In this document: positions 1 to 58,714 of the stretch, piece by piece
How the letters are laid out: every line of letters begins with the position of its first letter
Numbering within the stretch: position 1 is the stretch's first letter
Virus record (IMG/VR): IMGVR_UViG_3300005611_000026
Span: 1 to 58,714 of that record
Length of the DNA stretch: 58,714 nt
Strand: one strand, 5' to 3'
Origin: a virus
Taxonomy: Duplodnaviria; Caudoviricetes
Notes under the pieces: model-generated
What the model was told of the DNA's origin: nothing
Databases searched by the model: none
Seen by the model: the letters and a program-made list of their open reading frames with translations, nothing else
Position numbers and translations under genes: made by a program

Positions 1-1185
1 TTAGCGGCGCTAAATTTATCCGGCAATCATAGGATTGTTTTTATTAGCTTTTGGCATGGAGAGCGGGACGCTATAGCAGGGAGTTCGACGTATTACGCTG
101 ATTTGTCGGCCTATTGGGCAGCAATGAAAGCGGATATAAGTGCGTTGAATGACAATATACCGTTCGCATTGATACAACCAGCGGCGCGTGATGAGTCTGG
201 TTATGCTAATGTTTTAGCGGGCTTGAAGCAGTTTGCCGACGACAACGTAAACCGCGCGTTTATTGGGATGTACGGCCAGAACTATGATGCGAATGAACAC
301 TATGACAGAACAGCGGTTTTATATGCGGATCAGGCAGAATATGATTTTTATAGATGGGCTACTACCATGAGCGGCACAACCACAGTACGACATAAGAGCA
401 TTATAGGCTTTAATTCAGATGGCATTGATGCGAGCGGAAACGCAACCAACGGCCAGTTTGAAGCCTTTGTTGGGTATAACTATGCTGGCGAGCTTTTTAC
501 TTACGATGTTGATATTGTTTTAGTTAATGAAGATGGAGCCACAGAAGATATTTGCGTAGTCGGCTATGGGGATAGAGACCTGAAAAGTGACGCAGGTTAT
601 ATTGTTGTTGATACCGATAGAAGCGCGCTAATAGCCGATAACGATACAAACGACTGGCCGAGTAGTGCAAGCCTTGTTTTTAGAGTTGATGGTTCAGTTG
701 TTAATACTTTATCAGCGGCGGATATTCAAGCGTTTACTAAAAGCCAGTTAAGCACTCCGACTGATAGACCCAATTTTGTCACATTCAGGACGGAATTAGG
801 CGCGGAGCTTGGCTGTCTTACGGCAATGGTGACTAATGGCGCTGGCGGTATTGCTGATTCTAATAGCGGCGGGAGTCAGCTTGTCGATGCGGCCGCAAAT
901 TTTGTAGATGACGAACACAATGGAAAGATACTATACAACGTAACTAAAGGTTGTATTGGCGTCATTACTGATACGGTTGCTTCAACAAATCTAGTTTCTG
1001 TTGCGAATATGTTTTTAGGTTCGAGCCAAACCAATGCTGCTGGTGATGTTTACCGCATAGGTTCACAAATTGAAATTGAATTGAAGTGGGATGGTGGAGC
1101 GGCCGCAAGCGTTGGCGGTGGTTTTGAAATCCTAGACACATTAAACAACGACGCCGCGTTTAATGCGATTTTTAGCAGGCCATAA
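1..1185 (+). CDS. 5'-truncated protein with SGNH/sialate O-acetylesterase-like N-terminal region, probably virion-associated
   Basis: Frame is open from base 1 (LAALNLSGNHRIVFISFWHGERDA...); WHGERD resembles SASA WxQGExD, and DANEHY resembles the catalytic D..H. Confidence 0.45.
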   Translation, partial: LAALNLSGNHRIVFISFWHGERDAIAGSSTYYADLSAYWAAMKADISALNDNIPFALIQPAARDESGYANVLAGLKQFADDNVNRAFIGMYGQNYDANEHYDRTAVLYADQAEYDFYRWATTMSGTTTVRHKSIIGFNSDGIDASGNATNGQFEAFVGYNYAGELFTYDVDIVLVNEDGATEDICVVGYGDRDLKSDAGYIVVDTDRSALIADNDTNDWPSSASLVFRVDGSVVNTLSAADIQAFTKSQLSTPTDRPNFVTFRTELGAELGCLTAMVTNGAGGIADSNSGGSQLVDAAANFVDDEHNGKILYNVTKGCIGVITDTVASTNLVSVANMFLGSSQTNAAGDVYRIGSQIEIELKWDGGAAASVGGGFEILDTLNNDAAFNAIFSRP

Positions 1186-1187
1186 TT

Positions 1188-3191
1188 ATGAATGAGAGAG
1201 TTAGAGAGAAAACGCGCGAACGGTTTTTTAGAATTGAAAAGCGCTACGACGACGTAGGAAAAGAAATATACAGCGCGAGCTTTTCTAGTGATATAGCGTT
1301 AAAGCGTGGCTGGTATACCGAGGTATTAGAGCATACACGCGATGCTATTAACATGGAGCGCGCCCAAAATGGGCTAGTCCTTTTGCATAATCACGACATG
1401 GACAAGTCAATAGGCCGCGCGGTTAATATCGGATTGCGCGACGATGGCAAGCTAGGCGGCGATTTTACGTTTAGCAGTGACAGCGAAGCGCAGCGCATTA
1501 AAGCGCAGGTAGACGAGGGCGTATTAACAGACATCAGCATACGCTACGCAATAGAAAGCGAGCGACGCGAAGAAGATAGCGACGGCGCGGTGACGTACAC
1601 CGCTACCCGTTGGACGCCGTTAGAGGTAAGTATTGTCAGCGTACCGGCTGATTCATCCGTTGGCATAGGCCGACATTATCAAGAAGCAAACGAGGGTAAC
1701 ACCATGACCACAGACACGCCGAAGGGCGAAAACAACGCGCCAGATAATTCCGGCGTAGTCAATTTTGAAGGCGCACGACGAGCGGGCGCAACCGAGGGCC
1801 AACTAGCCGAGCGACAACGCGCGGCCGACATTGGCGCACTATTCAGCGAGCCTAAATATCAAGAGCCGGTTTATCAAGGCTTACGAAATGATGCAATTTC
1901 GCAAGGTTGGAGCGTAGAACAAACCATGCGCAAACTGATTGCCGTTTTTGGTAGCGAGAACGACGACGGCTATACACCGGCAGCGACACCGCAAACCACC
2001 GAGGGCGCACGCCACCAAGGCACAGTGCGCATTACCGAAGCGGCCGAAGATAAACTTATACGCGGCATGGAAGATGCTTGTGACGTTAAATTTAACTACG
2101 GCGACAAAGAAGCATTGCGCAGCAAGCAACAAGACAACCAATTTGTCGGTATGTCTTTTGTCGATATGGCGCGCGAGTCATTGCGACTCATGGGCTTTGA
2201 AGATGTTTACCGCCACGACGCGCGAAGCATCGTGGGTTTTGCCTTAAATCCGATGGCCATACCGTCGGGCGGCGTGCGTGGTTTAGTGGGTGCAGGCACT
2301 AGCGTATTTACTAGCCTAGTTGAAAACATCGCGAACAAGCAAATGCAAATCGGCGTTGAAGAAAGTGAGGAAACCTATCGACAGTGGGTGCGCATTGGTT
2401 CAGTTAATTCCTTTTTGCAGGAGTCGCGCGTTGACTTGTCGGGCTTTAGTGATCTCGATTTAGTACCCGAAAATGGCGAGTACAAACACGGCAAAATGTC
2501 GGACGGCAAGGAATACATAAAGGCCGAAAAATACGGCAAGCTGTTTACTATCACGCGCGAAATGCTAGTGAACGACGACCTAAACGGCATGGCGCGCGTA
2601 CCGCGTGAAATGGGCCGAGCGGCAGATCGTAAGGTTGGCGATTTGGTGTATAACATTTTGATTAACAATCCTAACATGCAAGACGGTACAGCGTTGTTTG
2701 CGTCCGGTCATGCGAACGACCGCACAAGCGGCGGCGCGCCTAGCGTGACAGAGCTTGACGCAATGAAAGTGCTAATGACTAAGCAGAAAGACCGCGACAA
2801 CAACAGCACGTCGAGCAACATTAGAATGCGTCATTTGATTGTGCCGATAGCGCTAGAAACTACTGCAATGATTTTGCAGAATGCGGCTAACGATCCCGAC
2901 CAAGCAAGCAGCAACAAAGGCGGCGGCGGCACGCGCCCCAATCCGTTTGCCAACACGTTTAGCACTATCGCGGATGCGCGACTAGACGCTGATAGCGCGG
3001 TGAAGTATTACGGCGCGGCAAGTGCTAACCAAACCGACACGATAGAAGTTGCATTTTTGAACGGCAACGAAGCGCCAGCGCTAGAAAGCGAGAACGGTTT
3101 TACCGTTGACGGTGTGTCGTACAAAGTGCGGCGCGAGGTTGGCGTTAAGGCTATCGGTTATCGTGGTCTAGTACGTAACGCAGGCGCATAA
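1188..3191 (+). CDS. HK97-type prohead protease fused to major capsid protein
   Basis: N-term LLHNHD...IGR, ISIRY, PLEVSIVSVPAD protease motifs; C-term YGKLFTITREMLVNDDL, IEVAFLNG, GFTVDGVSYKVR capsid motifs. Confidence 0.93.
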   Translation: MNERVREKTRERFFRIEKRYDDVGKEIYSASFSSDIALKRGWYTEVLEHTRDAINMERAQNGLVLLHNHDMDKSIGRAVNIGLRDDGKLGGDFTFSSDSEAQRIKAQVDEGVLTDISIRYAIESERREEDSDGAVTYTATRWTPLEVSIVSVPADSSVGIGRHYQEANEGNTMTTDTPKGENNAPDNSGVVNFEGARRAGATEGQLAERQRAADIGALFSEPKYQEPVYQGLRNDAISQGWSVEQTMRKLIAVFGSENDDGYTPAATPQTTEGARHQGTVRITEAAEDKLIRGMEDACDVKFNYGDKEALRSKQQDNQFVGMSFVDMARESLRLMGFEDVYRHDARSIVGFALNPMAIPSGGVRGLVGAGTSVFTSLVENIANKQMQIGVEESEETYRQWVRIGSVNSFLQESRVDLSGFSDLDLVPENGEYKHGKMSDGKEYIKAEKYGKLFTITREMLVNDDLNGMARVPREMGRAADRKVGDLVYNILINNPNMQDGTALFASGHANDRTSGGAPSVTELDAMKVLMTKQKDRDNNSTSSNIRMRHLIVPIALETTAMILQNAANDPDQASSNKGGGGTRPNPFANTFSTIADARLDADSAVKYYGAASANQTDTIEVAFLNGNEAPALESENGFTVDGVSYKVRREVGVKAIGYRGLVRNAGA

Positions 3192-3256
3192 CGCGCAGGG
3201 TTCACCGGGCAACGGATTGCCCACTATTTAAATTGATTATTTGAGGATTTGCAGAC

Positions 3257-3577
3257 ATGACAAACGCATATGTACAGGCAGGCAAGCGTACCAATGTAAC
3301 GCTGGCCGCCAACGCAACACAGGGCACGCTACACGATGAAACAGCGCGCGCCGGTATTTATTTAGAGACAGGTGTCACTGGTGACGTTGTGCCGGTTTGT
3401 TTTGAAGGTCGGTTTACCGTCGCCAAAAACACCAACGCATTCACAGCGGGCCAAAAGGTTTACAGTGACGGTTCAGTTGTTACAGGTTCAGCGAGCGGGA
3501 ACAAAGCGCTTGGCTTTGCAGCAGAAGCAGCGGCCACCGGTGATACGACCGCAGTTGTTGACTTGCACGCCTTTTAA
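3257..3577 (+). CDS. DUF2190-like capsid cement/decoration protein
   Basis: NAYVQAG start, EGRFTVAK, AGQKVY, LGFAAEAA; directly after capsid gene. Confidence 0.8.
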   Translation: MTNAYVQAGKRTNVTLAANATQGTLHDETARAGIYLETGVTGDVVPVCFEGRFTVAKNTNAFTAGQKVYSDGSVVTGSASGNKALGFAAEAAATGDTTAVVDLHAF

Positions 3578-3583
3578 AGTAGC

Positions 3584-3901
3584 GTGAGCCTAAACGACGA
3601 CATAGCGGCTGATATTGCAGGCGAACACGTTTTTTATGATAAAGAGAGCGGGTTTGCAGTTGACGCAACGGTGCAGCCGTCGGGGCCAACAATACAAGTT
3701 ATTTTCGACAATGACTATGTAGACGTTGACACCGGCGGCACGCCATTTGCGGGCAGTACGCCGCGTGCGTGGTGCAGGACTAGCCAAGCGCCGAGCGTTA
3801 GCGCTACGGTGTTAATCGGTAGTGCGTCGTTTATTGTTCGAGCGGTTGAGCCTAACAACGACGGCGAAACGCTGCTTGTATTGCAGGAGACTAGCAGCTA
3901 A
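3584..3901 (+). CDS. Head-tail joining protein (lambda FII-like)
   Basis: IQVIFDNDY...VRAVEPNNDGETLLVL; synteny. Confidence 0.7.
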   Translation: MSLNDDIAADIAGEHVFYDKESGFAVDATVQPSGPTIQVIFDNDYVDVDTGGTPFAGSTPRAWCRTSQAPSVSATVLIGSASFIVRAVEPNNDGETLLVLQETSS

Positions 3902-4353
3902 TGGCGCACGTAAGAGACTCGATAGTTGCGGAAATTGTGTCGCGGATTGATGCAAACGCTACGTTTACTGGTAAGACATTTAAAAACCGGTTACAGCCCA
4001 TAGCTAGCGAATTACAAAACGCGATAGTGGTGCGTGCGGTTAGTGAAGCCGTGGACTATTCGCAAGGTATGCTAGACAGTCAGCCGCAGCACGTAATGAC
4101 GGTGGCCGTTGATGCTTACAGAAAGTTTGCCGGTTCAAATGATCCGTTTAGTGATGCTAACGATTATTTAGCCACCATTGAGGGCATTATGTACGACGGC
4201 ACAACGCTGGCAACATTGGCGCAAGGTGTCGAGCTAGGCGACTTTGAATTAGAACACGATGATAGTGCCGACATAGACACCTATCGGTGCACACAGAATT
4301 TTATCATTTATTACTACGCGCGCGAAGGCGCACCAGAAACACCAATTATTTAA
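3901..4353 (+). CDS. Tail terminator/completion protein
   Basis: MAHVRDSIVAEIVSRI start; position before tail tube gene. Confidence 0.65.
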   Translation: MAHVRDSIVAEIVSRIDANATFTGKTFKNRLQPIASELQNAIVVRAVSEAVDYSQGMLDSQPQHVMTVAVDAYRKFAGSNDPFSDANDYLATIEGIMYDGTTLATLAQGVELGDFELEHDDSADIDTYRCTQNFIIYYYAREGAPETPII

Positions 4354-4365
4354 GAGGGTTTTATT

Positions 4366-4794
4366 ATGGCTACAGCAACTAGGGGTTGTTTGGGGAAAAT
4401 CAAATTGCGCGATTTAGCCGCTTCGGCAGATAGTGAGTCTGATGTTGGTGGCTTGCAGGGCTACACCATATCACAGGAAGCTGAGGAACTAGATAGCAGT
4501 GAAATTGGCACTTGCGAAACCAAAAGCGAGACCGGAAAGGTAACGCGATCAGTAAGTGTGAACGGGTTTTGGGATCCTGCTAGCGGCGCTAATCAGGGCG
4601 AAATCGACGTTGCAAACAAGGTGCATTTAGAAGTGTATCCAGCTGGAGACGGCAGCGGTGCAACATTCTATTCCACCGGCGCTAATGGCGCTACAGTGAC
4701 AAGCTATGAGCAAGCCGGCGATAATGATTCACTTGTAACGTTTAGTGCTACATTTAAAATAAACGGAAGCTGGACTGAGGCGACCGTAGCGTAA
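4366..4794 (+). CDS. Major tail tube protein
   Basis: SVNGFWDP, LEVYPAG, LVTFSATFKING; RBS GAGGG; synteny. Confidence 0.8.
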   Translation: MATATRGCLGKIKLRDLAASADSESDVGGLQGYTISQEAEELDSSEIGTCETKSETGKVTRSVSVNGFWDPASGANQGEIDVANKVHLEVYPAGDGSGATFYSTGANGATVTSYEQAGDNDSLVTFSATFKINGSWTEATVA

Positions 4795-4801
4795 TCGTTT
4801 T

Positions 4802-4864
4802 ACCATAAACCATAAACCATAAACCATAAACCATAAACCATAAACCATAAACCACAAACCACAG
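4802..4864 (+). repeat. Heptamer tandem repeat (ACCATAA)x7 + ACCACAA + ACCACAG
   Basis: Read directly; intergenic, ends just before the AAGGAG RBS of the chaperone gene. Confidence 0.97.
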
Positions 4865-4880
4865 TTAAGGAGTTTTACAA

Positions 4881-5201
4881 ATGCCGCGTTTTGTAGACCA
4901 ATTAAAAAGTGATTTTCTAGCGTTAGAGTTGCAGCGCATTGAGACCAAATCATACGGGCCGATTTATTTCAGGCCGGTGACGCTTTATCAGCAGGAGCAA
5001 ATCGACAACGAGCCAAACCAAATGCGCAAGGCCGCGCGAGCGTTTCAGGTTCGCGCGTTGGATAAAGACGGCAAGCACCATATAGCGCCAAATGAAATTG
5101 ACGACTTAATGAAGTATGCCGACGGTGAGGAGCTAATCGACATTGCACTAGCCATGCAAAAAACGCAGGTTAGTGCAGAGGACGCGGAAAAAAACTCATA
5201 G
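4881..5201 (+). CDS. Tail assembly chaperone (gpG-like)
   Basis: Between tail tube and tape measure; ends AEKNS at a slippery site. Confidence 0.85.
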   Translation: MPRFVDQLKSDFLALELQRIETKSYGPIYFRPVTLYQQEQIDNEPNQMRKAARAFQVRALDKDGKHHIAPNEIDDLMKYADGEELIDIALAMQKTQVSAEDAEKNS

Positions 5202-5353
5202 AGCGGGCCAAGCGCTACAAAAATATGTTTGCGCTCGCATTAGAATTGCACATGACCGTGGAACAAATCCAGCAAATGCGTGTGGACGAGTACCACGGGT
5301 GGCAATGGTACTTTTCAGAACGCAGGCGGGAGCATGGCCAAGCCAAGAATTGA
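5189..5353 (+). CDS. -1 frameshift extension of tail chaperone (gpGT-like), slippery heptamer A AAA AAC at 5189-5195
   Basis: -1 frame reads KLIERAKRYKNMFALALELHMTVEQIQQMRVDEYHGWQWYF... to TGA 5351-5353. Confidence 0.85.
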   Translation, partial: KKLIERAKRYKNMFALALELHMTVEQIQQMRVDEYHGWQWYFSERRREHGQAKN

Positions 5354-7064
5354 ATATGAGCTAGGGATAGACGACCGCACGCGGCAGGCATTAGGCCGTG
5401 TTGATAAGCGGTTTAAAGGCCTAGCCGCTAGCGCCGGCCGTTCGTTTGGTATTGCGACCGGTGCCACCATCACCGCGCTAACCGCGTTAACCGTTCAAGC
5501 GACTAAATCAGCGGATCAAATCGGCAAGCTAAGCACCCAGCTTGGCATCGCCGAAAAGGATTTGTCTGCACTTAAATTTGTCGCCGGTCAAACCGGTGTT
5601 GAATTTAATACGTTTACACAAGCGTTACAGCGGTCACGGCGACGAATAGCCGAAGCCGCACAAGGCACTGGCGAAGCGGTAAAGGCATTAGACGAGCTGA
5701 ATATCAGCGCGCAGGATTTAAACCAGCTAGACCCCGCCCAACAATTTGAAGTATTAAGTAAGGCATTAGCCGACGTTGATAATAACGCCGATCAGGTGCG
5801 GCTAGCGTTTAAACTATTCGATAGTGAGGGCGTGCGGTTATTGCGTACCATCAATGCGACCGGCGGCAGCTTCGATGCGTTAACCCAGCAGGCGAGCGAG
5901 TTGGGCGTAGTGGTCGATCAGGAATTGACAAACAAAGCCGCTAACCTAAATGATGCATGGGACAGATTAAAGAATGCAGCGGCGGGTGTGGGCAATGCGT
6001 TACTTAACACCCTAGCCGAGCCGGTTAGCCGTTTGGCCGATGCGTTTACCAGCGCGATTGTCGGCGCACGAAAACTGCTAGAGCAACTAGGACTATTGCG
6101 CGCGGTTGAAGATCAGCGGCGCGTTGTGCAGATACGCGAACAGCTAAACAAGATAGCCGAAAAAGAATTGAATATTATGGTGCAGCTTAGAAACCTGCAC
6201 GAGTTAGACGAATCGCGCGCCGGTTTTTTGCAGTTAGAAAACAAGCTAGCGCAGGATAAAATAGCGTTACAAACGGAGCTGCTAGAACTACAAAAAGCGA
6301 TCAATCAAGAGCAAACCGGCACCGGTGGCGGCGGTGGTGGTTCGGTCGCGTTAGGCGGTGGCACCAATGCCAACAACGGCAGCGGCCCAGCTTTCCCAGC
6401 GGCGCAAATTGGCTTTTTGAATGAAGATGAGTTCGACCGCGACGACCAGTTAATCGAGCAATACGAACGCGAGGAGGCGCTAGCACAGCAGCATTTAAGC
6501 CGACTTTACGACATAGAAAACCAGTGGAAATCGCGCCTACTGGCATTAGACCGCGCCACCGGTAAAGAGCGCGTAAAGCTAGGCGTGCAGACATTTAGCC
6601 AACTAACAGCGGGCGCGGCGTCTCTCAATAAAACATTTTTTAATATTAACAAGGTCGCGGCAATCAGCGAGGCGTTGATTAACGCTAAAGCGTCCATAGT
6701 CGGTGCGTATCGTTTCGGCGCTAACATTGGCGGCCCGCCATTGGGCGCGGCGTTTGCAGGGGTGGCGGCGGCTACTACGGCGGCACAAATTCAAGCTATA
6801 CGATCACAGCAATTTGGCGGCGGTGGCGGCGTGTCAGCGTCCGGCGGTACAGGTGGGCTAACGTCGCAGGTTACACAAACCAATGTTATTGAGGACAATG
6901 TAAATTTGGATAGCGGCAGTGGTGGCGGTAACGTCATCAATATCGATTTCGGCAATACAGCCGGATTTGTAGACCCGCAAAACGTGCGAGATTTTATAGC
7001 CAACGATTTAGTGCCAGCGCTTGAAGATGTGACCGGCCAAACTATCAGCGTGGTAGGTATATGA
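5334..7064 (+). CDS. Tape measure protein
   Basis: Ala/Leu-rich helical, AFKLFDSEGV motif; likely start MAKPRIEY at 5334 after GGGAG. Confidence 0.92.
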   Translation: MAKPRIEYELGIDDRTRQALGRVDKRFKGLAASAGRSFGIATGATITALTALTVQATKSADQIGKLSTQLGIAEKDLSALKFVAGQTGVEFNTFTQALQRSRRRIAEAAQGTGEAVKALDELNISAQDLNQLDPAQQFEVLSKALADVDNNADQVRLAFKLFDSEGVRLLRTINATGGSFDALTQQASELGVVVDQELTNKAANLNDAWDRLKNAAAGVGNALLNTLAEPVSRLADAFTSAIVGARKLLEQLGLLRAVEDQRRVVQIREQLNKIAEKELNIMVQLRNLHELDESRAGFLQLENKLAQDKIALQTELLELQKAINQEQTGTGGGGGGSVALGGGTNANNGSGPAFPAAQIGFLNEDEFDRDDQLIEQYEREEALAQQHLSRLYDIENQWKSRLLALDRATGKERVKLGVQTFSQLTAGAASLNKTFFNINKVAAISEALINAKASIVGAYRFGANIGGPPLGAAFAGVAAATTAAQIQAIRSQQFGGGGGVSASGGTGGLTSQVTQTNVIEDNVNLDSGSGGGNVINIDFGNTAGFVDPQNVRDFIANDLVPALEDVTGQTISVVGI

Positions 7065-7804
7065 CCGCATATTTATTGGGCCAAGATTTAGATTTATCGA
7101 CAGTGACAATCAGCGGCGCAAGCTATACCAGCGATGGCCCACTAGCCAAGGGCGTAGACGGCCGACTTTCGACTAAAGCCGTTTTAGATGTAACGTTCGG
7201 CACGGGAAGCATTATCGTAGATTACGGCGTAGGTAACACGTTCACCGCTAATGCTATCGGCCTCGCCGGTCATAATTGCACCGGTGTACAGCTAGAGGGC
7301 GGCAACGATGGCGCGAATTGGACGCAGTATGTAAGCAACCTAAATTTAACAGGCGGCACGCATTGCGTCGTGGGTACTACAGGCACGCACCGCTATTGGC
7401 GGATTATTTTCTATAATGCAGGCGGCGCGCAATCGTTTGCGCATTTGGCATTCGGGACAGCGATTACCGGCAAGCCTATCGGCGATGGCTTTGCGCCGTT
7501 ATTGTTCAAGCACTATAAAACCATGAATAAGTTAAACCGCAACGGCGAGTATTTAGGCAGCGTGGCGCGTCGAATACCGCAAGCGGTTCGATTCAAACAG
7601 CAAGGTATCAGTGAAGCCGATATGCGCAACATTTGGGCACCGTTTTTAGAATATGCGTCTAGGCGTCCGTTTTTCTTTGTGCCACAGCTAGAAACCTATC
7701 AAAACGAGGCGGCTTTTTGTTGGTCAGAAGATGCACAAAACGCGGTGTATCGCGGGCTTTGCAAAATGGCGGTCGATTTTAGCGTGCAAGGGGTCGGCGG
7801 GTGA
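7061..7804 (+). CDS. Distal tail-like minor tail protein
   Basis: Follows tape measure; HRYWRI discoidin-like strand, RRPFFF motif. Confidence 0.6.
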   Translation: MTAYLLGQDLDLSTVTISGASYTSDGPLAKGVDGRLSTKAVLDVTFGTGSIIVDYGVGNTFTANAIGLAGHNCTGVQLEGGNDGANWTQYVSNLNLTGGTHCVVGTTGTHRYWRIIFYNAGGAQSFAHLAFGTAITGKPIGDGFAPLLFKHYKTMNKLNRNGEYLGSVARRIPQAVRFKQQGISEADMRNIWAPFLEYASRRPFFFVPQLETYQNEAAFCWSEDAQNAVYRGLCKMAVDFSVQGVGG

Positions 7805-9573
7805 CGTTTACAGCAGGCGCAGGCATAGCGGGCAGCTTCGACAATGCCATACTAGAAATTGATCTAGGCCAGTGCAAACACACCTATGGCCAAAGCCCGT
7901 GCACGGCGGGCGGTTCAGCAGGCGCAGAATGCTACAACGGGCGATCGAATTGCCAAGATACCGCCAACTATGACGAGAGCGGCAACGTCTTAACCGCGCG
8001 GTTTAGTATGGGCGACCGTGCGCACATAGAGGGCGTCGAGGCATTCCCCTGCATTAAACGCATCACTGTAGCGCCAACAAAGTTAAACCCAGCCAAGGGA
8101 TTATCAAGCCGAGAATTGTTAACGGTTTCGCTGTTAGATTTTACGGATAACGACGTTTTAACCGACCCGTACTACGATACACGCACCATTGCGACAAGTG
8201 GCACGTTTTTTGGCAAGCTGTTTGCGCGGTTTCCTTATTACAAAGGCCGAGCGATGCGGCTAAAACTTGGCTTTGCACCAAGCGACGGCAGCGACGCGAC
8301 AATAGGCGACTTTGATAAAACGCTAAATTTTATTATTGATGAGATTGTCGGGCCGGATGATAACGGCCAAGTGACCATCAAAGGCAAAGACATTTTGAGC
8401 CTAACGGACGCGCTCAAGTCCGAGATACCCGCGACCAGCACCGGCACACTATCGGCGGCCATCAATGCGACGACCGGCGCTATACCGTTACAAGCTGGCG
8501 AAGGAGCCGACTATTTAACCGCGACCGGCGACAGTGGCGTCATTTTGATTAACGACGAATTGATTTTATGTACAGGGCGCAGCGGTGATTCGTTAACGGT
8601 GGCGGCTAGTGGTCGAGGTTATGCCAACACAACCGCCGAAGCCCACGACAGCGGCGACGATGTGCAATTATGTTTCGACCGTGGCTTTAGAAGCGCGACA
8701 GATCGCGTTGATGAAATAGTGCGCGACATTTTGCAAGACTATGCGGGCATTGACAGCAGCGCGATACCGTTTAGCGAGTGGTCGAGTCATGTAGATGTGT
8801 GGGGCAGCAATTACTACTTAAAAAACATTATTAGCGACCCGATTAGCGTCAAAGAAGCATTGGAGCAAATCACGCTAGAGACCGGTTTTGATGTCTGGTA
8901 CGACAACGAGGCCGGAGAGATTAAGTTGCGGGCTAATGTGCCGGAAGCCGGTACGCTAACAGCCATTGACGACAGCCAGCTAAACGAGCGGGCCAGCATT
9001 AAACGACTAGACAAAGAGCGGGTTAGCCGTGCTACTTTTTATTTTGGCGTGCGGGATTATTTGGGCGACTTCGACGAGATCAATAATTTTGGCAACCGTG
9101 AAACGCGCATCGATTTAGAGGCCGAAAGTCCAGAGCAATACGGACAGCCCGCTATTAAGCGCGTTTATTGTCGGTGGGTGCATACGAGCGCCATTGCTGG
9201 CCAGCAAGCCACGCGATTATTAAACCGTTACAAACAAGTGCCGATAGAATTTAAGGGCCGTATAGAATACGACCAAGCTGCACTGAAAACAGGCGATCAA
9301 ATACAGTTAACCAGCGATTTGTGCCAAGGTATTAGCGGCGCGCCAAAGTCGAGCGTAATGCAGATCACTAGCCGCAATTTTACGCCCGCCGATGCCGTGC
9401 TTGATGTTACCGCCCTAACGTTTTTATCAGCGGTGGGCAATGGAGCGTTCATTTGCCCGAGCGGCACCGGTGACTATACAACCACTGGCCGCGCGGCTAA
9501 TCCCACCTATAGCTGGATAGCGACAACCGGCGGCACTATGCCCAACGGCGACGAGCCATTTAATATTATTTGA
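7801..9573 (+). CDS. Tail hub/tip protein
   Basis: Cys cluster CKHTYGQSPC..ECYN..NC, GTFFGKL, INDELI; homologous to the C-terminal part of 36591-39620. Confidence 0.75.
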   Translation: MTFTAGAGIAGSFDNAILEIDLGQCKHTYGQSPCTAGGSAGAECYNGRSNCQDTANYDESGNVLTARFSMGDRAHIEGVEAFPCIKRITVAPTKLNPAKGLSSRELLTVSLLDFTDNDVLTDPYYDTRTIATSGTFFGKLFARFPYYKGRAMRLKLGFAPSDGSDATIGDFDKTLNFIIDEIVGPDDNGQVTIKGKDILSLTDALKSEIPATSTGTLSAAINATTGAIPLQAGEGADYLTATGDSGVILINDELILCTGRSGDSLTVAASGRGYANTTAEAHDSGDDVQLCFDRGFRSATDRVDEIVRDILQDYAGIDSSAIPFSEWSSHVDVWGSNYYLKNIISDPISVKEALEQITLETGFDVWYDNEAGEIKLRANVPEAGTLTAIDDSQLNERASIKRLDKERVSRATFYFGVRDYLGDFDEINNFGNRETRIDLEAESPEQYGQPAIKRVYCRWVHTSAIAGQQATRLLNRYKQVPIEFKGRIEYDQAALKTGDQIQLTSDLCQGISGAPKSSVMQITSRNFTPADAVLDVTALTFLSAVGNGAFICPSGTGDYTTTGRAANPTYSWIATTGGTMPNGDEPFNII

Positions 9574-9583
9574 GGTATCAAAC

Positions 9584-10129
9584 GTGGCAACTTGGACAGA
9601 AATAGCAGCGAGCGCCACCACGGCGGGTAAGCCCGTTGATGAAGCGTTAATGACTGCCTACAAAGAAAATGTAAAGGCGGTGGCCGAGGGTGCCAGCGGC
9701 GCGCCGAGAATTGAAAAAGAAGCGATAGACGACGCAGGCATTGAGGCGGGCACAAATCTGATTATAAATAAGGAGTTTACAGCTAACCCTAACACGCCGC
9801 AATCGGGGTTGGAGCATACAATACGTGTGGCAGGTACGTATAACGTAAGAGTGGATATTACCGCGTCAAATGATCCCGGAGGCGTTGGTTTTGCGCAGTT
9901 TGATTTAAATGGAACGCCCACAGGGCCGCTAACGACCGCAGGCGATGAAACAGCAACCGGCACAAATCAGGTTTTTACATTATCCGCAGGCGATTTAATT
10001 AAGGTCAATATTTCAGCATCCAGCGCACAACAGAGAACAAGCATGACAACGCGGCTGCGCATGGGTATTAGCGATCAATCGGCGGTTGCGTACGGTTTGC
10101 CATTAGCCGAGCAGGATTCATTTAGCTAG
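9584..10129 (+). CDS. Minor tail/receptor-binding protein
   Basis: ENVKAVAEGASGAPRI N-terminus shared with 39617-40165. Confidence 0.6.
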   Translation: MATWTEIAASATTAGKPVDEALMTAYKENVKAVAEGASGAPRIEKEAIDDAGIEAGTNLIINKEFTANPNTPQSGLEHTIRVAGTYNVRVDITASNDPGGVGFAQFDLNGTPTGPLTTAGDETATGTNQVFTLSAGDLIKVNISASSAQQRTSMTTRLRMGISDQSAVAYGLPLAEQDSFS

Positions 10130-10140
10130 AGGCTATAGCG

Positions 10141-10488
10141 ATGTCTGAAAAACTAGGCGACAAACAGCGGCGTTTTACACTAATGATCGCGCAGCTTATT
10201 AACCATGCTTATATATTGGGCTACGAGTTAACGTTCGGTGATGCGTACCGCGATCCGCGCGTACACGGCAAGCACGGCGAAAAAAAGAGCTACAGCAGCG
10301 CCAAGAGCAACCACAAGCGACGACTAGCCGTTGACTTTAATCTGTTTAAGGATGGTAAGTATTTAACCAGCACCGAAGCGCACCGGCCGCTAGGCGAATA
10401 TTGGGAGAGTATCGGCGGCACGTGGGGCGGCAGGTTTAGCAAAGCCGATGGAAATCATTATTCCGTTGAATGGCAGGGCATTAAATAA
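10141..10488 (+). CDS. Endolysin, peptidase M15 family
   Basis: SNHKRRLAVD, WGGRF, DGNHYS zinc-peptidase motifs. Confidence 0.88.
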   Translation: MSEKLGDKQRRFTLMIAQLINHAYILGYELTFGDAYRDPRVHGKHGEKKSYSSAKSNHKRRLAVDFNLFKDGKYLTSTEAHRPLGEYWESIGGTWGGRFSKADGNHYSVEWQGIK

Positions 10489-10583
10489 TTAAAAAGAATA
10501 AGCAAATAACAAAATGATCTAACAAACCAGTTTTACTCTGCTAGTCTATATCTTATAGTAGCCAACTATAGGAGAGGCACAGT

Positions 10584-10961
10584 ATGAAACGTTTATTTAT
10601 CGCCATTAACCGGTTTTTACTACACCGCGAAATTATCAAGGCCCAGCGCGCCAGCATTGAAGCGCTAGAGCTTCGCGTTAAATCCCTACAAACCACCGCA
10701 AAGCGATTACAAAAATCGCAAATCGACGCGCTAAAAACACAGCGCAAGCTATGCGATTACATTGAAAAGCAAAGCGATTTAATTAAAACGCTAGCCGATG
10801 AAATCGAAGCCGACCACAGCACCCGCAAAAACTTAAACAATATCGAGTCGCTAGTCTGCGAGCCGCACCTATACGACAAGAACGGCCGGAAAGCCGAAAC
10901 GCTAACTAAGGGCCAGATTGTTGATTTTGTAGACTACACGCGCAAAAAAGAGGGCGAATGA
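10584..10961 (+). CDS. Hypothetical coiled-coil protein, homolog of 18623-18988
   Basis: RBS AGGAG; C-term YDKNG...GQIVDF matches YDQTG...GEIVDL. Confidence 0.7.
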   Translation: MKRLFIAINRFLLHREIIKAQRASIEALELRVKSLQTTAKRLQKSQIDALKTQRKLCDYIEKQSDLIKTLADEIEADHSTRKNLNNIESLVCEPHLYDKNGRKAETLTKGQIVDFVDYTRKKEGE

Positions 10962-11236
10962 TGTACTACAACACCACAGCCCAAGTCGGCGATCTTTTAA
11001 GAGATTACAAAGCCAAAACCATCAATCAAAATGATGCGATTGCAGTTTATATGCGAAATCGCGGCGCGTTGAGTCCCTCGCAGGTTTGTTTGCAGTTATT
11101 CAACAATACGATACCGGTAACAAGCGTGCGGCGCGCTATGACCAGCCTAACAAACGACGGTTTATTAAAAAGGCTAGACCAGACGATAGAGGGGCCATAC
11201 GGGCGGCCCGAGCATTTGTGGAAGTACATTGCATGA
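10958..11236 (+). CDS. Winged-helix DNA-binding protein
   Basis: PVTSVRRAMTSLTNDGLL...GPYGRPEHLW. Confidence 0.6.
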   Translation: MMYYNTTAQVGDLLRDYKAKTINQNDAIAVYMRNRGALSPSQVCLQLFNNTIPVTSVRRAMTSLTNDGLLKRLDQTIEGPYGRPEHLWKYIA

Positions 11237-11964
11237 CTGAACAAAACGACAATATGCGTGTGTGGCACCACGCCGACGAAACAGACCCCAGCGCCACTAA
11301 AACAGCCAAGATAGACGGCAATATGCAAACCGCGATTAGTGCGTATTGGATGTTTAAAAAGGCTACTGAGCTATTCGGGCCGGTGGGCAAAGGGTGGGGG
11401 TTTGATATTGTTGAGGAGAGGACGGACGGCGGCCACGATCAAATAGACGGCGAGGGGAATGTAATCGGTCAGGCCCGGTGGCATACCGTGCAAATCAAAT
11501 TATGGTACGAAAAGCGCGATCAATACGTCATTGCGTTTGGCCATACGCCCTATGTGCAATTTGTGCGCAGCGGCAACTATTGGCGTACCGATGGCGAAGC
11601 ACCTAAAAAATCATTAACGGACGCGCTAAAAAAGGCATTGTCTATGCTTGGATTTGCGGCTGATGTTTTTCTTGGCCAGTTTGACGACCCAAATTATGTA
11701 GAGGCGCAGGTTTCACGTGAAACGATTGATAAAGCCACCGACAAAGCCAAGGCGGCCAAAATAGAGGCCGACAAGTACGCCGAAAAACTAGCCGCTAACA
11801 TAGAGACTATGAAGGGCGCGTTATCTTTGCACGAATTTGAAAGCATTTACAAAGCGCTAATCAGAGAGGCGCACGCCAGAGACAGCAAAACCGCACAACG
11901 ACAAATAGCCGTTGCCTACGAACAGAAAAAACTGGAGTTTAAGAATGTCGCAAAGTCTAATTGA
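11233..11964 (+). CDS. Rad52/Sak-like single-strand annealing protein
   Basis: ELFGPVGKGWGF and EAPKKSLTDALKKALSMLGFAADVF motifs; ATG 11233 overlaps the upstream stop. Confidence 0.75.
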   Translation: MTEQNDNMRVWHHADETDPSATKTAKIDGNMQTAISAYWMFKKATELFGPVGKGWGFDIVEERTDGGHDQIDGEGNVIGQARWHTVQIKLWYEKRDQYVIAFGHTPYVQFVRSGNYWRTDGEAPKKSLTDALKKALSMLGFAADVFLGQFDDPNYVEAQVSRETIDKATDKAKAAKIEADKYAEKLAANIETMKGALSLHEFESIYKALIREAHARDSKTAQRQIAVAYEQKKLEFKNVAKSN

Positions 11965-12448
11965 GATAACCGGCCAATACCGCGAGCTATTAGAGGCCAT
12001 CGCGGACCCGACCACCGAGCTAAACGCAAGCAGCGCTAACGATACGCTGGACGCCATACAGCTATCATTTAATGACAAAGCGGTTGCCGTTTCTAATGTG
12101 ATACGCAAAACCGACACCACGCTAGATGCCATAGACGCCGAAATCGAGCGGCTACGCGCACGGAAAACCGTGATTAACAATAAAAAAGCGTCCGTTGTTG
12201 ATTATTTAAAGCGCAACATGGCCGCGTCCGGCATTAAAAAAATAGAGTGCCCGTTATTCACGATCACACTAGCCAAGGGGCGCGATATTGTTAACGTTTT
12301 CGATCAGCAGGCGCTACCCGACGATTATTTGAACGTTAAAACCACGATCACACCGGACAAGCCCGCCATTGCTAAAGCGCTGAAAGCTGGCGACGAGATA
12401 CCCGGCGCACGGCTAGAAAAATCGGCCGAATCACTACGGATTAAATAA
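11945..12448 (+). CDS. Siphovirus Gp157 family protein
   Basis: DAEIERL, GIKKIECPLFTI, PDKPAIAKALKAGDEIPGARL...SLRIK. Confidence 0.9.
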   Translation: MSQSLIEITGQYRELLEAIADPTTELNASSANDTLDAIQLSFNDKAVAVSNVIRKTDTTLDAIDAEIERLRARKTVINNKKASVVDYLKRNMAASGIKKIECPLFTITLAKGRDIVNVFDQQALPDDYLNVKTTITPDKPAIAKALKAGDEIPGARLEKSAESLRIK

Positions 12449-12450
12449 CC

Positions 12451-12684
12451 ATGAGAGCCAATATCAATTGGTCCGCGCTTATTGATCAAAGCGGGCTATC
12501 GGACAATCAAATTGTTCAGCACCTAAACCGCAATGGGTGCGTTTATTCGGCGCAGGCGGTGAACAAATTGCGCACCGGCCGCACCAAAGAGCCAAGCCAC
12601 CGAGTTGGACAGGAGCTAATTTTTATTCTTAAAGAGCAAGCGCGAGACGCGCCTAGCATAATCCAGGACAGCCGCACCCGATGA
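12451..12684 (+). CDS. Cro-like HTH protein
   Basis: KLRTGRTKEPSHRVGQEL; homolog of 46834-47061. Confidence 0.65.
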   Translation: MRANINWSALIDQSGLSDNQIVQHLNRNGCVYSAQAVNKLRTGRTKEPSHRVGQELIFILKEQARDAPSIIQDSRTR

Positions 12685-12992
12685 AATACACTGTTTTTGA
12701 TGCCCAAGGCATACCGCGCAGCCAGTGTTATACGCTACCCGCCGCCGAAAAAGACGCCCAAGCGTTAGCCGAAGAATACAAAGCGGGCTATTTTTTAGTG
12801 TGTCGCACGGATATTACCAAGCGGCTACGGCGTTTCGTGGTGTATTGGGACGTGGAAAATGCGACCGTTAAGCAACTACTAGAGGCCGATATAGCATTAA
12901 ATCAGCCCGATTTTTATAAACTCCCACAAATACCAGGCAGGACATTACAGCATGACAAACCAATGGAAACACCCGACCGGCCAAGTACCTAG
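12681..12992 (+). CDS. Hypothetical protein
   Basis: ATGA overlap with upstream gene. Confidence 0.6.
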   Translation: MKYTVFDAQGIPRSQCYTLPAAEKDAQALAEEYKAGYFLVCRTDITKRLRRFVVYWDVENATVKQLLEADIALNQPDFYKLPQIPGRTLQHDKPMETPDRPST

Positions 12993-13674
12993 CACTGTTT
13001 TTATTGTTTGCGCAGGCTATACGATGCGGCAATGGCACGCCGTGCGCGGTTGCTACCGCAGCCCGATCGATAAGCACAAACACGAATATACCGAGGTGTG
13101 GAGTCTGAACAAAGCATTGCGCACCAATATCGCGGATTTTGGTTTCGTGATGGATGATTTAATAGGCGAGTACCGCCGCGACCCTATCTACATAGACGAA
13201 ATCAACGCGCTAAACATACCGATACTGACAAGCACTGTAGACGATCCGGTTATCGATATGTTGCACCAGCTACCTAGCAATTTGAGCGAATTAACCGCCG
13301 AGTTTCACGAATACCCTATTTTGCCATTACGGGATAATTTGGGCGACGACTTCACGCTCGTTTATTTAGACGAGCCAGCGACCGACCAGCAAAAGCGGTT
13401 ATTTGGCAATCAGATGCTATACCTTAAAAACTCATTCCCGCTAATGTTGGCCTATGCTTATTTGATAGGCGTGAAAACCGTTTATGTGTTTGGTGCCGAC
13501 TACACGCACCCGCAAGGCCAAGCCAGAGAATCAGACCAGCCAAACGCCGAGTATTGGGTCGGCTATTTGCGCGGGAGAGGCATACAAGTTGTTATTTGTG
13601 ACGACAGCACGCTACTGGACACCCGCGACGGCCGCGCGATTTACGGCTACGGGGCAAGACAGCCAGCGCTTTAA
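12952..13674 (+). CDS. Putative DUF115/glycosyltransferase-like Rossmann-fold protein
   Basis: VFIVCAG, EVWSLN, MLAYAYLIGVKTVYVFGADY, NAEYWVG..RGRGIQV. Confidence 0.45.
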   Translation: MTNQWKHPTGQVPSTVFIVCAGYTMRQWHAVRGCYRSPIDKHKHEYTEVWSLNKALRTNIADFGFVMDDLIGEYRRDPIYIDEINALNIPILTSTVDDPVIDMLHQLPSNLSELTAEFHEYPILPLRDNLGDDFTLVYLDEPATDQQKRLFGNQMLYLKNSFPLMLAYAYLIGVKTVYVFGADYTHPQGQARESDQPNAEYWVGYLRGRGIQVVICDDSTLLDTRDGRAIYGYGARQPAL

Positions 13675-13701
13675 ATTTTAATAATGTACGGAGATAGAGA
13701 T

Positions 13702-13953
13702 ATGACCAAGAAGCAGATCAAAGAACAAGTATTGGCGATGATGTTTGCTAGTGGGTTGACGCCAGTTATTGAGGACGACTATTACGAAAACCTAAACGGG
13801 TCAACTATCGGTAGATTTTGCGAGGCGCTACGTGGACATTTCAGCGTAGAACATGATTGCTGGGCGCTGCACTTTGCCAACTTGGATTGGATAGATACGC
13901 CAAGTGAAACGGTTGAGTTTTGGGTTAATCACGCAGAACTTATTAACACCTAA
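13702..13953 (+). CDS. Cassette gene present only upstream of repeat copy 1 (hypothetical)
   Basis: Preceded by AATAATGTACGGAGATAGAGAT-ATG junction. Confidence 0.75.
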   Translation: MTKKQIKEQVLAMMFASGLTPVIEDDYYENLNGSTIGRFCEALRGHFSVEHDCWALHFANLDWIDTPSETVEFWVNHAELINT

Positions 13954-13980
13954 CTCAATAATGTAAAGGTTTAATTTTTA

Positions 13981-14074
13981 GGCGGGTAAAACCAAGGAAA
14001 CCGGATAGGGCTATAGACCGAAGCCGGAGAGCGCGAATGCTGGAGAAAGCTAAGCGGTTCCAGCCCCGCCGCCA
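13981..14074 (+). ncRNA. Candidate 94-nt structured RNA at head of the array (copy 1)
   Basis: Closing stem GGCGGG/CCCGCC followed by GCCA; internal CCGG/CCGG and GCTGGA/TCCAGC stems; the shared repeat begins just before it. Confidence 0.45.
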
Positions 14075-14117
14075 AATTAACAACAGATTCGATTCTGTAC
14101 CGTAGGAGAAACATAAA

Positions 14118-14339
14118 ATGCCAAAACTGACAGTGAATTTAGGAGATGAGATGTTTAGATTCAGCTCCGAGCAAGAGTGGATCAATAAGGCTCAGTCTTG
14201 GTTTGCCCGCTGCGAAGTACCAAAGAGACATTACATCGCAATAGATGCCGCTGGCAGGGTTTGCATAAAGGGCGCTGAATTTATGCGAGCCACAAGAGAA
14301 GATACTTACCCAATAACTGTCTATCGGTTGCTGGTGTAA
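14118..14339 (+). CDS. Cassette gene, hypothetical (73 aa)
   Basis: CTGTACCGTAGGAG junction/RBS. Confidence 0.8.
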   Translation: MPKLTVNLGDEMFRFSSEQEWINKAQSWFARCEVPKRHYIAIDAAGRVCIKGAEFMRATREDTYPITVYRLLV

Positions 14340-14366
14340 ATCTCAATAATGTACGAGGACAGAGAC

Positions 14367-14927
14367 ATGAAAACAAAGAAAGCATATGAAGCACTTGAGC
14401 GATCACTGGAAAAGCACAAGGCGCTGATTGAAGCAGATTACGATCTAGATTGCCTCAAGCGCATCAAAGACAAGATATTTACTCAGGATTTGACAGAAAA
14501 CTACGGCTGGGTAATTCCCTCTCATGTGAAAGGCAACGATAACTGGTTTTCAATCAAAAGCGAGATAAGCGCCGGAACATTTGGCGGAGAAACTAAACGC
14601 AGTATTTCTTGGGAAGATGACGACAGAGACCCTGATGGTGAGTTTCTTTTGCACATCTGTTTTTCTACCGGCGCGTATTTTTTTGGCGAAGAGTATGACA
14701 AGGATTTTTTCAAGCGATTCTGGAAAGAGTTGGAGTCATACGAGCCAAGCTTTAAAGATACCACCAACAAGGGACTTTACTTCTCTAAAGAAAAAGCCGG
14801 AAAGGTGCTCCAGAATTACGATCAAATCGTTAAAAAATATCGCGATCTTTACAAGTCCGAGGCTGATAAAAGGCGCGCGGCAAAGTTGAGAGCGGAGCTG
14901 GAAAAACTGGAAGGCTCTACAGGCTAA
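14367..14927 (+). CDS. Cassette gene, hypothetical; paralog of 48688-49239
   Basis: Junction TGTACGAGGACAGAGAC-ATG; FSTGAYFFG motif. Confidence 0.85.
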   Translation: MKTKKAYEALERSLEKHKALIEADYDLDCLKRIKDKIFTQDLTENYGWVIPSHVKGNDNWFSIKSEISAGTFGGETKRSISWEDDDRDPDGEFLLHICFSTGAYFFGEEYDKDFFKRFWKELESYEPSFKDTTNKGLYFSKEKAGKVLQNYDQIVKKYRDLYKSEADKRRAAKLRAELEKLEGSTG

Positions 14928-14953
14928 ATCTCAATAATGTACTGGAAAAGAGA

Positions 14954-15238
14954 ATGAAAATCCTGCACCTAACGCTCAAGAAAAAATGGTTTGACATGAT
15001 CGCTAGCGGTGAAAAGCGCGAGGAATATAGAGAGATAAAGCCATACTGGAATAAGCGTTTAACTAATAAATCCTATGACGCCATTTTGTTTAGAAACGGC
15101 TACTCAAAAAACGCGCCTAAAGTGCTTGTAAAGCTGGACGGAATAATGACCAGTCTTGGCATTATTCAATGGGGCGCGCCAGAGGGCGAGAGGGTTTATA
15201 TTTTGAAGCTCGGCGAAATACTGCCGCTAGATTGTTAA
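14954..15238 (+). CDS. Cassette gene, ASCH/PUA-like domain protein
   Basis: LHLTLKKKWFDMIASGEKREEYREIKPYW..RL, FRNGY. Confidence 0.85.
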   Translation: MKILHLTLKKKWFDMIASGEKREEYREIKPYWNKRLTNKSYDAILFRNGYSKNAPKVLVKLDGIMTSLGIIQWGAPEGERVYILKLGEILPLDC

Positions 15239-15256
15239 CTGTACGGAGATAGAGAT

Positions 15257-15421
15257 ATGAGCAGAGAAATAAACGACGAGACATTAAAAGAGTTTATCCA
15301 GAACCATCTAAGCGTGACGGATTTTGGCTATCTCGTTATTCCAAATGATGCCCGACTAAATGACGAGGCTTTAAGCAATATCAAGCAGAGCTTCAAAGAC
15401 TTTGTGGCGCAAGAATCTTAA
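15257..15421 (+). CDS. Cassette gene, hypothetical (54 aa; below ORF-track cutoff)
   Basis: MSREINDETLKEF...AQES* exactly fills the space between two TGTAC junctions; RBS GGAG. Confidence 0.75.
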   Translation: MSREINDETLKEFIQNHLSVTDFGYLVIPNDARLNDEALSNIKQSFKDFVAQES

Positions 15422-15439
15422 CTGTACGACAGGTGAAAT

Positions 15440-15625
15440 ATGTTTAAAGAGATTTTCTGCCCTCAATGTGGCGACAATACCCATGAGCTTCACGAGGGAT
15501 GCTGCGAGCAATGCTGGAACGAAAACCAAGCCGCGCTTGATCGTCATAACCAAGAGTACGACCACTGGAACAGGATGGATAGCGAGCGCAGAGAACAAGC
15601 TATTCGAGAAGCCATGAATCAATAA
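15440..15625 (+). CDS. Cassette gene, small Cys-rich (zinc-finger-like) protein
   Basis: CPQCG...GCCEQC; RBS AGGTG. Confidence 0.75.
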   Translation: MFKEIFCPQCGDNTHELHEGCCEQCWNENQAALDRHNQEYDHWNRMDSERREQAIREAMNQ

Positions 15626-15651
15626 TGTACTAACTGACAGACGAGGTAATT

Positions 15652-15870
15652 ATGAGGCAACAGTTACTATCTAAAGCACTTCGAGCTATATGTCTCACGC
15701 GAGATTATGTTGGCGAAAGGATGCTGCCAGCCATCAACGGCTGGGAGTGGTACGAAGTGGGAAAAGAGCTGGCCGGAGTCATACCAGAGGATGAATGGGC
15801 TAAAGAATTTTGGAAGAGAGTTGAAGCAGATAAGGATCGGCGACGGCGAGAAGGTAGGCCGCAAGGCTGA
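15652..15870 (+). CDS. Cassette gene, hypothetical (72 aa)
   Basis: RBS GAGGT after TGTAC junction. Confidence 0.75.
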   Translation: MRQQLLSKALRAICLTRDYVGERMLPAINGWEWYEVGKELAGVIPEDEWAKEFWKRVEADKDRRRREGRPQG

Positions 15871-15895
15871 ATTAACTGTACTAACGGAGAATAGC

Positions 15896-16105
15896 GTGAC
15901 TTATACAGACCTTGATATGGTTACAGCGAAAATCTACCGCATGGTTTCAAACCGGCGAGCGAGAAAGCTGCGCAAGCGCGGCGAGTTTGTGAAGTGGAGT
16001 GTCGAGCTTGACTGCTATATATGGGAGCCGTGCTGGTTGTCGCCAAACCCAAATACGTTGAACGGGCTGCCTTGGTTGTCTCGTCGTGAACAAATAGCTC
16101 TTTAG
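15896..16105 (+). CDS. Cassette gene, hypothetical basic protein (GTG start)
   Basis: TGTACTAACGGAGAATAGC-GTG; 3' part of ORF 15707-16105. Confidence 0.65.
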   Translation: MTYTDLDMVTAKIYRMVSNRRARKLRKRGEFVKWSVELDCYIWEPCWLSPNPNTLNGLPWLSRREQIAL

Positions 16106-16132
16106 CCTGTACTAACTGGAAGGTGAGTAACT

Positions 16133-16372
16133 ATGAAAGCAATTTATTTATTCTATGTTTTTAAAATAGCTCCGCGAGTTATCGACAATAAGTCTAGCTG
16201 GTTTTGGCGGTGGTCGGTTTCTCTCCTTAACTCACAAAGGGCAATAGCTGGCGACTCGTTTGCGCTGCGGTCTTTTGGTCGTCTTTATATCCGAGACCCG
16301 CACGCGCGCCCTATAGCTACCCATTGGGTCTATAGCAATTGGCACCCGTTTTGCTGGCGCAAGAATCGATAA
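16133..16372 (+). CDS. Cassette gene, hypothetical Trp-rich protein
   Basis: Flanked by two CCTGTACTAACTGGAAGGTGAGT junctions. Confidence 0.7.
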   Translation: MKAIYLFYVFKIAPRVIDNKSSWFWRWSVSLLNSQRAIAGDSFALRSFGRLYIRDPHARPIATHWVYSNWHPFCWRKNR

Positions 16373-16399
16373 CCTGTACTAACTGGAAGGTGAGTGAAT

Positions 16400-16594
16400 A
16401 TGAGCACAATAGACATTAAAGCCGTAGCAAATGTGAGACTGAATGATTTGGCCTCAGCAATTGCGGAGTTAAAGCCTTACGAGATAAATGATTTTTTTCT
16501 CATGGTTGTTGAGAGGCAAAGTAACCCCGAAACGGCGTTAAAGTGTTCTGAAAACCTTAAATGGCATTACGACAGGCTTGCGGGTGGCAAATAG
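16400..16594 (+). CDS. Cassette gene, hypothetical
   Basis: RBS AAGGTG; C-terminus differs from copy 2 (SENLKW vs SESLKR). Confidence 0.75.
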   Translation: MSTIDIKAVANVRLNDLASAIAELKPYEINDFFLMVVERQSNPETALKCSENLKWHYDRLAGGK

Positions 16595-16613
16595 CTGTGC
16601 GTTTTGAATCTAA

Positions 16614-16639
16614 TGGTACCGTAACTGATTACGGTACCA
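16614..16639. repeat. Perfect inverted repeat TGGTACCGTAA-CTGA-TTACGGTACCA
   Basis: 11-bp arms, 4-nt loop, at the right end of repeat copy 1. Confidence 0.95.
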
Positions 16640-16735
16640 AATAATGTACAGCCATCTGTACCTTCAAAGAGTAGCGTAAAAATTCTTAATTTCAACGGCG
16701 AAAGACACCTTCTAACCCATGATGGAGAAATCAAA

Positions 16736-17077
16736 ATGAATGGAAAGTGGACCCAATCGAATTTTGAAAAGTTCGACCAAGCAAACCCGCACATCTGGAA
16801 AGAGATTGAAAGGATTGCGCTCGAGGTAGCCCATAAGCACAAGAAAAAGAAATTCGCCATTAAAAACATATTCGGTTACATGCGCTACAACTCAGCGATC
16901 AAAGGCGATAATACTGAGGGAGAGTTCAAACTAGATGATGGATGGTACCCGCATTACGCCCGAAAATTCCTACGGCTTCATCCAGAGCTACCCGATTTTT
17001 TTGAGATCCGGCAGCGGATGCAAAGCTACCACGACGACAATCCGGCGGCTAAGGACGCCATGGGGAGAGACAGATGA
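16736..17077 (+). CDS. Phage hypothetical protein
   Basis: RBS GGAG; FKLDD...HYARKF...P.L..FFEIR. Confidence 0.75.
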   Translation: MNGKWTQSNFEKFDQANPHIWKEIERIALEVAHKHKKKKFAIKNIFGYMRYNSAIKGDNTEGEFKLDDGWYPHYARKFLRLHPELPDFFEIRQRMQSYHDDNPAAKDAMGRDR

Positions 17078-17328
17078 AAATAGGATCAGCACCAATCAGT
17101 AATCAAATTCCGATGTATCGAATCAAGTTAACCGGAGCCTTGGATAAACTGGATGAACTTGAGCACCAGCAGTTTGAAATGATTGCCCGAATTACCGAAG
17201 GCATGATAAGACCGCTCGATTATTTCCAAGACGTTTGTCATGTGGTGCAGGGGAATCCTATTGCTTATATGAATCGTCTGATAGCGTTAAACATTCTAGT
17301 TGTCGATCATTGGAAGAAACCGGCTTGA
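17074..17328 (+). CDS. Hypothetical protein
   Basis: ATGA overlap. Confidence 0.6.
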   Translation: MKIGSAPISNQIPMYRIKLTGALDKLDELEHQQFEMIARITEGMIRPLDYFQDVCHVVQGNPIAYMNRLIALNILVVDHWKKPA

Positions 17329-17747
17329 GTAAGAGCGTCCAAAAGCTACGCAGCGAGGCGCTAGAGGTGTCACAACTTCTTGCGAGGGTATCGGAGGCCA
17401 ATTCTCAGGGGGTCTGCAAATGCGTCTCCTGTGGCAAACTGATCTACTGGAATGAATGCGATGGTGGCCACTACATAGCCAAGGGGAAGGGCGGTAGCAA
17501 TTCGTGGGCGCTAGACATGCGTAATATCCATCCCCAATGCAAGGGCTGTAATGGCTTCCAGATGCGATACGGCAACGCAGAGGCGCGGTATACCTTCTGG
17601 ATGATCCGAAAATATGGAGTTGATCTGGTTGAAATGATGACTTTTAGCAATCCGGTGGTAAAGTGGTACGCTTTCGAGCTAGAGCAACTTATAAAGGATC
17701 GCAAAATTGAAATCAAAAAGCACAAAAAGCGAATTGGAGCTAAATGA
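17325..17747 (+). CDS. ninG: NinG/Rap-family recombination endonuclease
   Basis: CVSCG, DGGHY, NIHPQCKGCN; probable TTG start overlapping upstream stop. Confidence 0.85.
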   Translation: MSKSVQKLRSEALEVSQLLARVSEANSQGVCKCVSCGKLIYWNECDGGHYIAKGKGGSNSWALDMRNIHPQCKGCNGFQMRYGNAEARYTFWMIRKYGVDLVEMMTFSNPVVKWYAFELEQLIKDRKIEIKKHKKRIGAK

Positions 17748-18123
17748 TGTAGAGGGCTTTATTCGCGCACACACTTGGAAATTCGCAAAGACAATGCCAT
17801 GGGCACCCCATGAGTATGTATACAAGACAGCGGCGATCGATGCAGAACTATTCGATCAAGTCAAAATCTTCATCCATGAAAACGGCGTCCCCGAGTGGTA
17901 TCACTGGTCTCAATATGGCAAAAGCGGCAAAAAAGAGAGGAAGTACTTCTATCACGAAGATCATATTTACTGGTGCATGCCGCACAATATCTTTGACCCG
18001 CAGTATCCAAATCTAAAAATAATCAATCGGGCGCTACTTAGCGACTATCCAGAGAGAGACCCGCTTACCGAGGATGAAATAAAAGGAATAAAGTCCTTAA
18101 TTGTTCTTGACAATCCTCAATAG
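17707..18123 (+). CDS. Hypothetical protein
   Basis: WKFAKTMPWAPHEY...YWCM...IINRA; start uncertain. Confidence 0.7.
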   Translation: MKSKSTKSELELNDVEGFIRAHTWKFAKTMPWAPHEYVYKTAAIDAELFDQVKIFIHENGVPEWYHWSQYGKSGKKERKYFYHEDHIYWCMPHNIFDPQYPNLKIINRALLSDYPERDPLTEDEIKGIKSLIVLDNPQ

Positions 18124-18135
18124 ATCTCCTATAGT
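18107..18135 (+). promoter_or_regulatory. Sigma70-type promoter (TTGACA-17-TATAGT)
   Basis: Near consensus; member of the TTGACAATCCTCAA family. Confidence 0.85.
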
Positions 18136-18173
18136 AAACACATGAAATCGAGAAAGCCTACGGAGGGCTACCA

Positions 18174-18626
18174 ATGAAACTCAGCAAATCAGAACAGCGC
18201 ATCTTAGACAAAGCGGCACGCATCATGGAAAAGAGCGCCTATTACTACCCTCAGCAGTTCACTTCAGCCAAAGCTACTAAGCAGTATTTCTTTAATCGAT
18301 TGGCCGGTAAAGACCGCGAGGAATTTCATGTCTTATTTCTGGACAATCAGCACCAACTGATTGCTTGCGACATATTATTTGTCGGCACCATTGATTGCGC
18401 CTCAGTCTACCCGAGAGAGCTGGTAAAGCAGACGCTAGAGCATGGCGCATCTGCTATCGTACTAGCCCACAATCATCCGTCAGGCACGCTAGAGCCTAGC
18501 AGGGCGGACATTGAAATAACCAAGAAAATCAAAAACTGCATGAATGCAATCGAGGTGAGAGTTTTAGACCATCTGATTGTCGGACATGGAACTCCAGCAT
18601 CGTTCGCAGAACAGGGGCTAATATGA
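18174..18626 (+). CDS. radC: RadC-like JAB/MPN domain protein
   Basis: REEFHVLFLD, VYPRE, AHNHPSG, VLDHLIVG. Confidence 0.93.
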   Translation: MKLSKSEQRILDKAARIMEKSAYYYPQQFTSAKATKQYFFNRLAGKDREEFHVLFLDNQHQLIACDILFVGTIDCASVYPRELVKQTLEHGASAIVLAHNHPSGTLEPSRADIEITKKIKNCMNAIEVRVLDHLIVGHGTPASFAEQGLI

Positions 18627-18988
18627 TCAAGCGCATACTCTATTCAATCAATCTGTATCGACGCCAAATCAGGCGTTTACGGAATGACATTCGGGAACAG
18701 GATATTGAAATCCGAAACCTGAAAATTGAACGCGACCTTCTGCGAAGCATGATGCGTAAAGCCAAAAAGGAGCGGGACGGATGGGAGAAAATGACCCTCC
18801 GTTATCGCGCTCTAAACAAGGCGCTTTGCGAGGAAATGGAAATAGAGCCGACTATTGACTCCGAGATTGTCAAAGACTTTCAAACCATTTTCGATGATCC
18901 GCTAGGCTACGACCAGACCGGAAAGCCGGTGAAGCCAGATACTCGCGGAGAAATTGTCGACCTTAATAAATATCGAGGAAAAAACTGA
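18623..18988 (+). CDS. Hypothetical coiled-coil protein, homolog of 10584-10961
   Basis: Shared N- and C-terminal motifs. Confidence 0.7.
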   Translation: MIKRILYSINLYRRQIRRLRNDIREQDIEIRNLKIERDLLRSMMRKAKKERDGWEKMTLRYRALNKALCEEMEIEPTIDSEIVKDFQTIFDDPLGYDQTGKPVKPDTRGEIVDLNKYRGKN

Positions 18989-19764
18989 TGGCTATTTTTC
19001 AAGACGTTGCACTCCCTATGACTATCGAGGATTTCTTAGAGGGGTATGACAATGCTAAAAAGGCAATTGAAGAAATGCACGCCATCAATGACCGGCAGAA
19101 AAAAGCCTGTGACGCATTGGGGCGTCACCTCTGGAATGGCTACCCATTCAGAGACGATAAAAGCCGACAGCTGCGAGAGCTTAGACAGCGGTTTTGGCGG
19201 GGCGCTTTCGATATTACTGACTTCGCTCGCTACATGGATGATCAGGCCAGAAAGGAGTTCGACCGATCGCTAGAAAACCCGCCTGAATTTACCATGGATA
19301 ACATTCGCGCTACGTTTCTGGAGCTGGCACAAAAAGCCGACATGATGTTTAACCGAGGGGTGGTCAATATCTTTAAACACCTTTCGGATGGCTACAAGAC
19401 AAACTCCAATGAGCCCTTCAGACTTGGCCGGAAGTTCATCATGGGCTGGGGCTGCGACAACTGGAGAGGCCGCCCGAATATTCGCTACCAAAACGAGGGT
19501 CGCATTGATGATATCGACAGGGTTTGCTCAACACTCTTAAACAAGGAATGGCAGCCACGCCGATTGGCCAGCGCAATAAACGCCTCCTTTGACGAGTGTT
19601 ACCAGAATGGCGATCGATGCGTATTTGATAACGATCTATTTCATATCAAAGGGTTTAAAAATGGCTCGCTGCATTGGACTGTAAAAAGCGAAAAGCTACT
19701 GAACAAGATCAATGACCTGATCGCTGCATACTATGGCGACAACACACTGGCGAAATCAGCATGA
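18988..19764 (+). CDS. DUF4942-like protein
   Basis: PPEFTMDNIRATF, MFNRGVVNIF..LS..YKTN, FHIKGFKNGSLH. Confidence 0.8.
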   Translation: MAIFQDVALPMTIEDFLEGYDNAKKAIEEMHAINDRQKKACDALGRHLWNGYPFRDDKSRQLRELRQRFWRGAFDITDFARYMDDQARKEFDRSLENPPEFTMDNIRATFLELAQKADMMFNRGVVNIFKHLSDGYKTNSNEPFRLGRKFIMGWGCDNWRGRPNIRYQNEGRIDDIDRVCSTLLNKEWQPRRLASAINASFDECYQNGDRCVFDNDLFHIKGFKNGSLHWTVKSEKLLNKINDLIAAYYGDNTLAKSA

Positions 19765-19982
19765 ACTGTAAAACCTATGAAAATATCTACTGCTCGATCA
19801 CCAGAGAGAGCGATGGCACATGGACAGGCTACAACAACGTAACGGGGATGCCAGCATACATCGATGGCGATCCATACAAAGGTCGCCGCATCTGGAAAAC
19901 ATACGAGAAGGCTAGGGCGTGGATGACTGAAACCACGCAGCACTACAGGACAATAGCTTTAAGGTCTGGCTGGGTACGATAA
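19761..19982 (+). CDS. Hypothetical protein
   Basis: ATGA overlap. Confidence 0.6.
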   Translation: MNCKTYENIYCSITRESDGTWTGYNNVTGMPAYIDGDPYKGRRIWKTYEKARAWMTETTQHYRTIALRSGWVR

Positions 19983-19996
19983 ATCTAAAATAATTG

Positions 19997-20025
19997 TTGA
20001 CAATCCTCAAGATATTGGCTATAGT
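19997..20025 (+). promoter_or_regulatory. Sigma70-type promoter (TTGACA-17-TATAGT)
   Basis: Near consensus; TTGACAATCCTCAA family. Confidence 0.85.
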
Positions 20026-20055
20026 TATATCTCAATAGAGCTACGGAGGCTTCAA

Positions 20056-20226
20056 ATGAACATCGAAATTACTTACCTAGACGACCATCTCCAAGAGCAA
20101 TCCTGCCATCTGGACGGGGTTACCCGAATTGCACAGGATGAATACGGCAGCTGGGAGATTGACTGCGACGAAGGCGAAATGGTTGTTGAGGAAATTATCA
20201 GCATAAAAACAAGGAGCGCCGAATAA
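20056..20226 (+). CDS. Small acidic hypothetical protein (56 aa; below ORF-track cutoff)
   Basis: GGAGG RBS after promoter; MNIEITYLDD...RSAE*; stop overlaps next ATG. Confidence 0.75.
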   Translation: MNIEITYLDDHLQEQSCHLDGVTRIAQDEYGSWEIDCDEGEMVVEEIISIKTRSAE

Positions 20227-20441
20227 TGGCTGCGCTAACTAACGTCGAAAGTGTTGGATCTTTAGAAACCGGAATGGTGGTTAAAAAGATATTCACTGAC
20301 CAACGCTACTTCATCACCTCAATCAAAATCACCCGCGCTGGCGTCCCTTTCATCTACGGCTATGCCATGAAAGACGATGGCACTATCGAGACTGAGGAAC
20401 GATTCATCGACTACTACCGACGACTAGAGGTTGCACAATGA
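20226..20441 (+). CDS. Hypothetical protein
   Basis: RBS AAGGAG, TAATG coupling. Confidence 0.7.
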   Translation: MAALTNVESVGSLETGMVVKKIFTDQRYFITSIKITRAGVPFIYGYAMKDDGTIETEERFIDYYRRLEVAQ

Positions 20442-20839
20442 AAAAATATGAATTTGAACCCGCTGGCTGCGAAAGCCCCGAGGACTTAATTCGACTGCTT
20501 TTAGAGTATCGAGAGGTCTACAACAGCGACGAGCAGGTGATTTACACCTACGACCCAACATCTGGATTTACCTACAATCTAAACCCTAAAAAGACGTGTG
20601 TATTCGCAAAATTCAGAGGGGCTTGGATTAAGAAAGAGGTTGAGTGGTACCGGAAAATCCCCGAACACGGCGTTCTATGCTGGATTTATAGCAACAAAAG
20701 CAATATGAGAATAGGGAGGGTCATGCATTACAAGGAATCTGACATCCCTTTTGCTACTGACACAGGCGCTGTATGGGAGCACGCCGATCCACTAACCAAT
20801 GAAGAAATCAAACAATTCCTAGACCCCGAGGATAGCTAA
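20438..20839 (+). CDS. Hypothetical protein
   Basis: RBS GAGGT, ATGA overlap. Confidence 0.7.
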   Translation: MKKYEFEPAGCESPEDLIRLLLEYREVYNSDEQVIYTYDPTSGFTYNLNPKKTCVFAKFRGAWIKKEVEWYRKIPEHGVLCWIYSNKSNMRIGRVMHYKESDIPFATDTGAVWEHADPLTNEEIKQFLDPEDS

Positions 20840-20867
20840 AACATTAAATAATTGGTAAACTGGATGC

Positions 20868-21098
20868 ATGACCCCTGCTAAAACCGCTAAATCGATGGGA
20901 CTGAAATCCCTAACTCAAGTCTCAGAGATTACAGGGGTCTCTATGAATACGCTATCCAACTGGCATAAACACAAGCCCCTCTTATTCGACATTGTTTTAA
21001 GGGGGTGCTGTGACCGGCTGGAAATCTCTCCTACCCATCAACTTCTGGATGAAATCTGTGCGATCACAAGACAACGACAAGTTAAAGATAGTTTATAA
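20868..21098 (+). CDS. Small HTH-like protein
   Basis: GLKSLTQVSEITGVSMNTLSNW. Confidence 0.65.
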   Translation: MTPAKTAKSMGLKSLTQVSEITGVSMNTLSNWHKHKPLLFDIVLRGCCDRLEISPTHQLLDEICAITRQRQVKDSL

Positions 21099-21636
21099 AT
21101 CAATCGACGAGCTATCGGAGTATCCCGATAATCCCCGTAATCATGACGATGAAAAGATTGGGGAGCTGGTCGAGCGGATAAAGCGCACCGGCTGGGCGAC
21201 TCCAATTGAGATTGACGAGGCCGGTATGATCCTCAGTGGCCACGGAAGAATGCTGGCGGCTAAACAGCTGGATATGAAAAAGGTGCCCTGTGTGGTGCTT
21301 GAGGGGATGACAGAGGCGCAAAAGGCGGAGCATGTCATTGCATCCAACCGAGTAGCGGAGCATGTAGATTGGGATTACAGCAATCTGGCAGTAACTTTCG
21401 ACTTTCTCGAAAAATGCGATGTTGATCCGGTTCACACTGGATTCGATGCGAGTCATATCAGTGACATTTTGGATTTCACCAATCGCACAGCTGGGGTCAA
21501 CAAGGAGCCGACTCAATCACAATCCTTGGTGACAGAAGATCAAGTCCAGAAGGCAAATGTTAGCGTTAATACTCCTACCATTGAAAACAAGCAGTCAATC
21601 GTCTGCCCCCATTGCACTGAGGAGTTCTTTATATGA
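21049..21636 (+). CDS. ParB/Srx N-terminal domain protein with C-terminal CxxC
   Basis: YPDNPRNH, GWATPIEID, ILSGHGR..AA, SNRVAE, CPHC; start uncertain. Confidence 0.88.
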   Translation: MKSVRSQDNDKLKIVYKSIDELSEYPDNPRNHDDEKIGELVERIKRTGWATPIEIDEAGMILSGHGRMLAAKQLDMKKVPCVVLEGMTEAQKAEHVIASNRVAEHVDWDYSNLAVTFDFLEKCDVDPVHTGFDASHISDILDFTNRTAGVNKEPTQSQSLVTEDQVQKANVSVNTPTIENKQSIVCPHCTEEFFI

Positions 21637-22256
21637 TTACAGAGATTGGCAAGCACCGAGTCCAGCACGCAAACATTATGGGCGGGATTGACGCTTTAAT
21701 GGCTGGAGACATGGCGGATTTTGTCTACAGCGATCCGCCATGGGGGCAGGGGAACCTTCGATACTGGCAGACGATGAATAAAAAGATGACCGGCGCGGAG
21801 CGTCAGGAAATTGACTACTCGGAGTTCATCGAAAAGCTGTTTTCAATTATTGCCAGATACGCGAGAGATAGGGTGGTCATTGAATACGGAGTTCGCTGGA
21901 AGGATGACATACAAGCGATAGCGGCAAGGTATGGGTTTTCGGGACCCGTTCATCGAGGAATCTACGACTCAAAAAACCTCCCATTAGATTTCCATTTTCT
22001 AAGCAAATCCGGCCAATTCACACCTACAACCAATGTGATCGATAAGCTAAAGATCCAGAAGGGACTCAAAATAGTAGAGACCATATTCGACGATTGCTGT
22101 CCGATTGACTCAAAAATAGTTTTAGACCCAATGTGCGGCATGGGTTATACGGCTCAGGCGGCGGTTAACCGAGGTATGGCGTTTAGAGGGAATGAGTTGA
22201 ACTCCAAAAGATTAGGTAAAACCATTGCCCGACTCGAAAAAGATAAAAGCCGTTAG
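21633..22256 (+). CDS. Putative amino-(N6A/N4C) DNA methyltransferase-like protein
   Basis: Motif IV YSDPPW followed by motif I VLDPMCGMG (beta order). Confidence 0.8.
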   Translation: MITEIGKHRVQHANIMGGIDALMAGDMADFVYSDPPWGQGNLRYWQTMNKKMTGAERQEIDYSEFIEKLFSIIARYARDRVVIEYGVRWKDDIQAIAARYGFSGPVHRGIYDSKNLPLDFHFLSKSGQFTPTTNVIDKLKIQKGLKIVETIFDDCCPIDSKIVLDPMCGMGYTAQAAVNRGMAFRGNELNSKRLGKTIARLEKDKSR

Positions 22257-22617
22257 CGTTGACCATTCTGTAGTCCTCGATTTTATCGAAGGCGTGGATA
22301 CTGAGGACGCTGAGTTTAAAGATCACTCTGCTAAAAAATGGTGGTTCGCTGTTTATTGCGATGAAAAGGTAGTCTCTGTCGGTAGTATGTACGAGGCCAG
22401 CAAGTCCACTATTCGAATGTCCAGCCATTACACCCTCCCTGAATATCGCGGTATGGGCTGCTCTACGGCGATGATCAAGGCGTCAATCGATAAAGCTAAA
22501 ATCCTTGGTTACGAGAAAGCTGACGCCTATACAAGAATCCCTTTGTATAAAAAACTCGGATTTAAGCCGGTTAGAAAATACAAATGGGGCGGGGAATACC
22601 TAATCAGGAAAATATGA
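22225..22617 (+). CDS. GNAT-family acetyltransferase
   Basis: YTLPEYRGMGCS motif A, LYKKLGF; start uncertain. Confidence 0.85.
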   Translation: MPDSKKIKAVSVDHSVVLDFIEGVDTEDAEFKDHSAKKWWFAVYCDEKVVSVGSMYEASKSTIRMSSHYTLPEYRGMGCSTAMIKASIDKAKILGYEKADAYTRIPLYKKLGFKPVRKYKWGGEYLIRKI

Positions 22618-23789
22618 GCACAATCTATCTTAATAAATCCGTTTACGAAGCTGGCTTGGAGCGGATGCGCTGGCTTTTTGACGAGTTTGAAAATGTGTCT
22701 GTCTGTTTTTCAGGCGGAAAAGACTCGACCGTGACCCTAGAGCTGGCCTTGCAAGTCGCCAAAGAACGCGGCCGACTGCCTTTGCCGGTGGTATTCGTTG
22801 ACCAAGAAGCCGAATGGAACTCCGTTATTGAGTATGTGCGTCGGACAATGAGCCGTGAGGAGATAGAGCCACACTGGATTCAATGCCCTATCAGGCTATT
22901 CAACGCCACGAGCTCAACGGAGAGCTGGCTGCATTGCTGGGCTGAGGGTGAGGACTGGATGAGGGATAAGGAGCCCGACAGCATCCAAGTGAATGATTTT
23001 GGCACCGATCGCTTCCACGACATTTTTCCGGCGTACCTGCAGAAGTTCTGGCCAGACCAAAAAGCGATCATGTTGGCCGGCGTGCGATGTGAGGAATCTC
23101 CCAATCGACGAACGGGATTGACCCATAATACGACTTATAAGTGGGTGACATGGGGCAAGCATCCGATCAAGAAGCGAGAGCACTACACGTTTTATCCGCT
23201 CTATGATTGGACTTGGCGGGATATCTGGAAATCAATCCACGACAACAAGTGGGACTACTGCAAGGTCTATGACGAGTTTTACCGCTATGGAATCTCCCCG
23301 ATGCAAATGAGGGTCTCCAATCTTCACCACGAGACCGCTGTTCACCAGCTGTTCTACCTTCAAGAAATCGAGGGGGAAACATGGGATAAGCTCACTCAAA
23401 GGCTCTCAGGGATCAATCAGGCGCGGCATCTGACGAAATCCGATATGTTTCAGGTTAAGAAGCTACCATTCATGTTCTCAAGCTGGAAGGACTACAGAGA
23501 TTATCTAGTCAAACATCTTCTGGTACCGGAGCAAGCCAAGCTATTCAACAGCAAATTCGCAGCCATGGATATCAAGTGGGGCGGCATGAGTAACGCAGGC
23601 CTAGTCGCCATGTATCGCTCTCAGATCAATTGCGTGCTTTCCAACGACTTCGAGTTCACCAAAATGGACAATTTCGAGTCAAGGGCTCAAGTGGTCAACT
23701 ACCGAAAATGGAAGGCGGGCAAACTGGATCTGTCTATCGATCGATCATTATTTAACTATTTACCGGAGGGATGGGATGCTACTAGCTGA
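22614..23789 (+). CDS. PAPS reductase-family protein (IbrA/YbdN-like)
   Basis: PP-loop FSGGKDS, DQEAEW, GVRCEESPNR, YPLYDWTWRDIW, MRVS. Confidence 0.92.
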   Translation: MSTIYLNKSVYEAGLERMRWLFDEFENVSVCFSGGKDSTVTLELALQVAKERGRLPLPVVFVDQEAEWNSVIEYVRRTMSREEIEPHWIQCPIRLFNATSSTESWLHCWAEGEDWMRDKEPDSIQVNDFGTDRFHDIFPAYLQKFWPDQKAIMLAGVRCEESPNRRTGLTHNTTYKWVTWGKHPIKKREHYTFYPLYDWTWRDIWKSIHDNKWDYCKVYDEFYRYGISPMQMRVSNLHHETAVHQLFYLQEIEGETWDKLTQRLSGINQARHLTKSDMFQVKKLPFMFSSWKDYRDYLVKHLLVPEQAKLFNSKFAAMDIKWGGMSNAGLVAMYRSQINCVLSNDFEFTKMDNFESRAQVVNYRKWKAGKLDLSIDRSLFNYLPEGWDATS

Positions 23790-24486
23790 AATCCAGAAAA
23801 AGCTCGACTCGAGTTCGCCTGAGGACGCCATAGAGTTCATCAGCGATATTATGATGACTCTCAAGATCAGCTCCCCAGTAAAGGATCACCCGATCTGCTC
23901 GGTTAAATGGGCAAGAATCGATCAAGTCCAAGCGAATGATTACAACCCAAACTCAGTAGCAGGGAAGGAAATGCAGCTGCTGTACACCTCAATCAAGGCC
24001 GATGGCTACACCCAGCCAGTAGTCACGGTGTATGACCCCGAGATAGAGAAGTACGTCATCATTGATGGGTTTCATCGATACTTCACCTGCAAGACCAATC
24101 CCGATGTTCTAGAGTCAACCTTCGGATTCTTACCAATAGTGGTGCTAAATAAGACCATGAACGAGAGAATGGCTGCTACCGTTCGACACAATCGAGCCCG
24201 AGGCGCACACTCCATTGGGGGAATGAGTAACATGGTTTTCCAAATGCTCGACAATGGGCTGGAAGATCACGAGATCTGCAATGAGCTAGGTATGGACCCC
24301 GAGGAATTACTGCGCTTGAAACATATCACAGGATTTAGCAAACTATTTGAAAGCGCGGAGTATCAAAAGGCATGGGAGACCAAACGCCAGATACTTCATC
24401 GAAAGGAATACCAATCTACGAGCGACAGGGTCGCAAGCGGGGCAAATGTAGATGACGGAAAAGACCAAGAACGGGAGACAGGGTGA
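23776..24486 (+). CDS. ParB-like protein (IbrB/YbdM-like)
   Basis: ANDYNPNSVA..EM.LL..SI..DGYTQP, IDGFHR, ATVRHNRARG. Confidence 0.92.
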   Translation: MLLAEIQKKLDSSSPEDAIEFISDIMMTLKISSPVKDHPICSVKWARIDQVQANDYNPNSVAGKEMQLLYTSIKADGYTQPVVTVYDPEIEKYVIIDGFHRYFTCKTNPDVLESTFGFLPIVVLNKTMNERMAATVRHNRARGAHSIGGMSNMVFQMLDNGLEDHEICNELGMDPEELLRLKHITGFSKLFESAEYQKAWETKRQILHRKEYQSTSDRVASGANVDDGKDQERETG

Positions 24487-24868
24487 GGGCGGCGGAAGGC
24501 CACCACGCGAGTTTTCTCCAGCAGAAATAGATACTTACGAGAAATTAGCCGCTGTATTAACCAAAAAGCAATGCGCCGATTTCTTCCAAATGAGCGAAAC
24601 CACCCTAAGGGAAGTCGAGAAAAGACAACCCGAGGTGGCTGATGCCTATAAAAAAGGCAAATCCAATGCCGTAGCATCCGTGGCTCAATCACTGCTTTCC
24701 ATGGCTACCAGAAAGGGCAATGTCACAGCTGCCATCTTCTACCTAAAGACTCAGGCGGGCTGGAAGGAAGGCGCTGATACCACCTCAGACACCGAGACCC
24801 CATCATTCACAATCAATGTTTCTCGCAGAGAGCCAGTGGGCGACATGAGGATTACTCGTGGATCTTGA
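24452..24868 (+). CDS. terS: Terminase small subunit
   Basis: GRPP, HTH, GNVTAAIFYLKTQAGW; upstream of terL. Confidence 0.8.
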   Translation: MTEKTKNGRQGEGGGRPPREFSPAEIDTYEKLAAVLTKKQCADFFQMSETTLREVEKRQPEVADAYKKGKSNAVASVAQSLLSMATRKGNVTAAIFYLKTQAGWKEGADTTSDTETPSFTINVSRREPVGDMRITRGS

Positions 24869-26120
24869 TCTATCCGCTCCACAGGCGGCTTATCTGTATG
24901 ACCTAAATACCAAGTATCGAGCCTTCGTCGGTGGATTCGGATCAGGCAAGACTGCGGTCGGCTGTCTGGATCTGGCTCTATTCGCTTGCCAATATCCGAA
25001 AATAACCCAAGCATATTTCGGTCCCACTTATGGCGCCGTAAAAGATATCTTCTATCCAACACTTGAGGAGATGGTTTACCCGCTTGGCCTGACTACACCG
25101 GTGCGGATTGGCGATCAGGAAGTGGATCTGTTCTACGGCCGCCGGTATTACGGGACGATCATTTGCCGATCGATGGATAATCCCGACAAGATTATTGGAT
25201 TCAAGGTGGCAAGGGCTCTCGTTGATGAAATCGATGTGTTGGAGGCGAAGAAGGCAGAAAGGGCGTGGAACAAGATCATTGCCCGATTAAGGCTCAAGGT
25301 TGATGGCGTAATCAATGGAGTGGGGGTTACCACGACCCCTGAAGGATTTAAATTCGTACACAAGCGATTCAAGAAGAACCCCACTCAATCCTATTCCATG
25401 GTGCAAGCCAGCACCTACGAGAACGAGAAATATCTGCCGGATGATTACATAGCGACTCTCAGGGAGTCTTATCCGGCACAGCTGATCGATGCCTATATCG
25501 AGGGGGAGTTTGTCAATCTCACCTCAGGAACGGTCTACTACGCCTATGATCGGAGACTCTGCAGGTCAAAAGAGACCATCCAACCCAAGGAACCGCTCTA
25601 TATCGGCATGGATTTCAACGTTACCAAAATGGCCGCCACGATCTATGTTCACAGGGAGGAAGGGGGGGAGACGATATGGCACGCAGTGGACGAAATAGTA
25701 GATGGCTATGATACCGCCGCGGTTATCCAGATCATCGACGAGCGCTACAGACAGCCAGACAAGGAGCATAAAATCACCATCTATCCCGATAGCTCAGGGG
25801 GTAATAGCGCCACAAACGCCAGCACTTCCGATATTGGCTTGTTGTCTAAATATTCGATTCGGGTAAAATCAACGAATCCAGCAGTCAAAGACAGGGTCAA
25901 CGCTGCCAACACAGCCTTCGAGAAAAGGCGTGTCAGGATAAACGACGAGAAGTGTCCAACCACTGCCGATTGTTTAGAACAGCAGATTTATGGAAAGAAT
26001 GGTGAGCCCGACAAGAAATCTGGAAATGATCACCAGAACGATGCGACGACCTATCCTATCGCTTATGAAATGCCCATCATTAGGCCGCTATCTCGTCCAG
26101 ACTTTAAGTTCCAACACTAG
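24858..26120 (+). CDS. terL: Terminase large subunit
   Basis: Walker A GGFGSGKT, Walker B LVDEID, TTTPEG, nuclease GMDFN and DHQNDA. Confidence 0.95.
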   Translation: MDLDLSAPQAAYLYDLNTKYRAFVGGFGSGKTAVGCLDLALFACQYPKITQAYFGPTYGAVKDIFYPTLEEMVYPLGLTTPVRIGDQEVDLFYGRRYYGTIICRSMDNPDKIIGFKVARALVDEIDVLEAKKAERAWNKIIARLRLKVDGVINGVGVTTTPEGFKFVHKRFKKNPTQSYSMVQASTYENEKYLPDDYIATLRESYPAQLIDAYIEGEFVNLTSGTVYYAYDRRLCRSKETIQPKEPLYIGMDFNVTKMAATIYVHREEGGETIWHAVDEIVDGYDTAAVIQIIDERYRQPDKEHKITIYPDSSGGNSATNASTSDIGLLSKYSIRVKSTNPAVKDRVNAANTAFEKRRVRINDEKCPTTADCLEQQIYGKNGEPDKKSGNDHQNDATTYPIAYEMPIIRPLSRPDFKFQH

Positions 26121-26129
26121 GCGGACGAT

Positions 26130-27512
26130 ATGAACCCTGTTGAATCACAGCATCCCGATTATTCCGAAAACCTGTTGATCTGGCAGTTGATAGCCGATTG
26201 CTGCGCTGGCCAGAAAACCATAAAAGCCAAAGGATCTACCTATCTTCCAGTCATGGAAGGGGTCGAGACTACCGATAAGCGGTATAAGAATTACGTCGAG
26301 CGGGCGAACTACGTCAATATAACTGGTAGGACTAAACAGGGATTAGTGGGGGCTGTGTTTCGCCGCCCTCCTGAAATCAATTTACCTACAGGACTTGAAT
26401 ATCTCGAGGACAATGCTGACGGATCCGGTGAATCACTTTCCTCGCTGGCCAAGGAAGCGACCGGCGCCGTGATTGGCAAGGGGCGTCATATTCTTGTGGT
26501 TGATTATCCAAGCGTTGAGCGGGCGCTAACATTGGAGGAGGAGCAACGGCTAAAACCTCAGGCCAGTATTATCTCGTATACAGCTGAATCGCTGATCAAT
26601 TGGAAAACACAGGTCATAGCTGGCCATTCAGTGCTTTCCCTTCTGGTGTTCAAGGAAAAGTACAACGCCTCGGAGGATATCTTCCAGCATGTCATGAAAG
26701 ACCAATATCGGGTGCTGTCGCTGGATCAGGATGGGAAATACGTCCAATCAGTTTATCGAGAGGGCAAGATTCACGATACATTCGAGCCTAAAGCTAATGG
26801 TAATCGGCTTGATTACATTCCGGCTGTCATTGTGGGCTCAGAGAATAACGACCCGATGGTGGACATGGCTCCCTTGCAGGACATTGCTCAAGTCAATATT
26901 GCCCACTATCGAAACTCGGCGGATCTTGAGGAGAACTGCTTTGTGCATGGCCAGTTGACTCTCGGAGTAACGTCCAGCCAATCCAACGAGCAATTCAAAG
27001 AGGCGAATCCGAACGGGATTGTCGTGGGCGCTAAGGCGGGTCATTTCCTCGGGGAGAGAGGCGGCTTTACGTCGGTTCAGGCAGCGGAGAACCAGCTGGC
27101 CGATAAGCTAATGAGTCGCAAAGAAGAACAGATGAAAATGCTGGGTGCGCGGCTGATCGAGAATCAAGGTCAGAAAACAATCGCACAGACTAAGATGGAT
27201 GCGACAGGGGAGAACTCAGTCCTTGCAACCATTACCGAAAATCTCTCAGAAGCCATCTGGAAATGCATTCAATGGTGTGGGGAGTTCATGGGAACGCCTG
27301 TTCCTGAAGGTACAGAGCAAGGCTTCATGCTGAATAGTCAATTCTTTGACGAGGAAACCCAGCCTGAAGTGATTATGGCCGCTATTCAAATGAGCGACCG
27401 AGGTATGCTGGCCAAATCCGATGTTCAAAACCTAGCCAGAAAGCAAGGCCTCATCCCTCAAGACCGAACCAATGAAAAAATAGACGGTGAGGCTGAGGTT
27501 GCACCCATCTGA
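26130..27512 (+). CDS. Portal protein (DUF4055-like)
   Basis: YLP, Y..RA.Y.N.T.RT, NADGSG, PL..IA.VNIAHYRNSAD; after terL. Confidence 0.9.
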   Translation: MNPVESQHPDYSENLLIWQLIADCCAGQKTIKAKGSTYLPVMEGVETTDKRYKNYVERANYVNITGRTKQGLVGAVFRRPPEINLPTGLEYLEDNADGSGESLSSLAKEATGAVIGKGRHILVVDYPSVERALTLEEEQRLKPQASIISYTAESLINWKTQVIAGHSVLSLLVFKEKYNASEDIFQHVMKDQYRVLSLDQDGKYVQSVYREGKIHDTFEPKANGNRLDYIPAVIVGSENNDPMVDMAPLQDIAQVNIAHYRNSADLEENCFVHGQLTLGVTSSQSNEQFKEANPNGIVVGAKAGHFLGERGGFTSVQAAENQLADKLMSRKEEQMKMLGARLIENQGQKTIAQTKMDATGENSVLATITENLSEAIWKCIQWCGEFMGTPVPEGTEQGFMLNSQFFDEETQPEVIMAAIQMSDRGMLAKSDVQNLARKQGLIPQDRTNEKIDGEAEVAPI

Positions 27513-28530
27513 TCCAGCCATAAGGCACCAGATCTTTATCCAGCGGTACGCTTCGGGCTTAGGTACCGCATTCGGGGTTGAGCTGGCTAGAACCTACCAG
27601 ACTGTTATCGAATTGATTGAGGAGGGCGGCACTGATCGGCGTGTCGCCCAATTGAATCAAATACTCATCGATCTGGAGCAGTTAATCGCTGGCACGTTCA
27701 ATTCGGCCAAGACCGCCTTTATTCTTGAATTGGATGCACTGGCTCAGGCAGAGGCGGCATGGTCAAAACAGCTGCTAATCAATACCAGCACAGCGATTGC
27801 TCCGGCTTTGCCTGATATCACTCAGCTCCAAGCGGCGTATAAGATCAGGAAATTCGAGGCCACCCCAAATTCTCGGGTAAACATTGAGGAGGCGTTAAAG
27901 CAATTTGAGCAAGGGATTGCCAAGGCTATTCGTTTCGCTATTCGTGATGGGGTGGTTTTAGGTGAGACGACAGAAGCGATCGCAGAGAAATTGGCGGTTC
28001 AACAGATAGTCACCAAGCATAAGGCCAGAGCCCTAGCCCGAACCATGACCAATCATGTCTCGAATGTAGCTAGATCCTCGGTAATGGCCGCTAATGATGA
28101 TATTGTAAAATCCTATCAATGGCTGGCCACACTGGATTCTCGTACTACCTTGGTGTGTGCAGGAAGGGATGGCAATGTTTATCCGGTCAGCTCTGATAGT
28201 CCAAGACCGCCCGCACATTGGAATTGTCGATCTACAACCATTCCAGTCATCGAGCCTGAATACGATATTGGCGGTGGACAAGGTAGAAGGCCAAGTGAAA
28301 ACGGCGATGTATCCGAAAGCACCAATTTTGGCCAATGGCTGAAGCGTCAACCTGCAGGTTTCCAAGACGAGTATTTCTCACGGTTTACAAATGGGGAAGA
28401 AAAAGCCAAACTGTTTCGTAAAGGCGGGCTCAAAATCGATCGTTTTACTGATGCCAAAGGGGCTGAGTATTCATTGATCGACCTAGGACGGCTTTATCCA
28501 CTTGAATTTCAACGATCTGGGATCACGTAA
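27487..28530 (+). CDS. Minor head morphogenesis protein (SPP1 gp7/Mu F-like)
   Basis: WLATLDSRTTLVC, PPAHWNCRS. Confidence 0.92.
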   Translation: MRLRLHPSDPAIRHQIFIQRYASGLGTAFGVELARTYQTVIELIEEGGTDRRVAQLNQILIDLEQLIAGTFNSAKTAFILELDALAQAEAAWSKQLLINTSTAIAPALPDITQLQAAYKIRKFEATPNSRVNIEEALKQFEQGIAKAIRFAIRDGVVLGETTEAIAEKLAVQQIVTKHKARALARTMTNHVSNVARSSVMAANDDIVKSYQWLATLDSRTTLVCAGRDGNVYPVSSDSPRPPAHWNCRSTTIPVIEPEYDIGGGQGRRPSENGDVSESTNFGQWLKRQPAGFQDEYFSRFTNGEEKAKLFRKGGLKIDRFTDAKGAEYSLIDLGRLYPLEFQRSGIT

Positions 28531-28542
28531 CGGGGTTACACC

Positions 28543-29220
28543 ATGAAATACAAACTCATCAAATCCGAACACGAAGCACTCGACGAAGCAATCCAAAAAC
28601 TCTATGAGCCTGATGGTGACGGGTTTAAGTTGATCGTTGAAGGGCTGCCGACTGAGGACGTTTCGGGCTTGAAGAAAAAGGTAGACGAGCTGCTTTCTGA
28701 GAAGAAAAGCGAGCAAGCCAAGCGGGAAGAAGCTGAAAAAGCAGCTCAGGAAGCCAAAGACAAGGCCGCTAAAGAGGCTGGAAATTACAAGGAATTGTTT
28801 GAATCCTCAGAAAACAAGGTTAAAACACTTGAGGAAGCATTGAAGGATCGTGATGCAAGAGATAAGCGTCAATCGATCGGCGGGAAGGCGTTGGAATTAG
28901 CGCAAGGCTTGACAAAAGATGTGTCACGGGCAAAACTACTCGCAGAGCAACTGAAAGGCCGGTTAGATCTGGTCGACGGAGAGCTGAAGGTGTTGGACAC
29001 CGCTGGCGCTCTAACAGTATCAACTACCGACGAATTGGTAGAACAGGTCAAGAAGGATTATCCCTTTTTGGTCGATGGCAAGGACTCCTCAGGGGGGGGT
29101 TCGAGCGGAGACAAAGGCGGGGCTGGCGACTCGAAAAAAATCACGCGCGACCAATTTAATGAAATGGATCATGTTGCTAGATCCAAGTTCGCTAAAGATG
29201 GCGGCAAAGTAGAAGATTGA
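28543..29220 (+). CDS. Capsid scaffolding protein
   Basis: GLKKKVDELLSEKK coiled coil, SSGGGS linker; before coat gene. Confidence 0.85.
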   Translation: MKYKLIKSEHEALDEAIQKLYEPDGDGFKLIVEGLPTEDVSGLKKKVDELLSEKKSEQAKREEAEKAAQEAKDKAAKEAGNYKELFESSENKVKTLEEALKDRDARDKRQSIGGKALELAQGLTKDVSRAKLLAEQLKGRLDLVDGELKVLDTAGALTVSTTDELVEQVKKDYPFLVDGKDSSGGGSSGDKGGAGDSKKITRDQFNEMDHVARSKFAKDGGKVED

Positions 29221-29244
29221 TTTTCGACTTAAAAGGAGTCACCC

Positions 29245-30390
29245 ATGAATATATTGACAGGTCTCGCTGCGGACATTTATCTAGCAGCTGATACGGTAGG
29301 CCGCGAGCTTACCGGTTTTATCCCTGCGGCTACACAAAACGCCGAAACAACTCGAGTTGCGATTGGCGATGATGTAACCTCCCATTTCACACGCCAAGCG
29401 ACTGCGGTTAATGTTACTCCGTCGATGACCATTCCTGAAGGAACGGATCAGAATGTGGATAACAAGAAAATGCAGATTACCAAGGCGCGAGCTGTGCAAA
29501 TCCCATGGCGCGGTGAGGAGCAACGATCTGTTAACAATGGTGTTGGCTATAGCTCTATCTATGGCGACCAGATCGCTCAGGCCATGCGTACCATCACAAA
29601 TGAGATCGAAGCGGATGCTTATGCTGAATTGCAGAAGTCAGCCTCGCTTGGTTTTGGCGCAGCTAATGCCAATCTATTTGCTACTGATTTTGATGCAGTA
29701 ATCGATGGCCGACAATTGCTAGTGAATAACGGATGCCCTACTGATGATATCTCATTGGTGTTGGGCGGATCAGTCACCGGACTTCGCAAGCTAACTGGAT
29801 TGAATGAAGCGGACAAAGCGGGCACTACTGCATTCCGAGAGAATGGCACCCTGCTTAATATCCACCAAGTTCAAATGCGCGAATCGTCTCAAGTCTCAGC
29901 TCAGACTATTACTGGCGCTGGGACACATCGAATCAATGACACTGACTCCTCAAATACCATTGTTGGATCAACGTCATTAGAGGTTGATGGAACGACCACA
30001 GCTCCGACCGCTGGTGAAGTGTTTACTCTAGAAAATCAGACGCAGAAATATGTGGTTGGCAGCTCAAGCACGACCACTCTAGTAAATCTGAATGCTGGAT
30101 TGCTGCAAGCTACTGCGGATAATGCCCTACTTACTTATGAGACAGGGAATTATTTCCATAACTTTATGTTCCACCGCAGAGCGTTTGAAATTGCTGTTCG
30201 TCCACCTGCTTTACCCGAGGAAGGCGATGCAGCTATTGATAGCTTGCTTGTTCAAGATCCATTCTCCGGCCTTGTGTTTGAGATTCGGGTTTATGGCGGC
30301 TACCGTAAGGCAATGATCGAAGTCGCGGCGGCTTGGGGTGTTAAGGGCTGGAAACCTGAGTTTATCGTTTCCGGTCTTTCAAACCTATAA
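29245..30390 (+). CDS. Major capsid protein (P22 coat-like)
   Basis: VGRELTGFIP, QIAQAMRTITNEIEAD, DPFSGLVFEIRVY, AAWGVK. Confidence 0.9.
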   Translation: MNILTGLAADIYLAADTVGRELTGFIPAATQNAETTRVAIGDDVTSHFTRQATAVNVTPSMTIPEGTDQNVDNKKMQITKARAVQIPWRGEEQRSVNNGVGYSSIYGDQIAQAMRTITNEIEADAYAELQKSASLGFGAANANLFATDFDAVIDGRQLLVNNGCPTDDISLVLGGSVTGLRKLTGLNEADKAGTTAFRENGTLLNIHQVQMRESSQVSAQTITGAGTHRINDTDSSNTIVGSTSLEVDGTTTAPTAGEVFTLENQTQKYVVGSSSTTTLVNLNAGLLQATADNALLTYETGNYFHNFMFHRRAFEIAVRPPALPEEGDAAIDSLLVQDPFSGLVFEIRVYGGYRKAMIEVAAAWGVKGWKPEFIVSGLSNL

Positions 30391-30403
30391 TTGAATAGGC
30401 CAT

Positions 30404-30446
30404 AATAAAAGGGCGGCGGTCTTGAAGGCTTGCCGCCTTTTTTATT
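30404..30446 (+). terminator. Rho-independent terminator after capsid gene
   Basis: AAAAGGGCGGCG...TGCCGCCTTTTTTA. Confidence 0.8.
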
Positions 30447-30456
30447 GGGGGAAAAT

Positions 30457-30942
30457 ATGACCATCATTGTAGAGACAGGCTCGCGCGTAGATGGAGCTAA
30501 TTCCTATGTGACTGTCGCAGAATTTAATGCGTATTTGGCGCTAAGATACCCTTCGCGGTCGGCACCCACGGAAGCGGTGGCGGAGGGGTATCTGCTTCGC
30601 GCCATGGATTATCTGGAGTCTTTAGATTTCATTGGTGGCAAGGCGACTGATGCACAACCCCTGCAATGGCCTAGGGATCGGGTGCGAATCGATGGCTATG
30701 CCATTACATCGTCAGAGATACCCAAGGAGCTGAAAGTTGCTCAGTATGAGGCGGCGTATGGGTACGAGCTAGGATATGGGAAGGCAGATCCAATTGAAAG
30801 AACGGTTCAATCGGAAAAGATCGGGGAGATCGCCATTACTTATGCTAATAACTCCTCATCTCGAGTCGAGACTCCCGCGGTCAATATGGCATTGAAAAAG
30901 CTGCTTAAATCCACAGCTGGTACTGGAATCATCCGCGCATGA
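30457..30942 (+). CDS. Head-tail adaptor (DnaT-like family)
   Basis: IIVETG..GANSYVT, AMDYLES, QPLQWPR. Confidence 0.85.
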   Translation: MTIIVETGSRVDGANSYVTVAEFNAYLALRYPSRSAPTEAVAEGYLLRAMDYLESLDFIGGKATDAQPLQWPRDRVRIDGYAITSSEIPKELKVAQYEAAYGYELGYGKADPIERTVQSEKIGEIAITYANNSSSRVETPAVNMALKKLLKSTAGTGIIRA

Positions 30943-31295
30943 GCACATTCAATTATGCAGGGATTAAGGTCACAGCTGATCGACTGATAGCCAAATTCGG
31001 CCAAGATGTTACTGTTTCCCGCCAAGATCGATCGGGTTATCAGCCAGCGACAGGCACTTTTTCTCAGGTAAACTCGGTTTATACAGCAACTCTCGCTATA
31101 CTCCCAAAACCAAAAGCCGAAAGGGAGGAGGATGCGACTCAATTTACCGAGCAGCAAGGGATTGTAAAAAGCGATACGGCGCCAAAAATCGGGGACCAGA
31201 TCGCAGCCAATGGTGAAAACTATCGGATAACAGCAGTCAGGAATTTTCAGCCAGCGGAGACGCATATTTATTATGACATTCGCCTCACAAGTTAA
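30939..31295 (+). CDS. Head closure protein
   Basis: ADRLIAKFGQDV, YQPATG; synteny. Confidence 0.7.
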   Translation: MSTFNYAGIKVTADRLIAKFGQDVTVSRQDRSGYQPATGTFSQVNSVYTATLAILPKPKAEREEDATQFTEQQGIVKSDTAPKIGDQIAANGENYRITAVRNFQPAETHIYYDIRLTS

Positions 31296-31659
31296 AATCA
31301 ACATCGATGCATCTAAACAAGATATGGATCGGATTGTGCGTGGCACTTTGCTTGGCATTTATCGCGACACTATTCTTGATACTCCCGTTGATACAGGCCG
31401 ACTCCGAAACAACTGGTTCACCACTATTGGACGACCCACGGCTGGACAGCGAGATCCAAAGGGAAAAGGTGCTGGTGATGCGATTGCAAACGCAGTCAAT
31501 GTATCTAGGCAGTTCCCGATGGGATCGACCGTCTTTTTCACTAATAACCTGCCTTATGCCTCCACCATTGAGCTGGGGGGAATCGTTAACGGCGGGATTC
31601 GTGAGGGGCGTGGAATGCTCCGGCGGGCGATTGCCAATAGAACGAGAGGGTTAAGGTGA
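31273..31659 (+). CDS. HK97 gp10-like tail completion protein
   Basis: TPVDTGRLRNNW, NNLPYA..IE.G. Confidence 0.88.
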   Translation: MTFASQVKINIDASKQDMDRIVRGTLLGIYRDTILDTPVDTGRLRNNWFTTIGRPTAGQRDPKGKGAGDAIANAVNVSRQFPMGSTVFFTNNLPYASTIELGGIVNGGIREGRGMLRRAIANRTRGLR

Positions 31660-32081
31660 GCACTAATTTTCTGGAAATCCGGCTTGCTTTAGAAGTTCAA
31701 CTGCAAGCACTTGGCCTGTCAAATGTGGTTTATGAAAATACCGAGCTGGATCTAGCGACCCTAAACAAGAATGCTAATGTCGAGTTTTATCAGGCTTTCT
31801 TACTGCCGGCAGAGACTGAGGCCTTGTCAGCGGGACCCGAGGGGCGCGATATTCACGAAGGTATATTTCAGGTAAACTATTATTGTCAGGTCGGGAAGGG
31901 CGGGCATACGCTCCGACTCGATCAAATTGCAGACCAATTCAAGCGGGGCACGAGTTTGGTCAACGGGCTAACAACAGTCAGAGTCCGCAATGTATCTTTA
32001 GGCGCGGGGCGACGAGAAGATGCGTATTTTTTAAGAAACGTAGATATCTCATATTATGCGGTAACAGCCGCAAGGAGTTAA
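31656..32081 (+). CDS. Tail terminator protein
   Basis: VYEN, LLPAET, GIFQVN, FKRGT. Confidence 0.8.
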   Translation: MSTNFLEIRLALEVQLQALGLSNVVYENTELDLATLNKNANVEFYQAFLLPAETEALSAGPEGRDIHEGIFQVNYYCQVGKGGHTLRLDQIADQFKRGTSLVNGLTTVRVRNVSLGAGRREDAYFLRNVDISYYAVTAARS

Positions 32082-32084
32082 ATC

Positions 32085-32999
32085 ATGTCAGCCAGTGGCG
32101 CGAATACCCGACTTGCCCTCGAAGCAGAGTCCTCTTATGGGACAGAGCCAAGCGGGAACTGGAGCGTTTTCCCCTTCAATAGCCATACACTCGGTCTTAC
32201 CAAGGCGGTCAATGAATCGGCCATTATTACGGGCGATCGAAACATAAAGAATGTGAAGCTAGGCGCTCACCAAGTAGCCGGTGATATCACATTTGATTTA
32301 TCTAAACAGGCCATTTATTCGGAAGTAATCAGGGCGCTATTGGGTTCGACTACTGTTACCAATGGGCAATCAGGCGTAGGCACAGAGCGGATTTCATTCT
32401 CCGGCCAGACCGAGTTCTTAGACATACCCGGTATTAACGATGTTCATATCTATAATGGATTGGAAATGAACTCACTGGGTCTTTCAATTCCAGCGACAGG
32501 GCTTTGCACCGGTACTTTCGGGGTTGTGGGTCAAACCATGGACACTGAAGGATCAAGCGTTGGGGGAACATTGGTAGCAGCCGATGATTCTAATCTACCC
32601 TTCGATGCGTCTGAGGTAACAATCACTGAGGGCGCGGCGGATTCAATCGTCACAGAGCTTTCCCTGAATATCGATAACGGCCTTTCAAACCAGAATGTCG
32701 TCGGATCAGTCCTAGCGGCTCAGGGCGCAGGTGGTAAATGCCGAGTGACCGGATCAATGACAGCCCTGTTTGAATCGGGATCGTTGTTAGAGAAATTCAT
32801 AGCCAACACTGAGAGCGCATTGACTCTGCAGTTTGGCACTGGAGCGGATGGCTTTCGATTTGTCATGCCGCGAATCGTGTTTACCGCTGGGGCAACACCT
32901 GTTGAGGGGGATGGCTTGATATCCGTTTCCATGGAGTTTCAGGCATTGGCCAACGGTGGCGCTTCATCCATTACCTACGACGATGATCTTACTGCATGA
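32085..32999 (+). CDS. Major tail tube protein
   Basis: E..YGT.P, ESAIITGDR, LSLNIDNGL, RVTGSMT; synteny. Confidence 0.85.
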   Translation: MSASGANTRLALEAESSYGTEPSGNWSVFPFNSHTLGLTKAVNESAIITGDRNIKNVKLGAHQVAGDITFDLSKQAIYSEVIRALLGSTTVTNGQSGVGTERISFSGQTEFLDIPGINDVHIYNGLEMNSLGLSIPATGLCTGTFGVVGQTMDTEGSSVGGTLVAADDSNLPFDASEVTITEGAADSIVTELSLNIDNGLSNQNVVGSVLAAQGAGGKCRVTGSMTALFESGSLLEKFIANTESALTLQFGTGADGFRFVMPRIVFTAGATPVEGDGLISVSMEFQALANGGASSITYDDDLTA

Positions 33000-33373
33000 A
33001 AATTAAGAGTCTTTATACTGCCGATCGGCACGAGGAAGGTTCAGAGCTTACGATTAAGGACGAGCTGGGTAAAGAAACTCCGCTCGTTCTTGTCGTTAAG
33101 GGACTGGACTCTCCGACCTATCGCGCTGCATTTAAAAAGAATCGACAGCGTTTCTACGAAGATACCCAAGCGCACCCCGATAAAGATATCGACTCGGAGG
33201 ATTATGCACTGGATACCCTTTGCGAAGTCGTGTGCGATTGGAAGGGAACAGACGAACCGTTTGATCCTGAGCTATTGCGCGAGCTATTGATAAAAGCCCC
33301 TTATGTTAAGAATCAGATAGACGCCCATGTTTCCAACCGAAAGGCTTTTACGAAGGGCAAGTCCACGAAATAG
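32996..33373 (+). CDS. Tail assembly chaperone
   Basis: V.G.DS..YR, VCDWKG, QID...SNRKAF. Confidence 0.85.
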   Translation: MKIKSLYTADRHEEGSELTIKDELGKETPLVLVVKGLDSPTYRAAFKKNRQRFYEDTQAHPDKDIDSEDYALDTLCEVVCDWKGTDEPFDPELLRELLIKAPYVKNQIDAHVSNRKAFTKGKSTK

Positions 33374-33687
33374 TCGCTTTTGGCCGGTGGATCTGGTACG
33401 CCAACAGTAAGCCGGAAGGCAGCGATTGCACCCACCTAGACCACTGGAAGCGATACGAGGCTATTTCGGGAAGGACACCGAAGGAACTTGCCAATCAGCC
33501 AGAAATTAATGAGGCACAGCTTGCGATCTTTGAGACCTATAAAAAGATTCTGACAGGGCGTGATCAGATAACTCTGGTTGATATTCAGGCGTTTTGCAGC
33601 ATCTATCAGGAACAACTATCATGGTGGGAAATCGATACCATTTTAGAGCTGGACAAAGCGAGAATTGAGCAATGGGTAATGAAGTAG
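33346..33687 (+). CDS. -1 frameshift extension of tail chaperone (missed by ORF track)
   Basis: Start-less -1 frame FYEGQVHEIVAFGRW...ITLVDIQAF...WEIDTILELD..MK* fills the gap before the tape measure gene. Confidence 0.8.
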   Translation, partial: FYEGQVHEIVAFGRWIWYANSKPEGSDCTHLDHWKRYEAISGRTPKELANQPEINEAQLAIFETYKKILTGRDQITLVDIQAFCSIYQEQLSWWEIDTILELDKARIEQWVMK

Positions 33688-35690
33688 CCAACCTGATTTT
33701 TAAGGCTGACACCTCGCAGATCGAGAAAGCAGAAAAGCGACTCGACGAGCTCGGGCGTACAGCTAAGGACGTAGATGGTGATTTCGACAGGCTGCAACGG
33801 GAAACCAAGCAGACCACTAAGGAAATCGACAAGCTAGGCGATGAATCCACGCAGACCGGCCGGAAAATGCGCGGGCTCAATACTTCAGCCAACAGCGTAT
33901 CTAAGGCATTCGCCGCTCTCAAAATCCCGATAATCGCAGTAGGTGCCGCCTTTACCGCTGGTTCGATCGCTTTTAATCGCTTTGCCGAAAGTATTGAGGA
34001 GTCTGGAGCCGAGTTCTCTATCCTGAATGCCCGATTAGTTACAGCTACGGGATCGACTGAAGCAGCGGCGGAGGCATTCGACCTACTTAATAGCTTTGCC
34101 CTAGAGACACCCTTCACCCTGAATGAAGCAGTCAACGGCTTCGCCAAGCTCACCAACTTGGGTCTCAACCCATCCAGAGACGCCTTAGTTTCCTATGCAA
34201 ACACAGCGGCGGCCATGGGTGCCTCGCTGGAGCAGATGGTTGAAGCGGTAGCGGATGCCACGACCGGCGAATTTGAACGCCTCAAGGAGTTTGGTATTCG
34301 ATCAAGTCAGGAAGGCGATCGGGTTACATTCACATTCCAAGGCGTATCAACGACCATTGAGAAGGAAGCAGCGGCCATTGAGGGCTATTTACGGGATATC
34401 GGGAATGTCGCCTTTGCTGGCGCGGCCATTGAGCAGACGCGTACGCTGGCTGGCTCTGTGTCCAATTTAGAACAGGCTTATGATCTTCTCAAAATCGCAG
34501 CGGGTGAAGCAGCGGGCGCAAACGAGATATTTGCCGAGACAAACAACCAAGTCGCTTCTGAGATTTCAGACCCCGAGTTTCAGGAAGGGCTGGCCAGAAT
34601 TACCGCAACCTTTGCCGAATTGAAAAAAGAGGCCAAACTGGCCGGCGTGGCAGTGGTTAAATTCTTCGTTGATGCCTTCTCTACTACCACGGCAGAACAG
34701 ATTGAAAACACTGAAGCCAGAATTGCTCAGACTGAATCCGCACTCCGGAGACTGCGAACACGAGGCATTGATGAATCCAATGCAGGGTTTCAGGCCAAGA
34801 GTGAGCTGCTGTCTCAGCTGCAACAGGATCTAATCAATCTACAGGCTGAAGCCGACACGACAGCTGAAAAGCTGGCCAGTGCTGGCGAAACCCTTAAAAA
34901 GCCACCCGAGGAGGAAGAAGCTGTCGAGAGGGAAACCTTCGACCCTTCAGGAATAGACGATTCATTCGGGGAAGAAAGCCCGTTTCTGGAAGCCTTCGAG
35001 GCGGATATTACAGCCAGAGAGGCGCGGTTTGAGGCATTCAGAGAGTCTGAGCTACAGCGACTCCGTGAGTTGGAACAGGCCAAGCTGGACGTCCAGAAGG
35101 AATTTCAAGATATTGGGTTTGAGCAGTTTGCTCAAGGTCAATTCAATATTTTCGAGTTCTTAGAGAAGGCCAAGGCGGCTGAGTTAAACCTCGAGGAATT
35201 GACCGGCAAGCAGAAGCAAAAGCTGGCCATTGGTGTTGGTGGTCAATTATTAGGTGCGCTGGCCAGCCAAAGCAAAAAAGCATTTGAGGTTCAAAAAGCG
35301 TTCAAGATCGCAGAAACCGTAGTCAGCACTTACAATGCAGCGACCTCAGCTTATGCTTCATTGGCACCTATTCCGATTGTAGGACCCGCACTCGGAGCGG
35401 CGGCAGCGGCGGCAGCAATTGCCTTTGGTACAGCTCAAGTAAACGCCATTAAAAGCACTCAACCCGGTGGGGGGTCTGTCAGTGGTGGATCAATTAGTGG
35501 TGGTACTTCCGCTTCTGGTGCGGCTGCTACGGCGCCCGTTCAGCCTACTCAGGTAGAGAGGGAGCCGGAGACTCGAGTTGTTGAGTTAACAGTTAATGGG
35601 GCTATTGATCCAGAAGGAACCCGCCGACTTGCAGAGGCGCTGAATGAGGCGTCTGGTGATGGTGTTGAAATAAGGGCTAATGTGATATGA
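33672..35690 (+). CDS. Tape measure protein
   Basis: FALETPF, AVADATTGEFERLKEFGI, AYASLAPIPIVGPALG. Confidence 0.95.
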   Translation: MGNEVANLIFKADTSQIEKAEKRLDELGRTAKDVDGDFDRLQRETKQTTKEIDKLGDESTQTGRKMRGLNTSANSVSKAFAALKIPIIAVGAAFTAGSIAFNRFAESIEESGAEFSILNARLVTATGSTEAAAEAFDLLNSFALETPFTLNEAVNGFAKLTNLGLNPSRDALVSYANTAAAMGASLEQMVEAVADATTGEFERLKEFGIRSSQEGDRVTFTFQGVSTTIEKEAAAIEGYLRDIGNVAFAGAAIEQTRTLAGSVSNLEQAYDLLKIAAGEAAGANEIFAETNNQVASEISDPEFQEGLARITATFAELKKEAKLAGVAVVKFFVDAFSTTTAEQIENTEARIAQTESALRRLRTRGIDESNAGFQAKSELLSQLQQDLINLQAEADTTAEKLASAGETLKKPPEEEEAVERETFDPSGIDDSFGEESPFLEAFEADITAREARFEAFRESELQRLRELEQAKLDVQKEFQDIGFEQFAQGQFNIFEFLEKAKAAELNLEELTGKQKQKLAIGVGGQLLGALASQSKKAFEVQKAFKIAETVVSTYNAATSAYASLAPIPIVGPALGAAAAAAAIAFGTAQVNAIKSTQPGGGSVSGGSISGGTSASGAAATAPVQPTQVEREPETRVVELTVNGAIDPEGTRRLAEALNEASGDGVEIRANVI

Positions 35691-36598
35691 GTGCGATTCT
35701 GGCAGAAAATAAACTCCATTCTTACATCTGGAGAAGGGTAGGCAGCGAAAGAGCCACCATTACCGCTGATAAAACTGAGCAAGTAGGCTTCGGCTTTAAA
35801 AATTGTTGTGACAATTCGGGCGGCACTAAATGGATGCTACCTAGTGATGGGCAGCAGCAGGAAATTACTATCGTGTTCCCTGCGGTGCAATTTACCAACG
35901 GCTTTGCTATCTATGGGCATAACTTGGGAGCTACACAAGGCATATCGATTCAAACCTCTCAAACCGAATTAAGCACACTATTTAACTTTCTCGATTCAGA
36001 AGAAGATGTTTATAGCGGGAGTTATTTCCCGACTGAAAAAGGCAAGGCATTTGCTGCGTATTTCCCAAACGCTTTAGATATTACCGAGTTTATCCGGCTA
36101 AGAATCACTACGCTTAATTGGGATCAAAATTCATACATTTCATTCATGTCGTTTGGTATGTGGGTCGATGACAAAATCGATATTGCTGCGCCTTTTACCC
36201 CGCCTTACCAAAGGCGCTACGAAAATGAGTTGAGCAGGAATAGCAACGGACACCCATTGATGAATGTGACTCGCCAAGCGGCCACTAAAATGACCATTAA
36301 TTTGGTAGATTACGAGGAGCTTGGATTAACTACTCAACTGGGTACAAATTACGCCTCAAGAATCAATGGTGCGGACAATGGCAATCCTACATTCATCGAT
36401 TACATGCAGTATCACTTAGGGATTAATCCTTTTTTCCTGATGTATGACGTGGGCGCGGATTCTACTGAAACTAGCCTACAGATCCAGACTCGGCGGAGTC
36501 GAGTATTTCTTTGCCATGCTGACAAATCTATTGGCCAGCCTCGGTATAATCGACCAACCGCTCTTGAATGGCGCTTGCCGGTAGTCGCTAATGCCTAA
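35687..36598 (+). CDS. Distal tail-like minor tail protein
   Basis: Follows tape measure; AIYGHN, NPFF as in 7061-7804. Confidence 0.6.
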   Translation: MSAILAENKLHSYIWRRVGSERATITADKTEQVGFGFKNCCDNSGGTKWMLPSDGQQQEITIVFPAVQFTNGFAIYGHNLGATQGISIQTSQTELSTLFNFLDSEEDVYSGSYFPTEKGKAFAAYFPNALDITEFIRLRITTLNWDQNSYISFMSFGMWVDDKIDIAAPFTPPYQRRYENELSRNSNGHPLMNVTRQAATKMTINLVDYEELGLTTQLGTNYASRINGADNGNPTFIDYMQYHLGINPFFLMYDVGADSTETSLQIQTRRSRVFLCHADKSIGQPRYNRPTALEWRLPVVANA

Positions 36599-39500
36599 CT
36601 TTACACCCGATCTCTACATTGACGACATTGTTTTATGGCTCGATGCGGCTGATATCAATGGCAACGATGGAAATTCTCAACCTGCAGAGTTTCAACCGAT
36701 CTATAAATGGTTCGATAAATCGAAAAATAAACAGATATTTACGGCAGGGAATCCACCGCAAAAGCGAAATGGCGTGAACTTCAGCGGATCACTTGGCGGC
36801 GATCTTCTTACTGGTCAAGTCTCACTACCTGTCAGTTGGCACATGCTGGTTGTCGCAGAGATTGAGGTGGGATCGGGCTTAAATTGCGTGCTATCTGGAG
36901 AGACTTCCCTAGGGGATGAGATTGCATTTATTTTTGAAAACACGACGACTCGGACTGATTTCCATTATCGAAACGTCCTGCAAAACCGAGTCATTGTTGC
37001 AGGACCCTCATCCCCTATCGAGACTATCGGATTGCATGAGGTTTACTTTGATAATGCGGCGGCGAACATTGCTGATCGAGTGCCTTATGTCTACACCAAC
37101 GCAGCGGATGCTACTCCTACAAAGAGCGCCGACAGTTTTTTGACGGATATCAGCTCGAACAATCCTTACACCATCAATCTCGGGAAAAACGTATTTAATG
37201 GTGACAATTCGAGCTGTGAGATTTATGAAATCATCATTATTGATGGTTTGGCTCTCAGGGAAAACAAAGTCGATTTATGGGCTATTCAGGGGTATTTGCA
37301 AAACAAATGGAAGATGGACGGTGCATTTTTAAGGCCGCCAAAATCAGTTGGATTCGGCAGTAATCTATTGGCGCACCCCTTCAGGGATGAACCACCACTA
37401 ACCAATCAGGCTGTGAATGTTGACCGCACCTCAAATCCAGCCATTCAATATACCCGAAACATCTTCAACGATCTGCATAAGATCGGGAATATCGAGCCTG
37501 TCCAGTTCGTCCGGCTTTACATGGACACTTGCGACAATGTATTTGCTTCTACCGCCAATGGCTCAACCTGTCAGGCCGATCCAACGGTGGAGCCATGTTT
37601 TAATGCTCGCGCTGGCTGCATCGATCCTGATAACTATCGACGCAATGAGAACGGTCTTAGATCGCTGAATTTCTCTAGGGAGGTAGGGGTTCAACCGATA
37701 GATCGCGCTGGGTTTATTCCTGCATTGATCAGTGTGACCGGCGCTCCAGTTGAGATCGATGACAAAAAAGGCGTGGCCATAAAAGCCAATATCAGTATCA
37801 AGATTCGAGACTTTGCCACGACCGGCGCGGAGTTTGATCGCTACGCTAATGAGCGGGATATTATCGCCGTTGAGAACGGGACATTCTGGAAGGCTTGGCT
37901 GGCTCAAAACCCCTATTATGTGGGGAGGCCGATAGAGGTCTTTGATGGATATCAGACACAAGAAGGCCAAACTGCTTATCAATCTGGCCGCAAGCGGTAC
38001 ATCGTCGATTCCATGAGCCTCAGTAATGATGTGCTTGAGATCAAATGCAAAGATCCGTTTTTGCTGGTCGACATGACCAAAGACAAGGTGCCATCCCCTT
38101 CCGAGTTTTCGCTTGGCGCTGATGTTAATGTAACCACCGCTGTTACCTCGGTTGCTTTGCAAAGGAATGGGCTGGCGACTTCCGCCGGTGAGGTTGATGC
38201 GTATTTTGGGCTTTCAGGAACCGTCCGAATCAATGACGAGATCATCAATTACACCCGCCTTGTCTCGGAGGCCACCATTGATCTTGATACTCGAGGAATC
38301 TGGTTAACTGAAGCGGATACCCATGATCAAGATGATATCGTTCAAAAATGCATCGTCTATGGCAATGAGCCGGAGAACTCAACCCCTGATGTTGGGGAGA
38401 CTATCGACGATGCGGTTTACAAAACTCTAGTTACAGAAGCGGGATTTCCAGCGGCGGCGATCAATAAAACGACCGGCGGACAATACTCATGGGAAGATGA
38501 AAAATCAGTCTGGTTATCGGCTTTTAGAATCCGAACCTGCTTGTCAGAGCCGGAGGAAGTTCTCAAAGTTGTTTCCAATCTGGCTGCACCGCTTGGCGTC
38601 AATTTTTTCTATGACGATGAATCCGGTCTAATCGCCATGCGGGCTCAGGTGCCAGAGCTGGACATTTCAAGCCTGTTGACCATTACCGACGATATTATTG
38701 TTGAGGATTCATTCAAACGCTTAAATGGCGACAAGGAGCGGCTTTCGCGCGTTTATTATTACTACAATCCTCGAAGCTATACCGAGGATCTAACCGAAAC
38801 CAAATACTACAAAAATCTCTACCAGAACTTAGCTATCACTGAGGAAGGCGATGATTTTTATGGTCAGGTCTCTCAGCGAACCATTACTGCCATGGGGATT
38901 AGGGACGGATCCGTGGCGACTTCTATTTCTCAAAGGCTAATCAATCGATTCAAATTAACCCCGATTGTCTGCCAGTTTAATATCCCTGTTTCGGTGGATA
39001 ACCTCAGGACAGGCGATGCCTTTTTCCTACTAACCAAATCAGTTATCGGCGCAAATCGACTGCCGGCACTGGTTGAGATGCGGGTTGTTAGCCGGAAATT
39101 CGACGACAAAAAACAACAATGGATCATTAAAGCCAAGCAGTTTAGGTTTGGATCGGCTAATACTGGACAGATAACAGCTAATGCGGTTGCTGCTTATTCG
39201 ACTGGCGGCGGATCTGGTACAGAAAATGATCCATATACAGGGGTGCGATTGACTGAATCTTATATCTCATGCGATAGCCCTGTAAGCCCGACCTCGAGAC
39301 CCTATATCACCGCAACGATTGTCAGCGGCGGATCTGGCTGGACTAATGGCGTCACATCCTTATCAGGCGATACAGAGATATTAGCGGCGCAAGGCGCTGG
39401 ATTGACTCTCGATGCGACTGCCAGCGGCGGAGTAGTAACCAGCGTTGCTGTCACATCAAATCCGGCAGCTGGCTCTACCGTGGCTGATGGCGGGGCTCAG

Positions 39501-39620
39501 AACTACTTCGATGGCCAGATAGTGAACTGCAATGACGGTGGATTGGGAGTCGATTTACAGGTACGATTGAACCTAAGAGCTAAAATGTCGGGCGGACAGG
39601 AGCCCTACTTAATCGCATGA
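36591..39620 (+). CDS. Tail hub/tip protein with N-terminal LamG-like domain
   Basis: LWLDAAD, WFDKS.N, IYEIII, QGYLQNKW, then Cys cluster, GTFWK, INDEII. Confidence 0.75.
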   Translation: MPNFTPDLYIDDIVLWLDAADINGNDGNSQPAEFQPIYKWFDKSKNKQIFTAGNPPQKRNGVNFSGSLGGDLLTGQVSLPVSWHMLVVAEIEVGSGLNCVLSGETSLGDEIAFIFENTTTRTDFHYRNVLQNRVIVAGPSSPIETIGLHEVYFDNAAANIADRVPYVYTNAADATPTKSADSFLTDISSNNPYTINLGKNVFNGDNSSCEIYEIIIIDGLALRENKVDLWAIQGYLQNKWKMDGAFLRPPKSVGFGSNLLAHPFRDEPPLTNQAVNVDRTSNPAIQYTRNIFNDLHKIGNIEPVQFVRLYMDTCDNVFASTANGSTCQADPTVEPCFNARAGCIDPDNYRRNENGLRSLNFSREVGVQPIDRAGFIPALISVTGAPVEIDDKKGVAIKANISIKIRDFATTGAEFDRYANERDIIAVENGTFWKAWLAQNPYYVGRPIEVFDGYQTQEGQTAYQSGRKRYIVDSMSLSNDVLEIKCKDPFLLVDMTKDKVPSPSEFSLGADVNVTTAVTSVALQRNGLATSAGEVDAYFGLSGTVRINDEIINYTRLVSEATIDLDTRGIWLTEADTHDQDDIVQKCIVYGNEPENSTPDVGETIDDAVYKTLVTEAGFPAAAINKTTGGQYSWEDEKSVWLSAFRIRTCLSEPEEVLKVVSNLAAPLGVNFFYDDESGLIAMRAQVPELDISSLLTITDDIIVEDSFKRLNGDKERLSRVYYYYNPRSYTEDLTETKYYKNLYQNLAITEEGDDFYGQVSQRTITAMGIRDGSVATSISQRLINRFKLTPIVCQFNIPVSVDNLRTGDAFFLLTKSVIGANRLPALVEMRVVSRKFDDKKQQWIIKAKQFRFGSANTGQITANAVAAYSTGGGSGTENDPYTGVRLTESYISCDSPVSPTSRPYITATIVSGGSGWTNGVTSLSGDTEILAAQGAGLTLDATASGGVVTSVAVTSNPAAGSTVADGGAQNYFDGQIVNCNDGGLGVDLQVRLNLRAKMSGGQEPYLIA

Positions 39621-40165
39621 CCACTTACCGCGAGATATCGAATACCGAAGTTGCTGTCGATGCGCCGGTTGCACAGCAGCTTGCACAGGCTTGGACGGAC
39701 AACCTCAAGGCTGTAGCTCAAGGGGATGCGACAGCGGCGGGTGTTAGGATTAAAAAATTAGCGATCGCAGCCGATGATGTGTCAGCTGGTCTTAACCGAG
39801 CGGCTGAGAGGTCAGCCAGTGCATCAACCTCCGGCACAACATGGGTAGTCGCCATGACCCATGGTGCTGTAATCGGCGGCACTTACAATTTTAAGGTCGA
39901 TATCACAGAATCAAATAGCACAGCCGATAACGGTTTAGCCGCTTTATTTCTTGATGGTGTTCAAGTTGGAAGTGTAACCAATGCAGAAAATACAACGGCT
40001 AATGGCGCTGTCCAGCAAGTCACTGTCACAAAAACCTCTTTAGTTGAGACTCGAATTAGAATGGAGAGTGGTGGAAGTCGAACGATGACGGTTAGGACTC
40101 GTTTCGGTGTTTCAGACGTAGACTGCCAAGCTAGAGGCATATTCTTCCCAATAGTGGGTTTATAG
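39617..40165 (+). CDS. Minor tail/receptor-binding protein
   Basis: DNLKAVAQG N-terminus; homolog of 9584-10129. Confidence 0.6.
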   Translation: MTTYREISNTEVAVDAPVAQQLAQAWTDNLKAVAQGDATAAGVRIKKLAIAADDVSAGLNRAAERSASASTSGTTWVVAMTHGAVIGGTYNFKVDITESNSTADNGLAALFLDGVQVGSVTNAENTTANGAVQQVTVTKTSLVETRIRMESGGSRTMTVRTRFGVSDVDCQARGIFFPIVGL

Positions 40166-40172
40166 GTGATTT

Positions 40173-40448
40173 ATGAAAACATTTACAGCAGGGGCTTCCC
40201 TCCAGCCAGATTTCGCTAATTCAGGCGGTGCTGGTGTTATCCAAGTCAAGCATGACGGTGCGAACAATATATTCCTTCATGGATCTGTTAACGGCACTAA
40301 CTTTGCTTTCATCAAAGAATACACCGCCGATACCATCGAGGAAGTGATACTGGCGCCGTTCTTGAGAATTTCTGGCTCGCAGACCAACTCAGAAAACACT
40401 AGTGTTGGCACTTCGGCGGCCTATCTCAGCGAAACCCGAGGAGGGTAA
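40173..40448 (+). CDS. Hypothetical protein
   Basis: RBS AGGTG; LHGSVNGTNF. Confidence 0.65.
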   Translation: MKTFTAGASLQPDFANSGGAGVIQVKHDGANNIFLHGSVNGTNFAFIKEYTADTIEEVILAPFLRISGSQTNSENTSVGTSAAYLSETRGG

Positions 40449-40449
40449 T

Positions 40450-40947
40450 ATGAAACTGCTATTTATCTCGCTCTTGAGCGCGTTCCTTTTTTCATGCGCG
40501 GCTTTTGATGGCGACCCCAATACAACCGTTTGGGGAACTACCGTTGGCAACGAGCAGATCGATATTGATCTTGGCGATGGAAAACTGCTAGGCAGTCGAG
40601 AGTTGTATTTGGCTGGCGTGACAGGCTTGGAGCTGGCGGTGATAAATGGCTCGCAGGCTCCACAGGCGATCAATGCGGGGCTTTTATACGCTAAGGACAA
40701 GGTAGGCGATGCCGAGGAGCTTTTGAGCACTGACGAAGCCTACCAGAAAGTGCTTAATTCATTACTGGCTTGCGATCAGCCTATCTGTCAGACCACACTT
40801 GGCTCGGAAGCTAGAGTTGCTTTCGTAGAGGAAGCGGTGCCGCAGCTGAGCGACTTGACGAAGCGTGCTCAAGGCGTCACCGCAACCACCAATGACGTGA
40901 TCGACGCCCTTCTTGTAGCTACTGAGATCAATCGTAATGTCAATTAA
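40450..40947 (+). CDS. Putative lipoprotein
   Basis: MKLLFISLLSAFLFSC signal peptide with lipobox-like Cys; RBS GGAGGG. Confidence 0.7.
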   Translation: MKLLFISLLSAFLFSCAAFDGDPNTTVWGTTVGNEQIDIDLGDGKLLGSRELYLAGVTGLELAVINGSQAPQAINAGLLYAKDKVGDAEELLSTDEAYQKVLNSLLACDQPICQTTLGSEARVAFVEEAVPQLSDLTKRAQGVTATTNDVIDALLVATEINRNVN

Positions 40948-41542
40948 TCGATCGTTAGCCGCTAAGGCGCTATTGGTTGCACAGCTGGCCTATGACAAAT
41001 CCGACCCCGCCTTCCGAACAGAGCATGACGATTTCTATGTGGAAATCGACGATGAAGAACGCATTGTTTGGATTGGCGTTGCTGGCTCTAATGACCGTTA
41101 TGACTGGTTTGATAATTTTCTGGCTAGTCGGGGTTGGTTTGATGGCATTGTCAAAGCGCATAAGCGATGGTTCAAACGCGCTAAAGGATTTAAATTCCGA
41201 TTAGATAAGATTGTCGATAAAAACGCTGGCTATCGCGTAATGCTGTCTGGTCATTCCTATGGCGGGGCGGCCGCGTCGAACTATGCGTTTCTGAGAAGGG
41301 ATCGAGTGACCGAATGTTTCACGTGGAACAGTCCGAAGCCATGGGCTGAATTTAAAGATGGTGCGATTGAATTGCAGATGCGGGAAATGTGCCACCACTT
41401 TATTAATGATGCGGATAAGATTACCCGCACACCTTTCAGAAACCGATGTTTTGGGCGGGAATATCGAAAAGACATTAATCGATTCGGGCAAGACCACACC
41501 AACTGGGAGGCTTTGCACGATATAGTCGACTGGTATTTATGA
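40937..41542 (+). CDS. Lipase class 3 family protein
   Basis: GS..DWFDN, H.R, nucleophile GHSYGG, TWNSPK, D.ITRTP, terminal DH. Confidence 0.85.
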   Translation: MSINRSLAAKALLVAQLAYDKSDPAFRTEHDDFYVEIDDEERIVWIGVAGSNDRYDWFDNFLASRGWFDGIVKAHKRWFKRAKGFKFRLDKIVDKNAGYRVMLSGHSYGGAAASNYAFLRRDRVTECFTWNSPKPWAEFKDGAIELQMREMCHHFINDADKITRTPFRNRCFGREYRKDINRFGQDHTNWEALHDIVDWYL

Positions 41543-41655
41543 TTGAATACGTGGTAAATGGCGTACTGTTGTTGGGGATAGCATACGCGCTTTGTAAGAT
41601 TTTCAGTTACTTAGTGATAGCTATCCTGATATGGATATGGAGTAGAGATAAATGA
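41539..41655 (+). CDS. 38-aa hydrophobic membrane peptide (holin-like candidate)
   Basis: MIEYVVNGVLLLGIAYALCKIFSYLVIAILIWIWSRDK*; ATGA overlaps at both ends. Confidence 0.55.
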   Translation: MIEYVVNGVLLLGIAYALCKIFSYLVIAILIWIWSRDK

Positions 41656-42056
41656 ATGAGCAGTCACCATCAAATCAAGTTAATTGGCCTATTACATGGG
41701 TAATGACAGCCGTTTTAGGCGGCACGGCGACAGGCGTTGGTGTGTTTGGCGGCGATAGCCTGAAGCAAGCGGTTGTACCTGCAGCGTTTGCACAAGAGAT
41801 CAAAGAGCTAAAGGAGGGGCTGGCCGAAGAAAAACTCGAGTTTAAGACTCACCAGCAGATGACTAACTATCGATTAAATGGGCTCGAGAAAGCCATTCCC
41901 GATATAAAGGATGCCGTTTATACAGCCAAATCGGTCGCTAATGAAACTAAGACATTGCAGGGTAGAATGGAAACCCAGCTTATGCACATGAAGGAGATCA
42001 TGCAGGGGCAAAATCAAGCCCTCGCGGAAATCGTGGCAAACTCTCGCACACCATAA
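41652..42056 (+). CDS. Membrane-anchored coiled-coil protein
   Basis: N-terminal hydrophobic segment then heptad-like helix. Confidence 0.6.
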   Translation: MNEQSPSNQVNWPITWVMTAVLGGTATGVGVFGGDSLKQAVVPAAFAQEIKELKEGLAEEKLEFKTHQQMTNYRLNGLEKAIPDIKDAVYTAKSVANETKTLQGRMETQLMHMKEIMQGQNQALAEIVANSRTP

Positions 42057-42064
42057 GGTTTATT

Positions 42065-42544
42065 ATGAAATTATTGGTTATTTTATTATCCCTGATCCCT
42101 GCTTTTGTTAGCGGCCAATGTAGGGAGATTGCCAATGTATCTATTGGTATACCAACTGAAAGAACCGATGGCAGCCCTCTACCCTACGATGAAATTGCAG
42201 CTACAGGCATTGTGCGGGATATCGATGGCCGGTTATCGGAAACTAGTCTGCAATACGGGATAACCTCTTACAACGAGCAAAACCCGAGACCCAATTGCGA
42301 GGCGGGGGAAGTAATTTACTCTGTTTATGTAGTTGATGTTTTTGGGAATCTTTCAGGCGTTTCAATCCCATGGGTAGCGACATTCGAAGGTGGGAAAGTT
42401 CAAGTAGAGCCCGCCCCCATGGAAGTCAATGTTGGCGGGGATATCTCAGTAGTACCTGACCTTCCTTTGCCTTTTTGCCCATCTTCACCACCTTATGATT
42501 TCAGCTGTCAATTTCAGTCTGGAGAAACCGCAGAGGTTAATTAA
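42065..42544 (+). CDS. Secreted FN3-like protein
   Basis: Signal peptide MKLLVILLSLIPAFVSG; PTERTDGSPL..EIA, VVD.FG..S. Confidence 0.55.
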   Translation: MKLLVILLSLIPAFVSGQCREIANVSIGIPTERTDGSPLPYDEIAATGIVRDIDGRLSETSLQYGITSYNEQNPRPNCEAGEVIYSVYVVDVFGNLSGVSIPWVATFEGGKVQVEPAPMEVNVGGDISVVPDLPLPFCPSSPPYDFSCQFQSGETAEVN

Positions 42545-43515
42545 TGGCCAAGTTCGCCATTTATTTTAAGTTCGACTTCATCAATCGACCCAATCACTTG
42601 GGCGGCGGTGATTGGCCGAATACCGCAGACATGCAAACCTATTTTGGGCAAGCATTAACTCTGGTAGCGGCCTATGGATTTGATGCGGTAATCACAAGGC
42701 CGGAAGAAAAAAATCAATGGTCAAATGTGACTTTCAGGCGCTGGTTTATGGATCAGTGTCAGACGCTAGGGCTTGAGGTTTGGTATAGGGCGAAGGCACC
42801 CTCAGATGCCAGCAGGGACGGAGTAGCAGTACAGGCATATATCGACAATATCTATACTCATCCGGCCTGCACCCGAGTAATGTATGGCGATGAAACGAAG
42901 GGATTAGATGCCGCACCTGAAAAAGATATTCTCAGTATTCGCACAGAGTTAGCTGTTGTTAAAGCTGCATTCCCATCTATGCCAGTTTCATCGAATTTGA
43001 TTGGTGAAACAATGGCCAGAACCGAGATTACTGTTAATCCATTTGACGGTAATTTCGACTATGAGGTTGATTTTGATATCAATGGTGTTTTGTGGGGATT
43101 AATGGGCGCTGATTTTAAAGTGGCTCGTCATTACTCAGTTCGTCGAACTTATAACCACAATACCAACCCCTATTACGACAAGTATATTATCAAGCTAGAG
43201 GATTGGCTGGACGAGTTAAATTGGAGGGATTCGAACGGAGTTCCAGTAATACAAGGATTTGGCAGCGGCACAGCTGTAGATAATGCCTCGTTTTGGCGAT
43301 TTCCTACCTATACTGAGCTTTATGACATGCTGAATTTAGCAAGGCAGCGATTTAATTGGGTAGCGATTTTTTCAGTTGGCCAGATTGATAATGATACACG
43401 CACTGCTAATCCTGCGTTTCAAATTATGAACGAGGATTTCAGTGAGCCATTGGCGCATGATGGCTCTCGTCCTGCGGATGCTGTGCGCGACATTATTTCA
43501 GCATTTGGCACTTAA
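42544..43515 (+). CDS. Hypothetical, possible glycoside hydrolase TIM-barrel
   Basis: GFDAV, CQTLGLEV, HPA..VMYGDE, VPVIQGF, WRFPT..EL. Confidence 0.4.
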   Translation: MAKFAIYFKFDFINRPNHLGGGDWPNTADMQTYFGQALTLVAAYGFDAVITRPEEKNQWSNVTFRRWFMDQCQTLGLEVWYRAKAPSDASRDGVAVQAYIDNIYTHPACTRVMYGDETKGLDAAPEKDILSIRTELAVVKAAFPSMPVSSNLIGETMARTEITVNPFDGNFDYEVDFDINGVLWGLMGADFKVARHYSVRRTYNHNTNPYYDKYIIKLEDWLDELNWRDSNGVPVIQGFGSGTAVDNASFWRFPTYTELYDMLNLARQRFNWVAIFSVGQIDNDTRTANPAFQIMNEDFSEPLAHDGSRPADAVRDIISAFGT

Positions 43516-43517
43516 AA

Positions 43518-43817
43518 ATGTCTCTGCCTACCGTTTCAAAAGCGCAAATTGATCCCTCCGGTCGAACCCTTACAATTATCCTGAGTGAGCCAGTGCTCAT
43601 CTATGACTCTGAGGGCTTTCTTGTGAAGGGGGTTAATTTGACATATTATGGCGTAACATCATCCAATCAGATTCTTAGATATAGAATGTCAAGGCGAGTT
43701 TCTTCTGGCGAATCACTCACATTGAGTTACACCAAAAAGGGCGCGGGAATGGTAAATGGCATCAATAACCCACTTCAGTCCATTGATCAGCTAGTGATAG
43801 AAAACCAAGTCGTGTGA
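43518..43817 (+). CDS. SwmB-repeat/Ig-like domain protein
   Basis: PTVSKA...GRTLTI..SEPV...V.SGESLTLSYT...N.LQS....IEN. Confidence 0.55.
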   Translation: MSLPTVSKAQIDPSGRTLTIILSEPVLIYDSEGFLVKGVNLTYYGVTSSNQILRYRMSRRVSSGESLTLSYTKKGAGMVNGINNPLQSIDQLVIENQVV

Positions 43818-43828
43818 GGCAATAAATC

Positions 43829-44743
43829 ATGGTTGCAATCGTTAATACAGATTCGTTTCAAGAAAATCCGTCTGTAAGTGTTAGTCCCACAATATCTAGC
43901 TTTACCCCTGCTGCGGGTGCGAAGCAGATATTAGTTATTATTGGCATAGACGGGTCACCTGATACCCAAGTAACTTCTTGCACTATCGGCGGCGTTTCAA
44001 TGGACGTTGTCGGAACTTCGGTAAGCACTGAAGGCCGATCATTCTCTGCGTTTATCATAGAAGCAGAGGGTAATAGCGGTGATATAGTCTCTGGCGTTTC
44101 AACTTCAGTTGGGTATTTTATTGCGGCGGCGGCGATAAATGGCTATTTAACCGGCTCGAATATATGGGGAAACAATAGTAATCCGGCTTTGAACGCTATT
44201 GACTGTCCTGATAACTCTACTTCAAACATATTAATCTCAGCCCTCATTATCAATCTTGCTGACTCAGCTGTAACGACTGATGCAGCTCTAACAGTGCAAG
44301 AACAAACCACCGATGCAGTTCAAGCTGGGAATTTCTATGGCGAATTATCGTCTCGGAATAGCACCGGCTCGCTAGACAACATGAATTATTGGACCCATTC
44401 AAATCAGCAGTGGACTGTAGGCGGATTTCTTTTTTCGGACATGCCTAGCGCGCAAGAATTGGCCACTGAATCCGATTACACGATAGCTCAAAATTCAGCC
44501 ACATTTAGTCTGGCGAATGGTAGTTATACAATGTTTGCATTCGATAATAGAAATTCTGGCCGCGACCCTGACGCAAATTACATGGTGGGAACGGCTACTA
44601 TTGCATCCGGTGCGATTACAGCGTTTACCGCTACTCGCTATGGATCTTCATCTGCGCTATCTAAAATGGCTGTCACGCTAACGGATAGGACGTCAGATAC
44701 CAACGGCCAAGCGGCGACTATCCCTAACGTCTCATTTACTTAA
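43829..44743 (+). CDS. Ser/Thr-rich beta-sheet protein, probably virion or surface associated
   Basis: Composition; VTSCTIGGVSM. Confidence 0.5.
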   Translation: MVAIVNTDSFQENPSVSVSPTISSFTPAAGAKQILVIIGIDGSPDTQVTSCTIGGVSMDVVGTSVSTEGRSFSAFIIEAEGNSGDIVSGVSTSVGYFIAAAAINGYLTGSNIWGNNSNPALNAIDCPDNSTSNILISALIINLADSAVTTDAALTVQEQTTDAVQAGNFYGELSSRNSTGSLDNMNYWTHSNQQWTVGGFLFSDMPSAQELATESDYTIAQNSATFSLANGSYTMFAFDNRNSGRDPDANYMVGTATIASGAITAFTATRYGSSSALSKMAVTLTDRTSDTNGQAATIPNVSFT

Positions 44744-44756
44744 TAGGGGTGTTTGA

Positions 44757-45062
44757 ATGAGCACACTTCAGGCTTGGAACGGCAATGTTTACTTGTGGAT
44801 TCAGTCCACATTTACCGTAGCAGCCTCCGGCGCAAATTATACGAGCGTGTCAGCTGCATTAGCGAGCGCAGCAACCAGCATTGGTGATACATTGCAGATT
44901 TCAGCTGGAACATACGGTGATTATGTATACAGCTCAGCGGTGACAACAACGATCATTGATGACGGATCAGGCGGCAAGGCTATAGCTTATAGTGCTGGCG
45001 GCGGTGGAGGGTTTGCAACCTCGGGCATGACTAGGAATATGATCCGGAGTTTAATTGCCTGA
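44757..45062 (+). CDS. Hypothetical protein
   Basis: TVAASGANYTSVSAAL...GDTLQISAGTY resembles a beta-helix N-cap. Confidence 0.55.
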   Translation: MSTLQAWNGNVYLWIQSTFTVAASGANYTSVSAALASAATSIGDTLQISAGTYGDYVYSSAVTTTIIDDGSGGKAIAYSAGGGGGFATSGMTRNMIRSLIA

Positions 45063-45478
45063 TGAAGCTCCGTCGACTAACTAAGACTTTAATTCGACAC
45101 GAGGGAATGAGAGGGAAGCCCTACGATTGCCCTGCTGGGTTTTTAACAATAGGTGTAGGCCGAAACCTTGAAGCCAATGGTATTAGCGAGGAGGAGGCGC
45201 TAGTGCTGCTTAGAAACGACATTGTTTCTTGCTATCAGCAGTGCAAACGGGAGTTTTCTTGGTTCGAGGATTTAAATGATGTTCGACAGGAGGCGATTAT
45301 TAACCTCGTCTTTAATATCGGGCTGGATGGATTCAAGAAGTTCAAGAAAACGATCGGTTTTATCAAGCAAGAAAAATGGAGCGAAGCGGCCACCGAATTA
45401 TTGGATAGCCGCTACGCTGATCAAGTAGGAAAACGAGCTCAAGAAGTCTCTAGGATGCTTGAGACTGGAGTTCTCTGA
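45062..45478 (+). CDS. Phage lysozyme (GH24, T4-like)
   Basis: HEG.R.KPYDCPAG.LTIGVGRNL, RQEAIINLVFNIG, LDSRYADQVG.RA. Confidence 0.92.
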   Translation: MKLRRLTKTLIRHEGMRGKPYDCPAGFLTIGVGRNLEANGISEEEALVLLRNDIVSCYQQCKREFSWFEDLNDVRQEAIINLVFNIGLDGFKKFKKTIGFIKQEKWSEAATELLDSRYADQVGKRAQEVSRMLETGVL

Positions 45479-46574
45479 TTACTTCAGGCTCTAAATTAAA
45501 TTCTTTACAATCCAATAGCATACAAGCCCAATCATCCGGAGTAAGCTCGTCGACTATTTCATCAATACCCGCCTCGTCAACAGAATCAAAAGCCGCTTTT
45601 AAATCCGCCAAGTAAGTGTGAATGATGTTTTTTCCGTTCTCTTTTAGCTTATTGACCAGATCGCCCATTTTCCCCTTCTGACCTTTTGGAAACGAGTGCA
45701 TGAGAGAGATCCATTCTCCGGCGCCGTGGCCGCTACCATCCCCTAAGTCAAACGACTTTGAGAATAGATACATGCCGACCGAGTCATTTTTCTCAATCAA
45801 TTGATCGAAGAATTGTTTTTGCTCGACGCTGTAGCTTTGCGGCGTTGGATTATTGATTAGGGGCTCAAAGCCAGTGTTTTCATTCGAGAGCTGTACAGCC
45901 AGATCCATTCTTGAGTTTCCTTTAGGCCATGTTTTAAAGGCGCGGCGAATCACTGTCTTTTTGGCCATTTCCACATAGTCGCTATCCCATGGGGAGCCAA
46001 AGCCAGCTTTTACCGCTTCCGACCGGCTTTTGATATCTTCTATTTCTTCCTTGGTCATTACATCAGTCAAGAAATCCCCGCCCTTGGTTCGGGCTACACA
46101 GAACACCCCGACCATTTCCCCGCGATCTTTGCCGAATGCATCGTATTTATGCGTAGGGGAGAAGCCCGCCCCATTATCGATAAACTCATCTTTCTCATAA
46201 ACAGCATTCGCTTGCACCCATTGAATGACCCCGCCGCTAGTAGCCAGCTTGATCATTCCAACATAAGAGGGCTCAAGGTAAATCTTAGTTTTCCAGAGTG
46301 TCGCGCCGTTTTGCTTAACCTGCACCTTTCTAGGGATTAAATAAGCCAATCTCTCAGCGGGGCTCAGGCTTAATCCAATAGCCGCCACGTTGACCAGAGC
46401 GACCTTGAGCGATGCAGGGCTTTCTTCGGCTGCCTGCTTGAGATAGGAACTGCCGGCCAGTATTTGCTTTGCAAACTCCGCTTCGGCAGCGAATTGCATA
46501 CCGATTGGAGCCAGTTCCACAAATTGCGGGCGGGCGATTTCAAAGGGGTTTTTAACAATTTCCGTTTCTGGCAT
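45450..46574 (-). CDS. recT: RecT-family recombinase
   Basis: GLSLSPA..LAYLIPR, SY.GMI.LA, SPW..DY.EMAKKTVIRRAFK.WP. Confidence 0.92.
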   Translation of the reverse strand: MPETEIVKNPFEIARPQFVELAPIGMQFAAEAEFAKQILAGSSYLKQAAEESPASLKVALVNVAAIGLSLSPAERLAYLIPRKVQVKQNGATLWKTKIYLEPSYVGMIKLATSGGVIQWVQANAVYEKDEFIDNGAGFSPTHKYDAFGKDRGEMVGVFCVARTKGGDFLTDVMTKEEIEDIKSRSEAVKAGFGSPWDSDYVEMAKKTVIRRAFKTWPKGNSRMDLAVQLSNENTGFEPLINNPTPQSYSVEQKQFFDQLIEKNDSVGMYLFSKSFDLGDGSGHGAGEWISLMHSFPKGQKGKMGDLVNKLKENGKNIIHTYLADLKAAFDSVDEAGIDEIVDELTPDDWACMLLDCKEFNLEPEVIRELQSQAS

Positions 46575-46746
46575 GATTACCTCCTAGTTTTCTTTCGTGG
46601 ATTTCCTGCCTGTCGATAGTAATGTCTCTAGGCGCTTCAATAGCGAGTCGTGCGCTGCCGTTATCAATACCAATCACTGTAACTTTGATCTTGGCATCAT
46701 CAATGACGACTGTTTCTCCGACTCTTCGGTTTAGGACTAATGGCAT
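46552..46746 (-). CDS. csrA: CsrA/RsmA-family RNA-binding regulator
   Basis: LVLNRRVGETVVID..IKVTV...RLAIEAPRDITIDRQEI; RBS GGAGGT. Confidence 0.92.
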   Translation of the reverse strand: MPLVLNRRVGETVVIDDAKIKVTVIGIDNGSARLAIEAPRDITIDRQEIHERKLGGNHARNGNC

Positions 46747-46786
46747 GGTTAACCTCCATGGGTTGATTAAGTGTCCGTAAAACCTT

Positions 46787-46815
46787 ATTATATGAATATC
46801 GATGATTATTGTCAA
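46787..46815 (-). promoter_or_regulatory. Perfect sigma70 promoter (TTGACA-17-TATAAT) for csrA-recT
   Basis: Reverse complement of TGTCAA 46810-46815 and ATTATA 46787-46792. Confidence 0.92.
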
Positions 46816-46833
46816 TTACAAAGGTGTTATTAG

Positions 46834-47061
46834 ATGAAGAAAAAGCTCAAGGTTTACGATTGGACTAACGTGATCAATGGAACCCAAATGACTGATGGTG
46901 CTATCTGTCACGAGCTGGCCACTCAGTTTGGCCTTAAATACTCACCTAGCGGGATCTGGCGAATGCGAATGGGTCAGACCAAGCAACCATCCCATGAGAT
47001 CGGACAGGGGCTTCTGGAGCTTTACAGACAGGGAGCCGGTCGGGTGGCCATGCCATTATGA
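46834..47061 (+). CDS. Cro-like HTH protein
   Basis: IWRMRMGQTKQPSHEIGQGLLELY; divergent from csrA. Confidence 0.7.
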   Translation: MKKKLKVYDWTNVINGTQMTDGAICHELATQFGLKYSPSGIWRMRMGQTKQPSHEIGQGLLELYRQGAGRVAMPL

Positions 47062-47366
47062 ATAGACTAGATCATTTGCTGGTTATTTTTGGTGAGGAGT
47101 GTAACGAGGTAGCGCAGGAAACCGCAAAGGCTTTGAGGTTTGGGATCTATGAACAAAGAGATCTGCCAACAACAAATATAGAGCGAATGGGCGTTGAGCT
47201 TAGTCAGCTTTTGGCAATGGCTGAAATGCTGAAGGATGAAGGCTACGAAATACCTATTTATGCTGATGTGATGGATGCGAAAAAAGAGAAGGTAGAAAAA
47301 TACCTAGCCTACTCAAAACATCTTGGCCGGTTAACTGAAGATCCTGAAAAAGAAAAACCCGCTTGA
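47058..47366 (+). CDS. MazG-like nucleotide pyrophosphohydrolase
   Basis: EECNEV....KALRFG; second acidic motif partly degenerate (ELSQL). Confidence 0.65.
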   Translation: MNRLDHLLVIFGEECNEVAQETAKALRFGIYEQRDLPTTNIERMGVELSQLLAMAEMLKDEGYEIPIYADVMDAKKEKVEKYLAYSKHLGRLTEDPEKEKPA

Positions 47367-47399
47367 CCTTTTGAGTCAGAGCGGGCTATTCTTAATTTG

Positions 47400-47756
47400 T
47401 TGGCGGGATTTGAGCGTCCCTTCAATGATTGACTAAGAAATATGGGAAGAAATCAATCACCGTTATCAACGGCGGTTATTTTACCCTCCCTATTTTTCCA
47501 AATCAATCCTTATACGCTCTCAGGCTTAGAAGCGGCAAGGTTTCCTGATTAAAATTAACTCAATCCGAGAGCTTTAGGCTCACCATAGAACAATTTATTC
47601 TTAGGCTACCTTCGAGCGGGGATAAAGCAGCGACCAAGCAGGGGCGGGTTTGATCGACCGCATGGATGAAATAGATGCTGCATATCGATAAGAATATCTG
47701 AATAAGGTGTAACAGGGCTTCCCTGCTTAACGCTCTAACGGAATCTATGGCTTTTT
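47400..47756 (+). ncRNA. Candidate long structured non-coding RNA or origin region
   Basis: No ORF of 60 aa or more; upstream TTGACC-18-TATTCT; nested inverted repeats; T-run at end. Confidence 0.4.
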
Positions 47757-47778
47757 ACAATGTGCCTTAAAATAATTG

Positions 47779-47806
47779 TTGACAATCCTCAATAGTTGGT
47801 TACAAT
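47779..47806 (+). promoter_or_regulatory. Sigma70-type promoter (TTGACA-16-TACAAT)
   Basis: TTGACAATCCTCAA family. Confidence 0.8.
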
Positions 47807-47845
47807 GAACTTATCCAATCAAGAAAGCCTACGGAGGGCTTGCAA

Positions 47846-48037
47846 ATGAAATTCATCCAAACCAAACCAGCCAGCCATTTTTGCGGGGATTGGGAAATAA
47901 CCAATAATCGAGAGCTACCAAACGACGACACCGGCTGGTCTTTATGGCTGAACGGTGAATGGCTTGCTGATGCCAGCACCAAAAAAGCACTGATCAAAAA
48001 AGCGGAAACAATGGAAAATCAAGGAGATCAAAAATGA
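47846..48037 (+). CDS. Hypothetical protein
   Basis: GGAGG RBS after promoter. Confidence 0.7.
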   Translation: MKFIQTKPASHFCGDWEITNNRELPNDDTGWSLWLNGEWLADASTKKALIKKAETMENQGDQK

Positions 48038-48411
48038 GCATTTATCGAAAAGACACCATCATCCATTCTTACCGAGCATTCGATGTTTTTGAGCGGGAGC
48101 CCGATGGTCAGGGGATCAACCTTGTCGATGGGGAGCTAATTACCACTCCAGAAGGCCGCCGCTACACAGTTGGATCGGTCGTTGGCTATGCGCTTGAATA
48201 TAACGAATGCCCTATCAAGGCGTACCAGAGAGCCATTGAGAAAGGCCATAAAACTCACTACATCATCCAGCTCTCGATCAGCCTGACTCACTCCAGAGGC
48301 GAAAAGCGCAGGTACTTGAGAATTGACTTCGATTCTATTTATAGATTTCAAGGTCAACGATTCAAAATCATCCCAACGCCAAACGACAACCTAGCATTCG
48401 AGGAGGTGTGA
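48034..48411 (+). CDS. Hypothetical protein
   Basis: RBS AAGGAG. Confidence 0.7.
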   Translation: MSIYRKDTIIHSYRAFDVFEREPDGQGINLVDGELITTPEGRRYTVGSVVGYALEYNECPIKAYQRAIEKGHKTHYIIQLSISLTHSRGEKRRYLRIDFDSIYRFQGQRFKIIPTPNDNLAFEEV

Positions 48412-48412
48412 T

Positions 48413-48688
48413 ATGAAACTGGAAGCTAAAACTGCGAAAGCAATCTCAGACATAATTAATGCGATTACGGTTGCTGAGAAAATGGCGATTCGCTACAAAA
48501 CCGGAGCCTCGGAATTAAGCGCCACATGGGAGCGGGGCGCATCTGTCAACCGGTTGTTGCTGGCTGATCTATTCGGGATCTGTTTGCCAACTCTCGAAGT
48601 CGAACGCATTGAGCTGCAATACAGCCAAGAAATGCAAACCATGCTGAAATTCAAAACCAACTACTACACCGAGCTACTGGAGGCATAA
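48413..48688 (+). CDS. Hypothetical protein
   Basis: RBS GGAGGT. Confidence 0.7.
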   Translation: MKLEAKTAKAISDIINAITVAEKMAIRYKTGASELSATWERGASVNRLLLADLFGICLPTLEVERIELQYSQEMQTMLKFKTNYYTELLEA

Positions 48689-49239
48689 TGGGTACCAAAA
48701 AACAATATGAAGCACTTGAGCGATCAATAAGAAAGCATAAAGCGCTGATTCAATCGGATTACGGTCTAAGCATTTTTACAACCATTAAAGACCGGATATT
48801 CAAATGCGATTTGATTGAAAACTATGATTGGGTAATCCCAAGCCATGTCGAAGCAAACGACAATTGGTTTTCGATCAAAGACGATGTAACCGCTGGCACC
48901 TTTGGATCTGGAACCCCTAGAACAATTTCATGGGAGGATACCGACAGCGATCCAAACGGCGCGTTTCTCCTATCCATTAGATTCCCTACTGGCGGTTATT
49001 TCTTCGATAAGAAAGGAGACCAGGAATTTTTTAAACAATTCTGGAATGAGCTGCGAGAGCTTGAGCCCGACTATCAAGACACAGCAAACAGGGGTCTCTA
49101 TTTTACAAAAGAGAAAGGCGGGAAGGTGCTCCGTGAATACGATCGGCTTGTTAAGAAATATCGAGATTTGCATAAGTCGCAAGCCAACGAGCGGCGGGCG
49201 GCTGAATTGAGATCTGAACTGGAAAAACTGGAGGGGTGA
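48688..49239 (+). CDS. Diverged paralog of cassette gene 14367-14927
   Basis: YEALERS..KHKALI..DY, ENY.WVIPSHV..NDNWFSIK, ELEKLEG shared. Confidence 0.88.
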   Translation: MGTKKQYEALERSIRKHKALIQSDYGLSIFTTIKDRIFKCDLIENYDWVIPSHVEANDNWFSIKDDVTAGTFGSGTPRTISWEDTDSDPNGAFLLSIRFPTGGYFFDKKGDQEFFKQFWNELRELEPDYQDTANRGLYFTKEKGGKVLREYDRLVKKYRDLHKSQANERRAAELRSELEKLEG

Positions 49240-49595
49240 TGAGCGATTTTAGAATAGTAGAAACTATCGATATCTGGCGGGTAGTATCGAATACCGATTT
49301 AACTGAGGGGCGCGGGAAAAGTGTTCTATTGAACAATTGTAGGTGCAAGGCCACTGCCAAGCGGCTGGCTAAGGGCAAGGGGGTCATGGGAACGGATGCC
49401 CTGGTCAGGAAGGCTCTTGGTTTTAAACTCTACGGCGACCACTTCTATTACGCGCCATCCTATTTAGTACAGCCCAGTCGAGACGACATAGAGGCACAGC
49501 GGATCATGGATCAAAGGGAGGAGGCGGTTCGTAAGGCTAAAGAGGCTGGGTTGACTGAGCTTGATATAGAGCTGATTAGGAACAGCAAACCATGA
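49236..49595 (+). CDS. Hypothetical protein
   Basis: NTDLTEGRG, ATAKRLAKGKGVMG; RBS GGAGG. Confidence 0.75.
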   Translation: MMSDFRIVETIDIWRVVSNTDLTEGRGKSVLLNNCRCKATAKRLAKGKGVMGTDALVRKALGFKLYGDHFYYAPSYLVQPSRDDIEAQRIMDQREEAVRKAKEAGLTELDIELIRNSKP

Positions 49596-49954
49596 AGTTA
49601 AACCTCGAAGCCATGACCAAGGCCGGTATCGACGTAGATGCAATCAAGGATTTTATCGAGCACCGCAAGACCATTAAAAAGCCGCTAACGCAGCGGGCGC
49701 TGGAAATGAATATGCGCGAAGCATGGAAGGCCAAGAAGCTCGGTATCACGCCAGAACAGGCCATTGATTACACCATCTTTAAATGCTGGATAGGCGTCAA
49801 CTGCTCCCACATGAGCGATCGAATCAATGAGGTGCTGGAGCTATTCGGGGAGGAGCCGGTGAAAAAGCAGTCCACTCGATCAATGTCACTCAGCGAGAAT
49901 TTGAATGATCGATCGTGGGCAAATAAAGTTGTAAAGCTAGAAAATAATTCTTGA
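49592..49954 (+). CDS. Stand-alone C-terminal domain of phage replication initiator-like protein
   Basis: DFIEHRKTIKKPLTQRA...EQAI...W.G; ends DRSWA. Confidence 0.55.
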   Translation: MKLNLEAMTKAGIDVDAIKDFIEHRKTIKKPLTQRALEMNMREAWKAKKLGITPEQAIDYTIFKCWIGVNCSHMSDRINEVLELFGEEPVKKQSTRSMSLSENLNDRSWANKVVKLENNS

Positions 49955-49979
49955 CAATAGTCTATAGATGCCCCACAAT
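49951..49979 (+). promoter_or_regulatory. Sigma70-type promoter (TTGACA-17-CACAAT)
   Basis: Preceded by AAAATAATT like the other early promoters. Confidence 0.65.
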
Positions 49980-50007
49980 TAAATCTCAAACTAAGGAGGA
50001 ATCCAAA

Positions 50008-50355
50008 ATGCAAGACAATCCAATGACTCAAGGCGACTACGAAGATGAAAAACCAAGCGTGGTCGAATCTAAAGCCCCATTCAGCAAACAGGCTCTCTAT
50101 GACCTGATGCTTAAAGATGGTCACTTTGATGATGCTTACGGCGCCAATGGCGTACCGCAAGGAAGATTCGCCTCATGGCGCGATGCCTATGACAATCACA
50201 GGCTTGATGTTGTTACTCATCTTGGCTTGCTGGTTGAACTTGAATCTGATCAAAATCCCGATCAAGAAAAGATCGACGCCCACCACAAAATGCTTGGCAA
50301 AACACTTGCTGACATGATGATCAGCTATGTCAAAAATATCCACGAGAGAGATTAA
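50008..50355 (+). CDS. Hypothetical acidic protein
   Basis: TAAGGAGG RBS then ATG 50008. Confidence 0.75.
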   Translation: MQDNPMTQGDYEDEKPSVVESKAPFSKQALYDLMLKDGHFDDAYGANGVPQGRFASWRDAYDNHRLDVVTHLGLLVELESDQNPDQEKIDAHHKMLGKTLADMMISYVKNIHERD

Positions 50356-50430
50356 GGTCAGGAAGCGAACTCCCCGCCATGCAGCGGGGAAGCCGCACCG
50401 CCTTAAAAACAAATACCGCCGGAGAGATAA

Positions 50431-50616
50431 ATGGACAGGCAAGTTGTAGACAAAGAGAATTGGACTGACTTTGAGCTGCTAACCGCTATGTCGGCGATCG
50501 CGGAACAATGCCAATACGACAGGGCGCAATTTAATGAGCGAGTCAGAAAAATCGCTGACGAAGTATGGAATCCAAAGCGGATATCTGAGACTGCCGGCAT
50601 TTTGCAACCGCTGTAA
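50431..50616 (+). CDS. Hypothetical protein
   Basis: RBS GGAG. Confidence 0.6.
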   Translation: MDRQVVDKENWTDFELLTAMSAIAEQCQYDRAQFNERVRKIADEVWNPKRISETAGILQPL

Positions 50617-50750
50617 TCAAATCGGCGGCTGGTACTGGAAAACAGTCAACGGCGAAATCAAAAATCTCTATCTAAAAAATATGACTCAGGGGAACGCTTT
50701 TACATGCCAGAACTGCAAAACCAAGATGGTATTTCGAGAGGGGATACTGA

Positions 50751-51074
50751 GTGAGCATTAACGATATTGATTGGGTCGAACAGGAGGCGGCGCTAGAAGC
50801 AGCGGCCAAGGCCAGAGCGACTTATGTCTGGTGCGAGGATTCGAGGAAATCAGTCCACGCTGAATTGATGGAAGATGGCCGGAAAAAACAAGGCATTGAC
50901 AAGGTCAACGCTCAGGAAGCCTACGCCTATCGACACCCCAAATACAAAGAGCACTTGGAGAAAAAGCGGGTGGCACTCCAAGAGTATGAAAATCTCAGGA
51001 TGAAATACGAGCTGTTAACTTTGAAAATCAGCGTTTGGCAATCGCTGGCCAAGTATCAATCAACTAATAGGTAA
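50751..51074 (+). CDS. Phage hypothetical helical protein
   Basis: AQEAYAYRHPKYKEHL...ISVWQS. Confidence 0.7.
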   Translation: MSINDIDWVEQEAALEAAAKARATYVWCEDSRKSVHAELMEDGRKKQGIDKVNAQEAYAYRHPKYKEHLEKKRVALQEYENLRMKYELLTLKISVWQSLAKYQSTNR

Positions 51075-51256
51075 TCCATGAAACTATCAGATAGCGATAT
51101 AAAACACATAGCAATTGCCGGTAAGGGCAAAGATAAAACCATTCATGTCCACCTAGAAAAAGGCACAACTCAAGTCATTCTGAATGACAGGGATATTGTA
51201 AAACTAGCCAGTGAATACGGCCTTCACGTTTATCGACCAGAGGGGCGCTTAACATA

Positions 51257-51712
51257 ATGGCCAAAGGCATAAACAAAGTCATCATCGTGGGCAATTGCGG
51301 CACGGATCCAGAAACTCGATTCACCGGCGCTGGGGCTGCTATCACGAATATTTCAGTCGCCACTAGCGAATCATGGAAAGACAAGTCTACCGGCCAGCAA
51401 CAGGAGCGCACTGAATGGCACAGGATTGTATTTTTTAACCGACTAGCGGAGATTGCAGGGGAGTACTTGAAAAAAGGCGCTAAGGTCTATGTAGAGGGCT
51501 CTCTGCGAACTCGCAAATGGCAGGATCAGGCCGGACAGGACAAATACACTACAGAAATTGTGGCCAGCGAAATGCAAGTGCTTGATTCCAGAGGCGGGGC
51601 TGGTGGAAGTGGTGGGCGTTCTCCCGCTGCTAGTCAAGGGGGGCAAGGCGGCGCTCCCTCCCCGCAAGCCGCCCCTGTTGATGATTGGGATGATGACATA
51701 CCTTTTAGTTAG
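51257..51712 (+). CDS. ssb: Single-stranded DNA-binding protein
   Basis: [30 protein letters not shown], acidic DDDIPF tail. Confidence 0.97.
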
Positions 51713-51719
51713 GGTTTTA

Positions 51720-51813
51720 GGCGGGTGAAACCAAGGAAACCGGATAGGGCTATAGACCGAAGCCGGAGAGCGCGAATGCTGGAGAAAGCTAAGCGGTTCC
51801 AGCCCCGCCGCCA
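51720..51813 (+). ncRNA. Candidate structured RNA (copy 2)
   Basis: Same as 13981-14074 except one base. Confidence 0.45.
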
Positions 51814-51856
51814 AATTAACAACAGATTCGATTCTGTACCGTAGGAGAAACATAAA

Positions 51857-52078
51857 ATGCCAAAACTGACAGTGAATTTAGGAGATGAGATGTTTAGATT
51901 CAGCTCCGAGCAAGAGTGGATCAATAAGGCTCAGTCTTGGTTTGCCCGCTGCGAAGTACCAAAGAGACATTACATCGCAATAGATGCCGCTGGCAGGGTT
52001 TGCATAAAGGGCGCTGAATTTATGCGAGCCACAAGAGAAGATACTTACCCAATAACTGTCTATCGGTTGCTGGTGTAA
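51857..52078 (+). CDS. Cassette gene, copy of 14118-14339
   Basis: Identical translation. Confidence 0.8.
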   Translation: MPKLTVNLGDEMFRFSSEQEWINKAQSWFARCEVPKRHYIAIDAAGRVCIKGAEFMRATREDTYPITVYRLLV

Positions 52079-52105
52079 ATCTCAATAATGTACGAGGACA
52101 GAGAC

Positions 52106-52666
52106 ATGAAAACAAAGAAAGCATATGAAGCACTTGAGCGATCACTGGAAAAGCACAAGGCGCTGATTGAAGCAGATTACGATCTAGATTGCCTCAAGCG
52201 CATCAAAGACAAGATATTTACTCAGGATTTGACAGAAAACTACGGCTGGGTAATTCCCTCTCATGTGAAAGGCAACGATAACTGGTTTTCAATCAAAAGC
52301 GAGATAAGCGCCGGAACATTTGGCGGAGAAACTAAACGCAGTATTTCTTGGGAAGATGACGACAGAGACCCTGATGGTGAGTTTCTTTTGCACATCTGTT
52401 TTTCTACCGGCGCGTATTTTTTTGGCGAAGAGTATGACAAGGATTTTTTCAAGCGATTCTGGAAAGAGTTGGAGTCATACGAGCCAAGCTTTAAAGATAC
52501 CACCAACAAGGGACTTTACTTCTCTAAAGAAAAAGCCGGAAAGGTGCTCCAGAATTACGATCAAATCGTTAAAAAATATCGCGATCTTTACAAGTCCGAG
52601 GCTGATAAAAGGCGCGCGGCAAAGTTGAGAGCGGAGCTGGAAAAACTGGAAGGCTCTACAGGCTAA
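52106..52666 (+). CDS. Cassette gene, copy of 14367-14927
   Basis: Identical translation. Confidence 0.85.
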   Translation: MKTKKAYEALERSLEKHKALIEADYDLDCLKRIKDKIFTQDLTENYGWVIPSHVKGNDNWFSIKSEISAGTFGGETKRSISWEDDDRDPDGEFLLHICFSTGAYFFGEEYDKDFFKRFWKELESYEPSFKDTTNKGLYFSKEKAGKVLQNYDQIVKKYRDLYKSEADKRRAAKLRAELEKLEGSTG

Positions 52667-52692
52667 ATCTCAATAATGTACTGGAAAAGAGA

Positions 52693-52977
52693 ATGAAAAT
52701 CCTGCACCTAACGCTCAAGAAAAAATGGTTTGACATGATCGCTAGCGGTGAAAAGCGCGAGGAATATAGAGAGATAAAGCCATACTGGAATAAGCGTTTA
52801 ACTAATAAATCCTATGACGCCATTTTGTTTAGAAACGGCTACTCAAAAAACGCGCCTAAAGTGCTTGTAAAGCTGGACGGAATAATGACCAGTCTTGGCA
52901 TTATTCAATGGGGCGCGCCAGAGGGCGAGAGGGTTTATATTTTGAAGCTCGGCGAAATACTGCCGCTAGATTGTTAA
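52693..52977 (+). CDS. Cassette gene, ASCH domain protein (copy)
   Basis: Identical translation. Confidence 0.85.
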   Translation: MKILHLTLKKKWFDMIASGEKREEYREIKPYWNKRLTNKSYDAILFRNGYSKNAPKVLVKLDGIMTSLGIIQWGAPEGERVYILKLGEILPLDC

Positions 52978-52995
52978 CTGTACGGAGATAGAGAT

Positions 52996-53160
52996 ATGAG
53001 CAGAGAAATAAACGACGAGACATTAAAAGAGTTTATCCAGAACCATCTAAGCGTGACGGATTTTGGCTATCTCGTTATTCCAAATGATGCCCGACTAAAT
53101 GACGAGGCTTTAAGCAATATCAAGCAGAGCTTCAAAGACTTTGTGGCGCAAGAATCTTAA
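52996..53160 (+). CDS. Cassette gene, copy of 15257-15421
   Basis: Same sequence at offset 37,739. Confidence 0.75.
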   Translation: MSREINDETLKEFIQNHLSVTDFGYLVIPNDARLNDEALSNIKQSFKDFVAQES

Positions 53161-53178
53161 CTGTACGACAGGTGAAAT

Positions 53179-53364
53179 ATGTTTAAAGAGATTTTCTGCC
53201 CTCAATGTGGCGACAATACCCATGAGCTTCACGAGGGATGCTGCGAGCAATGCTGGAACGAAAACCAAGCCGCGCTTGATCGTCATAACCAAGAGTACGA
53301 CCACTGGAACAGGATGGATAGCGAGCGCAGAGAACAAGCTATTCGAGAAGCCATGAATCAATAA
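53179..53364 (+). CDS. Cassette gene, Cys-rich (copy)
   Basis: Identical translation. Confidence 0.75.
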   Translation: MFKEIFCPQCGDNTHELHEGCCEQCWNENQAALDRHNQEYDHWNRMDSERREQAIREAMNQ

Positions 53365-53390
53365 TGTACTAACTGACAGACGAGGTAATT

Positions 53391-53609
53391 ATGAGGCAAC
53401 AGTTACTATCTAAAGCACTTCGAGCTATATGTCTCACGCGAGATTATGTTGGCGAAAGGATGCTGCCAGCCATCAACGGCTGGGAGTGGTACGAAGTGGG
53501 AAAAGAGCTGGCCGGAGTCATACCAGAGGATGAATGGGCTAAAGAATTTTGGAAGAGAGTTGAAGCAGATAAGGATCGGCGACGGCGAGAAGGTAGGCCG
53601 CAAGGCTGA
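53391..53609 (+). CDS. Cassette gene, copy of 15652-15870
   Basis: Identical translation. Confidence 0.75.
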   Translation: MRQQLLSKALRAICLTRDYVGERMLPAINGWEWYEVGKELAGVIPEDEWAKEFWKRVEADKDRRRREGRPQG

Positions 53610-53634
53610 ATTAACTGTACTAACGGAGAATAGC

Positions 53635-53844
53635 GTGACTTATACAGACCTTGATATGGTTACAGCGAAAATCTACCGCATGGTTTCAAACCGGCGAGCG
53701 AGAAAGCTGCGCAAGCGCGGCGAGTTTGTGAAGTGGAGTGTCGAGCTTGACTGCTATATATGGGAGCCGTGCTGGTTGTCGCCAAACCCAAATACGTTGA
53801 ACGGGCTGCCTTGGTTGTCTCGTCGTGAACAAATAGCTCTTTAG
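53635..53844 (+). CDS. Cassette gene, copy of 15896-16105
   Basis: Identical translation. Confidence 0.65.
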   Translation: MTYTDLDMVTAKIYRMVSNRRARKLRKRGEFVKWSVELDCYIWEPCWLSPNPNTLNGLPWLSRREQIAL

Positions 53845-53871
53845 CCTGTACTAACTGGAAGGTGAGTAACT

Positions 53872-54111
53872 ATGAAAGCAATTTATTTATTCTATGTTTT
53901 TAAAATAGCTCCGCGAGTTATCGACAATAAGTCTAGCTGGTTTTGGCGGTGGTCGGTTTCTCTCCTTAACTCACAAAGGGCAATAGCTGGCGACTCGTTT
54001 GCGCTGCGGTCTTTTGGTCGTCTTTATATCCGAGACCCGCACGCGCGCCCTATAGCTACCCATTGGGTCTATAGCAATTGGCACCCGTTTTGCTGGCGCA
54101 AGAATCGATAA
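53872..54111 (+). CDS. Cassette gene, copy of 16133-16372
   Basis: Identical translation. Confidence 0.7.
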   Translation: MKAIYLFYVFKIAPRVIDNKSSWFWRWSVSLLNSQRAIAGDSFALRSFGRLYIRDPHARPIATHWVYSNWHPFCWRKNR

Positions 54112-54138
54112 CCTGTACTAACTGGAAGGTGAGTGAAT

Positions 54139-54333
54139 ATGAGCACAATAGACATTAAAGCCGTAGCAAATGTGAGACTGAATGATTTGGCCTCAGCAAT
54201 TGCGGAGTTAAAGCCTTACGAGATAAATGATTTTTTTCTCATGGTTGTTGAGAGGCAAAGTAACCCCGAAACGGCGTTAAAGTGTTCCGAGAGTCTTAAA
54301 AGGCATTACGACAGGCTTGCGGGTGGCAAATAG
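54139..54333 (+). CDS. Cassette gene, allele of 16400-16594
   Basis: Two amino-acid differences near C-terminus. Confidence 0.75.
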   Translation: MSTIDIKAVANVRLNDLASAIAELKPYEINDFFLMVVERQSNPETALKCSESLKRHYDRLAGGK

Positions 54334-54368
54334 CTGTGCGTTTTGAATCTACCAAATAAGGGGGTTAA

Positions 54369-54539
54369 ATGAATCCAATCATCAAAACAAGAGAGCTGTC
54401 CGAGAGGTGGAAGATCCCATATCACTCAGCAAGAACGATCACGCTCACGCCTATTTTCCCTAAGCCGATTAATGATACGGGGCAGCGAAAATGGTTGTTG
54501 GCCGATGTTGAGAGATTTGAAAGGGGGGTTAAGAAGTGA
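54369..54539 (+). CDS. AlpA/excisionase-like small DNA-binding protein (56 aa)
   Basis: MNPIIKTRELSERW...FPKPI...RKWLLADVERFE; RBS AGGGGG. Confidence 0.7.
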   Translation: MNPIIKTRELSERWKIPYHSARTITLTPIFPKPINDTGQRKWLLADVERFERGVKK

Positions 54540-55165
54540 GGGCGGAGCACATAGACTGCGGTTATGCCCCGATTCCAATCAGCGATCAGAAGCTAGAGCC
54601 TCAAGAGTTCATGTACTACCTGTACCTACCTATTAGCTTGAAGTATAGTTATGGGGTTTCCTTGCCGGATAGACTGAGGTTTGTTAACCCTCTGATCACT
54701 CTGGTTTGCCGAGACGCAGACTGGGTGGATAAGTATATTTATCTAACAGTTAAATCTATGTTTGTTGACTCTCAGTGTATAGGCAATCGTGGTGGGTGGC
54801 ATATAGACGGTTTTCAATCTAACGGGGATTTAAATTACATCTGGTACAGCGAAAACCCAACAGAATTTGCTGTGCAAGAGTTCGTAAATATACCGAATGA
54901 TGACGAGCAAAGCATGGTTGAAATAGAACAGCAAATAGATCATTCCAAGATAAAGACCTACCCCGCTGGCTGGCTTCTAAAACTTGATGAGGGTGTTGTT
55001 CATCGCGCAACACCGAACGCTAGAGCTTGCTTTAGAACCTTTATCAAGATAACGGTAAGCGACCATCAATTTAAAGGTTTTGGTAATAGCAGGAATTACC
55101 TTTTAGATTATGATTGGCCTGTAAGCAAAAGAAAGACTTTAGAGAGGAATTTAGATCATGGATAG
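54536..55165 (+). CDS. Putative 2OG-Fe(II) oxygenase-fold protein
   Basis: GGWHIDG (HxD) ... VVHRA ... RTFIKIT. Confidence 0.6.
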   Translation: MRAEHIDCGYAPIPISDQKLEPQEFMYYLYLPISLKYSYGVSLPDRLRFVNPLITLVCRDADWVDKYIYLTVKSMFVDSQCIGNRGGWHIDGFQSNGDLNYIWYSENPTEFAVQEFVNIPNDDEQSMVEIEQQIDHSKIKTYPAGWLLKLDEGVVHRATPNARACFRTFIKITVSDHQFKGFGNSRNYLLDYDWPVSKRKTLERNLDHG

Positions 55166-55493
55166 TGGATGGGTAGACAGTGAGCGCGGCGAGAAGCAAG
55201 CTTTGATAGAAAAGCCCTCAAAAACAATTTGGAAATATCAAATACCTGTTTTGGAGGTTTTTGAAGTAAATCTGCCGACTGGCGCAGAAATAATACGATT
55301 CGACAACGAGGGCGGCAAGCTTTGGTTGTGGGCGGTGGTCGAGCCTGACGCGCCAATCGAGCCTTTAACTTTGCGTGCATTCAAGACCGGCGCGGAAATG
55401 CCAGCCGATAAGGATCTTGAATATCTAGGTTGTGCTGCGATTTTCATACAGGCCGAGTTAATGCTTTACTATTTTATTGAGCAAGGCGCGTAG
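55158..55493 (+). CDS. Phage hypothetical protein
   Basis: TIWKYQI...LP.GAEII...LWAVVEP...KTG. Confidence 0.75.
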   Translation: MDSGWVDSERGEKQALIEKPSKTIWKYQIPVLEVFEVNLPTGAEIIRFDNEGGKLWLWAVVEPDAPIEPLTLRAFKTGAEMPADKDLEYLGCAAIFIQAELMLYYFIEQGA

Positions 55494-55495
55494 TG

Positions 55496-55654
55496 CTACT
55501 TATACCCGTAAACCTGATAATTACCCGCTGTAAAGTTGGCCCCTGTATCTGAGCTGAGCTGGATAATATCAAGCGCGGATGCTTGTGTATAAGAGCCAGC
55601 CGAAAGCCAAAAAGTATTAGTTGCGCTTGCCGAGCTGCTAGAGGTTATTGCCGA
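55496..55654 (-). pseudogene. Start-less remnant of an alternative tail fibre C-terminus
   Basis: Minus frame SAITSSSSASATNTFWLSAGSYTQASALDIIQLSSDTGANFTAGNYQVYGYK*. Confidence 0.55.
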
Positions 55655-55769
55655 TCAAACGGATAGTATCAGTCATGCCATCGGTCTAAACCTCTCAGAT
55701 TAACCTATTAGCGCAGGCTTTGAAGTGCTAGATGAAGGTGTAGGATTGATTATAGGCAAGCCGTTATAG

Positions 55770-57227
55770 CTACCACTCCGCCTCTATGCGTATTTGCATA
55801 TCTAGGGTCTGCGCTGTTGTGGCGTAATAACCTATCGCTATCGTGTTATCTATCGCTGCTGTGTCAGTGTATGACCCTATATAACCTCCGCCCTGTGAAT
55901 TGATAGCTTCTGACAGAATGCCTGTCCTTTGATCAGAGTCAGACAGCCCTAGGAACTGAACGGCTGCTGAGGAGGAGGATGTAGAGCCGGACAAAGGCTG
56001 CGTAAAACCAACAACCGAGGATTGCTGGCTTAACGTATCTGAATTTATACTTCTATTGTTATATTCAGATGCGCCTGTGCGCAAAACGCCATCTGTCCCC
56101 ACTCTTATATCTATCGTATTTGATGAAGGGGTAGCTGTCATTCGAGTTAAGTACACCTTAACAATTCTGGGTAGGTAAGGTATTTCTAGCTGTATATCTG
56201 GAGTAATACCTGTTACATATTGATCATATAAAATAAATCGATCACCGGCTTCAGGGATCTTATTAACAAATGAAGCTTCATTAAAATTAGTGTCAGCAAA
56301 GTTAGTTCGGAAAGTACCTACCAGTCTGTAATGCGTGAACCCTGTTGGCAGGGTTGGATTCGATGCCTGATCGGTAAAAAACGCATCATACGTTCCGTCT
56401 GCCTTGGTAATACCGTAAACGTAATACTGAGTATCAGCAGTTAGCGATACAGTTGATAATCTTCCGCCATTGCCCGAACCCTCGGCAAAGGCGCTCGCGC
56501 CCTTAATCCGAGCCAAGCCATTTATATTGACTTGATCGGATGAATCTCTAGCAACCCCGCTAGACACTAAAAACGTGCTAACCGATTGAAAGGAAAGCTC
56601 CATACCGGTTTTGTAGTCTTTGGGTAGCTGCTGGTGCGGCCTTATCCAATCTTTCTCACGGCTTACACTAGTGATAGATCCAGCATCGGTTACAACAGTG
56701 TAAAGTCTTGATGCCTCGCTACGGCTTGACGTTGTCTGTGAAACAACAGAGTCAGAGCGATAATCAACAAAAATATAACTGGTCTGGCTGGCTGGAAGCG
56801 TGAGAGATCCCGCTGCAATCGCGGTTAAAGTTCCGTCTGTGTTGTCGATTCGGCCTGAGGAATAGGCGAAATCCAAGCCGGATGAACTATCAGGATCATA
56901 ATCGAGATTGGTTAAAGTCGTACCGCCAGAGGACTGATTAGATAGTAAATCGGTCTCAAAAACATTTACATCATCCTGCGTGTCGATTAGAGCGCCTGTA
57001 GCAGTCTCTAGGCGGGTTGAGTATGACCCCTCTATAAATATCTGCGGGAATACGCCTGCGCCATCAGCGACCACAGGATTAGCGTGCTCGATGGTCTTAC
57101 CGCTATCCTGCCAAGTCGTTCTAGTATTGGTCGTGCCGTTGTCGTAGAAGTAACGCTTTGCACCCGCGTAGACGTTACCCTCTGTGTCAATTGCCTGATC
57201 AATGCCATTTGTGTATAGATTAGCCAT
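55770..57227 (-). CDS. Tailspike/tail fibre with P22-like head-binding N-terminal domain
   Basis: D.EGN..AGAKRYFY..GTT...HANPVVADGAG.FPQIF..GSY; PTLPTGFTHYRLVG; RBS GAGGT before ATG 57227. Confidence 0.8.
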   Translation of the reverse strand: MANLYTNGIDQAIDTEGNVYAGAKRYFYDNGTTNTRTTWQDSGKTIEHANPVVADGAGVFPQIFIEGSYSTRLETATGALIDTQDDVNVFETDLLSNQSSGGTTLTNLDYDPDSSSGLDFAYSSGRIDNTDGTLTAIAAGSLTLPASQTSYIFVDYRSDSVVSQTTSSRSEASRLYTVVTDAGSITSVSREKDWIRPHQQLPKDYKTGMELSFQSVSTFLVSSGVARDSSDQVNINGLARIKGASAFAEGSGNGGRLSTVSLTADTQYYVYGITKADGTYDAFFTDQASNPTLPTGFTHYRLVGTFRTNFADTNFNEASFVNKIPEAGDRFILYDQYVTGITPDIQLEIPYLPRIVKVYLTRMTATPSSNTIDIRVGTDGVLRTGASEYNNRSINSDTLSQQSSVVGFTQPLSGSTSSSSAAVQFLGLSDSDQRTGILSEAINSQGGGYIGSYTDTAAIDNTIAIGYYATTAQTLDMQIRIEAEW

Positions 57228-58714
57228 CAAATAAACCTCTGTAGGCTTCAAGTTTGTCTAGTTGCTCTTTCACTCGTGTTCGCCGTGATGCCTCTGTCAC
57301 CTTGCCTTTTGCAACAGTTTTTGCGGCTTCTTTCGCAACCTCAGTAACTATCCCTATAGACGGACTAGACTCAATCGCCGATGTGATCAAGCCTTTAAAC
57401 GCTGATTTCTTAGGATCAACAACGCTTAACTCGATATCCATTGCGGTCTCTGCAAGATCTATAAGCGAGTCGTTAAAACTAACGTTTTTCCCTGCGTCTT
57501 TAAGCGGAACAGGTAAAGGCCCGCCCGCTAACTTCTTGGCGGTGTCGTCAAGCCGTTTAAGGTTATCGAGTAGCGCAGCACGTGAGGCGGTGTTGCCAAA
57601 CAAGCGCCTAGTAAGCTGGCCTAGCTTTTGAGACCCTGAATCAGAAAGTAAATTGACCCGCTTGCCTGCCGATTCCTGAATACCATCTATTGCTTGACGA
57701 GTCTCACGGTAGAGGGTGTTGGCTTGGTCGTACTCAGGGAAGTTAGAATCTAAAATATCATCCAGATCGTGGCGAAGTTCTTTAAGGATTCTCGCTGCGT
57801 CACCTGTAAGACCTTTAGGCCCATCGCCGTAAGTGACATTATTATCAATGTATCGTTTAAGGCGGTGAACAGCGAGCGCGTTAGGCTCTTGCGTGTTTAG
57901 CATCCGATTGACTAAACGCTGAAGCGGGGCCTGTGCTTGACCCAATCCCTCAAAGTCAGAGCCGGAGAAATCGAGCCGCCCTGTTTCTGGATTAAAGCCT
58001 ATATCTCTGTCAGTAAGGTTTTTAACGAACGCGTCAACAGGCGCAGAAACATCAATAGATTTGCCGCGCAAACCCTGTGCAGCCGCCTCAATCGCCTTGC
58101 CTGCTTTCCTATTTTCCTGTAGAACAAACCTTATTCTGTCTGCGACACGCGCTCCAACAACATCAGAAGGAAGTCTATTACCCCCAGAGCGTCCAGAGCG
58201 AATAGTGGTATCAGCAATATCGAGCATCCGACGAATTTGTAAAACAGATTCATCACTAGCCGATCTGCTGACCGCGATAACTGAGTCCGGTAACTCGGCT
58301 TGTATGGCTCTTGTTTCTGCGGTGTTTCTAACCGCTTGTCCTGCGTCATTAAGCTGAAATCCTGCTGTGCTGGCAACATCTCCAGATTGAAACCCTTGGA
58401 GTGCTTGTCTGCGGCTAGGTAATACTTGCTTTATTGTATCAGGAGTTCGACTGACAGCCTCAGCCGCTTTGCCAACCACTTCAGGAAATTGGCTTACCAC
58501 CTCTGGAATGGCCTCTCCCGCTCTCTCTGCCGCATTGACCACAGACCTTCCAGCCCTAAGACCTAGGGCGCTTTCTACCAGTGTAGGCGCTGCTGTGCCG
58601 ATTGCGCCACCCACAGGGCCAGCGACAGCGTTCCCAGCGTCGCCCGCGCCTTGCTCTAAGGTTTGTTGTAGGTTTGCGAGAGCCGCAACAGGAGGCAAAG
58701 CAGCGAAGTCCTGA
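57220..58714 (-). CDS. Podovirus-type internal virion/DNA ejection-like protein, truncated at window end
   Basis: Ala-rich helical; HRLKRYID..V.YG, Y.QAN..Y; immediately upstream of tailspike; frame open to the edge. Confidence 0.6.
   Translation of the reverse strand, partial: QDFAALPPVAALANLQQTLEQGAGDAGNAVAGPVGGAIGTAAPTLVESALGLRAGRSVVNAAERAGEAIPEVVSQFPEVVGKAAEAVSRTPDTIKQVLPSRRQALQGFQSGDVASTAGFQLNDAGQAVRNTAETRAIQAELPDSVIAVSRSASDESVLQIRRMLDIADTTIRSGRSGGNRLPSDVVGARVADRIRFVLQENRKAGKAIEAAAQGLRGKSIDVSAPVDAFVKNLTDRDIGFNPETGRLDFSGSDFEGLGQAQAPLQRLVNRMLNTQEPNALAVHRLKRYIDNNVTYGDGPKGLTGDAARILKELRHDLDDILDSNFPEYDQANTLYRETRQAIDGIQESAGKRVNLLSDSGSQKLGQLTRRLFGNTASRAALLDNLKRLDDTAKKLAGGPLPVPLKDAGKNVSFNDSLIDLAETAMDIELSVVDPKKSAFKGLITSAIESSPSIGIVTEVAKEAAKTVAKGKVTEASRRTRVKEQLDKLEAYRGLFDG

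Follow-up and report, generated by a model that had tools for sequence, protein, structure and literature searches.

Why do ten small genes lying in a row in a tailed phage genome carry the same pentanucleotide at their boundaries, and what does it do there? The question is raised by a locus in the IMG/VR virus record IMGVR_UViG_3300005611_000026 (Duplodnaviria; Caudoviricetes), the whole 58,714-nt stretch of which was analyzed and is referred to below as the window. The accessory genes of this array (a1 to a10, Table 1) are separated from their neighbors by short linkers containing TGTAC. The initial annotation, made from the same DNA, proposed a cassette-shuffling system, and this interpretation is partly supported. 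The explanation preferred here, to which about even credence is given, is that the array consists of nin-like expression-linker modules shuffled through short linker homology.

Organization of the Array and Its Surroundings

The array genes are real, since 19 of the 34 substitutions listed against relatives from the metagenome run X1 (see below) hit third codon positions. Apart from a4, the array genes match nothing. The genes around the a3 paralog overlap, and no TGTAC is present there. Comparison of the two array copies bore out that a1 stands ahead of copy 1 only. The ORF-less unit that follows had been regarded as a candidate RNA; this is unsupported by folding (z −0.94 and −0.25) and by Rfam, in which no matches were obtained at E up to 1, and the unit contains a possible 22-codon ORF from ATG 14037 behind GGAG. 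At the array end, a 24-nt hairpin insert (16613–16636) is missing from copy 2, and the last two TGTAC motifs are arranged as an inverted pair of CTGTAC, 4 nt apart (16646–16661). Double cores follow both array copies, and the homology between the copies stops at ccaaataa, i.e., at the 5′ edge of TGTAC 16645.

Two complete structural modules are present in the contig; the completeness of the record is about 83%. The array neighborhood comprises SSB upstream and NinG-like, RadC and methylase genes downstream. The nin-type block of lambda contains small dispensable genes between the replication/recombination genes and NinG; the location of the array, which follows a consensus early promoter and is flanked by SSB and the NinG-like gene, resembles that of the lambda nin region. 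The 11-of-12 promoter is located approximately 4 kb upstream of copy 2. A simple scan detected 6 sigma-70 sites in 7.5 kb versus 11.6 in shuffles. Within the array, no site matched at least 10 of 12 positions, and just two weak 9-of-12 sites were present on the plus strand, away from most junctions, so that the earlier statement on missing internal promoters holds for this type of scan.

Table 1. Features of the array, its second copy and selected genes of the window (X1, marine metagenome run used for comparison; SD, Shine-Dalgarno sequence).
Feature	Coordinates	Strand	Remarks
Exonuclease	11086..11964	+	phrog_7838; upstream of copy 1
Junction 0	13672..13701	+	Stop of 240-aa ORF, linker, TGTAC 13685, SD GGAGA; TGTACGGAGATAGAGATATGA identical to junction at 15240
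a1	13702..13953	+	83 aa, no family; before copy 1 only
ORF-less unit	13954..14117	+	TGTAA 13962, TGTAC 14096, SD; in both copies from 13976
a2	14118..14339	+	73 aa; X1 relative differs mainly at third codon positions
Junction a2/a3	14340..14366	+	TGTAC 14350; TAAATCTCAATAATGTAC common to 14350 and 14938 junctions; X1 joints depart from 14354
a3	14367..14927	+	186 aa; family of unknown fold; paralog at 48688–49239
Junction a3/a4	14928..14953	+	TGTAC 14938
a4	14954..15238	+	94 aa; phrog_625, ASCH-like fold
Junction a4/a5	15239..15256	+	TGTAC 15240
a5	15257..15421	+	54 aa
Junction a5/a6	15422..15439	+	TGTAC 15423; in X1 a different upstream gene ends ...TTTCAATAA right before the core
a6	15440..15625	+	61 aa, Cys-rich
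Junction a6/a7	15626..15651	+	TGTAC 15626, stop TAA abuts core; in X1 the leader precedes a10
a7	15652..15870	+	72 aa
Junction a7/a8	15871..15895	+	TGTAC 15877; X1 joint 16594 to 15876
a8	15896..16105	+	69 aa; corrected start GTG 15896
Junction a8/a9	16106..16132	+	TGTAC 16108; 23-nt stretch identical with 16373–16395; in X1 new leader and ORF after core
a9	16133..16372	+	79 aa
Junction a9/a10	16373..16399	+	TGTAC 16375
a10	16400..16594	+	64 aa
Array end	16595..16661	+	Degenerate core TGTGC 16596 after a10; TGTAC 16645 and 16657
NinG-like protein	17235..17747	+	PF05766, 3.6e-14; downstream of copy 1
RecT-family annealase	45450..46574	−	Recombination gene
CsrA homolog	46552..46746	−	PF02599, 3.4e-16; 64 aa from ATG behind GGAGG
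Sigma-70-type promoter	47779..47806	+	11-of-12 match; heads rightward operon running into copy 2
SSB	51257..51712	+	PF00436, 2.3e-38; directly upstream of copy 2
Second copy	51715..54351	+	ORF-less unit and a2–a10; repeat of 13976–16612; 2637 nt, 6 differences

Position and Frequency of the TGTAC Motif

Each of the eleven TGTAC motifs of the initial annotation, like the TGTAA, was located exactly at its stated position, and the scan added a twelfth TGTAC on the plus strand, at 16657. The motif was found within 40 nt upstream of the start codon in 10/10 array genes (19/19 with copy 2) and in 0/71 other plus-strand genes of the contig (Fisher 7e-20, a value pooling both array copies, which are not independent; one copy alone gives 10/10). 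It was therefore absent before every non-array gene on this strand, where a general translational or antitermination signal would have been expected to recur according to the initial annotation.

The enrichment is local and positional. In the window as a whole, TGTAC is not enriched (58 on both strands versus 62.9 in shuffles); on the plus strand, 12 motifs are located in 13685–16661, 11 in or just after copy 2, and 10 in the remaining 52.8 kb. Outside the arrays, sense-strand TGTAC is approximately two-fold depleted (10 observed versus 19–26 expected; rank 30 of 1024), whereas the antisense motif is not (24 versus 24.2 expected). The motif is strand-specific and located just 5′ of the SD, its distance to the start being 16–17 nt in half of the array genes (5/10). 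The spacers of the array are 18–27 nt long (164 and 144 nt in the case of the ORF-less unit), compared with a median of 3 nt elsewhere. The array ORFs contain no TGTAC, as had been noted; this is uninformative, since only about 0.5–1 would be expected.

Shuffling of Array Genes in Related Phages

The comparison data were contigs (Logan) of one marine metagenome run, X1, which are short assembled contigs, with 80% likeness. Since the share of words is 0.05, X1 is probably not the source sample. According to the initial annotation, a cassette system should not always keep the same order and content in homologous arrays, and neither is kept in the X1 contigs. In a 3113-nt contig, the order is an a7-type leader, a10, CTGTAC, a8, TGTAC, and then a new leader and ORF. 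The core downstream of a2 joins 13668 and 16656, a3 being without cover there. New upstream genes end ...AAATAA at the a2 core and ...TTTCAATAA at the a6 core, behind which a2 and a6 retain their own leaders; a8 retains both flanks. In the placement of a10 behind the a7-type leader, the point of exchange is the start codon rather than the core. Judging from these contigs, the linker marks the seams at which array genes get shuffled, since relatives in another sample carry them in other orders.

Among the 14 homology end points listed within the array, 7 are at a TGTAC edge or 1 nt from it, 2 are at the degenerate core TGTGC, 3 are at start codons, and none is inside an ORF body. The listed break points are located in linkers, half of them not more than 1 nt from the TGTAC edge, in agreement with what had been anticipated. 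Homology must end at the core edge where the core is the sole shared sequence; the end points therefore show conservation of the core at new junctions and not strand crossing there. Within the window, linkers of unrelated ORFs carry identical stretches of 23, 21 and 18 nt, the median over 66 pairs being 6 nt. As for distant homologs, TGTAC was found near 0/93 loci for a3, and at 1/80 loci upstream and 0/80 downstream for a4.

Comparison with Known Systems

Integron arrays are composed of co-oriented promoterless one-gene units with an upstream promoter, a short boundary core and variable content and order; they are characterized by the IntI tyrosine recombinase, attC hairpins at cassette boundaries and an attI-Pc platform. 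The array of the window is similar in its co-oriented, apparently promoterless one-gene units, short boundary core and varying content and order. It differs in being on a phage, in having no attI-Pc platform, and in its 5-nt core without flanking binding sites. No attC-like hairpins were found at the ten internal junctions (11 80-nt DNA windows, z −0.61 to +1.66), and the array end alone folds (z −4.99). IntI or another tyrosine recombinase was not found among the scanned ORFs. The junction folds and ORF scans thus confirm the earlier remark that attC hairpins and IntI are missing, and identity with an integron is rejected because the internal junctions lack hairpins and the scanned ORFs lack an integrase-type recombinase.

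Conserved intergenic motifs, named promoter-early stem-loops (PeSLs), are described as mediating modular shuffling of small genes of T4-type phages, including through mini-circles (Arbiol et al. 2010, PMC2839356; Comeau et al. 2014, PMC4122927). According to these reports, PeSLs are composite, combining a strong sigma-70 promoter with a terminator stem-loop. In their outlines given there, PeSLs resemble the TGTAC linker in three respects: the repeated intergenic motif extends between the stop codon of a small gene and the SD and start of its downstream neighbor, its copies cluster where non-essential ORFans form a hyperplastic region, and close relatives differ by gene insertion, deletion and replacement at the motifs (here in one run of contigs and two copies in the window). 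In contrast to PeSLs, the array junctions have no good promoter in the simple scan, and the ten internal ones have no stem-loop; all linkers have just 5 nt in common, subsets 10–23 nt, and the array is found in a lambda-like siphophage rather than in a T4-like myovirus.

Short conserved boundary sequences are also an old proposal for lambdoid phages (PMC3029335), where they have been suggested to serve homologous recombination with the help of phage annealases (PMC3945230, PMC2327257). The block of small dispensable genes before NinG and the gene-by-gene mosaicism are features shared with lambdoid phages, whereas here one motif occurs at every array boundary with a uniform spacer, and also at new boundaries in relatives. 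Shuffling at the linkers, as the initial annotation supposed, is seen, but its suggestion that the system is undescribed is on weaker ground, motif-mediated shuffling of small phage genes having been reported already for PeSLs and proposed for lambdoid boundaries.

Origin and Role of the Linker

It is very improbable that the pattern is due to chance, recent tandem amplification of one junction or mis-assembly. The two structural modules and the near-identical 2.6-kb repeat indicate that the contig may be a path through two phages sharing the array; however, the ten ORFs between the cores are unrelated, the enrichment is strong in one copy taken alone, and the same grammar recurs at three novel junctions in another sample (X1), the contigs of which contradict an artefact. 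In addition, among 309 other phage loci (about 3 Mb) examined with the same grammar filter, the best 3-kb cluster contained 4 motifs and was not junction-like, compared with 8 and 7 here. It is possible, although rather unlikely, that TGTAC is purely an RNA signal, such as a CsrA-/RegA-like translational operator or an endoribonuclease processing site, and that the shuffling is ordinary gene-boundary mosaicism unrelated to the linker. This would fit the strand-specific, fixed site just 5′ of the SD, the junctions unstructured like initiation regions, the phage CsrA homolog with its motifs and the sense-strand depletion of TGTAC. However, this depletion is modest, and the genes upstream in the same operon (47840–51712) lack the motif, like the remainder of the 71. 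Moreover, the identical 18–23 nt linkers on unrelated ORFs and the a7-type leader on a10 are exchange footprints within linkers and not only between genes.

Another proposal, which is considered improbable, is that TGTAC represents the crossover core of a hairpin-less phage “mini-integron”, the single-gene circles of which are moved by a candidate recombinase or nuclease encoded elsewhere or in unannotated ORFs. The core is invariant between variable left and right halves, and it is these halves that mostly travel with the upstream and downstream ORF, as with a2, a6 and a8; the order in relatives is altered and not the content alone, and each ORF-less unit has a core or near-core at its ends; the inverted pair and the double cores behind the copies point in the same direction. 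A slightly more doubtful variant is that modules enter and leave either in the form of small circles or through exact cutting and joining at the 5-nt core, with an unannotated ORF, the NinG-like nuclease or a host factor as candidate enzyme and the double and inverted end cores as entry platform. However, scans with Pfam, PHROGs and NCBIfam, covering all ORFs but about 20, mostly from the structural regions, revealed neither a tyrosine or serine recombinase nor a transposase or HUH enzyme, although both phage genomes may be incomplete. The internal cores have no conserved binding arms or hairpins, unrelated ORFs have identical leaders, the exchange of one leader is at the start codon, and distant a3 and a4 homologs have no TGTAC nearby, with the single exception for a4. 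Of the two mechanisms offered in the initial annotation, short-homology recombination is favored because of the identical 18–23 nt linkers on unrelated ORFs and the a10 leader swap at the start codon; none of the scanned ORFs turned out to encode a recombinase.

According to this favored explanation, the closest analogue would be a minimal version of T4 PeSLs or lambdoid boundary sequences, i.e., an expression linker doubling as a short homology. The locus would be a nin-like array of accessory genes, hyperplastic and placed between SSB and the NinG-like gene within the early rightward operon of marine siphophages. Each of its one-gene modules consists of TGTAC, a 7–21 nt purine-rich SD leader, the ORF, its stop and 0–10 nt mostly ending in TAA. 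The modules are probably read as a single polycistronic transcript from the upstream sigma-70-type promoter, and each is probably translated from its own ribosome-binding site. The linker, common to a population of related phages, may serve as a short homology patch of 10–23 nt between linker families, TGTAC being the sole piece present in all. At this patch, either template switching or the phages' own RecT or exonuclease, aided by SSB and NinG-like proteins, could exchange, delete, duplicate or reorder modules in the manner of the PeSLs of T4-type phages, although neither a promoter nor a stem-loop would be involved. Against this explanation, a core of 5 nt and linkers of 10–23 nt would offer little length for annealase-driven recombination.

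A less weighty proposal is that the core, together with its flanks, is retained as part of a translation-control site. T4 RegA is an example of a translational operator system of phage early genes. The best operator candidate here would be the phage CsrA homolog, since the linkers carry ACGGA, AGGA, CTGGA and AGAGA at the SD, all listed as primary or secondary CsrA/RsmA sites in Table 2 of PMC4066749. The CsrA homolog and these motifs suggest a candidate translational operator. Many genes have a short RNA motif at their SD or immediately 5′ of it, as in the CsrA/RsmA systems outlined there, and the phage itself encodes a CsrA homolog; putative sites of the listed types were read by eye in 8/10 leaders. 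At the same time, these motifs overlap ordinary SDs, and the TGT of the core is contained in none of the sites listed in that source. CsrA/RsmA targets are characterized by an A(N)GGA site at the SD, additional sites at a distance of 10–60 nt and binding of the protein. In the window, GGA occurs within 25 nt upstream of 8/10 array genes versus 35/71 others; CsrA-type motifs overlap any SD, 2/10 leaders have no GGA, and the TGT is not explained by such motifs. AC-N0-2-GGA precedes 7/10 array genes versus 9/71 others. The leader of the CsrA homolog gene itself contains ACGGA and ATGGA.

Position of the TGTAC Core and Structure of the Junctions

The array of ten small plus-strand genes (a1–a10) is a real, non-random and conserved feature that marks seams of gene shuffling. 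The initial annotation proposed a gene array punctuated by the TGTAC core, and every core position that it named was found, together with one further core at 16657. TGTAC was not enriched contig-wide (58 occurrences vs. 62.9 in shuffled sequences), and the signal is positional. The core was located within 40 nt upstream of the start codon in all ten array genes (19/19 when the second array copy was included) vs. none of the 71 other plus-strand genes. The spacers between array genes were 18–27 nt long; elsewhere the median gap was 3 nt, with genes mostly overlapping or abutting. The junction consensus comprised a stop codon, 0–10 nt usually ending with TAA or TAAC, TGTAC, a purine-rich Shine–Dalgarno (SD) sequence and the start codon, with the near-cores TGTAA and TGTGC following a1 and a10, respectively. 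The grammar filter was also run, as a control, on 309 other phage loci (~3 Mb), which gave at most 4 matches per 3 kb, none of them at junctions, vs. 8 and 7 matches in the two arrays.

No good sigma-70 promoter was detected inside the array, as previously observed. Neither the ten internal junctions nor the junction between a1 and TGTAA had significant structure (z from −0.61 to +1.66); folding (z −4.99) was confined to the array end, where a 24-nt hairpin and an inverted CTGTAC pair are located. The candidate RNA suggested for positions 13962–14096 was not borne out, with no significant fold and no match in Rfam; this ORF-less unit may hold a 22-codon ORF behind GGAG.

Several other readings of the core were rejected. 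The sequence AATAAT-GTAC might resemble a sigma-70 hexamer; this hexamer occurs only in AATAATGTAC-type linkers (6/12 cores) and has no −35 partner. Considered as a target of restriction or methylation, GTAC is reduced contig-wide by a factor of only about two, which leaves the position of the cores unexplained. ATG/CTG-TAC is in frame with a1, a3 and a5; as a true start it is preceded by no SD sequence, and a stop codon intervenes before a4, a6, a7, a8, a9 and a10. A Chi-like hotspot would not yield precise seams.

Two Array Copies in Different Phage Backbones

The analyzed sequence is a complete IMG/VR virus record (58,714 nt, linear; completeness estimate 83%) that contains two mutually unrelated sets of structural genes (see the table below). 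The array is present in two copies, which have an offset of 37,739 nt and differ at 6 positions, 5 of them clustered within 16549–16562. According to the simplest reading, the record is probably a path through two phages sharing the repeated stretch: the assembly closes one of them (~37.7 kb) into a circle and contains the other in part. Alternatively, the copies may truly lie in tandem. Whether the result of an assembly path or of a tandem, a near-identical array is carried by two different phage backbones. The homology between the copies stops at ccaaataa, immediately 5' of the TGTAC at 16645 in copy 1, and past this point copy 2 continues with GGGGG and then ATG.

Coordinates of the features discussed (nt)
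Feature	Position	Strand	Remarks
Capsid-protease fusion	1188–3191		structural set one
Tape measure	5280		structural set one
Tail fibre	7801		structural set one
Terminase	24858		structural set two
Portal	26130		structural set two
Capsid protein	29245		structural set two
Tape measure	33672		structural set two
Fibre	36591		structural set two
Array copy 1	13976–16612		2637 nt
Array copy 2	51715–54351		repeat of copy 1
Hairpin after a10	16613–16636		copy 1
Paired cores after copy 1	16645–16661		inverted (CTGTAC pair)
Paired cores after copy 2	54612–54625		direct
CsrA homolog	46552–46746	−	64 aa
Sigma-70 promoter preceding CsrA homolog	46815–46787	−	12-of-12
Sigma-70 promoter upstream of copy 2	47779–47806		11-of-12
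a3 paralog	48688–49239		
Protein with tailspike-like N-terminus	55770–57251	−	493 aa

The perfect hairpin after a10 (GGTACCGTAA...TTACGGTACC with flanks) is exactly missing from copy 2 and looks like a tiny palindromic insertion. Each copy is followed by two TGTAC cores spaced 9–12 nt apart with unrelated flanks; the direct pair after copy 2 may represent the first codons of a 209-aa ORF.

Comparison of the linkers within the window showed that unrelated ORFs are accompanied by identical sequences: a9 and a10 are preceded by the same 23 nt, a1 and a5 by the same 21 nt (reaching into the start codon), and a2 and a3 are followed by the same 18 nt. Across all 66 core pairs, the shared sequence had a median length of 6 nt. 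The left halves of the linkers (...TCAATAA, ...TTAAC, ...CC) and the right halves (GGAGATAGAGAT, TAAC...) assort independently.

Rearranged Array Relatives in a Marine Metagenome

The rearranged relatives of the array described here come from one run, the public marine metagenome X1, which contains 5% of the sampled words of the region; no RNA data set was listed as containing the region. Its Logan contigs were compared with the array at 80% likeness (31 contigs), and the end points considered here are those listed in this comparison. Logan contigs are built with 31-mers, and with words of this length linkers of up to 25 nt should not create false joins.

The most informative X1 contig (3113 nt, plus strand) contains 25 nt of an a7-type leader counted from its TGTAC, followed by a10, a stop codon, CTGTAC with the a8 leader, and a8. 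Beyond a8, TAGCC-TGTAC, a new purine-rich leader (AAAAAGAGAGTTGAT) and ATG were identified, and the end of the contig (~2.6 kb) has no match in the region 11000–19000. The gene order is a10, a8, new ORF in this contig vs. a8, a9, a10 in the window. Among the joints listed, two X1 contigs depart from the downstream core of a2 (14354), one to 13668 and the other to 16656. Genes a2 and a6 are reached in X1 from other genes, whose ends read ...AAATAA at 14095 and ...TTTCAATAA at 15423, respectively, and a3 is not covered in X1.

The end points listed inside the array (n = 14) were located within 1 nt of a TGTAC edge (7), at the TGTGC near-core (2), at start codons (3), 17 nt upstream of a core (1) and at a 9-nt contig tip (1); none fell into an ORF body. 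The earlier suggestion that array content varies between contexts holds for X1, where both order and content vary and the new seams also carry the core. The expected placement of break points at TGTAC was seen for half of the listed end points. Since homology limited to the core forces alignments to stop there, end points at core edges indicate conservation of the core at new seams and not strand crossing inside it.

Array Genes and Their Homologs

According to the analysis of the array proteins against Pfam, PHROGs and NCBIfam, the only family match was that of a4 with phrog_625. The predicted fold of a4 is ASCH-like (pLDDT 92), and its top Foldseek matches were all ASCH domains (probability 1.0, E 1.5e-3). 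For a3, 12 homologs were found at E up to 0.001 (72 candidates), with many more in metagenomes; its confident model (pLDDT 87) gave no fold match in the PDB and no match in the Atlas. An exact look-up showed that 6/10 array proteins are on record, in clusters of 1–2 members. The a2 record and an 86%-identical relative of a3 are each located on an ENA contig with a length of 1193 nt, which may be one and the same contig. An a2 relative (P0015) is carried by a Logan contig of 10,976 nt. Comparison of a2, a5, a8 and a10 with the related population listed 34 substitutions, of which 19 affect the third position of a codon and 16 are synonymous.

In distant homologs, TGTAC was found within 50 nt upstream of a4 in 1/80 loci and within 45 nt downstream in 0/80, and on neither side of a3 in any of 93 loci (of 108; the remainder had no flank or no match). 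These loci contain no other array gene, save one weak a9-like match. The same contig carries an a3 paralog (~70% nucleotide identity) that lies among overlapping genes and has no TGTAC linker. As judged from this paralog and the distant a3 and a4 homologs, the linker belongs to the array of this lineage and not to individual genes. In other phages, at five loci with an a4 homolog (L145:2654-3293, L141:7934-8293, L131, L133, L143), GC-rich mini-hairpin motifs of the GCGAAGC type occur on both sides; these may represent a different lineage-specific junction element.

Searches for relatives were negative in the collections covered. Scanning IMG/VR for a3, a10, NinG and the 258-aa methylase-like protein produced no match. 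The 14-mer and 17-mer patterns built from the linkers hit only chance sites, which neither resembled the window in BLAST nor followed the junction grammar. The scan of a genome-contig collection yielded two unrelated MAG fragments and no relative, TBLASTN searches of cultured phages with a2, a8 and a10 were negative, and the sole BLASTN match of the region was to 95 nt of a4 in a Cellulophaga phage.

Proposed Mechanism of Module Exchange

We interpret the array as the result of linker-mediated modular shuffling of its genes. The linker would serve as the expression element of each module and, because it is common to all modules, would double as a patch of short homology at which modules could be exchanged by the RecT, exonuclease, SSB and NinG-like proteins of the phages, or by template switching. 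A dedicated site-specific system acting at the TGTAC core could account for the invariance of the core, for the tendency of linker halves to remain with their ORFs, and for the double cores, including an inverted pair, found where the arrays end. Nevertheless, we consider such a system improbable: strict crossover at the core fits less well than linker shuffling because the a10 leader was swapped at the start codon and identical leaders are found on unrelated ORFs. The array is not an integron, since, in line with the initial annotation, hairpins are absent from its internal junctions and no IntI-like gene is present among the scanned ORFs.

The same logic of modular shuffling has been shown for PeSLs in T4-type phages (PMC2839356; PMC4122927), and a long-standing proposal of "short conserved boundary sequences" presents the same idea (PMC3029335). 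Unlike in the T4 PeSLs, the common core is just 5 nt, and the array linker has neither promoter nor stem-loop; strictly speaking, the array is therefore not a PeSL, although it would work like one.

Swaps of single accessory genes between phages are mostly ascribed to rare illegitimate recombination followed by selection, and many of these genes are presumed to act in host takeover or counter-defence. An array in which every seam has the same 5-nt core in an 18–27-nt linker, with genes reordered in relatives, is a simpler system than T4 PeSLs and permits a direct test, via a two-linker reporter, of whether selection favours short functional linkers as seams for recombination.

Genomic Context and Possible CsrA Sites

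The gene for SSB immediately precedes copy 2, and downstream of copy 1 are a NinG-like gene, RadC, genes resembling those for methylases and ParB, and terminase. Because of this SSB/NinG-like context, we take the array position to correspond to the lambda nin region. The sigma-70 promoter located ~4 kb upstream of copy 2 faces a leftward promoter preceding the CsrA homolog (PF02599, 3.4e-16) and RecT; this leftward promoter directly adjoins the CsrA gene.

Outside the arrays, TGTAC was about two-fold depleted on the sense strand (10 observed vs. 19 in a third-order model, rank 30/1024), and no depletion was found on the antisense strand (24 vs. 24.2); this is a weak hint at a function of the core on the sense strand or in RNA. 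The CsrA homolog has ACGGA and ATGGA in its own leader. The leaders of array genes contain ACGGA, AGGA, CTGGA and AGAGA, which Table 2 of PMC4066749 includes among the primary or secondary sites of CsrA. The motif AC-N0-2-GGA was found upstream of 7/10 array genes vs. 9/71 others. Retention of the core might be explained by CsrA-type sites, which we regard as a lead and not as a finding: such motifs overlap any SD sequence, and the TGT of the core is left unexplained. If true, the link would add a case of a phage applying a Csr-type repressor to its own early genes.

Just past copy 2, the N-terminus of a 493-aa protein shows similarity to tailspike head-binding domains (7eeq, E 4e-9). In addition, CCAGG, CCTGG, CCGGG and CCCGG are nearly absent outside the arrays (3, 1, 1 and 5 occurrences, respectively, vs. 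28–45 expected), and this composition suggests that a CCNGG-type restriction site is strongly avoided.

Follow-up and report, generated by a model that had tools for sequence, protein, structure and literature searches.

Organization of the csrA region and the repeated cassettes

The sequence analysed here (58,714 nt, record IMGVR_UViG_3300005611_000026, positions 1 to 58,714; hereafter the window) is from an uncultured marine phage with siphovirus-like modules, which also encodes an acetyltransferase and a PAPS reductase. A csrA gene lies on the minus strand directly ahead of recT, and on the plus strand lie three copies of a promoter cassette whose leaders would each carry a short hairpin (Table 1). 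The recT reading frame overlaps the 3' end of csrA by 23 nt, and its Shine-Dalgarno sequence, AGGAGG, is located within csrA.

Table 1. Positions of genes, putative promoters and predicted leader hairpins in the window
Feature	Position	Strand	Description
P1	18107..18135	plus	sigma-70-type promoter, TTGACA-17-TATAGT, 11/12, block TTGACAATCCTCAA
Hairpin 1	18155..18169	plus	AGCCT-ACGGA-GGGCT, 5-bp stem, -5.2 kcal/mol
First gene after P1	18174..18626	plus	RadC-like JAB domain protein, 150 aa, PF04002 (6.7e-44)
P2	19997..20025	plus	TTGACA-17-TATAGT, 11/12, block TTGACAATCCTCAA
Hairpin 2	20038..20052	plus	GAGCT-ACGGA-GGCTT, stem GAGCU/GGCUU, -3.2 kcal/mol
First gene after P2	20056..20226	plus	56 aa, acidic (15 D/E), no family match
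recT	45450..46574	minus	374 aa
csrA	46552..46746	minus	64 aa, Pfam CsrA match, aligned to E. coli CsrA
csrA leader	46747..46780	minus	ACGGA at 46778-46774; CAUGGA at 46760-46755, over the Shine-Dalgarno sequence
csrA promoter	46787..46815	minus	TTGACA-17-TATAAT, 12/12 sigma-70 consensus
P3	47779..47806	plus	TTGACA-16-TACAAT, 11/12, block TTGACAATCCTCAA
Hairpin 3	47825..47841	plus	AAGCCT-ACGGA-GGGCTT, 6-bp stem, -6.1 kcal/mol
First gene after P3	47846..48037	plus	63 aa, no family match
P5	49951..49979	plus	fourth promoter of the family, TTGACA-17-CACAAT; ATG at 50008

The csrA product matched Pfam PF02599 in a profile scan with 60.2 bits (cut-off 27; E 1.9e-16), and a six-frame search found the gene again at 59.3 bits. 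The conserved RNA-binding residues of CsrA proteins lie in an N-terminal L..RR.GE block and a C-terminal V/I-x-V/I-x-R..I block. In an alignment with E. coli CsrA (1y00), the RRVGET block was kept and the phage sequence APrdItIdRqEI paired with APkeVsVhReEI, with an Arg retained opposite R44, a residue with a described role in CsrA RNA binding (PMC7652899). As judged from these matches, the protein is a member of the CsrA family, including the conserved RNA-binding residue blocks, and its gene looks intact. Because 51 residues align to solved CsrA dimers, the phage protein is likely an interleaved homodimer with two RNA-binding surfaces. Its identity to any CsrA in 50,697 phage records was just 38-50%, and a large protein index searched with it returned only the query itself.

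The putative csrA promoter is the only 12/12 match to the sigma-70 consensus in the window and by that measure is its strongest promoter; matches of at least 11/12 were otherwise found only at P1, P2 and P3. The csrA leader contains 2 GGA motifs whose starts are separated by 19 nt, and its ACGGA lies near the predicted 5' end. A sequence-only reading had described in this leader an AACC-CATGGA-GGTT hairpin plus a second ACGGA. Both sequences are present on the minus strand as described, but the AACC/GGUU hairpin (46764-46751) is absent from the predicted fold of the leader (z +0.79) and amounts to only -1.5 kcal/mol. From the GGA density, we estimate that a second GGA would occur by chance in a leader of ~35 nt in roughly 4 of 10 cases.

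The cassettes are made up, in order, of an AT-rich block, TTGACAATCCTCAA, a -10 box, a leader of 24-33 nt, a Shine-Dalgarno sequence and an ATG; TTGACAATCCTCAA is present in 3 exact copies and a fourth, related copy. Those of the 3 hairpin sites are paralogous copies, 84-97 nt long and 76-79% identical. In a three-way alignment, the conserved blocks were the -35 region and CTACGGAGG, and the interval from the -10 box to the hairpin was almost completely diverged. Because the cassettes are paralogous, the 3 hairpin sites represent one element that has been copied and not independent events, and the sample of such sites is effectively n = 1-2. The three early promoters of the sequence-only reading are one cassette present three times, and the fourth promoter of the family, P5, is followed by no hairpin. 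The P5 leader, with AAGGAGG, forms a 3-bp helix only and serves as an internal control. We take the operons to be early solely from the sigma-70 consensus of their promoters, and "early" is used below in this putative sense.

In the P1 operon, the next 3 genes are chained to the first by overlaps of 1-4 nt, and the second gene (18623-18988) has an arginine-rich N-terminus. Since downstream genes overlap in this manner, a regulatory effect on the first cistron could be passed along each operon.

Structure and frequency of the leader hairpins

All 3 plus-strand motifs, as well as those of the csrA leader, were found where the sequence-only reading had located them. The plus-strand hairpins lie 18-22 nt downstream of the near-consensus promoters, and each covers a GGAGG positioned 6-8 nt upstream of the ATG of the first gene. 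Also as claimed, the GGA of the Shine-Dalgarno sequence is placed in a hairpin loop by the predicted folds of all 3 leaders; the hairpin, with its 5-nt loop, is the minimum-energy fold in each case (-3.9 to -7.5 kcal/mol). The loop sequence ACGGA is invariant and the two Gs that follow GGA are paired in the stem, such that in hairpin 1, with GGAGG at 18162-18166, GGA forms loop and GG stem. Each of these leaders contains a single GGA.

The stems had been said to differ in sequence while retaining pairing. This is correct for hairpin 2, which departs from the others at 5 stem positions and pairs throughout, but hairpins 1 and 3 have identical stems. In hairpin 2, both bases are altered in 2 of the 5 stem pairs, and pairing holds in 10 of 10 cells; over the 15-nt hairpin, 10 positions are identical and all 5 changed ones pair. 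The G-U pairs of the stem are possible only in the sense RNA. A shuffle control for covariation was powerless (141/500), because there are only two distinct stem versions to compare.

In stability and in frequency, the leader hairpins are unremarkable. Fold z-scores ranged from -0.57 to -0.84, with 39-50 of 200 shuffles equally stable. Throughout the window we counted 8 hairpins with an ANGGA loop and a stem of 5 bp or more, against 3.35 +/- 1.87 in shuffled sequence; 8 was reached in 5 of 200 shuffles, and the observed number falls to 6 when paralogues are counted once. Under one set of strict criteria applied to both samples, the Shine-Dalgarno GGA was in a hairpin loop at 4 of the 109 genes called here, compared with 43 of 2315 from 104 other viral loci. 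Any strong Shine-Dalgarno sequence contains GGA. The form ACGGAG, a poor anti-Shine-Dalgarno match at its C, accounted for 6 of 30 GGAG sites here and for 9 of the 371 from other viral loci. After duplicates and paralogues had been merged, this excess came down to ~3 independent cases.

No T tract was found 3' of the 3 hairpins, and none of them was among the plus-strand terminator-like sites; a terminator or attenuator role was rejected on these grounds.

The cassette in related phages

Contigs from two marine metagenomes (two runs) represent relatives that are ~90% identical and have retained the cassette, with another gene joined directly behind it. In these contigs position 47843 is joined to 48032 and the gene at 47846..48037 is exactly missing, so that the P3 cassette adjoins the ATG at 48034, where the next gene starts. 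By this alignment the cassette is located at a point of gene gain or loss between relatives, in one case only. The promoter-leader part differs at 6/168 and 2/134 positions and the next gene at 40/390 and 41/330. High identity extends over the entire 480-nt intergenic region, so that recent exchange, and not selection, may account for the likeness of the cassettes. In one metagenomic relative an extra A after 47795 gives P3 a spacer of 17; an X1 contig also spans the 3' part of csrA.

The same upstream/-35 block is present in Pseudoalteromonas phage XG4, in which we found no CsrA match. Among 12 XG4 leaders that were folded, GGA was in a hairpin loop in none; 10 folds were at -1.3 kcal/mol or weaker, and two (-3.5 and -6.5) form elsewhere in the leader. 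Six other csrA-positive phage loci were likewise without comparable leader hairpins. XG4 speaks for a CsrA-linked function of the hairpins, and the six csrA-positive loci speak against it.

Comparison with CsrA and Rsm sites

At CsrA/RsmE sites, a short hairpin presents GGA in its loop; the SELEX consensus is RUACARGGAUGU, and RsmE binds ANGGAN hexaloops (PMC7652899; PMC4347634, both in excerpt). In the predicted folds, GGA is single-stranded in a hairpin loop in the 3 leaders and not in the csrA leader. The 3 leaders contain ANGGA in the form ACGGA, a core that we take to be the same as in the hcnA RNA of the RsmE structure, and have GG in place of the 3' GU. A CsrA dimer can bridge sites 10-63 nt apart, and full repression of glgC requires two sites; a single-site CsrA target is nevertheless on record, and iraD is repressed via translational coupling (PMC7652899). 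The 3 leaders, with one GGA each, do not offer such a pair, and the csrA leader, with its spacing of 19 nt, does.

The arrangement resembles CsrA/RsmA-RsmE repression of glgC, hcnA and psl in having a genome-encoded CsrA and a Shine-Dalgarno GGA in a loop, and at psl, as in the phage leaders, part of the Shine-Dalgarno sequence is in the stem (PMC7652899). The csrA leader, with two GGAs within bridging range, recalls the autoregulation of E. coli csrA. Unlike those systems, both the regulator and the candidate targets are here phage-borne, there is one site per candidate target, a pentaloop stands in place of the ANGGAN hexaloop, and the ACA of the SELEX consensus is missing. For a CsrB-like sponge RNA, Rfam gave 0 hits, and GGA density showed no standout cluster.

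Discussion

Phage proteins that repress earlier genes at the initiation region of the RNA include T4 RegA, T4 gp43 and the coat proteins of MS2 and Qbeta, and the gp43 and MS2 targets are short hairpins at the Shine-Dalgarno sequence or start codon. These proteins are unrelated to CsrA and recognize other motifs; the parallel with the leaders described here is in logic only. We propose that, in three operons with overlapping genes, the cassette hairpin serves as a translational operator for the first cistron. Its likeliest ligand would be a CsrA-family dimer, namely the phage CsrA and possibly host CsrA too, which when bound would bar the 30S subunit from the Shine-Dalgarno sequence. Translational coupling would then carry repression from the first cistron to downstream genes, and the two GGAs of the csrA leader may provide for negative autoregulation. 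We infer the transcription starts, binding, repression and timing from the features described above, and we regard repression by CsrA of the phage's own early operons via the cassette hairpins as plausible, if short of probable. The post-transcriptional regulon first suggested is partly supported, by a real csrA, leaders with GGA in a loop and overlapping genes; the hairpins, however, are ordinary and that of the csrA leader is not predicted. We found no precedent for such repression in the literature searched.

It is also quite possible, though we would not lean on it, that the hairpin acts in cis and independently of CsrA, tuning the translation or lifetime of very strongly transcribed early mRNAs through partial pairing of the Shine-Dalgarno sequence, with the phage CsrA directed at host mRNAs or Csr sRNAs for takeover or defence suppression. 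The proposal in print for phage CsrA/RsmA is host manipulation, including CRISPR-Cas repression, and the presence of CsrA in phage and host is correlated (excerpts of PMC8450108 and PMC11879866); the repeated early cassettes of T4-type phages, with their stem-loops, have no CsrA link in the available text of PMC2839356. Ordinary frequency and stability, one GGA per leader, and six csrA-positive loci lacking such leaders also suit a CsrA-independent hairpin, which, on the other side, leaves unexplained the exact ACGGA loop in every copy, whose C weakens anti-Shine-Dalgarno pairing, and the retention of the stem despite two-sided changes. Moreover, a looped GGA would be hard to keep from CsrA made off a 12/12 promoter.

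That the hairpin has no selected function, having been copied along with promoter and Shine-Dalgarno sequence and pairing at site 2 by chance, appears improbable to us. The cassettes are indeed paralogous with only two stem versions (141/500 shuffles), their fold z-scores are ordinary, and P5 apparently works without a hairpin; yet the stretch separating the hairpin from the -10 box is almost completely diverged while the hairpin keeps 10 positions and all of its pairing, and relatives ~90% identical retain the cassette. Least probable of all is an operator for another factor, of the lambda N/boxB antitermination kind or for a repressor of the T4 RegA or gp43 type. A stem of 5-6 bp that carries a pentaloop and lies 5-11 nt from the predicted 5' end is boxB-like, and the second gene of the P1 operon has its arginine-rich N-terminus. 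Lambda boxB has a 5-bp stem and a five-base GNRA-like loop just after the early promoters, with boxA nearby, and N is arginine-rich. ACGGA is not GNRA-like, no boxA-like element was seen in the 3 leaders, and N-, Q- and RegA-like families were absent among the 37 window proteins scanned; a lambda-type nut site was rejected for the loop, the lack of boxA and the lack of an N-like family. Since the hairpin overlaps the Shine-Dalgarno sequence, control of translation rather than of elongation is indicated.

In overall design, the cassettes are close to the promoter-early stem-loop (PeSL) cassettes of T4-type phages, which are likewise repeated units that unite an AT-rich stretch and a sigma-70 consensus promoter with a stem-loop, a Shine-Dalgarno sequence and an ATG, and which stand ahead of small genes without known function where genes are gained and lost (PMC2839356, in excerpt). 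The repetition of a sigma-70 promoter with AT-rich block, Shine-Dalgarno sequence and ATG was observed here as well. PeSL stem-loops are terminators or attenuators around the promoter (PMC2839356), whereas those described here overlie the Shine-Dalgarno sequence within the transcribed leader and lack a T tract; there are, in addition, only four cassette copies, in a phage with siphovirus-like modules.

Small CsrA homologues are also encoded by Pseudomonas RsmM-type phages, by Bcep22-like phages (JC1) and by coliphage PTXU04 (gp28); JC1 shares the acetyltransferase and PAPS reductase with this phage (PMC9144972). CsrA homologues were counted in 30 of 2517 phage genomes (~1.2%) in 2020 (PMC7366521). 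In the literature we found no proposal of cis-targets on the phage for the RsmM-type, Bcep22-like or PTXU04 proteins. The one hypothesis for phage CsrA that we found in print is host manipulation or defence suppression (PMC8450108), and in the excerpted text of PMC11879866 the role of phage CsrA is described as untested, except for a knock-down with small plaques.

The fuller version of our CsrA operator proposal, in which phage CsrA, expressed from the strongest early promoter, is a RegA-like temporal switch that acts on the ACGGA operator set by a mobile cassette before any gene that happens to be first, shuts off three operons by coupling and limits its own synthesis via the two GGAs of its leader, we consider rather unlikely as a whole. 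CsrA homologues are carried by ~1% of phages and by many plasmids. In this genome the three short leaders, together with that of csrA, are specific candidate targets encoded by the phage, and all of them can be synthesized and tested in E. coli. Should repression prove false, host-directed roles would again be favoured. Should it prove true, a phage would have co-opted a global bacterial regulator as a timing device, and a compact promoter-operator cassette would become available. The full switch, if real, would give a phage-borne CsrA its first assigned cis-regulon, with a portable "promoter plus CsrA operator" module.

Promoter-leader cassettes and the genes behind them

We observed that this csrA-encoding phage carries a repeated early promoter-leader cassette in which a hairpin holds the GGA of the Shine-Dalgarno sequence in an ACGGA loop. 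At all 3 sites the hairpin lies 18–22 nt downstream of a near-consensus sigma-70 promoter (TTGACA, 16–17 nt, TATAGT or TACAAT), GGAGG is made up of the loop and the first 2 stem bases, and the ATG of the first gene follows 6–8 nt further on. The 4 motifs claimed in the sequence-only reading, namely these 3 and one in the csrA leader, are all present exactly where they had been placed. Coordinates are collected in the table.

Positions of promoters, leader hairpins, genes and repeats
Feature	Position	Strand	Sequence or annotation
Mu-like protease/head gene	1188-3191		head module
Run of small genes	13680-16410		copy at 52084-54149
Direct repeat	13976-16612 and 51715-54351		2637 bp, 99.77% identity
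Possible inserted unit	13976-51714		37.7 kb
Promoter P1	18107-18135		sigma-70-type
Leader hairpin 1	18155-18169	+	AGCCT-ACGGA-GGGCT
First gene after P1		+	RadC-like protein, PF04002, 6.7e-44
Promoter P2	19997-20025		sigma-70-type
Leader hairpin 2	20038-20052	+	GAGCT-ACGGA-GGCTT
First gene after P2	20056-20226		56-aa acidic protein, no family match
Methyltransferase-like gene	21633-22256
Stem with ANGGA loop in that gene	21881-21895	+	UGAAU-ACGGA-GUUCG
Acetyltransferase and PAPS reductase genes	22225-23789		phrog_1249, 3.5e-6; phrog_2302, 4e-77
TerL, portal, major head protein, tape measure	24.8-35.7 kb		head module
recT	45450-46574	-
Stem with ANGGA loop in recT	45705-45719	-	GGAGA-AUGGA-UCUCU
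csrA	46552-46746	-	64 aa
MazG-like NTP pyrophosphohydrolase gene	47058-47366		phrog_4856
Best intergenic GGA cluster	47455-47574	-	5 GGA in 120 nt
Promoter P3	47779-47806		sigma-70-type
Leader hairpin 3	47825-47841	+	AAGCCT-ACGGA-GGGCTT
First gene after P3			63-aa protein, no family match
Promoter P5	49951-49979	+	no hairpin

In a self-comparison, the promoter-leader regions of the 3 sites proved to be paralogous over 84–97 nt with 76–79% identity; the 3 early-promoter hairpins are real features, but they represent one element copied 3 times. Conserved blocks in the three-way alignment are AAT..TTGACAATCCTCAA, parts of the -10 box, CTACGGAGG and AATGAA, and the stretch from the -10 box to the hairpin has diverged. 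A fourth promoter, P5 (AAAATAATTCTTGACAAT...CACAAT), which has a gene at 50008 downstream of it, belongs to the same family, and its leader, with AAGGAGG as the ribosome-binding sequence, is unstructured and forms a 3-bp helix only. Hairpin and promoter are thus separable elements.

In the whole window, only 4 promoter-like sites reach 11 or more of the 12 consensus bases: P1–P3 and that of csrA, the sole 12/12 match. The csrA gene, which looks intact, stands under the strongest promoter of the phage. Behind each cassette, genes form chains with overlaps of 1–4 nt, at 18623, 18988 and 19761 for P1, at 20226 and 20438 for P2, and at 48034, 48688, 49239 and 49592 for P3. The small protein encoded directly after P2 has 15 D/E and 3 K/R residues, a size and charge that, speculatively, recall DNA-mimic anti-restriction proteins.

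Energy, frequency and pairing of the hairpins

Each hairpin is the minimum-energy fold of its leader (-3.9 to -7.5 kcal/mol), and of 200 dinucleotide shuffles, 39–50 reach folds at least as stable (z -0.57 to -0.84), so that fold energy is not above chance. Nor is hairpin frequency more than hardly beyond it. Genes were called throughout with a single crude caller. A strict rule, which asked for 5 or more stem bp, an energy no higher than -3 kcal/mol and a loop containing the Shine-Dalgarno GGA, was passed by 4 of the 109 genes called here and by 43 of 2315 from 104 other viral loci; for a loose rule the counts were 19 of 109 and 296 of 2315. ANGGA loops on stems of at least 5 bp numbered 8 on both window strands, as against 3.35 ± 1.87 in shuffles, where 5 of 200 reached 8; the window count is 6 once paralogues are counted as one. 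Stems of 5 bp with such loops also occur inside the coding sequence of recT and in a methyltransferase-like gene. The sequence ACGGAG, with a C that has no partner in the anti-Shine-Dalgarno, stands ahead of 6 of 30 GGAG-type sites in the window versus 9 of 371 in the other viral loci, an excess of about 3 independent cases after duplicates and paralogues are merged.

With regard to pairing, 5 stem positions set site 2 apart from sites 1 and 3, 10 of 10 cells pair, 2 of 5 stem pairs are altered on both sides between versions, and sliding the partner abolishes pairing. The earlier claim that the stems differ yet keep pairing holds to this extent, but because there are only 2 distinct versions and the shuffle control is powerless (141/500), the covariation is weak evidence. 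A reading of the inverted repeat as a DNA-level operator is disfavoured, since pairing through U-G and G-U is possible in the sense RNA alone. A boxB/nut reading was rejected, there being no boxA or GNRA loop in the 3 leaders and no N-like protein among the 37 window proteins scanned.

The csrA gene and its leader

The csrA product scores 60.2 bits for the CsrA domain (cut-off 27), a six-frame search agrees, and alignment with E. coli CsrA (PDB 1y00) keeps the RRVGET and AP..(V/I).(V/I).R..I blocks, which bears out the claim of a phage-encoded csrA. The kept residues include an Arg aligned to R44, and R44A is described as a mutation used to disable one RNA-binding surface of CsrA (PMC7652899). 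csrA reaches 23 nt into the start of recT, and the two-gene minus-strand unit that they form (45450-46746) has no recognisable exonuclease partner. CsrA homologues 38–50% identical to the phage protein were found in 12 of 50,697 phage records, and its only match in a large protein index was the query; the protein is thus isolated in sequence space.

The hairpin proposed for the csrA leader did not survive folding: it has an energy of -1.5 kcal/mol and is absent from the minimum-energy fold, in which CAUGG is paired with CCAUG (z +0.79). This leader contains 2 GGAs, 19 nt apart. We detected no CsrB-like sponge in the window, with 0 Rfam matches at gathering score and GGA motifs that are not markedly clustered; the best intergenic cluster has a fold z of -1.75. 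The window has no tRNA genes.

Relatives of the phage and of the cassette

Relatives that are ~90% identical were found in 2 marine metagenome runs, X1 and X2, from 2 studies. A contig in each run joins 47843 to 48032 through a 6-nt microhomology, which removes exactly the 63-aa gene and sets the cassette directly on the ATG of the next gene. The promoter-leader part as a whole differs at 6/168 (X1) and 2/134 (X2) positions, and the gene after the joint at 40/390 and 41/330. The intergenic stretch 47348-47714 is equally conserved throughout (8/352 and 7/367), so that the conservation may reflect recent exchange in place of selection. The larger 480-nt intergenic region (47348-47845) shows ~2% divergence in the relatives versus ~8–12% in flanking genes; it holds 2 terminator-like hairpins and a small minus-strand GGA cluster, lacks an Rfam match, and could serve as an origin or in regulation, or else have been exchanged recently as a module. 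In the X1 relative, 278 other letters replace the MazG-like gene (joint 47062 to 47348), a module exchange directly beside the cassette. A contig from X1 runs through recT into the 3' portion of csrA (45325-46657; 102/1333 differences), so that relative is csrA-positive also.

Other searches returned little. Region 45400-49400 had no close relatives in the 50,697 phage records; a cassette 17-mer gave 19 chance matches in IMG/VR, all in unrelated sequence, the hairpin pattern gave 3 there, without promoter and unlike the window, and the cassette pattern gave 5 in genome_contigs, in unrelated MAGs and as many as chance predicts. RecT had no matches in IMG/VR or genome_contigs, matched viral RecT clusters and no others in a protein atlas, and in JGI metagenomes found one contig, which belongs to this phage itself (7158 nt with 1 mismatch). 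Among TerL relatives (80 loci kept of 185 found, protein identity at most 65%), neither csrA nor the cassette was present within the DNA examined, and 5 csrA-positive IMG/VR loci and Vibrio phage 1.232.O had no shared leader design and no comparable hairpins.

The sole cassette match in the phage records was a 21-nt identity in Pseudoalteromonas phage vB_Psh_XG4 (PP712099.1), which has 9 matches to AATTGTTGACAAT at no more than 1 mismatch versus 2 for the reversed control. Its 158 kb include 12 or more early promoter-leader cassettes of one family, which share TTAAAATAA(A/T)TGTTGACA with the window promoters. We found no CsrA match in XG4, and in none of the 12 leaders folded does a hairpin loop contain a GGA; the folding energy is -1.3 kcal/mol or weaker for 10 of them, and the structures of the other 2 (-3.5 and -6.5) lie elsewhere in the leader. 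The hairpin is therefore no generic part of the shared block, which resembles a strong promoter of host type preceded by an AT-rich element, although a comparison with one AT-rich phage is no more than a hint. The shared block is also a weak clue that the host may be an Alteromonadales-like marine gammaproteobacterium.

Structure of the record

The record is given as a whole, linear 58.7-kb 'genome', 83% complete (CheckV). It contains a long direct repeat and 2 head modules, and is possibly a chimera or composite of assembly, in which a 37.7-kb unit has been joined into another phage by way of the repeat. All cassettes and csrA lie within that unit, and the JGI contig independently confirms 40781-47938. 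In the run of small genes, at least 10 consecutive ones each follow a conserved junction, (TAAATCTCAATAA)TGTAC(TAAC), 12–22 nt before the start, often with ACGGAG or CUGGAA then serving as Shine-Dalgarno. These junctions are a second family of repeated intergenic cassettes, and they are similar to the AT-rich sequence that precedes promoters P2 and P5.

Possible control by CsrA or by the hairpin itself

According to 2 papers (PMC7652899, PMC4347634), high-affinity CsrA ligands are short hairpins that present GGA in their loop, most SELEX hairpins having no more than 4 contiguous pairs; RsmE contacts an ANGGAN hexaloop; the CsrA dimer bridges 2 sites 10–63 nt apart, while one natural target has a single site; and in psl, Shine-Dalgarno and anti-Shine-Dalgarno sequences form a hairpin with the site in its loop. 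The window leaders resemble such sites in the ANGGA core looped over the Shine-Dalgarno, but differ in having a 5-nt loop, no ACA and a single site. The csrA leader has a spacing suited to bridging, but no predicted hairpin. The PeSLs of T4-type phages are likewise repeated cassettes of early promoter, stem-loop, Shine-Dalgarno and ATG, which mediate gene shuffling, but their stem-loops are terminators (PMC2839356).

Phage-borne CsrA homologues were reported in 30 of 2517 phage genomes in 2020 (PMC7366521), and knock-down of a coliphage csrA homologue, whose role was called previously untested, gave small plaques (PMC11879866). CsrA, an acetyltransferase and PAPS reductase are morons of the Bcep22-like Burkholderia phage JC1 (PMC9144972); this trio also occurs in the window, where the acetyltransferase and PAPS reductase genes adjoin each other between 2 ParB-like genes. 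In print, phage CsrA has been proposed to act in host manipulation or CRISPR-Cas repression (PMC8450108), and in the open-access article texts searched we found no description of phage leaders as targets of CsrA. It is quite conceivable that the hairpin acts without CsrA and that phage CsrA targets the host, a reading with which the single site and the unexceptional fold energies are compatible; the looped ANGGA core, in a phage that encodes csrA, points the other way. Barely ahead of it we place, tentatively, the reading in which CsrA would bind these leaders and repress the operons. CsrA repression through translational coupling is described as possible, and csrA itself as autoregulated by translational inhibition (PMC7652899, PMC4347634). 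Given the gene overlaps downstream of each cassette, an effect exerted on the first ribosome-binding site could extend to the later genes.
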